64,000 nt of DNA from Paraspadella gotoi (taxonomy: Eukaryota > Animalia > Chaetognatha). This document shows positions 1 to 64,000 of the stretch, in pieces. The stretch lies in contig CM119267.1 of the NCBI GenBank assembly GCA_051294375.1, positions 22,383,486 to 22,447,485 on the forward strand, written 5' to 3'. The notes beneath the pieces are model-generated. The model saw only the letters and a list, made by a program, of their open reading frames with translations. It was not told where the DNA came from and made no database searches. How positions within the stretch are numbered: position 1 is the first letter of the stretch; each line of letters starts with the position of its first letter. The translations under genes and the position numbers were made by a program.

Positions 1-24
1 CAAAGGTCTGGGGTTCTAGCCCGG
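1..24 (+). mobile_element. Possible 3' half of a tRNA-derived (SINE-like) head, truncated by the window edge
   Basis: AAGGTCTGGGGTTCTAGCCCGG resembles the tRNA variable loop/T-arm with a Pol III B-box (GGTTCnAnnCC). The A-box would lie outside the window. Confidence 0.35.
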
Positions 25-33
25 TGGTCGTCT

Positions 34-108
34 GGCAGTTAAGAGGGACGGGCGCTTAACCCGCCTGTAACATGGTGTTACAGCCTGATCCGAAGCTCAG
101 GGACTGCT
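34..108 (+). ncRNA. Twister self-cleaving ribozyme candidate, type-P5 permutation
   Basis: P5 GGCAGTT(34-40)/GACTGCT(102-108); AA linker; P2 GAGG(43-46)/CCC(60-62, one nt short); conserved GA(47-48); pseudoknot T1 CGG(49-51)/CCG(90-92); cleavage motif TAA(57-59); T2 GC(63-64)/GC(95-96); P3 CTGTAACA(65-72)/TGTTACAG(76-83); P4 CCTGA(84-88)/TCAGG(97-101) closing loop T-CCG-AA-GC. Confidence 0.75.
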
Positions 109-175
109 TATATGAACGTTCTATCACTAACTGATAACAATAATTACTGTCTCTTCAACTGCTCCGTATCAGCGA

Positions 176-379
176 CTAAGTTATCGCTTCAATTATAACC
201 TGATCGTTTATAAGCGTCACCAAATCCTTGATGTGCCTATCGATTTCCCCCTTTCGGCTGAGATCAACTCCGCTCAACGCCTGCGTCTTTTGTTTGAAAA
301 ACACGTCCACCGCGCTCTTTTGTTTTTCGTCAGCATCGGACATAGTTCGAACAATAATTTCCCAGTGCGTATTTCTCAT
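176..379 (-). other. Short 67-aa ORF of unknown identity (small gene, exon or transposon fragment)
   Basis: ATG preceded by TTTTAG; same strand as the cluster; no recognisable motif. Confidence 0.25.
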
Positions 380-1142
380 ACGTAGAGATAACTAAAACGT
401 TTTTAGAAACATTTACAACATCGTTAGAAAAGGAAAGAGAAAAAAAAAGATCTACAGTCGCGCCGACTTTTTCGTCAGTAAAAAGTGTTTTGTGACATCA
501 CAGCGCGTGTAAAAGAACACGAAAAGAGAAAGAAAAATAACAAAAATTGATTGTTGGATCGAAAATTGGCAAATCGGGGAGGGAGGGGGTGAGTTTCGAT
601 CGCCGATCACGACAAAAGACTAGCAGTAAAAGAGTTCATTTTGTTCAATCTAAAGGAAAATAAATCAAACCGTTTTGTACGTGTGTGTATATTTTCTCTT
701 AAAGGCGTTCTTTGTCAACTTGAGGATTACAATTTTGAATTGCGGGTAGAGAGCGTGTATACAGAATATTTTGTAATGATTAGAAGACAAGGCACTGAAC
801 CGTCGGATTACAGGTTTTGGAAAAAAAAAACCACAAAAGACAACGCTGTGATATGATATGTCCATTAAAAATTACAAATATAAGTAAAATTTGCAAGAAA
901 GACATTCATCAGCGAGATAAAAACTCCGGATATGTCTTGGCCATGAAAAAAGAAGACACTACATTCATGGTGCGACGAATCACAACGGTATTAAACAACA
1001 ATAAATCTTTACTCGGTCCTATAAAAAACCTTGCGGGGTTTTTCTAAAAAGCTTTTAACTCGTACAAAACGAACCCTGTGAACACTTCTAGGTTTCGCGG
1101 TGATGTCTTTCTCTAGCATGTGTTGTTCTCTCTCTATCGCAT

Positions 1143-1694
1143 CTAGACGTCTAAGCAGGATCCGGCGCATTTTTTGATGGCGTCCCGGGCGAAGGGAATG
1201 TAGGAGATGGAGTACCAGGTCATCGCTAAAAACTGACAGATGCAGAAGATGAGCGTGAGGCCGCCCTTCTTTATAGCCAGTCCAGCGATTAGAGTCAAGA
1301 TCATAAACACGAAGACCAGCACCGTCGCAATGACCCGCGTCTTCGCGAACATCTTTTTAATCTGGTAAAAATTGGGACGAAACTTGTGTATTTGACGCCC
1401 TCCAAAAAACAGGAAAAACGTATAATGCCAAACCTGATTGACGGGGCCACAGAGGAAACACGTGGAGGACATGGCCACGATATTTCCCAAGGTGTAGAGG
1501 ATTCCAAAGGCCACCCACATGCTGAAGAAGATGCAAACGGAGCCGATGATGCTGAGGAGGATGCCGATAATGAAGCAGATGACGAAACCCTTGACCCGCG
1601 TTCCCCAACTCAACGTCGAATTGTCCATGACGCGAGTGAAAGCCCCGTCATCCTCCTCTTCCTCGCCGCTCAACGCGCGACGCAATTTATCCAT
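1143..1694 (-). CDS. SFT2D1: Vesicle transport protein SFT2 (SFT2D1/SFT2D2-like); 2 exons, intron 1362-1433
   Basis: MDKLRRALSG...STLSWGTRVKGFVICF...LYTLGNIVAMSSTCFLCGPVNQ|IKKMFAKTRVIAT...AMTWYSISYIPFARDA; 72-nt GT-AG intron read through in the ORF track. Paralog assignment is uncertain. Confidence 0.92.
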   Translation of the reverse strand: MDKLRRALSGEEEEDDGAFTRVMDNSTLSWGTRVKGFVICFIIGILLSIIGSVCIFFSMWVAFGILYTLGNIVAMSSTCFLCGPVNQVWHYTFFLFFGGRQIHKFRPNFYQIKKMFAKTRVIATVLVFVFMILTLIAGLAIKKGGLTLIFCICQFLAMTWYSISYIPFARDAIKKCAGSCLDV

Positions 1695-2029
1695 TTTTTT
1701 AATTCAAGAGGGAAAGGGGAATGTTTTTGATTTCGTGTGTGGGTTTTTTGTTATGTTTTGTTTTTGTTTTTGTTTTTTTTTGGCCTTTTGGTTAAATACG
1801 AGATTATAAACAGTTTATAACTGGATGTATATAGTTGAAGGTTGACAAGGCTGTAAAGATTCAAAAATAACAAAGAATAAATCGTAAATCGTAACACAAA
1901 CAACCGAACTACAAAAATCTTCTACAACTTCGGAAGCGGATGAATAAGGATCGAATCATTCGCCTCCGTCCACGGTTTATTCTCATGAAAATCTTTTCGA
2001 AAGAATCTCTTTCCACTCAGTCTCTCTCC

Positions 2030-4612
2030 TCAATCGTCGAACTTGAAAGAGTTGCACCCAGTGTCGATGGATCCGCCCTTGTAAGATCCTCGCTTCTTTT
2101 TCGTCTTCTCGTGCCTGAAGTCTTTGCCGCGGACTTTGATGAGTTGCTCGGCGGCCTGTTTGCCGTATTTGTCGAAGGAGCCGTCGTGTGAGTTGTCGCG
2201 GAGTTGAGGAAGGACTTGGATGTCCTCTTCCTTGACGCGGCGGAACCGATTGGGGGCGTTGTCCTTCTTGGCCTTTTTCGACGGAGGCTGGCCCGCGTCG
2301 AGGCTAGAGTCGGCCGTCACGAACGAAGCCGAGTTCGATTCGGAGTTGACCGAGTTCGCAGCGGCGGGCGTCGGGGGCTTGGGCGTGCTAGTGGCCAACG
2401 CCGATGGCGCTTTTTGCGGAACGGGAGTGTTTCCCGCCGAGGAGATCGCTTTTCGCTTGAGATCCGTTTTCTTAATGGGAGTGATGGAATCGACGTGGCC
2501 GTTGATCTTCTTCGGGGCAGAAGTTTCGTCTTCCGAGTCGCTCTCTTCTTCCGAGGAAGATTCCTCTTCGGAACTGGATTCCTCTTTCGCCGGAGTTTTC
2601 GTTGTTTTAGCAGCAACTTTGGCGCCATTTTTGTTTCCCGTTTTATCTCCTTCTTTGGCCGCATTTTTCGGCGGCGTTTTGGCGGTTGCCTTAGCCGAGT
2701 TCGCCGCTGGTGGAGCCGTTTCCTCGTCGCTCTCGTCGCTGTCCGTTTCTTCTTCGGATGAGCTCGATTCTTTTGCGGCGGCGGCTTTGACAGCAGCAGC
2801 TTTAGAATCTTTGGTTGCCGGTTTAGGAGCTTGGCCGTTAAGCTGCTGAGGAGTCGAGGTGTCCATCTCCGAATCGCTGGATGACTCCTCTTCCGAGGAA
2901 CTGGATTCTTCAACAGGCGCGGGTTTCTTAGTCGTTTTTGAGGCGACAGGTTTAACTTTATCCTCCGTTTTGGACCCTGCCTTGGACGCGCTCTTATCGG
3001 CCGCTTTTGGTGTCGTTTTAGAGGTTAGTTTAGGCGTCGCCTTTTTGGGCGTTGTTGTAGGCGACACTTTGGCGGCCGCTTTCGGCGTGGTTGGCTCTTT
3101 CGTGCCCTTTTTCGGCGGTGCTGGCGGCGTCGGCGCGGCCTTTTTAGGCTCGTCGTCGTCGGATTCTTCATCAGAAGATTCTTCTTCCGACGAGGATTCT
3201 TCTTTCTTCTCTATCGTAGTTTTAACAGCGGGGGTCTTTGAAGGCGCAGGTTTTTTCGCCGCTTCGTCCTCGTCCTCCGATTCCGAAGATTCCTCCTCGG
3301 AAGAGGAAGATTCCGCTTTTTTTGCTCTGTTTGCGACGGCCGGACTTTTTGCTTGAGCAGCGGCGGGCTTGACGGCCGGACTTTTTGGTTGAGCAGCGGC
3401 GGGCTTGGCGGCCGCCTTTACCGGCTCCTCTTCCTCGCTAGAAGATTCTTCCTCCGATGAACTCGAATCTTCTTTTTTCGAGGCTGCGGCGCCGGATTTA
3501 GGCTTGGACGGCGCCGAGACGGGGGCAGAAGGCTTGGTAGGCTCGTCGTCGTCCTCGCTGGACGATTCCTCTGAAGATTCTTCGGACGACGAGGGTTTCT
3601 TCGCGACTTCTTTGTTTTCCTTTTTCGCAGTCGTTTCCTTCATTTCTTCCTCGGTGTCGCTCTCCTCCTCGGAGGACGATTCCTCTTCCGAACTGGACTC
3701 GGCCTTAGCTGTCGTCTTCGTCGGGGTCTTCGTCGGGGTCTTCGTCGGGGTCTTCGTCGCTGGAGTGGCTGGTTTTGTCCCGCTCGCCTTGCCAGTTTTG
3801 GCGTTGGCGTTCTTGTCCGGAGTCTTCTTCGTCGCCGCAGTTTTGGATTTCTCCGCTGACTTTTTGCCGTTCTCCTTATTGGCCGCCGCCTTTTTGTTGG
3901 AAGCTTCATCACCCGGTTTTTGGGAAGCCTTGGGAGAAACTGATTTAGATTCTGCATTTTTCGTTGTCGTCGCAGTCGTTTGAGATTTCGACGTAGATTC
4001 CGATTCGCTCTCTTCGCTCTCAGATTCGTCCGATTCGTCCGACGAAGATTCGGGCGGCTTCTGCGTCTTCTTCACTTCGGGCTTTTTCGATTCGACTTTT
4101 TCCTTTCCCTTTTTAACTTCGGTCCCCTTCTTTAAGATTCCCTTCTTAGCATCTTCATTTTCCGCTTTCTTCGTTTCTTTCGCTTCCGTCTTCTTAACTT
4201 TGTCCTTTGTCCCTTTGGCTTCTTCCTTTTTCGCTTCCTTTTTATTCGCCTTCGCCGGCTTCTTTACTTTCTTTTCCTCCTCTTCCTCGGAACTCGACTC
4301 TTCCTCCTCCGAACTGGATTCCTTCTTTTCTTGTTTAGCCTTTTTCGCCGCCTGGATTTCTTCCATCTCGCTGTCACTCGACGACTCCGCTTCTCCTTTC
4401 CGAGATGCCGAAGCGCTCTTCCGCTTCAAGCACTCGTCCCTGATCCTCGTGAGCGAAGATTCGAAGAAGGCGGCCGCGTCGGCGTCGAGTTTAGGATCGA
4501 GGGCGATGGCGTACTTGTTTTGAATGATCTGGATCTCCTTGGGAAAGGTGGATTTGAGAAAAGAGCAGATGTAGGAGAGCACGTCCGCGTCCACCGGTTT
4601 TTTTGTCTCCAT
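2030..4612 (-). CDS. NOLC1: Nucleolar and coiled-body phosphoprotein 1 (Nopp140/SRP40), single exon
   Basis: Alternating acidic-serine (SSSEEESS) and K/A/P-rich blocks; SRP40_C end (FRRVK...KVRGKDFRHEKTKKKRGSYKGGSID...SFKFDD). First in-frame ATG is at 4612; the ORF track begins at a TTG. Confidence 0.93.
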   Translation of the reverse strand: METKKPVDADVLSYICSFLKSTFPKEIQIIQNKYAIALDPKLDADAAAFFESSLTRIRDECLKRKSASASRKGEAESSSDSEMEEIQAAKKAKQEKKESSSEEEESSSEEEEEKKVKKPAKANKKEAKKEEAKGTKDKVKKTEAKETKKAENEDAKKGILKKGTEVKKGKEKVESKKPEVKKTQKPPESSSDESDESESEESESESTSKSQTTATTTKNAESKSVSPKASQKPGDEASNKKAAANKENGKKSAEKSKTAATKKTPDKNANAKTGKASGTKPATPATKTPTKTPTKTPTKTTAKAESSSEEESSSEEESDTEEEMKETTAKKENKEVAKKPSSSEESSEESSSEDDDEPTKPSAPVSAPSKPKSGAAASKKEDSSSSEEESSSEEEEPVKAAAKPAAAQPKSPAVKPAAAQAKSPAVANRAKKAESSSSEEESSESEDEDEAAKKPAPSKTPAVKTTIEKKEESSSEEESSDEESDDDEPKKAAPTPPAPPKKGTKEPTTPKAAAKVSPTTTPKKATPKLTSKTTPKAADKSASKAGSKTEDKVKPVASKTTKKPAPVEESSSSEEESSSDSEMDTSTPQQLNGQAPKPATKDSKAAAVKAAAAKESSSSEEETDSDESDEETAPPAANSAKATAKTPPKNAAKEGDKTGNKNGAKVAAKTTKTPAKEESSSEEESSSEEESDSEDETSAPKKINGHVDSITPIKKTDLKRKAISSAGNTPVPQKAPSALATSTPKPPTPAAANSVNSESNSASFVTADSSLDAGQPPSKKAKKDNAPNRFRRVKEEDIQVLPQLRDNSHDGSFDKYGKQAAEQLIKVRGKDFRHEKTKKKRGSYKGGSIDTGCNSFKFDD

Positions 4613-5120
4613 CGCGGCGGCGGAGCGGAGGAAAATTAAATTATCTCGAGTTAATTTGGATGATGATACTGGATCAAGGCACGCGGCCAATGAAACTAAA
4701 ATGATTCGAAAAGATAAAATATATAAAATTAAAATATAAAATAATAAAAATCAAAATATGATACTTCATCTCTTTTTTTTTGTGTCAGTACCTTTTTTGG
4801 ACAAACACTAGGATATGGTTATTTGAGCAAATGTAAAAGCAAAATAACCGTACCGAGAGGATAACGAATGATGCAATGCTGACGCTATGTAAATATTAAA
4901 AAGGCATACTTCGATTTCTAGCACATTTTTCATGTTAACAATAAATATAGAGTATAAGTAAAGAGTAGACTATAGACTAGTTTCGGAAAACGCGGTAAAC
5001 AAAAAAAAACAGGAGAAAAAAGAAAAACACTGAAAAGAAGAAAAAAGGGAAAAAATAGGAAAAAACTAGAAAAAGTATAATTTAAAAGATAAAAAAAATA
5101 GAAAGAAAAAATAAACCAAA

Positions 5121-7536
5121 TCAGAGAAAGGATATCCAAGTTCTGTCGGCGTCGTGCAGAGGACACTGACGGGCGTAGCACTCGACGACGTAATTGACGC
5201 CATCGTTGTTGTCCCAGTAGATACGACCCATCGCCGAGTAACAGACGGCAAACTCGAACACGTCGCCCTTGACGAAGTGGCGGGGGACGTTGAGGGTGAA
5301 GTTGTAGGAGGAAGAAGAGGAGGAGGAAGAGACGCGACCTTGGGGGTGAGGAAAAAAGGGTTAATACGAAAAAAAAAGTTTTGTAGACAAAAAAATAAAG
5401 TCAAGTACAAGTATAAAATTGTATTGATTCAATACCGGCAGGGACGTCGTCGAAAGAATTCCAGTCGTTATAAGTACAACGGATGAAGACTTTTTTCTGG
5501 TCGTCGGACGAGAGATTTGCAACTTCTGCTGTGCCTATTTTGACGTATCAATTTCCTTTGCATAATGCAGTGTGAAATTTCACCTCATGATTTCCCTTCA
5601 ACTCACCCAATATCAAGTCCGGAGTGATGTGAAACTTGTCTAACACCACCTTCCTTTCCTCTAGTAGGCGATTCTTTACCGCCTCACTCCTCGCCTCCGT
5701 GTTGAAATTTAATGGGATGAAGAAGCGAGCGCCGATGTCTCGCCGGTCGCGTTCGATTCCCGACCTCAACGCTTCCAACGCCCGAGAAGGGATGCGAATC
5801 TCGTCCGATTTCAGAAATTGCTTTCGCGTCGAGATGTCATGGCCTAAAAGGAAACGAAATATGCTTATAAAACTGTTCCACTATACTAAATTACAAAGGG
5901 TTTCCCGTCCGTTTAAGTTGAGATTCTCCGAAGGTAAGAAAAAAAAAACATTAAACATTCCACTGGCTTCATAGTAATTTCTACATTTTAACTTAATCTT
6001 TTCAACCTTTCAATTTAAAATTCCCAATACCGAAACATCCACTGTCTAATAAGGTACCTTCGGTGTCGGCGAATCTGACACGAAGCATCCTTTTTGCGCA
6101 CTCGCTCCTCTTATCTTTCTTCGAAGGTTCTGCCGAGTGGCTTCTCTTAATTGCACTGGAAGAAGAGGATCTCGACGGCTTGCGCCCAGAAGAGGCGGAC
6201 TGACTGTGAAGACTCTTGTCGAAGCCGTTGGGAAGAGTGGCCAAAGGTTGAGCAATCGAGTCTATAGAGGGTTTTGCGATGTTACAGGTAGGCAATTGTA
6301 CTCATAAGCCTAAAATCTAGAGTGTAAATGCCATCTTAATTGTCCCCCCCCCCTAGACAACATCGCAATAATCAACCATTTATCTCTCGCTTGCCTTTTT
6401 TGTCGCCAAAATAGGGGATCCATTCGGAAACAATCTTTGGGACGTCGGAAGAAGAATCTATATCTTTTTCCTGCGAAGTGGAGCCATCGAGAAAAAAGCC
6501 CACGTACACTTTTGATTCGGGATTCTTGAAGATCTTTCTCGAGCTAAATTCCAGATCTTCGTCGATTAACTTGTCGAACAGGGGAAGTAATCTTTAAAGA
6601 TACACAATAATAATAAAAGAAAAAGATTTTCGATCAGACTTTGCCTCGAGTTCCTCACCGGTCCTTATGCAGCGATTCCATCGAGGCGCTTCTGCCGAGG
6701 AAGCTGGGAATGCTGGAGGCGCTCGAATTTTTCTCGCAGGTGCAATCGGAGAGATTCTTGGGCAAGAAGTCGGCATAGTACTTTTTGAGGTCGACATCGG
6801 ACGGGGGCGGACATATCCACTCGCTCGTGGGATAGAGATCACGTGTAAGTACGGTCACCAGGGCGCTTTGGCCGCCGACCCAAGCGGCTGAGAATCAAAT
6901 CCGAAAAGGGAAAGTTTTTTAGACCATTAGGCAATAGGCATGAAGCCGAAACCTTTTCTCAACGCATTAATAGATTAGATAGAATTTGATTTACGTTTCG
7001 ACTTCGACGTTCGAAATTCGATTCACTAGATCCACTTTCTTTTCTTTTAAATTTATTCCAACACTCCCCGCAATCAAATTAACACGAAAGAAAACAACAA
7101 TAATTCGGAGTAAAAAGAACTTACTCGGCGGTCTGTGCGTTTCAGAGAACACTCGCCGGCCGAGAGAGCCATGCACTTGGCAGCCAGTGTCGCGATTCTC
7201 TTTAAGATCGCGCGAGAACCTCGGCCAGGAACCGTCGGGGGCGCTTTTCGAGCCGACCACGCCGACGAGGCCGCGACGCGGCGACGTTGACTCTCGGCGG
7301 CGGAAGTCTTCGCTCGGGCGATCGACCGTGAAGCCTTTGTTATCGAGATTAAACCGAGGAGGTGTATCTCTGAAAAGAGACCAGTCGGCCGAGAGTTCCG
7401 GGGATCTCGAAACACATTTCATTTCCGAACGCGAGGCCTGCACCAAGTCCGCCAGATCTCCGCCTCCAACAACTTCCTTCTTCCCGGACAGGAGGCTCTG
7501 GAGAGTGGAAACCCTCCCGTTTCCCAAGGACTGCAT
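5121..7536 (-). CDS. PPP1R3: Glycogen-targeting regulatory subunit of protein phosphatase 1 (PPP1R3 family, CBM21 domain); about 7 exons
   Basis: PP1-binding RVxF motif (RVRFAD, ~6070); CBM21 exons GTAEVANL...KKVFIRCTYNDWNSFDDVPA (~5437-5535) and FEFAVCYSAMGRIYWDNNDGVNY (~5121-5338). The 5' exons are low-complexity and less certain. Confidence 0.8.
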
Positions 7537-7663
7537 TCCCCTCCTAATTCTCAGAAATAGGGGGGTGGGTTATTTCTTAATTTGTCATGGCTGTAAAAAA
7601 AAAATTAACGTGAGAAAATGAAATGAACAGATGGTACCGTATTTCACGCTCTTTTGAATACGC

Positions 7664-7664
<1 letters not shown>

Positions 7665-7702
<38 letters not shown>

Positions 7703-7731
7703 GAGAGGGAGGGAGGGAGGGAGAGAGAGAG
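7665..7731. repeat. (GA)n/(GGGA)n microsatellite in the WDR5-PPP1R3 spacer
   Basis: Direct GA and GGGA repeats seen in sequence. Confidence 0.9.
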
Positions 7732-8083
7732 AATATAAGTACCGGAAGTAAAACGCATGAGACGATTCAGAAACATAAATATCACGTCTGGTAAAATACA
7801 TACAGAAATATGGCATTGAAAAATCTAGGAGAGAAATTAAATAATTAAAAAGAAATAAAAAATTGCGAAGCCATCTAGGTTATTAGAATTTCATTTTCAT
7901 TCATAATATTTTTATTTCTTATTAAAATTAGATAATCCCATTTTCCCATACTCAAATTACTCAAGTCTATCAACCTGCCTCCTCCCCCTCGGAAAAACGC
8001 ACAAAAGATCAATGATCAACATTTATACACGAATTATGTATGTATATTGTACACAACAACTTTTTTGCTCATATGACAGCAAT

Positions 8084-9781
<1,698 letters not shown>

Positions 9782-10038
9782 CTCGAATATTTAGTAAGGA
9801 CCCCTTATCTCTTAGAAATTCTTTAGTTATTATGCGAGATTTCGATTACCTACTATCTTCAAAAACATAATATTAGTGAAAAATAAGACGTATCACAGAC
9901 AGACAGAAACATATATTTAAACTGGAAACGATTGAGAGGTTACATATAAAATTATGTAATTCACTTGTCGAAATTTGAGAATAAATTTCAATAAACTTAA
10001 AAAGTGCCTCGCGGAAGGGGACAACCAGTCCCGAGTTT

Positions 10039-11133
10039 TCACACATGTTGAGCGAAAAAGGTCAGAGCGGCTTCGATGGCTTTTTTCACGTCCCGGTTGA
10101 CGTTAGATTCCCGCATGCTGCCCCTCGTCGTCCACCCGTGCACCATCTCGGGAAACTCGACGATCTCCAGGTTTTTCCCCAGGATTTTGGTTCCGAGTCC
10201 GCCGGGCTTGACGTTGGCGTGGTCGTTCCCTATTTTTTTAAAAAAATAATATACTAATTAAAACAGTATAATAATTATTAATTGATGAATGACTTTTGAA
10301 TATATCTCTACGAGACAATACACACTTTTTTCTCTCTTCCTGTTTGATTCTCAATCACTCACCCGAAGCCAAAAATAAACTCACCCGCCGGCATAAAAAG
10401 CTGGGGACACTTAACGGCTTTGAGCATACGCGTTTCGTCGTCGCCGCTCATCTTAGCGATCCCCGTGTGCGCCGGGTGCATGGAGACCCCGGCTTTAAAC
10501 TCGGACATGGCGCATTCTTTGACGACCATGTAGGTGCCCCAGCAGGTGCCGATGGCAGCAAAGCGGGATCCACCCATCGACTTGGCCTTTCCTAGAACGG
10601 CTTCCACGTCCTTCACCAGGTGCCGCCAGTCAGACTTGGACTAAGGACGTGGCCAAAAAAATATAATTTAACAATATTTTTGCTTCAAAACATAAATGTG
10701 ACGATAACAACCTTTAGAAAATCACCAGCTCCTGGTTTCTTTGGATCGTGATAATCGCCCTTTCGGTAAAAATCAGGCAACATGACCAAATAACCTACAA
10801 AAGTCAGAAGCTAAGCTGCTAAGAAGATTCTAATTTTAATAAAAAATTGTAAATATTTTTCAACTTTTCTACCTCATTTTACTTTTTTTCTAAATGTGTT
10901 TTCGCTTTATAAAATCTTGGCCAACCTCTTTCCGAAAAGAAATCGCAAAGCATCTTCGTTCGTCCCCCATTGAAACCGAAAATGTCGTAATTCCAAAGAA
11001 TGCATTTTCCGTCGATGGGTTCTCCCACGTGATAAACGTCCATGTCGCCCATGCGTTCGACTCTACCATGGGGTTTGTAAGTGTCTGAGGGAGTTTCCAA
11101 GGCGCCCCAAGATCCATCGGGACAACATTCCAT
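10039..11133 (-). CDS. Dienelactone hydrolase family protein (CMBL-like), copy A; 4 exons
   Basis: MECCP...ILWNYDIFGFNGG; VMLPDFYR; nucleophile motif GTCWG; P...AG.D; MVHGWTTRG. Confidence 0.88.
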
Positions 11134-11471
11134 GCTTTTTATTAACCCCTATATGGGGAAGAAAGGTCTGAAACGAAGTCGGGGATATATTCGAACACGT
11201 TTTGCGATTAAATCTGAAGTAAGACTACGCTTGGCGATTCCTGAAATAAGGAAGAAAAATAACGCGAAGCGAATTATTTTTTTTAAAAATTTCGCCAATT
11301 TTTAAAACGGAAAACCGAATAACGGACTTTTAAAAATAAAATCTTTTCGAGTAAGATTTAAAAAGAATTACAGAATTATCAAAAACACTGGTATCAGTTT
11401 ATGGCAGTTATGTTCACGCTTTTTATTGTTTTCCCCCCCCCCTTTTGTTCAGTGACTGATGGCACTTATTT

Positions 11472-14400
11472 TCAACGCGTAAAAGATCGAGAGTGATTCC
11501 GAGAATCAAAGTCCCTGCCTCCTCTTCCTGTCCCTCTTCCTCCGCGAGTGTGAAATCCACCTCCACCCCTCCCGCCCCCACGGTCATTAAACCCCCGCCC
11601 GTTGCCCCTCGGGGGGCTATCGCCTCGCGACCCGGCGAAGGTTCCGCTCCTCGGCGGGCTAGATCTCGGCCCAGCGCGGAATGGCTCTCGTGAAGATCCT
11701 CGCCCGCCGCCGGGATATCGACCTCTCGGGTCGCCTCCGCCCGCGCGGAATGGTAAGCCACGCGACGAGGACCCTCTCAACGGGGGATTAGTGGATCCGT
11801 TACGGGCTCTCTCCGAACTGCCGCCTCTTGTAGAATCGCGTTCGCGGATGAGTCGCGCCGGCGACCCCGTTCGATCCTCTTGACTCCCAGAGGCGCCGAC
11901 TTCGACGTTAGTCTTGGGCGAGCCCTCCTTGACCGGCCTCTCGGCGTTGAGGAGGTTGATCCTCTCCTGTTCTTTTTTCTCCCTCTCGTATTTTTCAATC
12001 TTGTCCAATTCCATCTGCAAGAAATCGTCGACATGCATGGATGGCGGGCGTGAGGTGTTGGGTGGACGCGATCGGAATGGATCCTGCCGGCCGGGCGGCC
12101 CACTCCGCGCCGGACAGCCACCGCGGCCGCCTCGCATAGGGGCAACGAACTTCTTGCCCTTCCCTCCTCCGCGGCTGATATTGATGGTGTCTCGGCCGGC
12201 GCGCTTCGGCTTCTTACGCGGAGTCTTGAAGTCCTCCGGCAGGTCGGGATGGTCCTTGGCCAGAGCCCCGACCAGATCAAAGTTATTTGCGTAGCGTTTG
12301 GCAAGATCCATGAGGTCAAGTTTTACGAGGTCGTCGTCGGTGGGATTATAGTAGTTTTCCTGTTCATCCCAAAATTCGGAGTTCAAACGTTCGTCTTCAT
12401 CTCTCAGGACGACGTACATGTTCCGCGAGGAGAACTTTGTCTCGAGGGAACGCGGTTTTTCCTTGAGGTCGACCTCCGTCATGACGGTGGTGGTGTGACG
12501 GCCAGAAGGTGGCGCCCCGTCGCCAAACATCCGTCCCAAGATATTGACCAGAGTCTCGTGAAGACTCTGGAGGGTCTCTTCGCCCTCCTCTTCCTCCTCG
12601 GCAGCATAGTCGTGTAGCAATTTCTCCAAGTCACCCAAGGGATGTTTTGTTTCGCGGTCACCATCCCACTTGACAAGTTGCTTTACATAATCTGGGCCGA
12701 AAACGTAACGGCGAAGTTGCTTGGAGCCTTCGGAGTCTTCCTCGCGTCCGTCGACGACCATCATGACGTTGAGCAACTCGATGGCGCCCTGTAGCATCGC
12801 CAGGTACTCGTCGTCCTTGGCAAAAGTCGAGTGAAGTCTCGCAAAGAGATTGTACAAATCTGAAGCTGCGCCTTCCTCGTTTTCGCGCTCGTAGTTTTTC
12901 TGAGCTTTGGTGAAAGCGTTTTTCAGGTGGAACATTGTATAGTCAAACTCGGAAAAGAGGACTAAACCTCGGAGGGCGCCTAAGACGCTGGACATTGAAT
13001 GATCATTGTTTCCAATGTGGGAGATGAGGGCCTCGGCGATGTCCCTTAGATACTTGGGGCTCGGAATGGCGTTTGCAAGCCTGACTTGAAGAGGAAGATC
13101 CGGGCCACAAAGATTAATGTCCGAATCCAGAAGGGATTGAAAAATTGTCCCGATACATTCCTGCAGCTGTAACGTCAAAGTATTGTCAGTCGACTCTTCG
13201 AAAACGTGCATAAGAATAGCTAAAAATCTTGGGGCTCTGGAAGGGTCGGCAACGGCGCCGTAACGACCCCTGGAGGCATCTCCCGTAGAATTTTTAAAAG
13301 CTTCATTGTCACTGCCATCGAGAAGCGAAAGAAAAGTACATTTGATGGATGGCTGGGATACAAGTACGCTGAATGCCGTCATGACTTTGGCACAAGCCGC
13401 CGCGGGATCTAAACCACCGGGAGTATTCATGAAATTGGCCGAGGTCGGCTTTACTGATTGTCCAATAATCAGATGCAGGCAGTCCAAAGCCATATCTTGA
13501 AAAGAGCCAAGAATTATCGCCGCCATTTGGTGGCTCAAGTCGGCGATTTGGCAGCAGACCTTTTGAAAAATTCCTTGATGCTTATGGGGCATGCAGAGCG
13601 CTTGCGTTTTTATCGTTTCGACCAGTTGATTTTTAAGAGGCAACATATGTCGCGACCAACGTTTACGATTCTCAGCGTGGATGGCAACCTCGGAGGTTGT
13701 CATTGGATGCCGCGTTTGAAGGGGTAGAGGGAATGGGAGTAACTCGCTGAGAAGTAGCATTCCGCCGTAAAAGGAATACGGCATTGTCTGGCAAAGATCG
13801 AGTATCTCTTTGATCATCATAGTCCAGAGCGAATCTTCGCTGGCGTCGTCCTCTCCCTTGTTCGAGACAGATACTTTATCGTTGATCGATCCCGTGGGAG
13901 CGTCCATAAGCTGAGTCAGCGCCAAAAGACCCTCGAGAACGTTGTGGCGTATGAGGCGGATCCTGGCAGGCGGTAACTTGATGTGCGACTGAATGCTGCA
14001 GAGAACGTTAAATGCCCCGAATAAAGGCTGAACGGGAGTCACGTCTTTGTAGTTGGTGGATTTTGCCTCGATCAGGTGCTTGAGAATGTTGGACAACAAA
14101 ACTACAGAGTGTTGAACAATGACGATTGCAGAGGAAACATCGGCACTGTTGATTAAAGCCCCTTGCTGCCACGGACGGATCAAAAAGTCGGAGCAAGTTT
14201 TAATCAAAACGTTTTGTAAATTTAGTTTTCCTTCCTCGTGGAAAAATTCCACGAGAGAAAAGCGATATTTTAACTCTCGTGCAACGGTCAAGCTCTCCTC
14301 GCCCTTTGACCCGTGTTTCGGAATGCCCTCGTTCCGCTCTTCGGGCGGAATGCAAAGGTCTACCAAGACTCGCAAGCAAGTGATTATCGCTTTGGGAATT

Positions 14401-17400
14401 CCCGATTCGCTTATTTCCTCGGAGAATGTTTTGAAATGTTTCGCCCAATCGGTGACGCTGGCGACGTCAAAACCGGAAGTCACGTCAAGAGTGACGCTCC
14501 ACAATTCGCGAATGACGTCAATCCGTGGCGCGTCGACGACGAGTTTTGTCTCGGCCTTTCCGATCACGTGCATCACACGTCGAGCGTATTTCCTAATAAA
14601 TTCCGCGTCGTCGCATTCCTGGGCAGCTAGGGCAACCAGTTGGACGGCATATCCGCCGGCGACGGGTAAAATGCGCGACAGACCGTCAACAGTATCCTCG
14701 TCTCCAGACTCTTGGGCCCGTCGCAACGCTTCCAAAAAGGGAATCAGAATCTCCATGTTATCGCCTCGAGTGAGAACCGAAACGACGGCGTCGGGAGAAA
14801 CCGAGTGAGAAAAATCGACCAGGCAGTGTAAAAGAGAGAGAATCACGTGAGAATCCTTCACCGCAGTTTCCTTCACCGCCGCTGAAATTTTTTGGGTCGA
14901 CCCGGCATCCAGCGATGAAACGAAACGACAATTTTCGTGAGCAGTCTTTATGCTATCCAATAAGTTCATGACGAACAGATGCTGGTGCAAAGAAACGCCG
15001 AGTTCCCCTTGGCGAGAAAGCGTGACGTTGGCCAGAGGATTTTTGTTGCTCTTGGGGGCGCTGGCTTCGACTGGCTCGTCCTTGCTGGCTTCGTCTTCGG
15101 GCGGAACGGAAGCGTCTCTTTCGGAATTATCGTCGCCGGCTTGACTTTGGACAGGATCGAGGTTGTCATCTTTAGTCAAATGATTAATTATCCTTTCGGA
15201 AGATTCTTCCCGGGATCCCAAGAAGATCAAACCCGCTGGTCGCTTTATCAACGACGTCAGCATCTGGGATATGGCGTTGTTCAATGGTGCGTAGCAAGTC
15301 GCCACGTCGGAAGATAAAAGCATGGCGATCGATTCCAACAAACTGTGCGTGTCGAATATGTGACATAGAAACGAAGTCCAGTCTGATTCTGCCGTTAGGA
15401 CGGCGAATTGTTGTGACGACGGCAAGCAGCGTCGATGAGCCGCGAATAACCGGTCACCCTCCGTCCATGCTGTCGCGAGGTTTTTCAGGAAACCAATTAT
15501 GTCGTCTAGATCCTTTTCCTGGGAGCTCGAAAAGATCGCACCATTGCCTTGATTGGACTCCGTTTGTTCGTCACTACTTAACTGCACAATGAACGTTCCA
15601 TCTTCGCCCTCAACCGTGGAAACGCTCGATGCTACTCTTTCAGTCGTCTTCATAAGCAAACTAAGTTCCTCGTAAATGTGCGCCTTTCGGAAAACGACAG
15701 AAAGCGCGACGGTGACGCGCGCCAATTGTTTCGTCGTCGCCACAATATCCATGAGACGTTGATATGGAGTTTGCCCTTTCCGATCGATCAGAGTGAAAAA
15801 GTGCTGCATGCCCGATTTGAGGCGGATTGACGCTTCCAGGGCTTTGACAATGTGCAGTTTGACGGATGTGGACATGTTCGGCGAGACAAACAGACTCAGC
15901 AAGCGGTGCTGTAGGTGACGTTTATTGGCCTCCGAGGCGATGTGATTGTCGCAGTGGCAGAGCGCCGTCGCCAAGGCGACGCCGGCCTTGAGATGACGCA
16001 CCTTGAATGGCGTTTCCGGTTGAGCCATGGCCATTTCGAGATCCAAACCTTCCAAGGTCCAGTGGATTAGAGTTGTCAAGACGTCGTAGCGTCCTTCCAT
16101 GGAGATTAAGTAGGCGAGTCCGATGGGAATGAGAGCCGGGAGACCCTCCATGGTGACGACCCATTTTTCGTTCCGCCCAACCGGAAAATTTCGGTTTTCC
16201 TCGTCGCCTGATGTCGGCGAACCGTCGCTTCTTCCGGTTTCGCGGCCAGAGGGATGTCGTGCGATAGTTTCCAAGATGGCGGTTGCTTCATCAGGACGCG
16301 GTTCTTCTTCCTCTTCCTCCGCGTTGTCGCTGTCGCGTGAACGAAGCATCATTTTGCGACGAAAGCTGCGCTTCATGGATTCCACCTGGAAATGCAAAAT
16401 AAAGTACAAAATACAAAATACAGTACAAAGACGGAAACAAATTTACTCACTTGGTTAATTAATTAATTAATTAATTAATTATTACGAACAAAAATAATTT
16501 AATTTCAAAATTATTTTTCTCTTTCACTTTTCTTTGCAGTTTACTAAAATATTAAAAAATAAATAAATATTAATTTATTAAAAAAAAGTTCTATTTTTTT
16601 TTAAAAACAGACATAGATTGGAGTCTTCTTTAGCGCAAAGTGAATTGACTCGTTGTTGGTAAGAAAATCAAAATTTGTTTACTTTAAATTTTAAACGTAC
16701 CTGCCATTCGTAGTCCGTCAGGGAGGGATTCCTCATCGATTTTAGTCCTTCCACGCGGAACCGTCCCTCGGCGTCGGGCAGCCACGACGAGACTCTGGCG
16801 ACTCCCGCTTTCAGCCAATCGATCTCCTCGGCCAACTGCTCCATGGTTACGCCCCCACCAGTTGAGGCGTCTTCGATGAAATCCTCGTCGTCCGAGATCT
16901 CCTCCAAGTCGCCCATGAGGTCGGGTTCAGCGTCCTGGATTTCCCCGTCCTCACCGCCTTGTTTTTCCAGAGGCTTGTCGTTCGGCGGAGGGAGGGAGCG
17001 TTTGGAGTCGTCCTTGTCGGGCGATAGACGCGGCGGCACGCGGAAGTGGCGGTCGTGACTCTTGGAGGATCGAGAGGCGGCGGAAGGGGAAGCGTCGCGG
17101 GGTCGGAGGACGCCTAAAAATTGTAAAATTTAAAGTAGCGGTAGCCGACCAAATTCAAATTTTAATGGGAACAGCATTAAACAAATCCATTATTGCTATT
17201 AGTTATGGTTCGGAACATTTTTGCAAAAAAATATTTTAACACCGAGTAATTAGCTAATTAAAATTATTATATGTAGCAGTGTGGACGCAACAATTTGTGG
17301 ATTATCTCAAATGAGATCGAGTTCCTCAATTTCATTTGCATATTGTCGTATTCTGATTAAGCCATGAAAAATATTTGTTCTATTGCCTTAAAGGTTAAAT

Positions 17401-19584
17401 ATTAATATTTTACTTTAGTAATAAAGTTAAAAAGCTGACTAATATAATATCATATACATATATATATAATATCAATTTTTATTTTTATATTATTTAAAGT
17501 TTTTTTTAAATTGATTCTGATAGAGCTAAAAAAGTTAAGCAAAAAATGTAATTACAAATCTTGTTATTTTATTATTGAAAACGAGCAAAAACTGCTAAAA
17601 TCATCGGATGATGATGATGATGATTTTTTCAGGTTTTCCCTAACTCACCAGAAGTTGGCGACCTGCTCCTGCTTCTCGTCCTTCGCCCCGGCGATCTTGA
17701 GTTTCTAATCCGCGGCGCCGACGGCGACCGATGACGCGGGAACGCCCCGTCGGCTGCCATCAGCGGTGTGATGAGCGAAGGTGGCGGGTGCGGCAACGGC
17801 TGCATCTGAGGAATTTGAGGTCCGTGGGGATGGAGCTGCTGTGTCAGCTGCGGCGGTGGCCCTTGGTGCTGCGGGCTAACCGGCCTCGCCGCCGTCTGCA
17901 TAAGAGGCACCACAGGCGGCGCCGTCGTCATGTGCATGGTCTGGGGCGGCGGCGCCACTGACGCCATCGGTGGCCACGTCGGAGGCGGCACGTTCATCGC
18001 TGGCAGCGTGGGCGGTATCATAGGCGGATGCTGCATATGCTGTCCTTCATACGGATGCTGCGGCATAGGTTGCTGCTGTTGCGCCGACTGGGGCGGAGGC
18101 GAATGCATCATCATATCCTGTCTACTGCCGCGGCCGTCGCGCCCTTCTCTCAGATCACGCGCGTCTCTCGCGTCCCGTCCATCTCGTATTTCTCTCATAT
18201 CTCGATTCTCCCTCGCCTCCCGCATTTCCCCGCATCGCTCTCTCATCTCACGCTCGTGGAATTCGGCCTCAGATGCCGGCGGCGCCTCCCAGTTGTCTGA
18301 GGCGATGGGCTTCTTGAAACTCGTCCCGATCGTGCCTATCGTTTGGATCGGCTGAATGCTCTCGATCTGTTGCGGCTCCGCTTTGACCGGCGTAGGTTCT
18401 TTCGTTGGCGTTGGCGTCATGACATCCGGGGTCGGCGGGGGCGCTACCAACGACCACGAACGAGGCGTCGAGGTCGGCGTCGCGCTCTCGGGCGATGTTT
18501 TCAATCCTTGGTGGCCATCGCGGTGGTGATGTTGGTGGGCCGGCTTAGGGGGAGGCGGCGGCGAAATCATAGGAGACACGTTGGGATCGAGCTTGACCGT
18601 GGCCAGGAGCTGCGGGTCCGACGAGGACGACTGTCGACCCAACGCCGCGGCCGCCGGAGATTCAACTTTAACATTGAGCGGATCGCGGAAGGATTGCGGC
18701 GACGGAATCTGAAGGGCCTGCATGGAGTGGGACCCAGACGGCCGACGGGGCTCTTCCTTGACGCGAGTCAGGCTGCGGGCGGCGTGGGGCAGCGGCGCGG
18801 CCAGTTCCGGTGCCGACTTCGACGAAGATTGGTGAACGTCGTGGTGGCGATGACCGTGGCCGGCGTGCAGCGGCGGCTCTTGCTTCGGTTTCGGCGGCGG
18901 AGGCGGCGGCGGGGGTTCCTCGTCCTCGATCGACTGTCGTTTTATCTGATGGTGCGTGAACGGATGCAGTTGTTGTATCGTCGGCTGTAGTTGCTGATGT
19001 ATCTGCTGGATAGGAGGTGGAGGCGGTGGCGGCGACAAAGGCGCGGGTTCAGCCTTCATCGGGGAAACAGTCGGCTTGACGGGAAGATCGACGACGGTCG
19101 GTGGAGGGACCGGTGCGGCGGAGAGACTGGCCGTGGCGGCGAAGACGGCCACCGTGATGGTGGAGTAAGGACCGCGGAGGACGAGCCCGTCAGTCGGCAC
19201 TCGGGCAGAGGGGACGAACTGAATCTCTTGGTTCTGTCTGTAGTCGAGGATGCCGAGGGGCTCAAAGGCCGAGGCGCCCTTCTTGTTCAGGTTGGTCACG
19301 TAAAGCTCGAGTTTGAAGGCGGACGGGTTGGTGGCTCCAAGGCGAATCCCGCCTCCGGGAAATTCGGCTTGGACCTGGGGCGAAACAAAGTGTTATAATC
19401 CTCTTTCGTTTTCAATCAATTAATTCGAGAAGCAACCAACCTTGGTGCCCAGAGGAATAATTCTGACATCTCGGATGACGACAGGTTTGTTGAATTGTAC
19501 CAAGTCGAGATTAGGACCGTCGGCGGCCGAGGCGTCGTGGGAAAAGGTGTCAAAGAAGACGAGTTCCACGGGTCCCTCGTCCAT
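11472..19584 (-). CDS. VIRMA: Virilizer / VIRMA (m6A writer complex subunit); 4 exons, last exon ~4.9 kb
   Basis: VIR_N start MDEGPVELVFFDTFSH...VRIIPLG...TDGLVLRGPYSTITVAVF; C-terminal signature DPFRSRPPNTSRPPSMHVDDF followed by an RGG-rich tail. Confidence 0.93.
16455..16481. repeat. (TTAA)n tetranucleotide run in a VIRMA intron
   Basis: ttaattaattaattaattaattaatta. Confidence 0.85.
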
Positions 19585-19900
19585 ATTGACGACTTGGATT
19601 CGGACGGGGATATCACCCGGAGAAAAAACAGTTAAGAATTAATATTTAGTTTTAGTAAAATCTAAAAAAAATATCAAATGAAAATAAATAATAACATCAG
19701 CGAATTATCTCGGCACATTTCAGTGTAGCAACGGTATTACTTGAAAAACAAAAATAAAATACGATACAGCTTTCGATGGTAAACAGAGGGAGGAAAAGAA
19801 AATGGGATTTTCCTTGTAAAAATGTAATGTTAATAAATTAGAGATTTTCATTTCTGGTGGATGATCAGCAAATTGCGTATCAAACTCCGAGTTTTGTTCT

Positions 19901-20900
19901 TCATCTGCGAAAAAACTTTCTTCTTATCTTCTCCCACCGAGTCTCTCCCTCGGCTTCCATCCCCTTTTCTCGCCAGACCCCCTTTTGGCCCCTCATCGCG
20001 CTCGTCTCCGCCTTTCGCAGGCTCTCGTCCAACGCCCTCTCCGCCCGCGCGGTCTTCAGAAAATAACCTCCTCGGCCGGGGCTTTCTTCGACGATCCCGA
20101 GTCCTTCCTCTACGATCCGTCGGTTCAGGCAGACGCGACGACTCAGAAGAGGCAATAGAGTTGGTCGCCGGTAGACGACGACGGCGTCGACGGACGGTTC
20201 CGTGGGGCAAGAAGAGACGGGAGGCGTTTCCAACCATAAGGCATCATTGTTGGTCGTCGAGAACATCGAAGACAAAGGCGGCGGGGGAATTGAGGCCGTG
20301 GAATCATCCTCCAGTGGCTCGACGTTTCTGACGCCGACGAGTTTGAACCAAATTCCTTTACCAGATAATTCCGCCGTTAAAAATTCGGAAGCTTGGAAAA
20401 GTACGGGCGGCGCATCGCGGACTTTGTATAGAGAGACGGGCAAATTTCGTGCCCCGATCGAGCTAAGGAAAAAGCGATAGAAACGGAACTCCGCACAGAA
20501 CGACCGTGAAAATTAGGAACCAGAGATCCTACCTTCTTCGTTGCCAGATCGGCTGATGGTCAACGTAAAGCGTCAAACCTTCGACACGAGCGACGTCGCC
20601 TCTCAGCCACAAGTTTCGCGCGAAAAAATCGGCGGGAATTTCCGAGGGAATCGAAAACTGATTGGTCAGACGAACCTTGCGAGCTGAACGAGAGACAAAA
20701 AGGCTCTAGAGAAAAAGTTTGACGAGCCATCACAAAACCGCCTTCACTCGCTAACCGATGACGACGATCCCGGCAGCGGCGATGACGTAAGGAACGTTTC
20801 GGATAATACGAAGGTTGTCGTCGACCAAGTTCGTGGTCGTACGAAGGAGGAAAGAAAATAAGTCTTCGTTCTCCTTCTTTTCCGTATCCTGACGCCTCAT
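19901..20900 (-). CDS. C3orf33: C3orf33-like protein (SNase/thermonuclease-like fold, N-terminal TM helix); at least 3 exons
   Basis: LVDDNLRIIRNVPYVIAAAGIVVI...RLTNQFSIPSEIPADFFARNLWLRG...IWFKLVG...LNRRIVEEGLG...LRKAETSAMRGQKGVWRE follows the C3orf33 pattern. Confidence 0.75.
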
Positions 20901-21097
20901 TGCTCAATGCTTAGCCTTCTTAGTAACATATACTTACAATCATACATTCTTACTTTTGCATCATGATTGAAGAATAAATTATAACAAGGTGAAACCAATT
21001 TTTTAACGTCAACAAATACACCGGGCTCTGGATTAATTTTCGAATTGCCGGAGCCGCGCTAGTTTGATAAAAATTAGAATAAATCTGGCTAATTTCC

Positions 21098-22019
21098 TTA
21101 GTCCAAGAGGCCGGAATCAGGAGGAAGTGTCTTAACGAGACCCTGAACGGCTTTAAATTGCTCGTGGTTCTTGTCGGCGATGAGTTGAAAGAGGACGGAT
21201 TCCGTCGTTGTCACGACTGCGCCAGCATCGCGAGCTCGAAGCAGCGCCATCTGACGGTCAGTTTTGGATCTTGAAGGAGAAAAAGAAGAATCAAGAAAAA
21301 TGGGAAAGGAAAATAAAATAAGGGAAGAAAAAAGTTATGAAGATTTGAAAAAAAAACCCTCCATTTACGAGAAGCGCACCTCGAGGACGACGCGTCCGCG
21401 ACGAGAAAAACCTCCAAGCCCCTCTTCAACAAATCAATTACGGTCTGTTGAACGCAAACGTGTGTCTCCAAACCGAACAACACCACCTATTGTGTCGGGT
21501 GAAACCGGAAAGCTCGGAACGGTGCTTATCGAGAAACAGATCTCAGAAGAACCTGCTTGATTCCAACCCTTTCATCGAGAAACTGCGCCACCTCCGGAAT
21601 CATCATGCTGAACTTGGTCTTTTCGAAGAGGTGCCCGTGACCTGGAGAAAAGGACAGCCGCTGGACATCTACTTGGCTCATCTCAGTCTGAATAACAAAA
21701 AAAAGTCTCAAAAACATCCTACCGACGTCGATCTCGGTCAAGGTGCGTCCGAGGCCTTTCGGATACTGCTCCGTCACGACCAAAGGAATGCTTAACAGTT
21801 TGCTGACGACAAAAAATCACACGAAATTGTCGATCGAATTAGAGGATACTATTTGACGCTTCTACTCTTATCATACCTCAGGGCAACGAGGCGCTTTGCG
21901 TTTTCCACGACCGCCTCGAAGGCCTGGATGACGGGACCGAATCGCTCCTGAACGTCGCACATGAAGAAAGCGCAAGAGGCGGCCCTGAGATCGCCCTTGA
22001 CGTATCGGTCCTCGCTCAT
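21098..22019 (-). CDS. Isochorismatase domain-containing protein (ISOC1/ISOC2-like); 5 exons
   Basis: [10 protein letters not shown]; [11 protein letters not shown]; EKTKFSM; [15 protein letters not shown]; ADASSSR; TTESVLFQL. Confidence 0.92.
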
Positions 22020-22339
22020 TTTAACGATAGTTAAAGGTTAATTGACCAATGACCATAGTTATAGAAGTAATCAGAATACAGAAGAAGGCCGTAAAATTTA
22101 TTACCAAAATCAATGAGTCAATAATTACTAAAAATTTTCATAATATTGATGATCGAAAAATAAAGTAAATAATCATGACAATTAACCTCGTGATTAGATT
22201 TAAACGAACTCGAAACTGGGTAAATTAGGAATAAGAGTAAAACATGTAAATAAAAACCGATGTAAATATCACCAAAAGTACGTAGCTAAGCCGTCCATTT
22301 CAAATTAAAAGCCCAAGCCTCTTCAATTGTCTTCAATTA

Positions 22340-23393
22340 TCAAAGATTTTTGTTAAAAAACTCGATGACTTTTCGCATGGACAGGTCAAGGTCTCTCTTG
22401 ACGGTCTCGTTCGCGACGTCTCCTCTAGGCATCCACCCGTGCAACATATCGGGAAATTCGTGGACGGTTAGCAAATCGCCGAGCACGATGGAGGCCAGAC
22501 CCCCGATTTTTGTGTTGGCATCGTCGTTGCCTGATTCGATTCAATTAAGGCTAAAAAAGCAAATATCTCGGAAATCTCCCATTCCCATTCCACCAACCGG
22601 CGGGCATAAAGAGCTGAGGACACTTGATCCCCTTTAACAACTCCTTCTCGTCTTCTCGAAGCAACCCTGAAATTTTCGTGTGGCTGGGATGCGCGGAGAC
22701 GCCGGCCTTGAACTCGTCGAGGCTCGAGGCGCGGACGACGACGTAGGTGCCCCAGCAGAAGCCGATGCTGCCGAAGGAGTTGGCGCCGCGACGTCGCGCG
22801 AAGGGAAGGACTAAGTCGTTAAGGTCGCGGTGGAGGTCAGACCATTGAGTCTTATCCTTTAATTCAGATTTTAATTATAATTAAAAATATTGAAAAACCT
22901 GAATTGAATACCAGTGTTGCCAACCTTAACAAACTCCTCGATCCCGGGATTAGAGGGATCAAAAAAAGTTCCACGATAAAAATCGGGCATGACGACCAAA
23001 AATCCTGCAAGCCGAAATAAATATGTTCCATAAAATTCGCTCTTTTAATTTGGCATTCTCATGAATTGGAAGTACATTAACTGGAACTATATAGTATATA
23101 CTTTCTCATTTATGTAGGTTTATAGTATTATAGTATTATAGTATTAAAGTATTATATTTTTATCCTCCCCAGTACGCGGTCTCACCGCAATCGGCGACGA
23201 GATCGCACAACATTCGCGTCCTTCCACCGTCGAAGCCGAAGATGTCGTAATTCCAAACGACGCACCTCCCGTCCTTCGGCTCTCCCACCACGTAAATATC
23301 AAGGTCGCCTTCACGCTCGACCTTACCCTTTGGTGAGTAAGAGTCGTACGCCGACGACAGCGCGCCCCATGATTTCGCGGGACAACAAGACAT
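22340..23393 (-). CDS. Dienelactone hydrolase family protein (CMBL-like), copy B; 4 exons
   Basis: MSCCP...VVWNYDIFGFDGG; VVMPDFYRG; GFCWG; MLHGWMPRG; same exon layout as copy A. Confidence 0.88.
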
Positions 23394-23543
23394 GTCTCTT
23401 GTTTTTTAGGGTCTAACTTTATGTTTGTCACGCCCTATTATTTTTTTATAGTATAAATTAACATCAAATTCGGATTTGGCAAATAAAAGACGAAAAACGG
23501 CAAAGATGGCGACTAAAAACGAAGATGGGCGACTTGGACGCCG

Positions 23544-24764
23544 TCACAAGAGGAGGCCAGCGAGATCGAGGTCGTGTGCGTCCTGCCATCCCCAGGCGAC
23601 GCAGTAGTGCTCTAAGAGTTGCTTCAGGATCTCCACTTCGTCCAGAAACTCTATAGCCTCGATCCGCACCTTCAGCGAGTGAGGGAGGCCTTGGTAAGCG
23701 TCCCAGATGTTGACGGCGTTGGCGCCGCCGCAACCGGCGTCCAATAAACGCCGCATTTGCGTTTCCAGGGAGGCGCAGGATTCTCGGCCGAGCAGTTCGC
23801 AGTTGTGCTGTCTAAAGTTGTCCATCATGATTTGGGCAAACCTAAAGAGAGAGAGTGAGAGAGAGATTTTTAATAAAGCAAAAATCTCGAAGCGATATTA
23901 CTCTCAACCTCCGCCACCTTGAGTTCATGTTGACTTGCTCGTAGTTGATGAAGGCCACCGTCTTCGCCTTGGAAGTGAAGAGCTGCAATAGTTCTTTGGC
24001 CACAGTCGGCTGGAGGTAAACGAGAACGCATTCGGTCAGCACCGCCGTCGGCGCCTCAAAGTTAAATCCGCAGTCCTTGATCAATTTCTCCTCCAACTCG
24101 GGCAGTTTTCTGAGATCGCCGGCAATTAAGTGGTAGTTAAGTCCGTGGAGGTCGGTGCCCTGGTTGGCCACATTCAATACGCCGGACTCTTCGCCGGCGG
24201 CCTTGACCTTCAACGTCGGAACTCTGTGGACGACGAAGGCCTTTTTGGCGGTGACCTCGGCGAGGTCCATTTCGAAGTAGTCGCCGAAATCGGGGCAGGA
24301 GTCGGAGAGGCGCCAGAAGAGAGTGTCGAAGCCGCAGCCGAGATTGATAATCTGCGAGAACAGGCGTCGTCGAGAAAATACTAAATGAAATTAAACCAAA
24401 ATTGGACAAAAAGGTAATAAAAAACGAAACTGACTTGGCATTTGAGATTTTTCACTTTGCATTTGGAGATGAACTGTTCCAGAATATCCTTCACCAAACG
24501 AACTCGAATGAAATTGCCTCTATTAATCTCGGGTTCCTTGCGTTCGCCTTAGTTTGTAAAAATCGATTTTTTAAAAAATGATTTTAACTATCTATCTACA
24601 TTAAAATTAAGTAAATAACCTGATCTAACGCGAGAAAAGTACTTGATGTAAGGGTCGTCGTAGTAGCCAAGCTTTACGGCGCAAGCTTTGGCGTCCGTGG
24701 CAGAATCGTTGGTGCCTTGCAAGGCTTGATTGTTCGAGCTCGAGGCAGCATCGGTTTCCGCCAT
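23544..24764 (-). CDS. LCMT1: Leucine carboxyl methyltransferase 1 (PP2A methyltransferase); 4 exons
   Basis: LQGTNDSATDAKACAVKLGYYDDPY; KEPEINRGNFIR; IINLGCGFDTLFW; TECVLVYL; INYEQVNM; IEAIEFLDEVEILKQLLEHYCVAWG. Confidence 0.93.
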
Positions 24765-25291
24765 TTCAATCTCATTTCCCCTGGAAGATAAACGAAAAGA
24801 AAAAAAACGTTCGAAAAAGTTCGTCTTTAACTTTTTTACTTATAACGACTAAAACCGGATTTAACGCACGGGACAATACTGTAAATGATTTATTTTTAAG
24901 ATTAAACGCTTGCTCACGTAACAAACCTTACAAAGAAACCAAGCATGACCGGCAACAGAGACTCTTTACTAAAACGGTTAGTAAGTTGGTCATATAAAGT
25001 TAAGTGGACAAAAGTAAAAAAAAGTCGCTAGTAGAGAAGGATATAACAACCGCAGCACCAGAGCCTTTTATTTCTAACCCTGATTGATTGAGTCGGCCAA
25101 CACCGCCGATGTTTTACCATAATCATTTTCTAATTGTCGATGAATCAACTATGTATATGTTTCAATAAGGCTTTAAATAAACAAAAATTGTTTAAACAAA
25201 AAAAAAAAATGTCTGCGATTCGGGGGTTTGAGCGTAATCGACTGTGTCGAAATAGTTCCTCCCCGCATGCTTTCTCTCTTATTCGTTCTCG

Positions 25292-25321
25292 TCGTTGTTG
25301 TTGTTGTTGTTGTTGTTGTTG
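25292..25321. repeat. (GTT)n microsatellite downstream of UPF2
   Basis: About 10 GTT units. Confidence 0.9.
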
Positions 25322-25523
25322 ATATCCTTGGGTCTTCGCTCGCTCCGTCGATTCGCCCGTCGTCGTGGACTCGAGGTTCGAGACCAGGGCCAAGACATCG
25401 TCAGTCGCGACGGCCGACAGGTTCGCTCTCAAGTAATCGCTTGGCCGACATCGACCCTTTTTTTTCGACATCGACGCTTCTTGCTCCCCGAATTTCTTAA
25501 AAGTTCCTTTACCGAACACCTCG

Positions 25524-28500
25524 CTACGGTTTTCCCCTGTAACCGGGGTGCGGACCGTAATTCCCGCCGCTCCCATAGCCTCTTCCGAAGCCGAACTGTT
25601 CGGCGACGTTGTCCGGCACGCCCTTTTGGTGCGGGTATTTGGGCTTGACGCCGATGGACAGTCCCATGGCGGCCGCGGCCGCGGCGCCAGCCGGGTCGTT
25701 GGACCCTCCTCCCGGCCTGAAACCCGGCTTGGATTTTCCCTGCCGGAATCCGTTGGCGTTGGAAGAGGGTTGATTGGCGCCGATCTTTGCCATCGCCGCC
25801 TCCTCTTCCTCCATCTGCTCCAGCCGATTTAGCGTGAGTTGCTTCATCCTTTCCTTCTCCAGCCGCTGCGCCGCCTCCCTCTCCCGCAGCTTGGAGGCGA
25901 ACTCGACGGAGAGAGGGACGTTGAGGGTGTGGTAGTTCTGCTTGTTTCCTTTGCGCGTGATGAGAACGAAATCGATCCCGCTCTCGGCAGGTTCTTCTTC
26001 GTCGTCTTCCTCTTCGGAATCGTCTTCCTCGTCGTCGTCTTCGTCGTCGTCGGCCTCTTCCCTCGAGAAGCCGACCTCCCGCTCCTCGCTAATTCGCGAG
26101 GGCGTGTTGGGCGAGGAACCGGCGAAGGATCCGGCAGGGGAAGACGCTGCCGCCGATGGCCCGAGGGGAATCTTCAAGGCGGCGGGAATTTCGGGTTTTG
26201 GGGGCTGTTGCTGCTGTTTCTCCTTGGCCATCACCTGAATTGATAATTTTAAACATCAGTTAAAAACTTTGATAATTTGATTTATTTTTAGCCTATTTTT
26301 TTAAAAAACCTGAGTCTTAAGGTTGGACGGAACGACGAGATCCATCTGCGGAGGTTTAACGCTTTCTTGGTTCCTCTGTTGTATGGATTCGTGCATCATT
26401 CGATCAAAGGCGGCCATGAAGTCGGCGTCCTCGGCGCAAGCTTCCGGTTTGTTTTCCCGCTTAACGACCACCTGATCTTCTTCATCGTCCGACCCGACGG
26501 ACATGTCGCTGTCGTCGCCATCGTCGGCGTTGTGAACCTTGTTCCCTTCAGCGTCGTCATCCTCATCGAAGGCTCCCTTGGGCGTGTTACGACGGTCGGG
26601 TTGCGACTGACTCTGGCTGCTCTCTCGCTCTTCCCCCTCAATTTCCTTGACGGGTCCTTCCTCCTCCTCTTCATCTTCTTCCAAATCTTCGTCAAATTTA
26701 AGGTCGTTGTCTTCCTCCATCTCGGCGATCGTCTCCAGCCCGGCGCCGCTCTCCTCCGACGCCCCCTTCTCCAGCAAAGGAGTGATCTTCTTCCTCAACT
26801 CCTCCTCCATGCTCTCCACGTTCGCGCAAGCCTCGATATAGGAGGAAGGCAATTTGGATTTGGGCTTAAGGTTTTCTATGGCGTCCTGCATCATGTACTC
26901 CACGTCGATGGGGAAGGGGCGAGTGGCCGGATCCCAGTAAGGCCAACTGCGTTTGAACCAGTAGTATCTCAGCAGATATTTGAGATAGCAGTCAAGCTTC
27001 TTCTTGGAAGATCCTCGGTCAAAATATTGGCCGCAAGTGTCCAAGAGAGTGCAGGCGAGGCGCAGGCGGAAGAGGTGTTCCGGCGGATCGAGGTTGGTGC
27101 CGTCAGCTGCGGCGGTATTGACGCCGAAAGATATGAAGGAATAGAGCGTGTTGAAAATGACTCCGGAATCGACCATGCGGTAATTGTAGAGTTCGCCGAT
27201 GTATTTGGTCATGGAGACGCGACGTTGATTGTATCGCGCCTGATTCATCTCCATCATCAGCCTTATGTCCTCGACGACAGCGTCGACGACGCGAATCCCA
27301 ACCCAATCATAATACATCGATAGCCCCGCCAATAGATTAGCCAAACAGTGGATGTTGTTGTATTTGACGTTCCAAGCACCGACGAGGCATCTGATGGTAT
27401 AATCTGATTGCGCTATGTCGGACCAGCTCAATTTTCTCATTTGTTTCAGAACCTTTTCCACTGTCAACTTGTTCAGATCTTTGTACAATAACTTGCGAAT
27501 GTACAGGTGAAGCGTGGGTCTTTGAACGACGACGACCTTTTCTCGCTCGGGCGGGTTGCAGTAGTAGTAGGCGTTCTCGATCATGGTGACGTAGCGACTG
27601 TCAATGCTGAGGGCCAGCTTCTTGCGCATCATGGTCTCCAAATAAACCTTGGTTCGCTGATGAGAGTCGGGATTGCGGAAAAGGAATCGACCGCAGCATT
27701 CCAACAATCCGCAAGCCATGGCAATGTTGTGGTGGCGAAAATCGAAGAGGAGCATCTTTAAGCAGTTGAGGGCATCGACGCGGGGAAACAGGTTAAACTT
27801 GACCAATTCGCCGATGAAACGGACGGTTTTATTTTTGGACTCCAAATTGATTTGGTCTTTGCGCTTGACGTGATATTTGAAGTCAGCGCGAAGGCAGTTG
27901 CAGAGAGCGACAGCGACGTCGGGCATAAGCGGATCCAGGGTGGCAACGAGTCGGGCGTAAAAAGGGAGAAGATCCAGTCTCGAGCGATGGACGGTAAAGA
28001 GAGCCTTGACGAGTCGATTTCGATTCGTCTTGGTGTTCATGTTCATGGCGAAATCCTTGGCAGTATGGTCGATCAACTCTCGATTGACGCTGTTCGGCAG
28101 ACTGGCCACAAAACCCTCCATCATTTGCTTCATGGTGAGACCCATGTCCAGAGCCTCCTCGCCTTCCTCTTGCAACTCCATGGCTTGCAGGGACGGATTT
28201 TTTGAGTTACCTTCATCCTCCACATCCTGATTTTCGACTGGCTCTTCCTCCATTTCCTCTCCGACGTCGGCAGCCACAGATTCCTCTAAGTCTTCGATCT
28301 CCAGATTCGCCATTTCGCCCTCCAAAATCTCGATGGTTTCTTCAGTGGCGGCTTGGTGGCTGTCCTTGTACAGGATGCCCGGCACGAGAGGTTTGAGATC
28401 GGGCAGATTCTCGTAAAACTGGCGGGCATCGTCGTCCTCCCACAAACCGCCGGCTTCAAAGTCATAACGCCCGTCCTCGTTGATCTCTTCGAGGACATCA

Positions 28501-30212
28501 AAGTCGTCCTTGATCTCGATCGTCGGCAACTCGGGCAGCGGCTGATCAAGCAGATCCGAAAGCTGCTGAGCGTAGCTCCAGAGCTTGTTGAAGGCGGCGA
28601 CGGCCGCTTCGTATCTGTCCTTTCGGTCCTGGCTGATCTCTCCCTTCGTCTGCAGCGTTCGCCGATTGGCCTTGTCCATCGAGCGAATGTCGTCGTTCTC
28701 CTTCAAGCTCCGCTTAACAATGGAGGAATAGTATTCTCTCATCAGATTCCTAACGGCCTTTTGTCTGCTCTCGTCGAAGAATGAGCTAGACGGGACGTCG
28801 ATTCCATGCTTCTCGCTCAATGTCCTGGTCGATCTCGACATCAAGCCGCAATAATCGGCGCCGCAGTGCTTCAAAAACGAGAGAACGAGACCGACGTTGT
28901 TGTGCTCCTCTCTGTCGTTGGCCACCAAGCAAGTGAGCACGTTACCGAGAGTCGGAAGCGCCTCTTTCTCGGGCAAAACGGACAGCGTAATTAAATCAGA
29001 GAAGATCTTAATGTCCACCTTGAGTTTGCTAACGGCGTCCTTGGAAATCTTTGAGTCCTTCTTAAGCACCAAAGCCTTCTGCCAATTTTCCAGAAGCGCC
29101 CGGGGGAATTCGGCATAGCGCCGGTGCAGCATGCAGCAAACGTCGCGCGCCAGCGGCAAGTCGGCCATCTTAAGTTTGGCCTCGACGATTGCTGCCGCGC
29201 ATTCGCCGATGTATTTGGTGAGATTGAGGGCGCCGATCTCCTTGACGATCGAGTCTCTCTGCGCCTCGCTCATCGCCTTAAGCTTCTTCACGAAGCTCGT
29301 GTTCTTCTTGAGAGAAGAGTCAAGTTTGGCCGCGTTTTCCTCGAACGCCTCCCGTTCGTCGGCGGCGTCCAGGTTCGCTTCTCTTAAAGATTGAAAATCG
29401 GCCAGCCTTTTCTCCATGTCAGCCACCTGTTGCTCCAATTCCGCCTTTTCCTTCACCTCCGCTTCCGCCTTCTCTCTCTCTAACCTCTCTTTCTCCTCTT
29501 CCATCTTCCTTTGCTCTTCTTCCCATCTCTTCTTCTCTTCCTCTTCCCTTTTGATCTTCTCTTCCTCTTCCTTCCTCTTCCGCTCCTCCTCAGCTTCTTT
29601 CCTCTCCTCCTCTCGCTTCCATCGCTGCTCAATGTCCGACGCTCTCTCGGCATCCTTCGGAATCTCCAGCATCTCGTCGCCGACGGCGTTACGATTGGCG
29701 TCCTGTTTGACCTCGTGACCCTTGTCCCCTTTATATCTTCCGTCCTCACCCTTGCCGCCTCGTCGGCCATCATGACCACGGCGGACCTGTCTGGCTTGCG
29801 TCCGTTTTGGCTGGGCGTCTCTCGTATTCCCGCCTCCCCTTCCGTTTCGATCTTCCCTTTCATTGCGCCTATAGTCGCCGTGGTTTGCGTCGTAGTGGGC
29901 GTGACCTTCAACGTCGACTTCGTTGTATCGACCCTCCCTTGAATGAGTCGAGTCGTCCTTAAATTTTCGCGCGTCTTTTCCGGTCTCGGAGCGCCTTTGG
30001 CCGCTGTAGCGCTTACCGCCGGTCTCTCTCTTTGAATTGGCACTCGGGGCATCGTCGTAGCCATCATCGTCATCGTCGTAACGTCGAGACGAATAATACT
30101 TCTGCCCCCCGCCTCCGCCGCCGCGACGGCGCTCCTCCTGCGCATAGTGGCGCCCGCCGTCGCCGCGTCCTCCGCGGCCGTAACCCCTTCCGGATCGGGA
30201 GTATGAGCTCAT
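25524..30212 (-). CDS. UPF2: Regulator of nonsense transcripts 2 (UPF2); 2 exons, intron ~26236-26329
   Basis: MIF4G motifs KLDSSLKKNTSFVKKLK, WEDDDARQFYENLPDL, RLDLLPFYARLVATL, KYIGELYNYRMVDS; UPF1-binding tail FVLITRKGNKQ. Confidence 0.96.
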
Positions 30213-30848
30213 CACTTGAACTTGAGACTTGATGAATTAAACTCGCTGAAACGATTCACCGGTAAATTTCCGATGATTTAATCAGGTTGCGCGCGGGTAA
30301 TTCCCGACAGAACTTCAGATTCCGCAACGACTTTTACACTAATCACGGCATTGTTGATATTCACAGCTAACTTGGTTCTCCAGTGAAAGAGCGAGTTAAT
30401 TCCGGAGATGAGTTGATGCTTGAGGAAAGCGAATTACATGATCTCATTGTATCTACGATATGGAAACTAAAACACCAAGATTTTCATAATTCGTTCAGTC
30501 TTTGATCATATAGCGTTCTATACGTACTATTACTAATTCGATCACAAGTGAGATGGTTTAATTAAGAAAAACATATTAAACAAGACGAAAAACATGTATT
30601 AAAGAATATATTGACATCACGTAGACTAAACCGTATCACAAACTGCGTATAAAATCCAATCTGCGAATTGAGGATTTTTATAAAAACTTAACTTTGTGAA
30701 AGTACAAATGTTAAACAAGGATGTCTAAAAGTGAAATAATTTTTCTCAACCAAGAACCCAAAACTTGAAGTCAATCCGATTCGGCATTCCACTCATCTAA
30801 CGTCAAACGCTCATGTGTAAAGTAGAGCCAGTCAGTTCCCGCACTTGG

Positions 30849-31291
30849 TCATTTACCCAGTCTCTGATTGCAATTAGAGTATTTGGTCAGCGCGGAAAGA
30901 AAGTCTGGGTATGCGATGTTTTTATGGGACGGAAGATGGAGGATCTCGGTGAGCCGCGTGATCCAGGGCGGATAGCCGAGAAGGGCAGGGGTTGGGCCAA
31001 AGTTGAGCGCCAACGAGGGATCCGGGAAGCCGAGCCGATCCTGGAAGTACCGGTCCAAAGTTTGCTCGTTGATTGAGTTCGGATCGAGATGGCCGTCGGC
31101 CACACCTCGGCACAATTCCCGCGCGCGCAACGCCATCCAACGCTTGCCGTCCTTTTCGTCCAGGAGCAAAACTTTGGATCGAAAGGGAGTGTGAAAGCCT
31201 GTAGGGTTTTGAAGTGGTAAACGTATAATTTTAAGTGTGTCCTCACCTCTGATCACTGTCCTTTCACTCAATTCTTTGTTGGCCACTTTAA

Positions 31292-31334
<43 letters not shown>

Positions 31335-31487
31335 TTACAAAGGGAAAATACATGCATAAATTGTAAATTGGAAAGATTTCATGATGAATGCCTAAATTCG
31401 TAGACTTAAATGTAATGAAGTAGCTTTTTATGGCCTATTGTTTTATTTTGTGCCTAAAGCCCCATCGAATAAATTCAAAAATTCAAA

Positions 31488-31551
<64 letters not shown>

Positions 31552-32330
31552 ATGTGTTTGACAAATTTGTTAAATCAATTTCTCCTTTGCGCTGATGAAG
31601 ACTCGAATATAGAGTCGAAACTGTTCGTAAATAATAATAAAACTCATTGTATAAAGAAACAAAAACTTCTACTTTGTAACAAAATTCGATAAAACAACGA
31701 AAGAAAGGAAATTTACTCAAGTGTTTAACCAAATTTTATGTTGTCTTAAAGTTTTCAATAGAGGTGTTTCGCTCGTTGTCGTCGTCGTTGTTGTTGTAGT
31801 TGTCATTGCCAATTAGGCAGCGACATTCTGATAAATAAACTTACAATAAAACCACTACAAACCAATTTAAAATCACAAATCACTCGACTCGACCCACCAT
31901 TCTTGGGCGTTTCCTTCGGCTCGGTTCCCAGAGTCAGCACGTCAACTCGACAAGCTTCTCCGGCGGCTTCGGTGAACTCCTTCGTCTTGTCACTCAACTT
32001 TTTCCTCAGCACCCCCTCGTTTCGTAGGATGACGCCGCGACGGTCATAGAGTGAAACGAAGGAGACTCCGAGCGCCATCGCCCAGAAGATTAAATCGGCG
32101 AGATCGTTGATGGAGACGGCATCCTCGCCGACAACCACTGCCAAGTGATCGGGCAGCTTGGTCAGATAGCGGGCGTCAAGGCGTATCGAATAAAGCGTCA
32201 CGTTCTGCCCGCCGTAGGCCGAAGCGCGGACATCCTTGAGAATACAGTGAAGCCAAAGAAATGTGGAGAACACGAACTGGGCAATGGTGATGAGAAAGTG
32301 GAAGAGCTTCAGTGTCACCAGTTTCAACAT
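30849..32330 (-). CDS. NUS1: Dehydrodolichyl diphosphate synthase complex subunit NUS1 (NgBR); probably 3 exons
   Basis: KLPDHLAVVV...WAMALGVSFVSLYDRRG; FPDPSLALNFG...LGYPPWITRLTEI; C-terminal RxG motif CNQRLGK. Confidence 0.93.
31295..31545. repeat. Two (CT)n microsatellites in the NUS1 intron (~31295-31328 and ~31488-31545)
   Basis: Direct CT dinucleotide runs. Confidence 0.9.
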
Positions 32331-32676
32331 TTTTTTAGAGTTTGTGTCAATCGGTGGTTAACTATGATAATGGCGATTTTTTTTCATGGTTAAATCTGAG
32401 AAAATCAAAGAACAAAATAACTAGAAAATTCAAGATAAACTCTTGATAAAGCATCGAAACAATTTCGCGAGGCTGCTCCGAGGAGAACGTCGAAAAGGAG
32501 ATTACCAAAAAATGGTATCGCAAACATCACAGGCAGAAAAAAGAGTGTGGAAATAATCACTTTTGTGGATTCGCGATCACAAGGTTAACGCTAGTTAACA
32601 AAATATTCCGTCGAAATTTTACTGAAACATCACATTTTAATTCAAACAAACAGACAGACGGACTAGAAAATTCGGG

Positions 32677-33721
32677 TCAAACGTCTTTGGATTCAGTGGC
32701 GTTGGTTGTCCCAGACTTCGGAATCTCATTAGAGGGAGAAGCAGAGGGCGCGTCGGTGGAACCGGTCGCCCCGGGAGCGACGGTCACGGATCGTGGCGCC
32801 AACCCGCGCAGGGTGATGTCGTAGACAACCTCTTCGCATTTTTTGAGGTCGTACTTTAAGGCGTCGAACCTTTTGCGGAGGTGGTCGTTCTTGAGATTTA
32901 AGAGGCGAAACCCGGCGTCAAGTTCACCGATAAATTTGGCGATGACAACGGGGCGAGCGTAATCGCCCGCGGTAACGCAGTTGACGGCGTATCTGGAGCG
33001 AACAATCAATTTTTAAAAATATTTATTTGGCACTTGTGAGATCAAAACTAAACACTCACCTACTCAGCTCAGAACCCAACTGCAATAGCCCCTGCAGATA
33101 ATCCTCCAACTCAAGATGGAATGTTTGAGATAGCGCATCGGCCTTTGTGGCCAAACCCAACATTTCGGCCACTTGGTCGTAAGAGGCCAGTCGGGAGGTT
33201 TCGAGAAAAACGACGAGGGCGCTGAGGAAGCAGAGACGCTGAGTCACAAATCGCCAGTGATCGTGAAATCTGGAAAAGAGGAAACAGGAGAAATAAAAAT
33301 TTTGCATTACGGGATAAATAATAATTCAATAATAGCCAAAAACTATTATCATTGTACAATGTACATTCTTCCTTATCACTCGCCTGTAATATTGGCCGGC
33401 GGGAACCTTCTCGGCGATAGACGCGTAATGAACACGAACTTGGGAGCCCAGGGTTTTTCTGGACGACTCGCAGAGTTTCCGTATCGGTTCGAGAGAATCA
33501 ATTTCGCCACCACCGATGTCGCCCCCCGATGCCGCCTCTTCGATGCCGTGAATGCCTTGCAGCATCGTTGCCAGCTCCCTGGCCGTCTGTTCCAGTTCCC
33601 TGACGACGATTTTTATCTCCTCCCTTGCCAGCTGATCCGAGTTCAAATATTCCACCAGATCCTTGAAGAGAGTTTCCACTTGGACCGAGTCGGCCTCTCC
33701 GGGAGACGCATCGGCCGACAT
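32677..33721 (-). CDS. TSN: Translin; 3 exons, first intron GC-AG
   Basis: REEIKIVVRELEQTARE; QYYR|FHDHWRFVTQRLCFL; FHLELEDYLQGLLQL; GFRLLNLKNDHLRKRFDALKYDLKKCEEVVYDITLRGL. Confidence 0.95.
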
Positions 33722-34053
33722 TATCTAAAGTTTCGAGAGATCACCGAACTATTTTAATTTTAAACCTGAAGAAAACTTAAAAATAAGGAAAATGTAAACA
33801 AAATGAGAATATATATAAATTTATGGCAACAAACAGAAGAAAAAAAAACTACGCAGCGCGGACGCTCGTGTGAATAAAGAAAAAAAAAGGAAATGCGTGA
33901 CGCTCGACGCCGATGAAAAAGTTTCGCGCGCAGCGAAGACCCATTTCAACTCTCTCCCCATCCCCCCCCCAAAGAGAGCAAAACGCTTCGCCCCATGGTT
34001 TCCCCCCAACAGTCTCTGATTCAGAGGAAAAACGACGAAGGAGACGACGGGCT

Positions 34054-37000
34054 TCAATCGCTGTCGGGTTCCTCTTTGACGTCGTCGTCGCTTCCGCTGT
34101 CGTTCTTCGTCTTCTTGCTTATCGGTTCGTCGTCGGAATCCTCCGAGTCCGGAGAAATTTCGTCTGGAATAGCCGGGGGGGGGGAAATTATTACTAATTA
34201 AATACGAAAATGCATATAATGCATATAATCAAAGATACCCGAGTCGACGTATTCCTTGCTCTTGAAGGATCCCCCTGTTCCGGCGCTCTTCTTAGGGGAG
34301 GAAGAGGGTTTCGTCGTCGCCTTCTTCTTCTTCGGCGCCGATTCCGTGGGCACGATCTCTCCGCTCTCGATCTTACTCCTGTACTCTCGCATCTCGACCT
34401 CGTAGCGGGCCTTGTCCGCTTTGCTCTTCTCGTCGAACTCGGCCTTTTCCCCTTCGCCCATCTCCTTCCAAATCTCGCCGGCTTTTTTCGAGACTTCCGT
34501 CACGCCCTCCACGCCGTACTCTTCCTTGATGCGCTCCCGATTCTCCCCGAGCCAGATGAAATAGGCCGACATGGGCCGCTTGGGAGCGTTGGGGTCCTTG
34601 CCGGCCTTGCCGGTCCGCTTGGCCTTAGGCTGGTCGCCGCTTTTCTCCCGCTTCTTCTTCTTGGCTCGCTCTTTGGCCTCCTTACGCTTCTGCTCTCGAG
34701 CCGCCTTCTTCTCCTCGTCGTCGCTGTCGACATCGGAGTAGTCAGAGTCCGAGTCGCCCGAGTCCGAGGGGCTGCTGGTGTATCTGGGGAATAGATAAAA
34801 GAGAAAATGTTTATATGGTAGAATTCTTATGTTTTTAAATTTTAAATAAAAACATACGTAGTCGTAGGTCTAAAAATGATAAATTATGTGAACGACCGAG
34901 CACGAAATCACACGCCAGATCATTCATTACTCAATCATGGACGTTTGAACTTTTAGGTCAAAACATCTTTCCCCCAAAGGACTCACTCTTCTTTGACGTC
35001 CTCGTCGAAGTGAATGTCCTTGTCCGGGTCGTACTCTTCATCGTCGGACGACATGTCCGAGTCCCGGTTCCGCCCTTCCTCCTTCATGCGATTGAGGTAG
35101 GCGTCCTGGTCGTCGTCGTCGTCGGAGCCCGCGTCCTCGTCCACGTGGTACTTGGGGGCGTCGGGGACGGCACGGTTCTTGACGCGGAGCTGTTTGGCCG
35201 TGACGAAGTCGAAGAGCTTCCCGTACTCCTCCTTGCCCACTGAACTGAACATGAAGGTGTTTCCCTGATGTGAGAAAAACAGTAATGATAATTACACAAT
35301 TTAACGAGAAGATTCTCCTCTTTCCTGATAACTCACCGTTTTGACTTCGACCTCGAAATCAAAGGCCTTTCCCGGACCTTGCGACCGCGCAAAGTTGACG
35401 TAGGCGACCTCGTCGTACCGGATGTGCAGTGGAGGCTTGTGGACAAAGATGAAGCCGCGCTCCAAGGGATAGAGAAAGCCGGATGCCGCCTTGTACGAGC
35501 AGGCAATGGCGTGGGTGCCTGAAGGGTAAGGAACAAATAAAGAAAAAACGATCGCAATGATTGTCGTTTTCATTGGTCTCACCCGAAGCGCCCGTGAAGT
35601 TTCCAGGGACAGTGATTTTTCGTTTGATTAAAGATTTGAAAACGCGGGAGATCACTTCGTACGTAGGTCCGTTCATTTCGGTCTGTGAAGTTGAAAAACG
35701 AATTTTATTTAAAAAAAATATTTTTCAACTCAAACATAAGCCAACAGTCGCAATCAACCTGCAATCTGTTGTCGTATTCCTTCTCCAATTCTTCTTCCGA
35801 GATGTTCAAATGAACGCTCATCTCTTCGTCTTTGTCGAATTGCAAAACCAAGTACGGATATCGCGTTTGCCCTTGTCGAATCGGCGGGTCAACGCTGTAA
35901 GAAAAATAAGCATTAAGCAGGAGAATTAAAATGGCGTTAATTTCAATGAATTGGAGACCCTACGGTTCCGTATTTTTGTTTTTTAAAACCTTATCAAGAA
36001 AAACATTTGGCGTTGATCCTTGTGTGGAAGAAGGAAGAGACGCAGTATCGTCGTGTAAGGGATTTTGTAGTCGGCCGTTTTGCCGTGAAGTTGTAAAAAT
36101 GTGGGGTAAATCTTAATATCGTAGCGTCCCCTGTGCCGATCGAAGATTTAAATGCTATTAGAAAAGGTAATATAAAGAAGGGCCAATCGGAAAGAAGAAA
36201 TAATCACCTGGGAACGAGGAAGGTGATTTCTTCGAAAGTGGCAATCGCGTCGCCGGTGATTTGGACGATGTCCGCTTTGGCGAGGATCGACTTTTGAAAC
36301 GCCTGTCGAAAATAGAAAAAGGGTACAATTTAATTTGAATCAAAGAGTTAAGAGGAAAAGATCCCGCCATCTTTGCCTAATCATTATTTGACCCGGCCTG
36401 TAATCGAATCCTAGAATACCACGAACAAAAAAAAGCGTTAATGAGACAATTTCAGGCGCCGATAAAGCATTCACCGCAAAAGCAAGCTAAAAAAAACACC
36501 AAAGAGAAAAAAAAAAACACATCAAAAATGGTTAGATTGTGATGAGCCGTAAATTTTAAGTGCGATCTCTCGATCCCCCTCGACTAAGTGCAATGATTGG
36601 TGTCGGTTCCATTTCAAAAGGTGAAAAAATCTCACCTCAACAGCGTCGTTACGTGCCTCATCGCCCTACGGCAAATCGGAAAGCGTGAATTTTCAAGGCC
36701 AAGTTCAGTTAGGTATTTTTTTTAAAAACAACTCAAAACAGATAATTCTATGTGCGTTATATACCTTTTAAAACTAAAATAACAAATACCTAAATAAAGC
36801 AAATACAAACTTTTTCCATACTTACTATTAATTCTTCATAAAGCTATTCCAGGGCCTTCCATCGATTTTCCCCAATCTGTGACGCCCATTCTCCCCCCCC
36901 AACCCCAAACACAATACCACCACCGCGACCACTCACGTCGACTGCGTCCTCGTCGTTCTTCTCGCCTGAAGCGTCGTTGGGGACGTGGAACCGCATCTCG

Positions 37001-37666
37001 TAGAGGGAGACGGCGGCGTCGTCGTTTTGATGGAATTCCAAAGTCACTTCGTTCTTTCCGGTGACGCAATGGGAGACGTTGTTCAGGGGAACCTCGAACG
37101 CCGTCTAACACAAGTAAAAATTGATTTAAAATTTTAGTATAATTTAGAAATCTCCTATGTAATTCTAATCATTTCAACATACTCTTCATTATTCCACTCA
37201 ACTCTAAGCCCACCTGATTGTCAACTTCGAACGAGAGACTGTTTCCGATGAAGTTCGCCTTTCCCCAATTCCATCCTTTGACGCTGAGATCTTTTTCCTC
37301 CAGTGCCAAATCCATATTGTTTTTAAAAAATGATTTCAACCGATCGAAATCCTTTAAAAAATTAAGGAAATTATTCTAATTAAACATTAATTATTACTCT
37401 CATTCAAATTAACTTGATTTCCATACCGCTTCGGAAAATCCGTCGTATCTGTGGATTAGGTCGTTTTCCAACCGAAGCTTGAGGCAATACCCCCTCGCCC
37501 GCTTGAGCCAATCGGCCGTCTTGACCTCGTTCGCTTGGTACTGGTCTTGCTTTCCCGTCTTATTGTTTTTAAAAGTGATGGCGGACGATTGGAGTTTCAG
37601 TTTTCCCGCGTTCATGGAACCTCGGTTCTCTTGGAATACCTCGGGAAACTCCAAAATGTCCGTCAT
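34054..37666 (-). CDS. SSRP1: FACT complex subunit SSRP1; about 11 exons
   Basis: [10 protein letters not shown]; [21 protein letters not shown]; [24 protein letters not shown]; HMG box [17 protein letters not shown]. Confidence 0.96.
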
Positions 37667-38024
37667 TTTGGTCTCTATTGTTCAGAAATGGGAAGAGGGG
37701 GGAATTTTCTGAAAAAAAAAGTTGAGTGAATGAGTCGCGGATGAAAGCTGAGGCAAAATGATAAATTCGAGTAACAGTTAACAACGGCCAAAAATTTAGG
37801 CTAACAAAGGTGCGTAAGAAGGGATAAACAGGCGCGATGGAATCAAAACGGAAAATAGCATCGATGACAACACTTGTACCGAGAAAATAAAAAGATGCAT
37901 GGAGAAAATATCTCGATAGCTAAATGAGGAAATAAATGGCGCGACCGTTAAAAACGAAACTACACGGACGTCGAGCCAATAAAAATGGCATCGGCGCCGT
38001 AAAAGAGATTTCTCCATTCTCTCA

Positions 38025-41328
<3,304 letters not shown>

Positions 41329-41460
41329 AACGATGAATGGTTAAGTTCGCTTTTACGAAAACATACAAACTGAAAACATTCAATGAAAAGTTACAAAAAG
41401 CAAATAATATCACAGATGAGCTTTTGAAGATCTTAAGACGAAGTGTCTATAAAAACTTGG

Positions 41461-44400
41461 TCAATCAGAATCGCTGGATTCGCTCTCGGACAAGTTGATC
41501 AAGGATTTGTAGCTCCTTTTGGCGCCCACTTTGGGCGCCTCCCATTTTGGCCGATGATCCGTCTGCGAAGCCTCAGCGATCAACGCCATTTTCAGAAATT
41601 CGTCGTCGTCCTCGTCGGAAAACGCGTTGGTGGGATCCACTTCCGGACGCAAGAGTTTTGGGTGGGTCAGGGGCGACGCTAGGGAGACTGGCTCCGTAGG
41701 GGTGGGGACTTCGAGACACGTGACGCGGCGCTTTCCACGCCCTCCGGCGGCCGCCGGTCGAGAGGGAACTTTGATTCTTCGATTCCTGACGGCACGAGAC
41801 TGGATGACGGGAGCAGGGGCGTCGGCGGGCACGGAGCGAGAGGATTTGTCGGTCACCGCTCGAGACTGTTGACTGGCATTGACAGAGTCGGGGTCTTTGG
41901 GTTCGAAGGTCGGTTTAGTTTTTGCATTGTTCTTCTTCTTCGCATTCTCGTTTGATTTCGGTTTCGTTCGAATCGGCTTCTTTTTTTCATCGGTCGAGTC
42001 CGTTTTCTTTATTTCCTTTGTCGCAACATTTTCGCTCGTTGTGACGGTTCCCTTTTTCTCTTCTACTTCTTTATTTTTGTCCATTTCTCCGTTTTTATCC
42101 CCTTTGTTCATTTTCTTCTCATCTTTTTTATCATCGTTCTCGTACTTTTTTCTCTCGGCCACTTTTTTCGTCGATTTTCCCTTCCCTTTCCCCTTCCCTT
42201 TCTCCTCGCCGATTTCGTCCTCATCCAACACGTTCAACTTGGCCAAAACTGTTTTCACTCTCAGCGAGGGAATTCCCTGCGCCTTTTTCGCCGCCACCGC
42301 CTGATTAGACCAGCGGCGCACCCACTTGTCCAGCGTTCCCGGTCGGCGCTCCTTCATTCGTTCCACGACGGGCAAGAGACTCTCGTCCGTCTTCTCCCTT
42401 GCCCAACCGAACTTTTTCCTGGCGAATTCTCTGATTCCTGGCAAGTCGGGCGACGCCCACGAGAACTCCTCCAAGCTGTCATCGACGTCGGGATTGACGT
42501 AAGCTTCGTAAACGACTTGACTGGGAAACGCTTCGGAAAGGTTCAAGCCTCGCAGGCGGTTCTTCACTTTGCTGCCGAACGACTCACCCGCCGGGGCTTT
42601 GGAGGCATTCTCCCACCATCGCTTGATCCGCGACAAACCCTCGAAGCCTTCGACGCGAAACTCGTGGAGAAACTCGAAGGCGGAGACGCCGCCAACACCC
42701 TGGACGCCGTCGGTATAGTCAGAACCGGTGAGCATTGCGAAACAGATCATCTTCTCTCGATCGAGGCAGAGGTGACTCTTTACGTCCTCGATCTTGTAGC
42801 GCTCGACATCCTTGTCCTTTTTAAAAAAGTGCTTGTAGACGACGGCGCCGCCGAAGAGCCACACGTCCGAATCCTCGGTCACCGTCCCTTGCGTGAGTCC
42901 GACGAGTTCGAGGAAGGCGCACTGGGCTTCCGCCTCCGAGGCGGCGACGACGTAAGGAACGCCGAAGAGTCGCAGCAATTCTTGACAATCCTCGGACATT
43001 TGATCTGGCAGGACGATGTCCGCTCGGTCTCTGCGCATGCGCAGCCCTTCCAACAGAGTTCGCTCTTCGTCCAATTTGGAGCCGAGGTCGCGCATACCTT
43101 TCTCTTGCTCGCACTGCGCCAAGTATTCGCGGACGATCTCTTTAGTTTGGTTAGATTGGGAAGACGATTCGTTTATTCCTTCGTCGACGATTAGAACCTC
43201 ATTATCTTTATTATCATCTTCGGTAACCTCGACAAGATCTCGATCCTTTTCTTTCTCAATTCCCTCGTCAACAAGGTCCTCAACATCCTCAAAGTCGTCG
43301 TCATCGTCGTCGGATGTATCGCTCCGTCGCGGGGACAAATCTTTTCTCTGAACGAAACTCACATCCAGATTATCTTCGTTGTGAGTCAAAACGGTTTTGA
43401 CCTCACCCAAGTTTTCATCGACGGCATCGATGACATCGGACGTTTCGCTCAATTTCGCATCTTCCTTTTGTTTTTGCAACATTTGAAGAATGGATTCCCG
43501 ATTCTTTTTAATTTCTTCTTCATTCTCATTATTGGCTTTTATATCTGATTGGTTGACCTCGTCTTCTCCGTTTTTAGACTCATTTTTTTCAATATCAGGA
43601 ACTAACTTCACACTTTCCTCCATAAAAACATCAGAGATTGGCGATGCTTGTTTTGTTTCATTTTCGTTATCAGTCTTAGAAGATAACGTTCCATTGTCTT
43701 TTGCATCAGAAATATCAGCAACATTCCATGGACCGGTTTCGCGATCGTCGGGCTCTAACTTTTGCAAAATTTCACTAAATTGCTCCGACTTGACGGACGA
43801 CTTCTTGTGCGCGCTTCCAATCTCGTGCTGATTACTCTGTAGAGACAAAGCGATGGCCCTCTCCAAATCTTCATCCTCTTCCTCCGAACTCTCCTCAAAC
43901 TCGCCGTCAGATGCGGTCATCGTAGATTCCCTCAATTTCTCCATCAAATCTTCGTTCTCTTGTTTTCTATTCTCTTCCTCGATTCGATTCATGAACGACT
44001 TTTTCTCAGAGTTTTTAATCAAAACGAAATGCGAGCTGTCGGACGAAGCGATTCGAGAGGCGTCGACGACAGCCCCGTCTCCCGCATGATATCTCTTCGT
44101 CAACGTCGTCACGATGTCCCCTGCGGACTCGCATTTCATGTCGCTCTCGATCTTGTCCAGTCGGTGAGTCACCTTTCCGCGAAAGAGGACAGATTTGAGT
44201 TGAAATGACATGAAATCTCCCGGGTCCTTGGGCATCTGCTTGATCTTGTGCCAGGAATGCTTGTCCTTCCTCCTCAACTTGATCTCCGTCAAAATCTCGT
44301 GCTGAACATCGAGCGGGAGAGACTTGAACTCTTCCGAGTTGAAATCGATCGACTCCTTTAACAACACGTTCCTCTTGATCATGTCGCTGCTGAGGACAGA

Positions 44401-44971
44401 GTTGACGATCTCCTTCCTCTCGCGCCAGTGACGCTCCACGGCGACTTGATAACCGTCCGGATCCAGTTTTCCTTTTTCCATTCGCGGAAGGACGAAGACG
44501 GCGGAGTCCTTTTGAGCGCGAGCGCCACCGCCAGAGCGGAAACCCCGCGGCGGCAGTTTGGGCGGAGCCGCTACGGGAGCGCCGTTGACTTCGCTCCTCT
44601 CCTTGGCCACGTGATTCAACGCATGCTGTTGGAGAAAATTCTGCAGGAGCTTATGATCCACGTCCTGCTTCTCCTCTCTCGCAAGCTCTTTACGCTGGCG
44701 GCGCGCTCTCAGAGTGCCTGTTTCAAGGCGGGAGCGGCACCTCGAAGACGAAAACCGGGCGGATGTGATAGTAAAGGAGTTTACAAAGGCGTTGATATAA
44801 GTTTAGCAAATGGGCGTTGGACAAAACGTGGCCGCTTGAGTCGCGCATCGCCGAGATGGCTTGATTCAGCCATATGCTAATGTCCACAGCGAGCACTTGT
44901 TCTTCAAGCGAGTCTAGAGTCACCGGCCGAGCGGCCGGAGATAAAATTTGCCAGAGACCCGTTACTCCCAT
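41461..44971 (-). CDS. ERCC5: DNA excision repair endonuclease XPG; single coding exon with two apparent 1-bp deletions near 44742 and 44716
   Basis: XPG-N MGVTGLWQIL...LAVDISIWLNQ...RLCKLLYYHIRPVFVF; UIM-like DLERAIALSL; XPG-I LLRLFGVPYVVAASEAEAQCAFL...TEDSDVWLFG...LTGSDYTDGVQGVG. Confidence 0.93.
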
Positions 44972-45412
44972 GGCAACCTGTAAATAAACAAATTTAAATA
45001 TAATAAAATCTGGCAAAAATGGAATAACAAGCAGCATGCTAAGTTATGACAATGAACGAGTAAGTGCACTTTTTTAGGTTCAGAGTGACTAATTTTTTTA
45101 AAGGATAAAGTGGATATGACTATCACGGATAAGGTCTGAGTAAACATTGTGTATATAAAAACATTGACAAATTTTGTTTCGTTTTTTTTTTGGTAAGAAA
45201 CTTAATACTAAAGCAACTAGGAATGTGTTGAAGTAGAGGTGGTGAAAAATGTCTAAAAACGAGTAAAGCCAAAAAAAGTTTTTTTTTTAAAGTTCGCTCC
45301 CGAATTCTTCGTCGGAAGAGGGTCCCGTGGGTGAGGGTGAGTTCAAATCTCCCGCCTTTGACGCAAGGATCGTTTGGAACGTGATGTTTTCGTGGAGAAC
45401 GAAGGAGCGAGT

Positions 45413-48400
45413 TTAACTGGAATCTCTCGATCGCGACTGACGCTGAGACAACATCGTCTCGAACTCGTTGACCATCTCTTCTACGGGATCGCCCTTGACG
45501 GCCTCCAGTTCTTTGGCCAAAGTTTCTACGTGCTTGGACGAGCTCTCCCTCAGGTTTAGGTATTTCTCCTCCATCGCTTTCGCCCTCTCCGCCTCTTTTC
45601 TCATTTTGTTTTGCATGGCGACGATTTGGCGACGAGCGTGTTGCTGATTGGCTTCGGCTTCTTGGGTCAGACGGGAGACGGCGACGCGACTGGCCGCGAT
45701 CATGGCCGAGGCTTGACCCATCACATGATCCATCTTTAGTTTCTCTGCCGAGATTGACATTTTGTCTTGAGTTCTCTCTCTTTCCAGGGAGTCTTTCAAC
45801 TGTTGCGCTTCGACTAGCTCCTTTTGCAATTCGTCGAATCTGGTTTTGAACCAATCTCCCGCCTGTTTTAAATGTATGGAGACCTGAAGGGATTCGTCGT
45901 GAGCGTACTGCAGCTTCTCTGCCGTGTCTCGATTCAAAGCCGTCAATTCTTTCTCTCGTTTTCTCAAAACTTTATATTTCGCCTTCAACGAGAGATACTT
46001 TTCCTTCTCTTTGGCGACGGCTTCTTTTTGGGCTTCGATGAGAGCCGTGGATTTCTCTTGATGGTCGGTGAAGCAACTGAGATCGTTTTGCAACCGCGAC
46101 GCCTCCTCATAGGCGCGGCTCGTTTTCAACGCTTGGTCCTTTGCTTCCTTCTCCAATAATCTCCGATTTCTCTCCGCGTTTCCCAGCTCCTGTTCCAGTT
46201 TCGCGTTGGCGTCCAACGCGGACTCGTACTTATCCTTCAACTCGATAAGTTCTCTGATTTGCGTTCGTTGACTGGCCAGTTTATCCTTCTGCACTTGGAT
46301 ATTGCATTTCAATTTCTCTATCTCCTCGATGTTGGCGTCTCCACTTTTTCTCAGCTCCACGCATCGAGAGGCGAGCTTAGAGTTTTCTGCTTTGATCTCG
46401 TTCAGCTCCTTCTCATGCTTTCGCTTAAGCTTCGCCAAGTGGGCTTCTTTATCTTTCTCCGCTTTGTTGAGTTTGTTGTCAAACTCGACGCGCTGACTCG
46501 ACTCTTGGCTGCTCCTCTCTTGAAACGCCTTTTCCAACTGCAATTGGAGATTTTCCATTTCTCTGCTGGAGCAATCCGCGGATGCTCGGAGTTCGTCGTT
46601 GGCGCCGATCATGAGTTGAAGAGACGAGGCTAATTTCTGATTATCAGCGACCATGATCCGAATTTCCCTTTTCAGCGCATCCATCTCGACGTTGTTGCTG
46701 TATTGAAGATTATCCATTTCCGATTTGACCTCTATGTACTTTTGTTTCAATCTTGCTTCGTTCTCGTTTTTGTTCGAAATGTCTTCCTCCTTTTGCACCA
46801 AAGCGGCGTCCTTTCTTCCCAACTCTCTCTTCAATTCTTCGATCGTCGACTGCAAGTGGGAATGCGAGCCGACGGTTTTTTCCAGCGTCGCCGCCAACTT
46901 AGCGTTGTCGTTTTTCACGTCGAGGAGTTCCGTCCGCAAATCAGAAATGGTTTTCTCGCTTTCGCTCTCCTTTTTTTCTAGAGCGTCGGCCAGGTCCGAG
47001 ATTTGAGCCAAAGCGTCGTCTCTCGATCGCAGGGCGAGCTCAAAGTCTCGCTCTTTCTGTTCCGCACCCTGCTGCGTCACGAGCAGCTGCTGCTGGAGCT
47101 GCTCGCAATTCTCCCTGATCGTTTTAATCTCCCTTTCCAAGAAATAAAGTTTTTTGGCCGTGTCGTCCTTCTCGTTCTCCAAAATTTCCTTTTCCATCTT
47201 GACCGATTCGAAATCCTCGAGCTTTTCTCGGAATTGATCCACCTGAGATTCCAATTCCCCTTTTTCATAAGAGAGTTGAGAACATCGATCCATCAAAGAT
47301 CTAAGTTGATCCTGAGAGACGTCTTGTTGCTGGAGCGAGGAAATTCTTTCCCTCAACGACGACAATTCCCCTCGCATCTCTTCATTTTCGTTTCTCAATT
47401 CATTCAACTCTTCACTCTTATCCTCCAACGCCTTCTCCAGTCTGGCTTTTTCCTTTTGAACCGCCTCCGCCTTCTGATCAAGTTTCTTCAAAATGCTCTG
47501 GGCGTTTTTCTCGAGATCTTCCTTGGATGTTACCGCCTTCTTCAATTCCCCGTTCAACTTTGAAAAAGATTTCCTCAAATTCTCAACGTCGGCGTTTTTA
47601 TTATCGTTCTCCTTTCTGAGGGAGGATTCGCTCTGCTTGAGACACTCCAACTCTTGTAGCATCTCCACGTTCTTCGCGTTGAGCTCCTCGATTTTCCCGC
47701 GAAAATTCCGATTCTCGTACTTGATTCGGTTGGTTTCGTCGGAGGAGGCTCCGGCTCTGCCCTTCAACTCGTCCCTCTCCGTCTCCAAATCTCGAATGAC
47801 CCGCGACTGATCCTCGACGCGTTCCTCAGCTTCCCGAACCCGCTCGAGAAGATCGTCGGTCTCCGACTGAACCGCCTTCAATTGATCGACCATCCTCGAC
47901 TTTTCCGCCTCAGATTTAAGCAGATCATCGACTTTGGTTCTCGCCTCCGCCTCGGACCTCGCCAGCGCCTCCTCCAAACGCTTCCTCTCCTGGGCGGACT
48001 TGTTCATCTGCTGATCCATCGAGGTGGTTTTTTTCCTCAACTCGATCGCTTCGACGCTTAAACTTGAGACCGTTTTCCGTTCCGAGTCGACGGCCGAATC
48101 CATCTCTTGGATCCGCTTCAGCAAAAGGGCGTGGCTCTCCTCCAGCTTCATCCGGATGGTCCGCTCCGCCTCGACCTCGCGCCCGGCTTCGCTTACCATC
48201 TGCCGCAGGTTGATGACGTCGTCGTTCATGGAAGAGAGCTTCTCGGACAGTTCCACCTTGTCGCTGTTGTTGGTGTCAAGCATCGACTCGGCGTGCTTCA
48301 CCCTCATCTCCGCGCTCTGCCTGAGAACTCTTTCGTTTTGAATCTCGGCCTTGGCCTGGAGGACCTGACCCCTGAGCTCCTGCAAATCCTTCTCGTAGGA

Positions 48401-49165
48401 CTCGTTGAGCCGGTTCATCCTGTCCGACTTGTAGGAGCAACCCTTGCACTCGGACATCGCCTCCTTGGAGGCAAGCTTGAGTTTGAGGGATTGGATCGTG
48501 CTCTCCAGACTACAGAGGCGGGTGACCAGCATCTCGTAATTCTTGTAGACAGTCTCTACGTTGGACCCGCTCCTCGCGACGAAAGAAGCGACGGGAAAAG
48601 TTGGATGAATGTTGCGCTGAGGGGAATGAAGACCATTTCGAACACCGTTCCTCTGATCGAGCAAAAGGCCGTTCGAAATAGCGTCCTGCGACGCCCCCGC
48701 GACGCGATCGCCCGCGTCGTCTTCAGTTTTGACATCGTTACTGTTATTGTTATTACAGTTGGCTACTACTGCCGCTGGCAAGTGATTGGCTGATGAGGAG
48801 GGCAAGCCCGTGCCCGAAGAAATCGAGGAACTTCTCGACGAGGGAACGCTGATGCTATCGATGTTGGAGATGGGTGGATTGGGCCTAGTCTTCTCCGTTT
48901 TCCGCCTGGGTGTGGCGAATGGGCGGGCGACGCGGTTATCGTCTCGCGCCTCGTCCATCTCGTCGACCAAGAGATGAACGTCCAATTGGGCAGAGTTCAT
49001 CCTCCGCGAGAGTTTATGAATCATGTCGTCGACGACGCCGTTGCCCGGAGACGGAGCCGGCGCCGCGGCGTTGGCGGGGCGAGTCCCGGACGGGCGTTCC
49101 GACGACGAGCATGCCGCGTTGGAGATTCGGTGGATGGGCGTGGGTTTGAGAATCGGGCGCTGCAT
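45413..49165 (-). CDS. CCDC150: Coiled-coil domain-containing protein 150-like, single exon, 1250 aa
   Basis: Long coiled coil; LVTRLCSLESTIQSLKL, ELGRKD and HLKQAGDWFKTRFDELQKEL resemble conserved CCDC150 blocks as recalled. Confidence 0.72.
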   Translation of the reverse strand: MQRPILKPTPIHRISNAACSSSERPSGTRPANAAAPAPSPGNGVVDDMIHKLSRRMNSAQLDVHLLVDEMDEARDDNRVARPFATPRRKTEKTRPNPPISNIDSISVPSSRSSSISSGTGLPSSSANHLPAAVVANCNNNNSNDVKTEDDAGDRVAGASQDAISNGLLLDQRNGVRNGLHSPQRNIHPTFPVASFVARSGSNVETVYKNYEMLVTRLCSLESTIQSLKLKLASKEAMSECKGCSYKSDRMNRLNESYEKDLQELRGQVLQAKAEIQNERVLRQSAEMRVKHAESMLDTNNSDKVELSEKLSSMNDDVINLRQMVSEAGREVEAERTIRMKLEESHALLLKRIQEMDSAVDSERKTVSSLSVEAIELRKKTTSMDQQMNKSAQERKRLEEALARSEAEARTKVDDLLKSEAEKSRMVDQLKAVQSETDDLLERVREAEERVEDQSRVIRDLETERDELKGRAGASSDETNRIKYENRNFRGKIEELNAKNVEMLQELECLKQSESSLRKENDNKNADVENLRKSFSKLNGELKKAVTSKEDLEKNAQSILKKLDQKAEAVQKEKARLEKALEDKSEELNELRNENEEMRGELSSLRERISSLQQQDVSQDQLRSLMDRCSQLSYEKGELESQVDQFREKLEDFESVKMEKEILENEKDDTAKKLYFLEREIKTIRENCEQLQQQLLVTQQGAEQKERDFELALRSRDDALAQISDLADALEKKESESEKTISDLRTELLDVKNDNAKLAATLEKTVGSHSHLQSTIEELKRELGRKDAALVQKEEDISNKNENEARLKQKYIEVKSEMDNLQYSNNVEMDALKREIRIMVADNQKLASSLQLMIGANDELRASADCSSREMENLQLQLEKAFQERSSQESSQRVEFDNKLNKAEKDKEAHLAKLKRKHEKELNEIKAENSKLASRCVELRKSGDANIEEIEKLKCNIQVQKDKLASQRTQIRELIELKDKYESALDANAKLEQELGNAERNRRLLEKEAKDQALKTSRAYEEASRLQNDLSCFTDHQEKSTALIEAQKEAVAKEKEKYLSLKAKYKVLRKREKELTALNRDTAEKLQYAHDESLQVSIHLKQAGDWFKTRFDELQKELVEAQQLKDSLERERTQDKMSISAEKLKMDHVMGQASAMIAASRVAVSRLTQEAEANQQHARRQIVAMQNKMRKEAERAKAMEEKYLNLRESSSKHVETLAKELEAVKGDPVEEMVNEFETMLSQRQSRSRDSS

Positions 49166-49469
49166 CTCATCTAGTTTTTTTCGTCGTACCCTGACTTCCG
49201 CGAGTCTGAGAGATTCTCCCGACGCCTTCCATCGTCGTCCTCGTCGTCGTCACTCCCCTTTCTCGCTTCTTTATTTTTTTTTGTAATCGATCGAAACGAA
49301 TTAAAGAAAAAAAGAAAATAGGCGTAATCAATTGAAAATCATAAATACCGACGGATCGCTAAAGAATAAACCATGTACAACGACAACGCATGTAATAAAT
49401 CAAGCAGTTGTTTACACGAACGCAATGTATAACGAGTCTCTTCCTCATTTTTACCCCCCAAATCTTCGT

Positions 49470-52400
49470 TCAAAACAAGGGTTCCCAATTGCTGTCGTCG
49501 ACCGGTCTCAAGACGCCCTGAATGAGCAGCACGATGTCCACGAGCCACCAAATGCCAAGACCGCCGATGGTTAGCAGCTTGCCCACGCCCGAGCCCATGT
49601 GACCCAGACAGAACCGGTCCATGCCGAGGAAGCCGAGCAGGATGGAGTAGAGGAGGGTAGTGACGAAATAGTGGCCCGTGTAGCGGATGCAGGGGTATCC
49701 GTCGCGGAAAAAGACGCGGGGGCCGAGGCACTCGATGCCGTCGAGGGCGCGGCACACCACCTTCGTCCGCTCAACGTCCTCCCAGCGGTCGCCGCCCCAC
49801 GTGGCGCACCCGTGACCTAACTCGTCGCGGGCCGTCACGTTTTCTGTTAAGGGAGGAGTAAACTTCTTCAGATTCCATAGAAAATTATAATATTATTAAT
49901 ATTAATATCTATAATATTTATTATATAATAAAACCATTTATTAATTACTGGTCATTATTTACAGTTCATATACTATACCGGAAGAGCCACGAAACTGACC
50001 CCAAAGAAAAAGTTGTAGCATCTGAACTAATTGTCCGATTTTTATTAACAAGCTTTTAATTTAAAATTTAAAATCTAAATGACAGGAAAAACCTGTTTTA
50101 ATTCCGAATCTTAAAAACAACGTTCCAGCTATTTGCAAGTTTCTCTTGAAGACGAAATCTGACTGATAAAACTTTCGCAAACAAGATTCCATTAATGTTG
50201 CCCGTTGTCTATGACCCATTTCACAGACACTCAAAGGCTCAAACTTTGGCTTACTGCTGTGGGTAGACACTAGGTTAGCCATGGGATAATGATACCCATT
50301 AAAACTAACATGATTTGTGATTGTAGTTGCGCTATCAATCATATTTTTAATCGAAGTTGTTACAGAGCTATGAATTATTGGGAAGGTCACCGGGTCAGTT
50401 TCGGTGGCTCTCCTGGTACTGTGAAAATCACCAAAACATTTTAGTCAGGTCAACAACAACAAAAAAAAAATCGTAAAAGCATAAGGATCGTCGCAATAGC
50501 ATAAGAAAAATCTGGATTGACGACAAATTTGAGAAAAGAAAATTAATTTATAAACAGAAAGAAAAAGAAAAGAATAAATATAAAGAAAGAATAGAAAGGA
50601 AATAAAGAATAGAAAGGAAAGAAAGAATAGAAAGGAAAGAAAGAATAAAAAGGAAAAAAATATTAGAGATGGATTTGCGTGGACGCCGATGGACTCGATG
50701 GAAACTACGACATTTATAAACTCATTTCAGTTATAAATAATCTTTATTGATTGTCATTACTTATCATTTATTGATCTGTTTCCTTTTAGTGAAAAGAGTA
50801 TCGTGCTATATTAATAAATGATATGTGTCAGAATATTAATGCGTTTTATTTCGAATTCAACAAGGTTGATTCAGTACATACAGGAGCATCAAAAAAAAGC
50901 TAAGTCTAAAAACAAAACAAAGTTAAAGATTGCGTGAAAACCACCACCACAGACAACAAAGGTCCAAATTAAAATTAATATATTTCAATCATTAAAGAAT
51001 GCGATTATTTTTTTGATAACTAAATTTTTCGAACTATAGATCTTGGAAATAAAGTTCTTTTTACGGTAAGGAAAGAAAGAATATGAAAGGAAAGAAAGAA
51101 TAGAAAGGAAAGAAAGAATAGAAAGGAAAGAAAGAATAGAAAGGAAAGAAAGAATAGAAAGGAAAGATAAGAAAAATAAAAATAAAGAGAGTGACGAGAA
51201 GAAATAACGAAAGAAAAAGCCGATGTTGCAATAGCAAAAAGATAACATGCACGAATGCGACGCCTAATTTTACGAGTTCAATCCTAATTCAATTTTTTTT
51301 TTAAATTAAAACGCAGAGAGAGAGAGAGAGAAGCCAAATCGTTTTCGGACGAATCAGCAGAAGCAGCAGGAAAAAAGAGAGAAAAAGAAAAAGCCCCTGC
51401 AGAGCCCAAGGAATCAGCGACTGGGGAAAAGAGAGAGAGAGAGCTACATATAATTAAAAGAGAAAAAGAGAGAAAAAGACAAAAATAAAAGTAGAGCAAA
51501 TTTGTTGGTTTTGATAAAACGTAAACAAAACGTATTTAATAAACGTCCTCACACAATTTTAAGGACCTCGATGATTAGAAGCTGTATATAAATTTTCAGC
51601 TTCATACACCCAAATTTAATCTTCAAAAAGGCGATCTATAAATTGGAACGACGACGACGCCACTTATGTGCAAAAGCGTTACGAGATCGTCGCAAACGCA
51701 AAGCGATTGCGACGATAAAAAAGATTTATCCAACAATTACATTCACATCGCTACAATCAGATGACTCATAAATCGTCACAAACAATCCCCCTAAACCTCA
51801 CTTTTGTGATCGACAGGTTCATCGCACTCGACGAATTCCGAGGACAAAAAGTCGCAAGGTAGCAATGGGTTGAGTGGCATCGAGGCGGCGATGGCGTCGT
51901 CGACGCAACACGCGTCGACTACGCTATCGCCGCACGACGCCGGGCCGTCTAACGAGACGGCGTCGGCATCCACGACCAAGGGCGCCGGTGGAGAAGTGGG
52001 CGTTGGACCCGTCCTGAAGCAACGATGAGGTTCTGCCACGGAGATGGCGTGAAACTGATACTGGTTAGGATGATGGAACGAGGAGGAGGAGGAGGAGGAT
52101 GCGGCGGTGGACGACGGTGAAGGAGGATAAGAGGTCGCTGAGGCTGACGACGTCGCGCCGGAAGGGGTCGTGGACGACGACGGCGCGAGCGTCGATCCGG
52201 ACGGCGTCGTTGCCGGCGTCGTCGAATTTTCTGAAGACGACGACGACGGGTCGATCGACGACGAATTAGACGACGATTCCGCCGTCCGCCTCTCGGGAAC
52301 GTCCGCCTCGTCGTTGCTGTTCATCACAGAAACGCTTGGAGAAGAAGCTGAGGAGTTGTCGACGGCAGCGTTGAGAGAAATCGGCGGAATGTGGAGGAGG

Positions 52401-52570
52401 AGGAGGAGGACGAGGAGAGCGGGCGTCTGCGGGAGATCCGAGAGGGGAACGAGGAACGTCCAACGTTTTCTTCTTCTCCGTTGTTTCCGACGATCGACCG
52501 TCGACAACGAGGACGACGGATCCCGCCGCGTCGACCGGGAGCTTCCGGCGCCGACCGGGAGGAACGGCAT
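49470..52570 (-). CDS. TM2D2: TM2 domain-containing protein 2; 2 exons, intron 49844-51801; start codon uncertain
   Basis: [22 protein letters not shown]|[13 protein letters not shown]...[15 protein letters not shown]...[31 protein letters not shown]...[17 protein letters not shown]; hydrophobic signal segment and Ser/Thr-rich ectodomain. Confidence 0.92.
49978..50416. mobile_element. Non-autonomous TIR DNA transposon (MITE, Tc1/mariner-like) in the TM2D2 intron
   Basis: Left end CCGGAAGAGCCAC-GAAACTGACCC vs reverse complement of right end CCAGGAGAGCCACCGAAACTGACCC; TA flanks both sides (49976-49977, 50417-50418). Confidence 0.75.
50583..50656. repeat. 18-bp purine-rich minisatellite (AAAGAATAGAAAGGAAAG)n, array 1
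   Basis: About 4 imperfect tandem units. Confidence 0.8.
51073..51167. repeat. 18-bp purine-rich minisatellite (AAAGAATAGAAAGGAAAG)n, array 2
   Basis: About 5 tandem units of the same motif as array 1. Confidence 0.85.
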
Positions 52571-53043
52571 CGGAGGAAGGACGCGCCCAGAGCGCGCGCG
52601 GTGAGACGATGGGCACGCGCGCCCCGACGGTCGGACCGCGATCGCGAGAGGAAAAGGGGCGAGTCGACGGTCGCGAGAAAACGGAAAGACCCTGACCGTC
52701 CAAAAAAAAAAATGATCTTTTCTCTCAGTTGCTGTAAGAAGCTTTAATCGTTGTTCGTCATGATTTAGCACGAGGCGATCGTTGGGATTTCTCAGCGGGA
52801 CATTTCGATTCGAGCGTTAGGATCGATCGACAAAAAAATCCTTTCCCCTCCAATTTTCTTTCTTCGCTTTTCATTGTTGAACGAAGTCATTTTTCTGATA
52901 AACATTAAGAATCACCAAGTGTATAAAATGAGAAGAATATATTGCCAAAAAAAATTCCAATAAAACTACATAGCATCGGTGGGGTGAGATTCTAGTCTTA
53001 ACCTCCATGTAAAAATTTAACACCAACAATATTGCAAAAAAAA

Positions 53044-53053
53044 NNNNNNNNNN
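53044..53053. other. Assembly gap (10 N)
   Basis: Run of n in the EEF2-TM2D2 spacer. Confidence 1.
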
Positions 53054-53456
53054 ACAAAATTTGAAAACAAAAAGAATACCTACCATCTACATTTTGTATA
53101 ATATAAATGGAATGCCAATTTAGAAATCTATATAGATTAGTAAAATCATCCGTAGTTTTTCTTTTTTAGCTCGAGTAAGTATAAAATAAATTGCAAAAAC
53201 TCCAACAAAAGACAAAAAAACATTCTATTCCGTAATTCTTGTCGATGAAAAAAAAGCCGACAAATACAATACAATGTAATTAAGTTAACCTTCAAACAAA
53301 AAGTATTTGTATCTTGGTTTTTCTGGATAATACGCGAATACACAACTTGATACCAATAACGTATCTGAGATTCCACCAGAATAACAAATAACGAAAAATA
53401 ACGGAGATCGGGAATGTTACGGATTGTACCACAGTTCCAAGAAAGCCGAGAAAATT

Positions 53457-57173
<3,717 letters not shown>

Positions 57174-57418
57174 TCAACAAAAAATAAAAGGGAAAACTGC
57201 GGAAGAAAAGTCGGGGCGAGGGGGACAGATAATAATATAGTACTTATATCGATTATGATCAATTTAAAACCGCGACGACGAGTTAGGTCTATAAATACAC
57301 AATCGCAATTTTTTTTTCCTGGTTATGTTACACAAAAACTGAACAGTCAAAAGAAGAGAAATTAAACAAAGATATCCAAAGTCAAAGAAGTCTGCGAGTG
57401 ACTAAAACTGCGCAGGAT

Positions 57419-58288
57419 TTATTTGGCAGAAGTTCTTGTCCTTTTGTTCCACGAGTAGTTGGCGCCGTAGCTCTTCTTGAGGCGCCTGAGTCTCTGAGGT
57501 TCTTCGACGTCGTATTGCCATTGGTTCCGCTGGCAATAGTTGATAGCGTCCTCCAAACTGGCGAATTCAATGACCAAGTTGGACAAGGGGTCGCCCGACG
57601 AACACCATCCCATCAAGGGATTCTCCCATCTATTCGTTTTGCGAAAGGGAATATGGAGGGAAAGAGAAAATGCTTCCGGAATTAACATTCTGACTAAATT
57701 AGCGAAAACCGAACGGGTGAAAAAATAATAAGAATCCAATCTAAAGAAACTTATAAAGATGAAAAGGATATCTTACCCAAAACCGGTTTCTCTGTTTAAA
57801 CTTTTACTCGGCGCTAATAAATAGGAAAAGCATAAAAAAACCGGTCGTCGTCAATTCGAACTCACAACCTCCCACTTTCCTTACCTTTCCCAAGCATCGA
57901 ACTCGATACGCCACTTGTGAGTGGCCGCCGTGCCGCTTTGCATCGCGTTCTTGGAGGGAACGAAGATGCGAGCGCGGCGATGTTGGGTGTGCACTTTGGG
58001 AACGCCAGCCAGATCGACCACGTTGACTTGTTCATCGCCTACCAAAAATTATTCATTCAAAATTATAATTTAAATCGGTAACTGAATAAACAAATGTTAA
58101 TTATTAGTTCGTTTACCGACGATAGCGATTCGCTTTTCTTGCTCCGTTTGGATAACGTTTTCTTCCGTCACCGGTGGTGGCGTCGTCGCCGTCCCGCGCC
58201 AAATCCCCATAGTCGACGCCCCGGTAAACAAAAGGCCCGTGACGCGCGAATGAAGGGCGCCGCGGAGAAGGCCGGCGGCCAGAGCCAT
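57419..58288 (-). CDS. NDUFS4: NADH dehydrogenase iron-sulfur protein 4, mitochondrial; 3 exons
   Basis: Mitochondrial presequence; RRARIFVPSKNAMQSGT...WRIEFD; RWENPLMGWCSSGDPLSN...KSYGANYSWNKRTR. Confidence 0.95.
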
Positions 58289-58695
58289 CTCTCGTTGGAA
58301 ACGAGAATCGAAATGACTAACGAAACTGAAGATGTCGGAATGATCAGGAGTGAAAAAAAATATAGGAGAAAAAATATGAGGCATAATTGAAAAGAGTCAA
58401 CGAATATAGCTAGTATAATATTAATATGAAAATGATTGAAGTTATCATGACTGGATCAATGTTATTCCATTTCTCTACATGCTACATCAAGAATAACGTA
58501 ACAAAATTAAATAAATCTTCTCGTTTCCCGCTCCTTTTTTAATTGAATTGCACGGTAAGTATTAAAAAAAACTTTAAAAAAGCGCCAGGATGTTAAAAAG
58601 GGGGATAAAAATGAGACATTCTTGTAGGGGAAGAATAGCCGGCACTACCGCTTAATTTTTTTCGCAAGGCAAGGGAAAGAAAAAAAAGACAAAAA

Positions 58696-61600
58696 TCATT
58701 CTCTCGTCCAAACTTTCCACGTCTCGAATTCTGACGCGTCCAACCCGCTTAGGGACTTGAGGTTTTCCACGTAAAAGGCGAGTTCGGTCATGACGAGTCC
58801 ATGCTTTGGTCCACCGTCGTTGGCAATTCCCTGACGTCGCAATTTGGTGCCAAGCGAGACGAGCAGGGCGTCGTGAACGTCGAGCAAGATGGAGCGAACC
58901 TGGTCTCGGGGCAGGAGGTCCACGATGGCTTCATGGAACTTGACCAACTGGCGACCGATTGAGCGGAAACAAGCAGAGGGCACGGGGGCCTTCGCTTCCC
59001 AATTCTCCAGATCCCGCTCGAACATGGACTCGACGATGTTGACGAGCTTGTTGTGGATAAGTTGGATGTGTTCGTTGTAGTCCTTCTCCAACTGGTTAAA
59101 GTGGCGAGTGAGCGTGTGTCGCCGCGTCTTTGTGAGGGCGGAAACATTGGTCGGGGTAGGAGGGCGCGATTCGTCGTTCTCCGTACTCTCGCCAAAGGAC
59201 GAGGGTCCCGTCTCCGTGGCGCGAGTAGCGTCCTCCGGCGGCGGAGATAAACTAGAAACGTACTTGCGTTTGATTAGCTTGACCAGAGTAAGCGCCAGTT
59301 GAAGCGATCGAGATGCGAGGGCGAGGTTTTTGGTGCTAATCGTCTTGAGTCCGACCAGTTGAAGGGCGCCGGCGCCAACAACCAACTGACAGGTTCGCGA
59401 GTTAAAGGTCTTTAAGAGTTCGACGAGTTTACTCAATACTTCGGGCACGGTGGATGGAATGTCGCGAACGCACTTGCAATAGTCTGCCATCATGCGCATT
59501 AGAAGGAGCACCGTACCGACGACGGCGAAGGGTTCCCCGTTGACGAGGAGATGCTGCTGCGGCGGCGGAGCGTTGTTCGCTGCCTCGGCGCTGGATTTGG
59601 TCGTCGGCGGGGGCAGCAATTCTCCGGTGCGAAAGGCTTCGTCTGCCATAACCTGAAATTCGGAGGGCACGTCGGCGACTTTCCATCGCTCGCTGTCGAG
59701 AATTAGGCTGAGCTTCGTTTTTCGCTCCTCGTGGAATCGATTGACGAACCGTCCCGCCTGGGTCGTCAGGCTGGAGCGGAGAGCCGTGCCGCGTCGGCCG
59801 CAGACGCGTTCGCAGGCGGCGGCGAATGACTCGACCATTTTGCAGAGAAGCACGAACTCGACCGAGCTAATTTTGTCCATGTAGCCGCCCTTGGCACGGG
59901 AGGCTATAACCTTGATGCAGCGATCCTGGGCGTGGTCGCAAGCGAACCAAACTAAGTCACGGAGGCGATTCTGCTGTTTGACGAACTCGTCCTCGTCGCC
60001 ACAGAGTTTCGCCGACAAGGAAGAGTCGGATCGTACGAAGCGACGGTCAGCAAGTCCGCCGATGCCGATCACGCCCCCTTCCTCGGGCGTCCCTTCGCGG
60101 CTTCCGCTGCGCCGTTTGGGCTTGAGGAAAGGCGGTTCCGGAGAACGCAGCGTCGGTTCACTGTCGCGGCCTGTCCTTCCCGCGGCGACGCAGAGCACGT
60201 CGCTCATGACATTGTGGGCGGCTTTGACGCGTCGAAGAAAGACGATGATGCGACGGAAGACGATGTCCATCATCGGCAGCCATTGAGCGAAGGTCATTAG
60301 GCGCATCTCGTCGGCGAGGCAGGCCACGGCCGGATCCTGAGATGGCAACTGGTCGATGTCAATCGTTTCCTGCTTGACTCGATCAGAGACAGCTTGGCGG
60401 ATCAAAGTCTTGGTCGCTGCGGCGATTTCCGACCGGTAGATGTCCACAAAGTTGAATTTGTCAATCCTCAGCATGCCCAGAACCAGAGCGACAAGACGCT
60501 CTTCCTCAAAAACCAAAGGCTCCGACTTTGATTCGGACAAGAAAGAGTCGGCGCCGTATGTCTCAAACTGGACGTCGACCGATTCCGCGTTGGCGCCGCG
60601 CTGCGTCATGATCTTGCCCTCGACGCTGACAAGACCGACGCCGGGATAATCAAGGTCTTTCTCGACGTCGGGGTTACCGTCGTCGACGCGCAAAGGGCTG
60701 ACGTTGACGGAAACTGGACGATTGAGGTCGGCCTGGGCGTAGGCGGTGAAATCCTCCACCAGCATCTTTTCGATAACCCCTTCGATCTCTGACAGCTGCG
60801 TGCCGAGATAGCGGAAACAATGGACTCCGGTCAATTCATTGTTCAGCACCTCTTGCGTCGTAGAGATGAGATCCAAGGCGCCGACATACTCCGAGGTTGC
60901 CAAGAGCAGCTGGATCGTTTGCTGCGTAGCGTGAACCGTCGACATCGTTTTCAGCCTGTGGTAGACCTTCAAATGATTTTCTTTTCTCTTGGCCAACCCT
61001 AGGACGGTCAATGGCTGCCGCACATGAACGGCCTCCAACTTTCGCATCATGGAGCGCAAGTTTTCGATGGAATTGCACGTGCGCGCCATGTGGTCTTGAA
61101 GCTCATCATGGGAAGCGAGGGCGTGGAAGAAGGCATCCGAGCGCGAGGCGATCTGGTCGGTGATGGCCTGTGCAGCCAGATTAAATAGACGGAAGATTAT
61201 AAAACGGATTCAGAGAGAAAGAGAGAGAGAATAAATCATCGTACATAATGACAAATTCAATTGACCAAATTACCTGTTCTATAACGTCCAGATAATGCGA
61301 GAGCTTCTCCTGCAGCAGCTTGGACGATTGTCGATTCCCCTCAAAACCCGGCGCCTCCATCTTGGACCAGTGGGCGAAAACGGCGTTGAAGGTGGGAGGG
61401 TCATCGAGGCCAAAGTCCGAACGAAAGAACAACTTGGGCACTTCCTCCAACGCCAGTCTCTGTCGTTCCTGCTCTAGAGATTTTTGAACGGCTTTACGAG
61501 AAACTATGGAACCCGGGAAGCCGTCGGCAATATCCTCGCCCGTCTCGGCCGCCTCGGCGGCCTTCTGCGATCGACGTCGCTGGCATCGCGCGCTGGTTCT

Positions 61601-62152
61601 ATCCAGATAATCCTGCACGTGAGAACGATCGATCCGCGGCACGAGCGGCGACGGCGATAGCGTCGTCCGCGTAAAGGCATCGCCCCACGTCTTGGAGAAA
61701 AAGTCGGCTGGGCGCGGTTTGTGGGGATCGCTGAGCACAGAGGCCACGTTGGTTGTGGCATCGTAGACGGTCCACTTGGGCTTGACGTCCGGGGACGAGT
61801 CAATCGACGGGACGTGGGAGATAGATGTCGGCGCTACGGTGGCGGCAGGCGAACTCTCGGAGCCACGCCGACACGCTGTTCGGTCTTCCATGTGATGCTT
61901 GCGCACGTGGTTTTCGTAGTCCCGATCGCTCACGCCCTCCAGCGGAAGGGAAGGGCAGACACCGTTGACTCCGTAGAGACAGACGAAGGAGCCGCCCTCT
62001 TTGGAACAGTGCCGGGCCCGTAGGTGTTTGGCGAATTCACCCGGGCTGCGGCAAGGCACGTTGGGCGAACAGGCGAGGCAAGAGGACCAAGGCGGCTGAG
62101 TCTCGGGGCGGGGTTTTCGGGCGGCGGCGACGCCCGACGACGACGACGTCAT
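58696..62152 (-). CDS. VPS54: Vacuolar protein sorting 54 (GARP complex); 2 exons, intron ~61169-61273
   Basis: DFFSKTWG; SSKLLQEKLSHYLDVIE; VHATQQTIQLLLATSEYVGALDLI; FHEERKTKLSLILDSERWK; FNSRTCQLVVGAGALQLVGLKTI; NDGGPKHGLV. Confidence 0.95.
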
Positions 62153-62463
62153 CGTCCGAAGAGGCGACGGCGACGGTTCATTCGAACAGAATTATATCTT
62201 TCATCGGCTGAGTTAGAGGCGTGGTGTTCCAAGCATCGATTCGAGAGAAATCATAATTTTTAGAAACGGGAGACGTTTTAGGGGTCGGGAACTGTCAACG
62301 TTGAAAATTATTAAAGGAACCAGAAACTCGATTGAGAAATAAATTCGAGGATGACAATAAGAAAACAAAAGAGCGCCGATGAACGAAGGCGACGACGAAA
62401 AAATTAAACAGTATTCAAGGCGAAAAACCCCGAATAAAAATTGCGGGAAAAACTGTTCCTCTA

Positions 62464-64000
62464 TTACGAATTCACATCACTCTTCTCATCTTCCTCGTTA
62501 TCATTCTCCTGCTTGCCCAGTTGCACGACGAAAGGTTCTGGATACTCGTCGGAAAAAAGGACGTGGCGCCTGATGAAGGCATCTGGCTGGTTGCGACGCT
62601 TGTACTCGATCCACCGATCGCGGTTGAGGTAAAACTGGCTGTGGAACACGTAGGGCGGTTTGATAAATTCCGGAAATTCGCAGAGTTTTCCGTCGTTGAG
62701 GACTAGGTCGAGATCGCTGGACGGGAGATCAAAGGAAAAATGGAACGTCGATCGGTCAGTCGTGATGGAATAATATAAAATATGTATATATATTGAATAG
62801 AATAAAATTAGTAAGTTGGTAGAATGTTAATCCACTAATAAATTCATCCCGGATTAAATCATTAACTTCCTCTCACCGATATTCCTCCGTTCCGATCTCG
62901 GCATCGCGTCGTGCCGGCCCAACCTCAGGTCGAGGAGCCGCGATCAAAACAGGGAAGTTGTCGTTCTCCGCCCGATACTCAACCGCGTACAGACGCTGCG
63001 TCGCATTACAGTTAAAAATTAATATTAAAAAAAGGATCCGTCAATTTAAGTCTTAAGTATTTTTTTTGTCTCTCATCTCACCATTTCGTCCGCTAACTGT
63101 TGAATGTCCTTTTGAGCCCTCAACGCACGAAAAAAGCCTTGGGTAATCGCGAGATAGTTTGTGGTGCTGTGTTCCACTCTAGCCCAGAGATCCTTTGAAG
63201 AAAAGACAAATAGTTATTGGGAGCCCGTCAACCCATTGCTCTCTAAGTTTGACAGTTTTGGTTAAACCTTGATCCCTATCGCCTGACAGATAACTTTTAA
63301 GACTCGGTGACACCGCAACCCGTGACCGCGTGGCCGGGGCTCGATGAACAGGTGACTGCCGTGAAATTTCGAGTAAGACTTGTGGAACACGGTGTGATTA
63401 TCGTACAACTTCATGTACTGAAGCCTGTTTTGAGGCGGAGGGAGGGGTTAATTAGAAAGTTAAATACTAGTGACGCATTGCATCGAAATTAAACTCAAGA
63501 ATTAAGTTTTAAAATGATTTTTCAACCTGAGAATTGCTTGATTCTTCGCCTTTCTATGCGCGTTATTTATATTATTGGACTTTCCGCGACCGAAGCCGGC
63601 CAGACCTTTCCCGTTACCCGTCACGGCGAGACAAGAGAAGGAAAAAGCCCTGAGAAATAATAGTTTCGAAGGAATTATAACGGCTCATCTCTAATAAAGT
63701 AATAAATTACAGACAAGTGTTCTTGTCTACCTTCCCACGGTTCCAGACATGTGAGATACGCGCTTTGATTGTAGGATCCACGTTTCGAAGTCTTCAAACG
63801 TCTGATCGCCTATTGATTTTCAACTTATAAAATTGGTAAAACTAATATAAAATTATTTTTATTATATTTTATTATTATATTATTATTTTATTATATTATT
63901 ATATTTCATTAGCAAAATCAAAAAAGGAAAAGACTCGCCTATGGGATCAGGCGGTCCCAGCTTTCTCCCGCCGTACTTGGCGGACGTCCAACCTCGCTCC
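62464..64000 (-). CDS. MRPS5: Mitochondrial ribosomal protein S5 (uS5m); 5' part lies beyond the window; at least 7 exons visible
   Basis: Hand-translated exons: ERGWTSAKYGGRKLGPPDPI|GDQTFEDFET; LAVTGNGKGLAGFGRGK; YDNHTVFH...GHGLRCHRVLKVICQAIGIK|DLWARV. Confidence 0.9.

Follow-up and report, generated by a model that had tools for sequence, protein, structure and literature searches.

Positions 34–108 of the forward strand of a 64,000-nucleotide stretch of the Paraspadella gotoi genome (contig CM119267.1; the whole stretch is referred to here as the window) resemble a type-P5 twister ribozyme from which stem P1 has disappeared, raising the question of whether the segment is a damaged copy, a structure serving some other end, or a natural ribozyme of reduced design. 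On balance it is somewhat probable that 34–108 is a conserved, P1-less, type-P5 motif of the twister class lying near the 3′ end of a retroelement, predicted to be cut between U57 and A58 and likely to be cut through two copies paired by way of GCGC. The motif itself is real, family-wide and of twister class, and the tail it occupies is most likely that of a Naiad-type element or of one derived from such an element.

The twister ribozyme class, reportedly described by Roth et al. in 2014, is represented in Rfam by several models, and the consensus of RF03160 (twister-P1), ccuu UAA cgCc GC C..G cCGG UCCCAAGC CCGg gUAAA gGcg GAGGG aagg, in which UCCCAAGC is loop L4, was used as the reference. 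All pairings of the 75-nt candidate were verified at their positions by a script run on the window, and the anatomy listed in the preliminary description (P5, AA, P2, GA, T1, UAA, T2, P3 and P4) proved correct to the base. The motif is enclosed by P5, the 5′ strand of which (34–40) forms seven pairs, including two G-U, with the 3′ strand (102–108). A41 and A42 (41–42) provide the conserved AA ahead of the P2 3′ strand, comparable to the AAA of the twister-P1 consensus, and are followed by that strand itself, GAGG at 43–46, which pairs with the 5′ strand CCC at 60–62 through C60-G46, C61-G45 and C62-G43 and leaves A44 bulged. G47 and A48 (47–48) stand in the position of the GA of GAGGG in the Rfam consensus, and G47 is the predicted general base, the role given to this position by McKinley 2024 (section 32). 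The T1 pseudoknot strand CGG (49–51) forms three Watson-Crick pairs with C90 C91 G92, confirming that T1 is changed on both strands to CGG/CCG, and the resulting C49-G92 pair is flipped relative to the G-C of both the Rfam consensus and the Naiad consensi discussed below. The linker GCGCU (52–56), of which 52–55 form the palindrome GCGC, occupies the position of P1 and leads to U57 A58 A59 (57–59), which matches the UAA of the Rfam consensus and in which the cut is predicted between 57 and 58. Beyond P2 lie the T2 pseudoknot strand GC (63–64), pairing with G95 C96; the P3 hairpin (65–83), with eight perfect pairs between 65–72 and 76–83 and the loop UGG; and P4 (84–101), five pairs between 84–88 and 97–101 that close loop L4, UCCGAAGC.

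The window thus shares with the RF03160 consensus UAA, GC, a C-G-closed P3 abutting P4, U-CC-AA-GC, AA, and GA-GG, and the conserved L1 bases, L4, T1 and T2 of the twister class are all present; L4 UCCGAAGC differs from the U-CCC-AA-GC of the class by one change, which is compensated in T1. The start of P3, CUGUA as in the Rfam consensus, was considered as further evidence and dropped, P3 being diverse in 92 phage twister matches. According to the review in PMC5408937, type-P5 twisters (RF02684) likewise have the opening at P5, both T1 and T2, UAA at the cleavage site, GA before T1, an L4 of the form U-NNN-AA-GC and an optional P3. The window differs from them in three respects: one T1 pair is flipped; there is no P1 hairpin, with just the 5 nt GCGCU between T1 and U57; and P2 comprises three pairs and the bulged A44, without the conserved C-G (C10-G57 of the Rfam consensus, which has four pairs). 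Both the reduction of P1 to this linker and the pairing of CCC against GAGG are present as had been described. In McKinley 2024, an imperfect P2 was tolerated and imperfections of P1 were without effect in the CHiTA assay.

Whether these departures are the damage of a single copy can be judged from the repeat in which the motif is embedded. The motif belongs to the 3′ part (<1–157, forward strand) of a very high-copy dispersed repeat, the 5′ part of which lies upstream of the window, and it stops approximately 50 nt short of the repeat's 3′ terminus. Between 4730 and 4810 public contigs were aligned to the window, and in run X1 their summed depth, which is not a copy number, was 0.3–2.9 million over 1–154 against 94.7–134.6 in the unique flank; the depth ratio is of the order of 10^4, giving a rough copy number of ~10^4. 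The tail that follows the motif (109–157) is more variable and is indel-rich at 110–123, with depth in run X1 falling to 92,939 at 113–119 and indels at 112–117. The right end of the repeat is sharp at 157/158, beyond which the contigs diverge into varied AT-rich sequence with an agreement of 0.39–0.5. No second copy of the motif is present within the 64-kb window, and searches for copies elsewhere gave one unrelated match in metagenomes (L001), one chance match in genome contigs (L093) and none in viral contigs. The motif had been placed just beyond the end of an array; no tandem array was found at or near 1–200, and the window opens inside the repeat.

Variation among the copies was expressed as marginal frequencies from contigs, each a share of depth per run, so that the share at one site says nothing on linkage. 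In run X1, ten sites in 34–108 vary at at least 2% of depth. Five of these fall in the P3 loop, the linker or position −1: U73C (49%), C55U (3.2%), U57A (2.6%), G74A (2.1%), and one additional G in the run of Gs that follows C49, found at 33% in X1, 54% in X5, 71% in X9 and 89% in X6. Three others keep a pair, namely G34A (44%), which turns a G-U of P5 into A-U, C107U (2.4%) and C49U (2.5%), and two break one, A72U (10.8%) and G92A (10.4%). The variants at 72, 73 and 74 all concern the P3 loop or its closing pair. C49U and G92A were considered as a compensatory change and rejected, both lying at CpG and occurring at unequal shares (2.5% vs 10.4%), a pattern attributed to CpG decay. No variant of at least 2% was found in X1 in 35–48, 50–52 or 58–66, nor at G47, A48, A58, A59, G63, C64 or A93–C96. 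The repeat family is young and recently amplified, with nearly all positions conserved. The whole high-copy family shares the lack of P1 and the bulge in P2, so these are family-wide features and not damage of one copy. The suggestion that the segment might be a decayed copy is therefore abandoned, the more so as the same P2 bulge is found in Naiad_Mphi, a published bivalve element.

Evidence from outside the family comes from the 3′ ends of Naiads, which were taken from the consensus file in the supplement of Craig et al. 2021 (PMC8557442) and compared module by module, by eye. Three bivalve consensi, Naiad_Mphi, Naiad_Scon and Naiad_Mmer, were found via the 7-letter word TTCCAAG, representing three of its 21 matches in that supplement (the other 18 were unrelated), so that the comparison covers three of the 54 Naiad families of Craig et al. 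Their tails share one module order, P5 - AA - P2 - GA - GGU - palindrome - U|AA - P2' - T2 - C[P3]G - P4 - U.CC.AA.G. - P4' - P5', and in this comparison by eye of three consensi the window has the same type-P5 3′-end motif layout. P5 has 10 pairs in Naiad_Mphi, ~12 in Naiad_Scon and ~14 in Naiad_Mmer, and in all three AA stands before P2, GA and GGU follow it, and the cleavage-site motif is U|AA. The P2 3′ and 5′ strands are GCGG and CCC in Naiad_Mphi, GUGC and GCAC in Naiad_Scon, and GAGU and GCUC in Naiad_Mmer, while T2 is AC in Naiad_Mphi (AC/GU) and CC in the other two (CC/GG). P3 of Naiad_Mphi consists of C, seven pairs and G; P4 is CCCG/CGGG in Naiad_Mphi and ACCG/CGGU in both Naiad_Scon and Naiad_Mmer, closing L4 loops of UUCCAAGU in the first and UUCCAAGG in the latter two. 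A fourth consensus, Naiad_Bpla, was compared in that part alone, with P4 CCUG/CAGG and L4 UACCAAGU. Matches to 'TCCGAAGC' in Naiad_Amil and Naiad_Aacu were rejected as unrelated to the motif. A look-alike was also noticed in the 5′ region of Naiad_Bfor, where T1 was not resolved.

Across the four families the sequences change and the pairing is retained. The T2 pair between L4 base 8 and T2 base 1 is C-G in the window, U-A in Naiad_Mphi and G-C in both Naiad_Scon and Naiad_Mmer; P2 is paired throughout, as CCC/G(A)GG, CCC/G(C)GG, GCAC/GUGC and GCUC/GAGU, respectively, the bulge of Naiad_Mphi lying at the same place as that of the window (three against four); and in T1 the window has G-C as its first pair (G92 with C49), where all three Naiads have C-G. 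P3, P4 and P5 likewise differ in sequence between families. As judged from these sequences, T2, P2 and one T1 pair covary across the window and the three Naiad families, and these are the tertiary pairs that define twister, so that the match to the published tails strengthens the twister reading. There are also differences: the Naiad tails have L4 UUCCAAG(U/G), T1 GG(U) and a longer tail past the motif, where the window has L4 UCCGAAGC and T1 CGG.

The likeness of the motif, together with the copy number and the composition of the flanks, suggests that the repeat is probably a Naiad-type Penelope-like element or a non-autonomous derivative, and this, in place of the non-LTR retrotransposon association put forward in the preliminary description, is the likely host. 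An element of this type would carry, in the part upstream of the window, an open reading frame with an N-terminal GIY-YIG endonuclease and a C-terminal reverse transcriptase. Naiads are described by Craig 2021 (PMC8557442) as occurring in many invertebrate phyla, in copy numbers that can reach tens of thousands, and as inserting preferentially at (TA)n. The flanks of other copies behind 157/158 are AT-rich with TA runs, although the window copy's own flank is not.

A search with covariance models, proposed earlier as a check, gave no support. No twister match was returned by Rfam at the gathering threshold on the whole window, or at E<=10 on 1–300, on 28–114 (87 bases) and on the whole window, and the gathering scores of RF02684, RF02681 and RF03160 were not reached; as a control, RF03160 reached its gathering score in three of 15 phage loci chosen by a twister-like pattern. 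This silence is understandable, since the missing P1 hairpin, the P2 deletion and P3 would, by an estimate that was not computed, each cost the type-P5 model score. Apart from this, the scans of the window and its sub-regions gave chance snoRNA and sRNA rows only.

The Rfam result is also compatible with the strongest of the alternatives, namely that 34–108 is a conserved structured 3′ module, for example a handle for reverse transcriptase, that is twister-descended or convergent and no longer cuts. P1 is missing, the conserved C-G of P2 is absent, and the predicted fold offers competition: the minimum free energy structure, at −27.1 kcal/mol, contains a rival hairpin (46–52/60–65) that replaces P2, T1 and T2, and is better by 5.8 kcal/mol than the nested twister fold at −21.3 kcal/mol. 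P2 may, moreover, slip in register to C60-G47, C61-G46 and C62-G45, a shift by which the predicted general base would become buried. From the literature, it can be added that Naiads lack a canonical hammerhead and yet proliferate well (Craig 2021, PMC8557442), and that Penelope-like hammerheads cut weakly in vitro (PMC4209133). Set against this are the bases that McKinley 2024 presents as intolerant of change, A1, A2, the general-base G, PK1 (= T2) and L4 A6, all of which are kept in the window without a variant of at least 2%. The covariation of T2 across Naiad families, furthermore, is expected for the tertiary fold of a twister and would be needless in a handle for protein. A module that has ceased to cut is accordingly unlikely, though it deserves to be taken seriously.

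If the motif does cut, the manner in which it compensates for P1 becomes the central issue. P1 is dispensable in vitro according to both the review in PMC5408937 and McKinley 2024 (section 32); in the consensus as given in that review, it is one of three stems regarded as essential. In the three bivalve Naiad consensi, a palindrome of 10–12 nt lies directly 3′ of T1, with GCGC at its centre in two of them: Naiad_Mphi has one of 12 nt, Naiad_Scon has UGGAGCGCUCCA, and Naiad_Mmer has GGUGCGCACC then AAACCGGUUU. A second palindrome, AAACC(N)GGUUU, precedes the cleavage site in these tails, whereas the window has GCGC(U) alone, making up the whole interval from T1 to U57. In copies that have the common extra G, GGCGCU comes after T1 (CGG) and is self-complementary across all six positions if G-U pairs are allowed at its ends; the self-duplex was calculated at −5.1 kcal/mol for GCGC and at −8.3 kcal/mol for GGCGCU (51–56). 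A palindrome of 4 nt within a 5-nt linker is expected by chance about once in eight (own arithmetic), and a cofold of two copies was uninformative on GCGC, its minimum free energy dimer being driven by the P3 palindrome instead. As self-complementarity recurs at the P1 position across families, a two-copy mode is favoured.

In such a mode, RNA carrying the motif would be transcribed from the repeat, and two copies, either the pseudo-LTRs of a tandem insertion or two separate molecules, would swap halves so that GCGC/GCGC forms a shared P1. Cleavage between U57 and A58 would then follow the mechanism of twister, G47 acting as general base and A58 as general acid, and could serve to trim tandem transcripts to unit length. 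Among the loose ends listed for the contigs there was no excess of copies starting at 58. A hump in depth at 64–105, considered as a sign of copies starting at the cut site, was rejected, as no loose end was listed before 58 and contig depth is flat per contig.

The simpler possibility, that the motif acts as a closed monomeric mini-twister in which the 5–6-nt linker simply spans the gap between T1 and the cleavage site and its palindromic sequence is irrelevant, is doubtful. It draws on reports that twisters deprived of P1 retain nearly the wild-type cleavage rate in vitro (review, PMC5408937) and on the insensitivity of the CHiTA assay to P1 imperfections in McKinley 2024. The palindromes of 10–12 nt that Naiad_Mphi, Naiad_Scon and Naiad_Mmer have in this position nevertheless argue for selected self-complementarity, and the engineered mini-twister (Kosutic et al. 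2015, per the review in PMC5408937), which likewise has no P1 and a retained core, is a laboratory construct with an open 5′ end and no closed linker, whereas the window presents a palindromic linker of 5–6 nt in a natural high-copy element. The earlier proposal of a new natural mini-twister is thus upheld as regards the P1-less core and revised as regards a simple mini-twister, the GCGC palindrome suggesting the two-copy mode instead.

Minimal hammerheads of Penelope-like elements were reportedly described by Lunse et al. in 2017, and the two-copy mode proposed for the window would parallel such ribozymes. Cervera and de la Pena 2014 (PMC4209133) describe hammerheads in the pseudo-LTRs of Penelope-like elements that lack a stable helix III, possess palindromic loops, and are thought to act as dimers from tandem copies. 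They occupy the same place near the 3′ end or terminal repeat, and in them too a palindrome replaces a helix and two copies are needed; they belong, however, to a different ribozyme class, and the dimer action shown there is inferred for the window. The Perere-3 T-variant twisters of Schistosoma mansoni (Liu et al. 2021, PMC8501958) resemble the window in being a retroelement-serving twister variant with an unusual P1, and differ in their location, which is 5′-terminal within a non-LTR element, in their type-P1-like order, in borrowing P1 from the target-site duplication, and in having had their activity shown experimentally. The main text of Craig 2021 (PMC8557442) makes no mention of twister, and among the listed papers joining Penelope-like elements with twister no title or abstract reported a twister in such an element, the passages of two of them dealing with hammerheads alone; the supplement of McKinley 2024, holding thousands of candidates, lies outside this scope and may bear on the claim. 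Literature on twister and retrozymes similarly contained nothing on a twister in a Penelope-like element, and a 2026 preprint on retrozymes and Penelope-like elements does not mention twister.

A wider proposition is offered tentatively, as possible rather than probable: that Naiad-type Penelope-like elements, described so far as ribozyme-free, carry a dimer-dependent twister in which a palindrome takes the place of P1, that cutting occurs only when two copies (tandem pseudo-LTRs) swap halves, and that the family of the window, with its palindrome of 4–6 nt, would be the most reduced natural form. If true, this would answer the question left by Craig et al. 2021 of why Naiads, the most prolific invertebrate Penelope-like elements, lack the hammerhead carried by all canonical ones, and would imply that it is the ribozyme's job that matters and not its class. 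It would also provide a natural P1-less twister, a form known so far just as an engineered construct, and the first twister known to need two copies, a counterpart of the dimeric hammerheads in other Penelope-like elements. The palindrome at the P1 position leads to the testable idea that twisters, like hammerheads, can be gated by dimer formation. Because standard covariance models miss the P1-less form, twister counts in animal genomes are probably too low.

A different ancestry altogether is envisaged if the 75-nt four-way junction is a tRNA-derived SINE module, its likeness to twister being a by-product. The acceptor-like 7-bp stem would then be P5, the D stem P2, the D-loop GG with the T-loop YC T1, and the T loop L4. 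The dimensions are indeed tRNA-like, with 75 nt, a 7-bp outer stem, a 2-nt linker and a 5-bp stem bearing the loop UCCGAAGC, which we take to be two changes from the T-loop consensus. A further hairpin of the repeat at 8–24 (forward strand; CUGGG/CCCGG with a 7-nt loop) presumably resembles the tRNA T arm or B-box consensus, and would count as a second T-arm-like hairpin. The details do not fit: the 'anticodon arm' would combine eight pairs with a loop of just 3 nt, a variable loop is missing, and 13 nt would make up the 'D loop'. ARAGORN reported 0 tRNA genes in 1–3000, there was no Rfam tRNA match at E<=10, and the layout recurs in the untranslated 3′ portions of Naiad consensi, which encode protein and are no SINEs. 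A tRNA origin would account for the four-way shape and part of L4, but is consequently very unlikely.

The expectation for fortuitous matches was assessed with a descriptor that tolerates a missing P1, consisting of a P4 hairpin with a loop of N-KKK-AA-KK, an upstream GA plus KKK complement, a free linker of 2–40 nt, NAA after the linker, a P2 of 3–5 nt (one bulge allowed) and a KK complement, and applied to 44 Mb of random sequence generated from a first-order Markov model of the window. The core by itself gave 472 matches (1.37 per 128 kb), of which 19 had GC as T2 and 13 had a P5 of at least seven pairs; in just one of the 472 was it joined by the loop U, by AA ahead of P2 and by a P5 of at least five pairs. 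On the real window, the descriptor returned four rows, the candidate and three other loci, the latter having loops rich in A or T, lacking AA ahead of P2, and forming just 2–3 pairs in P5. Chance resemblance in an unrelated repeat is hardly credible, for although the stability of the plain nested fold is unexceptional (z = −0.79, forward strand) and the loose core is common, the full descriptor was found once in the 44 Mb of random sequence, and the likeness to the three published Naiad tails extends module by module and includes covariation.

The genome surrounding the repeat is intron-poor and animal-like, with long open reading frames, all on the minus strand, that are homologues of UPF2, XPG, SRP40, Vps54, Virilizer and Got1. 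The closest named relatives of these host genes are from molluscs, a brachiopod, an annelid and a hemichordate, at 39–52% identity.

Immediately upstream of the twister-like motif (window 34–108, plus strand), and within the high-copy dispersed repeat that contains it, lies a hairpin at window 8–24, formed from CUGGG and CCCGG with the loop GUUCUAG. It resembles the T arm of a tRNA or the B box of a Pol III promoter; tRNA calling returned none at this hairpin.

Among the viral contigs searched, 91 phage loci (L002–L092) match the twister-like pattern. The core pattern was matched by all 15 phage loci tested, only three of which reached the Rfam gathering score, and because of this shortfall many phage twisters fall below, and are overlooked by, the Rfam threshold. 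Look-alike modules also occur in the 5′ region of Naiad_Bfor, a ctenophore consensus of the Naiad group of Penelope-like elements (Craig et al. 2021, supplement of PMC8557442). This region contains AA-GUGG-GA-GGU, with the palindrome AAAUCGAUUU preceding UAA, followed by CACC-GC and a P4-like hairpin with the loop UCGAAAGC. The T1 pseudoknot could not be placed here; these modules may represent a distant form of the window's motif.

Every long ORF of the window is on the minus strand, spanning 1143–62191 almost without introns, a gene layout that is unusually compact and one-directional for an animal. These comprise Got1, SRP40, a 1656-aa ORF (11472–16442), a 1278-aa ORF (45413–49249), Virilizer_N, UPF2, XPG and Vps54. 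The nearest named relatives of the window's proteins are lophotrochozoan (39–52% identity), and the proteins resemble those of animals; Pfam assigned no family to the 1656-aa or 1278-aa ORF at E ≤ 0.001.

The assembly contains a gap of 10 N at window 53044–53053. Close to the Got1-like ORF, 72 bases at window 1361–1434 (ends CT..AC) are absent from the public contigs of sequencing runs X5 and X9; the difference is either a polymorphic indel or a short segment resembling an intron.

Follow-up and report, generated by a model that had tools for sequence, protein, structure and literature searches.

A one-strand array of 23 genes in the chaetognath Paraspadella gotoi, probably resolved by spliced-leader trans-splicing

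Results

Gene content and orientation of the array

The window (the whole stretch of P. gotoi DNA analysed here, 64,000 nucleotides) encodes 23 genes, largely housekeeping in content, which lie head to tail over 64 kb. All 23 are on the minus strand. They are given below in the order of transcription, under symbols that are labels drawn from Pfam, PDB and ESM Atlas matches and from the names used in an original prediction made from the sequence alone.

62464..64000, minus strand: MRPS5 (uS5m), 3' part, running off the right edge (Pfam Ribosomal_S5 and S5_C)
58696..62152, minus strand: VPS54, one intron, skipped in RNA (Pfam Vps54; homologues)
57419..58288, minus strand: NDUFS4, two introns, skipped in RNA (Pfam NDUS4)
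53457..57134, minus strand: EEF2, 13 introns, 840 aa (Pfam; open spliced frame)
49470..52570, minus strand: TM2-domain gene, one intron of 1958 nt (Pfam TM2)
45413..49232, minus strand: coiled-coil gene, intronless, CCDC150-like as a lead only (open frame of 1278 codons; ESM Atlas)
41461..44971, minus strand: ERCC5/XPG, no intron found, one frameshift near 44740 (Pfam XPG_N, XPG_I)
38025..41328, minus strand: CPSF3, seven introns, one frameshift near 40625 (Pfam)
34054..37666, minus strand: SSRP1, 10 introns (Pfam; spliced frame)
32677..33721, minus strand: translin (Pfam; spliced frame)
30849..32330, minus strand: NUS1 (PDB match, E 6e-24)
25524..30212, minus strand: UPF2, one intron (Pfam; spliced frame)
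23544..24764, minus strand: LCMT1 (Pfam LCM; spliced frame)
22340..23393, minus strand: CMBL-like dienelactone hydrolase, copy B (CMBL-B; Pfam DLH)
21098..22019, minus strand: ISOC, isochorismatase-domain gene (Pfam; spliced frame)
19901..20900, minus strand: C3orf33-like SNase-fold gene (open spliced frame; ESM Atlas SNase, 0.90)
11472..19584, minus strand: VIRMA/virilizer, three introns, 2398 aa (Pfam VIR_N; spliced frame)
10039..11133, minus strand: CMBL-like dienelactone hydrolase, copy A (CMBL-A; Pfam DLH; spliced frame)
8084..9781, minus strand: WDR5 with a proline-rich N-terminus (Pfam; spliced frame)
5121..7536, minus strand: PPP1R3-like glycogen-targeting subunit, exon model partly fixed (Pfam CBM_21)
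2030..4612, minus strand: NOLC1/Nopp140, intronless (Pfam SRP40_C)
1143..1694, minus strand: SFT2-like gene (Pfam Got1; spliced frame)
1..343, minus strand: TYW3-like gene, 5' part, ATG at 343, running off the left edge (Pfam TYW3)

The original prediction described 22 consecutive minus-strand genes, and every one of them was recovered where it had been placed. The TYW3-like gene, absent from that prediction, extends the run to 23; it matches positions 2-36 of Pfam TYW3 with an E value of 0.0022, which lies below the curated cut-off. The array had been described as open at its right edge, where about 190 N-terminal residues of MRPS5 fall outside the window, and this is so, although the TYW3-like gene leaves the left edge open as well.

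Pfam backs 20 of the 23 genes, TYW3 counted in. The name C3orf33-like comes from the original prediction and is a lead only, with the ESM Atlas as the sole family match. The CCDC150-like label of the coiled-coil gene is likewise a lead, from weak recognition in the ESM Atlas (0.96); the first in-frame ATG of this gene is at 49165, and a possible start at 49232, reached across a run of A, is the one used in the spacer statistics.

Minus-strand exons make up ~69% of the window and are interrupted by 65 hand-curated introns with a median length of 78 nt. Spliced frames are open in 14 of the 17 genes checked with curated introns, the other three being CPSF3 and ERCC5, with one frameshift each, and CMBL-B, for which an acceptor was mis-entered during curation. 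Judged from the sequence, the two frameshifts are probably assembly indels, since CPSF3 of related species is continuous at the corresponding point.

The opposite strand offers little. None of the 69 plus-strand open reading frames scanned (out of 182 of at least 70 aa) matches Pfam, and of the remaining 113, 104 have at least 80% of their length opposite minus-strand exons, in agreement with the claim that the region has no credible plus-strand gene. Searches of the 64-kb window returned no tRNA, no Rfam family and no leader-like sequence, and no transposon gene was detected between the array genes.

Spacers between neighbouring genes

The 22 spacers, measured from stop codon to ATG (a distance that differs from that between poly(A) site and acceptor), range from 132 to 886 nt with a median of 336.5 nt. 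Sixteen are shorter than 450 nt, and six are 508-886 nt long. The predicted range of ~130-890 bp thus proved accurate, and the three spacers that had been quoted individually are exact: ERCC5 to CPSF3 (132 nt), LCMT1 to CMBL-B (150 nt) and ISOC to C3orf33 (197 nt). The further claim that the spacers leave little room for promoters applies to those of 132-200 nt, but the six long ones could hold promoters. Five spacers are referred to below.

62153..62463, minus strand: MRPS5-VPS54 spacer, 311 nt, bridged by RNA contig record 3
58289..58695, minus strand: VPS54-NDUFS4 spacer, 407 nt, bridged by RNA contig record 2
57135..57418, minus strand: NDUFS4-EEF2 spacer, 284 nt, with RNA contigs ending at 57288 and 57142
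52571..53456, minus strand: EEF2-TM2D spacer, the longest, 886 nt, with a scaffold gap of 10 N (53043-53052) and a last third rich in GC
41329..41460, minus strand: ERCC5-CPSF3 spacer, the shortest, 132 nt

The EEF2-TM2D spacer is a candidate boundary between transcription units, and because of the scaffold gap inside it both its length and the join itself are unproven. This gap, together with two frameshifts in essential genes that suggest uncorrected indels, could be taken to mean that the co-orientation is in part an artefact, produced by a false join at the gap or by other mis-scaffolding. We consider this very improbable. There is only a single gap, the 19 genes to its left form an unbroken 52-kb run on one strand, and the order MRPS5-VPS54-NDUFS4 is confirmed by RNA.

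Sequence signals in the spacers are equivocal. With a position-weight matrix built from the window's own acceptors, the best acceptor score per spacer was 6.62, compared with 6.44 in dinucleotide shuffles (p 0.90), and the best acceptors were not closer to the ATG than expected by chance (13 of 22 in the ATG-proximal half). Scores on the sense strand exceeded those on the antisense strand (6.62 versus 4.8, p 0.0025), a difference that reflects T richness. Acceptor scores of at least 8 within 160 nt of the ATG occur in seven of the 22 spacers, a count that was made post hoc and could include introns of 5' UTRs. In the middle third of 20 of the 22 spacers T exceeds A on the sense strand (p 1e-4), as it does in 50 of 65 introns; this skew fits transcription of the spacers, and 3' UTRs would give it too. 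The AATAAA motif is not clearly enriched (six of 22 spacers; eight occurrences against 4.8 expected), TATA-like words occur in five of the 22, and no 7-mer other than T-rich ones is common to the spacers, so that neither a promoter nor a poly(A) code was recovered from them. Most spacers contain several upstream ATGs. Spacer sequence by itself neither proves trans-splice sites nor places promoters.

Spliced RNA contigs across the right end of the array

Assembled RNA from one run of one study (run X1) aligns to 57010-63840, an interval that includes three of the 22 spacers. The run contains a fraction of 0.72 of the sequence words of 53100-62600 and matches the window nearly letter for letter; two further runs (X2 and X3) contain almost none of the window's words, and two X3 pieces of 21-25 nt were taken as chance matches. 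The X1 contigs skip eight introns, and all eight joints are GT-AG on the minus strand, from which we conclude that they represent spliced RNA.

Two contigs account for most of this cover. Record 3 (6029 nt) contains MRPS5 exons, with five introns skipped, runs on through the 311-nt spacer into the beginning of VPS54, and is unbroken over 61474-62716. Record 2 (3781 nt) contains the remainder of VPS54, then the 407-nt spacer and the whole of NDUFS4 to position 57288, and is unbroken over 58116-61166. The two records overlap by 30 nt. Spliced contigs therefore bridge two of the three spacers tested, along MRPS5-VPS54-NDUFS4, and the gap in cover at 57143-57287, before EEF2, counts neither for nor against bridging of the third. 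At its other end, record 3 extends ~4.1 kb past the window, where MRPS5 needs only ~0.57 kb by comparison with human uS5m. Since the contig thus continues ~3.5 kb beyond the expected start of MRPS5, at least one further gene, of either strand, probably shares it with MRPS5.

A contig over two genes is not proof of one transcript, as overlapping UTRs give the same picture, and assembled contigs display neither leaders nor single molecules. The inability of contigs to separate overlap from read-through is consistent with a different organisation, in which most genes would have their own promoter within the 3' end of the upstream neighbour and would be trans-spliced as stand-alone genes, with the bridges explained by UTR overlap or leaky termination in a gene-dense region. 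The null result of the acceptor test against shuffles is compatible with such an organisation, and in the published P. gotoi data the operon calls leave out most of the trans-spliced genes (PMC12460157). It nevertheless leaves unexplained that 22 of 22 neighbouring pairs are on the same strand, and spacers of 132-200 nt offer little room for promoters. Compact independent housekeeping genes are often arranged head to head, and it is on the uniform orientation that separate promoters fail as an explanation. Moreover, bridging contigs would still require unprocessed RNA, because the leader strips any 5' overlap from the mature mRNA. We regard individual promoters for most genes as distinctly unlikely.

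Leaders on transcripts of related species

Transcripts of close relatives provide evidence on how such RNAs could be resolved. In a C-terminal alignment scan for CPSF3, one of 517 candidate stretches, the sole locus obtained, proved to be a spliced CPSF3 contig of 2326 nt, with 90% protein identity and 77% DNA identity to the window's CPSF3. This contig opens with the 11 nt that end the chaetognath leaders SL2 and SL4 (Table 3 of PMC2481426). This 11-nt leader end is absent from the window, and by composition the chance of finding it at a given place is ~8e-6.

For NDUFS4 it was set beforehand that open-ended gene calls on relatives' transcripts should begin with a translation of the leader. 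Six of the 32 NDUFS4 cluster members read extend upstream of the methionine, and in all six the protein starts with a peptide encoded by the leader. Three start with the eight residues downstream of the in-frame stop in SL2.0, two with the last three residues from SL2.0, and one with the whole of SL3.1. Among 362 other fetched proteins none starts with a leader peptide, a thin control in that only nine of them lack an initial methionine. Relatives' transcripts thus carry chaetognath leaders of the SL2/SL4 type on CPSF3 and NDUFS4 and of the SL3 type on NDUFS4 (leaders as in Table 3 of PMC2481426), a match which by itself would make a chaetognath source of the window very likely. Leaders were found on orthologues of two of the three genes searched; the relatives of VPS54 yielded no 5' sequence. 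This accords with the original prediction, which had named chaetognaths among four groups with spliced-leader (SL) trans-splicing. In the relatives, however, these leaders may mark genes that stand alone.

The closeness of these relatives is apparent from CPSF3, in which the window's protein is 87-90% identical to theirs and 68-73% identical to those of six named animals aligned. For exon 1, eight close relatives match at 91-96% and named animals at no more than 79%. For VPS54, among the 120 matches listed, one relative stands at 66% and named relatives at no more than 46%. In a quick tree of CPSF3 alone, built from 50 of 120 rows with the window's own protein left out, six close relatives sit on a long stem within the protostomes, in a loose position among spiralians.

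The relatives' contigs are of single-gene size for CPSF3 (2281-2557 nt, 8/8) and comprise 906-1330 nt for full-length NDUFS4 (29/29, with three 64-aa fragments left out) and 3487 and 3800 nt for VPS54 (2/2). Their single-gene size, and the leaders found directly before NDUFS4 and CPSF3, argue against stable multi-gene RNAs that would be translated unresolved, as reported for green algae. The bridging contigs of P. gotoi are fully cis-spliced, as such RNAs would be, but the several upstream ATGs in most spacers add to the case against them, and we consider this possibility extremely remote.

Number of transcription units

How many units the array comprises depends on where it is divided. Cutting at spacers longer than 500 nt gives blocks of 4, 7, 1, 7, 1, 2 and 1 genes, a cut at 600 nt gives blocks of 4, 7, 1, 10 and 1, and a cut at 900 nt leaves one run of 23. 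The blocks from the 500-nt cut (at most seven genes) fall within published operon sizes. In P. gotoi, nearly half of the genes are reported to be trans-spliced, and 18% are placed in operons by a rule of less than 250 bp, the longest having nine genes (PMC12460157). About two-thirds of trans-spliced P. gotoi genes lie outside validated operons in that report (3,565 of 10,197 lie inside; PMC12460157), an observation that stands as a counterpoint to operon-centred accounts. In Spadella cephaloptera, RPS14 and PCNA form an operon, and on the 158-kb BAC 35A21 of Spadella all 14 oriented non-transposon gene rows are on the plus strand over ~120 kb (PMC2481426, 2008). This count leaves out eight transposon rows, one tyrosine recombinase row and one unoriented row; by the layout of the table page, four minus rows sit in transposon-labelled cells, and the table omits 17 prediction numbers (PMC2481426). 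The authors of that study suggested that these genes could belong to operons (PMC2481426).

The original prediction had put the chance of uniform orientation at 2^-21 for randomly oriented genes. This is the wrong null, as it assumes independent genes in a genome that has operons. We therefore modelled run lengths with the 2,151 candidate operons and 5,061 genes reported for P. gotoi (PMC12460157), with random orientation between operons. Runs of at least 23 genes are expected 0.04 times per genome if operons are scattered at random; the figure rises to 0.2 if trans-spliced genes are grouped and to 5.6 if all operons are adjacent to one another. Runs of at least 13 genes are expected 10-61 times. 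The observed run thus exceeds what scattered operons would produce but not what clustered ones would.

These figures bear on whether the whole run could be a single unit of at least 24 genes and more than 67 kb, transcribed from a single promoter to the right of the window and split into its individual genes by trans-splicing throughout. All six long spacers separate genes of the same orientation (a chance of 1 in 64), the RNA contig runs ~3.5 kb past the expected MRPS5 start, randomly placed published operons account for only 0.04-0.2 runs of this length per genome, and the 14 co-oriented host-gene rows over 120 kb of the Spadella BAC (PMC2481426) offer a parallel. On the other side, about six such runs would be expected without any giant unit if operons adjoin, a scaffold gap breaks the run, and the largest operons in the literature examined have seven to nine genes. 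Oikopleura operons frequently have internal promoters (693; PMC6389100), and such promoters have been proposed in nematodes (PMC7652881). We consider a single unit unlikely. The original prediction of one or a few very long polycistronic units therefore stands in part: SL-resolved polycistronic organisation is supported by the relatives' leaders and by the two of three spacers that are bridged, whereas trypanosome-scale units go beyond the evidence, given six spacers of 508-886 nt that could hold promoters and blocks of no more than seven genes.

Discussion

Co-orientation and close spacing, together with spliced RNA that covers three genes and the leaders found on orthologues of two genes, favour SL-resolved operons. 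We think it probable that the run is transcribed as a small number of long multi-gene precursors, that some of the long spacers hold internal promoters, and that the chaetognath leader resolves the precursors; the single precursor molecules, the leaders in this species and the places of the promoters are the parts of this arrangement that we infer. RNA polymerase II would start at few promoters, most plausibly upstream of the window and at some of the six spacers longer than 500 nt, and would read through the short spacers. Cis-introns would be removed while neighbours are still joined; their removal in joined RNA is seen as contiguous spliced cover from MRPS5 through VPS54 to NDUFS4, and one molecule presumably spans these three genes. 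A chaetognath leader of 33-36 nt, as seen on the CPSF3 and NDUFS4 orthologues, would then be joined ahead of each downstream gene, and 3'-end cleavage with SL trans-splicing would yield single-gene mature mRNAs of the kind that the sizes of the relatives' contigs suggest. The strand bias could be kept up because a newcomer in the sense orientation would need only an acceptor, whereas an antisense gene would need its own promoter and would collide with read-through.

Both chaetognath operons and a long co-oriented BAC have already been published, so that a run of 23 genes is less surprising than had been proposed; the mechanism is known, and the scale of the run is unreported in the literature examined. 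No animal operon near 20 genes was found in a search that left most subscription papers outside, and the P. gotoi operon table may already list this gene order. The same search found no statement on same-strand runs in chaetognaths (bioRxiv supplements, outside its scope, may likewise give the order of these genes). The words strand, orientation and intergenic do not occur in the main text of PMC12460157, and operons and trans-splicing are unmentioned in the main texts of the chaetognath preprints covered by a term search.

A broader interpretation is possible, though we hold it to be rather doubtful. Chaetognath housekeeping genes might lie in trypanosome-like directional domains throughout the phylum, in which case this run would be one polycistronic unit, more than 67 kb long, of at least 24 genes with introns, the Spadella BAC would be a second example stretched by transposons, and the nine-gene maximum would be an artefact of the 250-bp cut-off. 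If units do reach dozens of genes, promoter-level control would have been given up for much of the housekeeping genome, and control would shift to the processing, translation and decay of RNA, a situation like that of trypanosomes except that introns are normal. Chaetognath annotation would change, as distance cut-offs would undercount operons. Such units would also make it possible to test why ancestral gene linkage is lost in lineages with trans-splicing, and would provide a natural system in which RNA polymerase II avoids termination after at least 20 poly(A) sites.

Comparison with known systems

The array probably works in the manner of known chaetognath operons, of which it is likely to contain several. 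It shares with them the lineage (by leader match), the housekeeping content, the retained introns and the close spacing; the leader that they have on downstream genes is seen here on the relatives' orthologues. It differs from published P. gotoi operons in scale, as the longest of those has nine genes under the 250-bp rule and here at least 23 genes follow one another with no gap longer than 886 nt. The Spadella BAC differs in that its run is spread by gaps of up to 14 kb.

Operons in other animals have up to nine genes in Macrostomum lignano and two to eight in Caenorhabditis elegans (PMC8629364), up to nine in Schistosoma japonicum (PMC12582326) and up to seven in Ciona (PMC7986045); those of Oikopleura have 693 internal promoters (PMC6389100), and hybrid operons have been suggested in Haemonchus (PMC7652881). 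As far as these sources describe them, Macrostomum, Schistosoma, C. elegans, Ciona and Oikopleura resemble the array in the grouping of unrelated conserved genes on one strand with short spacers between them, in trans-splicing of a leader (probable for the array), in the fusion of neighbours in RNA assemblies and in possible internal promoters. Their leader sequences are different, and the array would be at least 2.5 times their largest unit if it were one unit.

The directional gene clusters of trypanosomatids, in which a leader is trans-spliced, likewise line up unrelated genes on one strand over long distances. Such clusters can contain hundreds of genes, and introns are almost absent from them. 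In contrast, the P. gotoi array has at least 65 cis-introns in 64 kb, eight of them confirmed by RNA, and trans-splicing affects only around half of the genes in chaetognaths (PMC12460157), whereas trypanosomatid clusters take in almost all genes (PMC12582326). Because of its cis-introns, the array is not of the trypanosomatid type by membership, though it is alike in layout.

Array edge and duplicated genes

The array of minus-strand, head-to-tail genes continues past the left edge of the window in a 23rd gene, and it contains two dienelactone hydrolase genes in the same orientation, three genes apart. This CMBL-like pair is a local duplication within the array.

1-343, minus strand: TYW3-like gene
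10039-11133, minus strand: CMBL-like paralogue
22340-23393, minus strand: CMBL-like paralogue

Introns and splice sites

Intron numbers are very unequal across the array, ranging from none to the 13 of EEF2, with 10 in SSRP1. This unequal density could reflect intron loss, or retro-insertion into a transcribed run.

2030-4612, minus strand: NOLC1, no introns
41461-49232, minus strand: interval holding ERCC5 and the coiled-coil gene, both without introns
25524-30212, minus strand: UPF2, one intron
58696-62152, minus strand: VPS54, one intron
11472-16385, minus strand: VIRMA exon of 4.9 kb
33383, 40229 and 63938, minus strand: GC-AG introns of translin, CPSF3 and MRPS5, respectively

Donor sites in the window are generally weak past G|GT, and the GC-AG intron in MRPS5 is backed by the loose end of an RNA contig. 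Within intron 3 of SSRP1, a 30-nt segment with splice sites (36636-36665) is similar to the final part of the exon before it; this is a possible alternative exon. The N-terminal exon of WDR5 (9315-9781) is long and proline-rich.

RNA contigs and frameshifts

Run X1, an RNA run that matches the window almost letter for letter, yields two further EEF2-like contigs at 57010-57102, each less than 95% alike to the EEF2 of the window. The latter may be one among several paralogues, or the additional contigs may derive from prey. Another X1 contig departs from VPS54 at 61474 for unrelated sequence, with the junction at a short palindrome; the break in the VPS54 contig at this point is probably due to a chimera formed in the library. 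Upstream of VPS54 (62204-62152) are two short ORFs, the second of which has a stop codon overlapping the VPS54 start codon.

One-base frameshifts were found in ERCC5 (~44740) and CPSF3 (~40625), and possibly a third in an A run ahead of the coiled-coil gene (49170-49180). These are likely assembly indels.

RNA-processing genes

Among the products of the array are CPSF3, the 3'-end endonuclease (38025-41328), UPF2 (25524-30212) and VIRMA (11472-19584). All three would act on the array's own precursor, which raises the possibility of autoregulation. A possible parallel is XRN2 in C. elegans operons.
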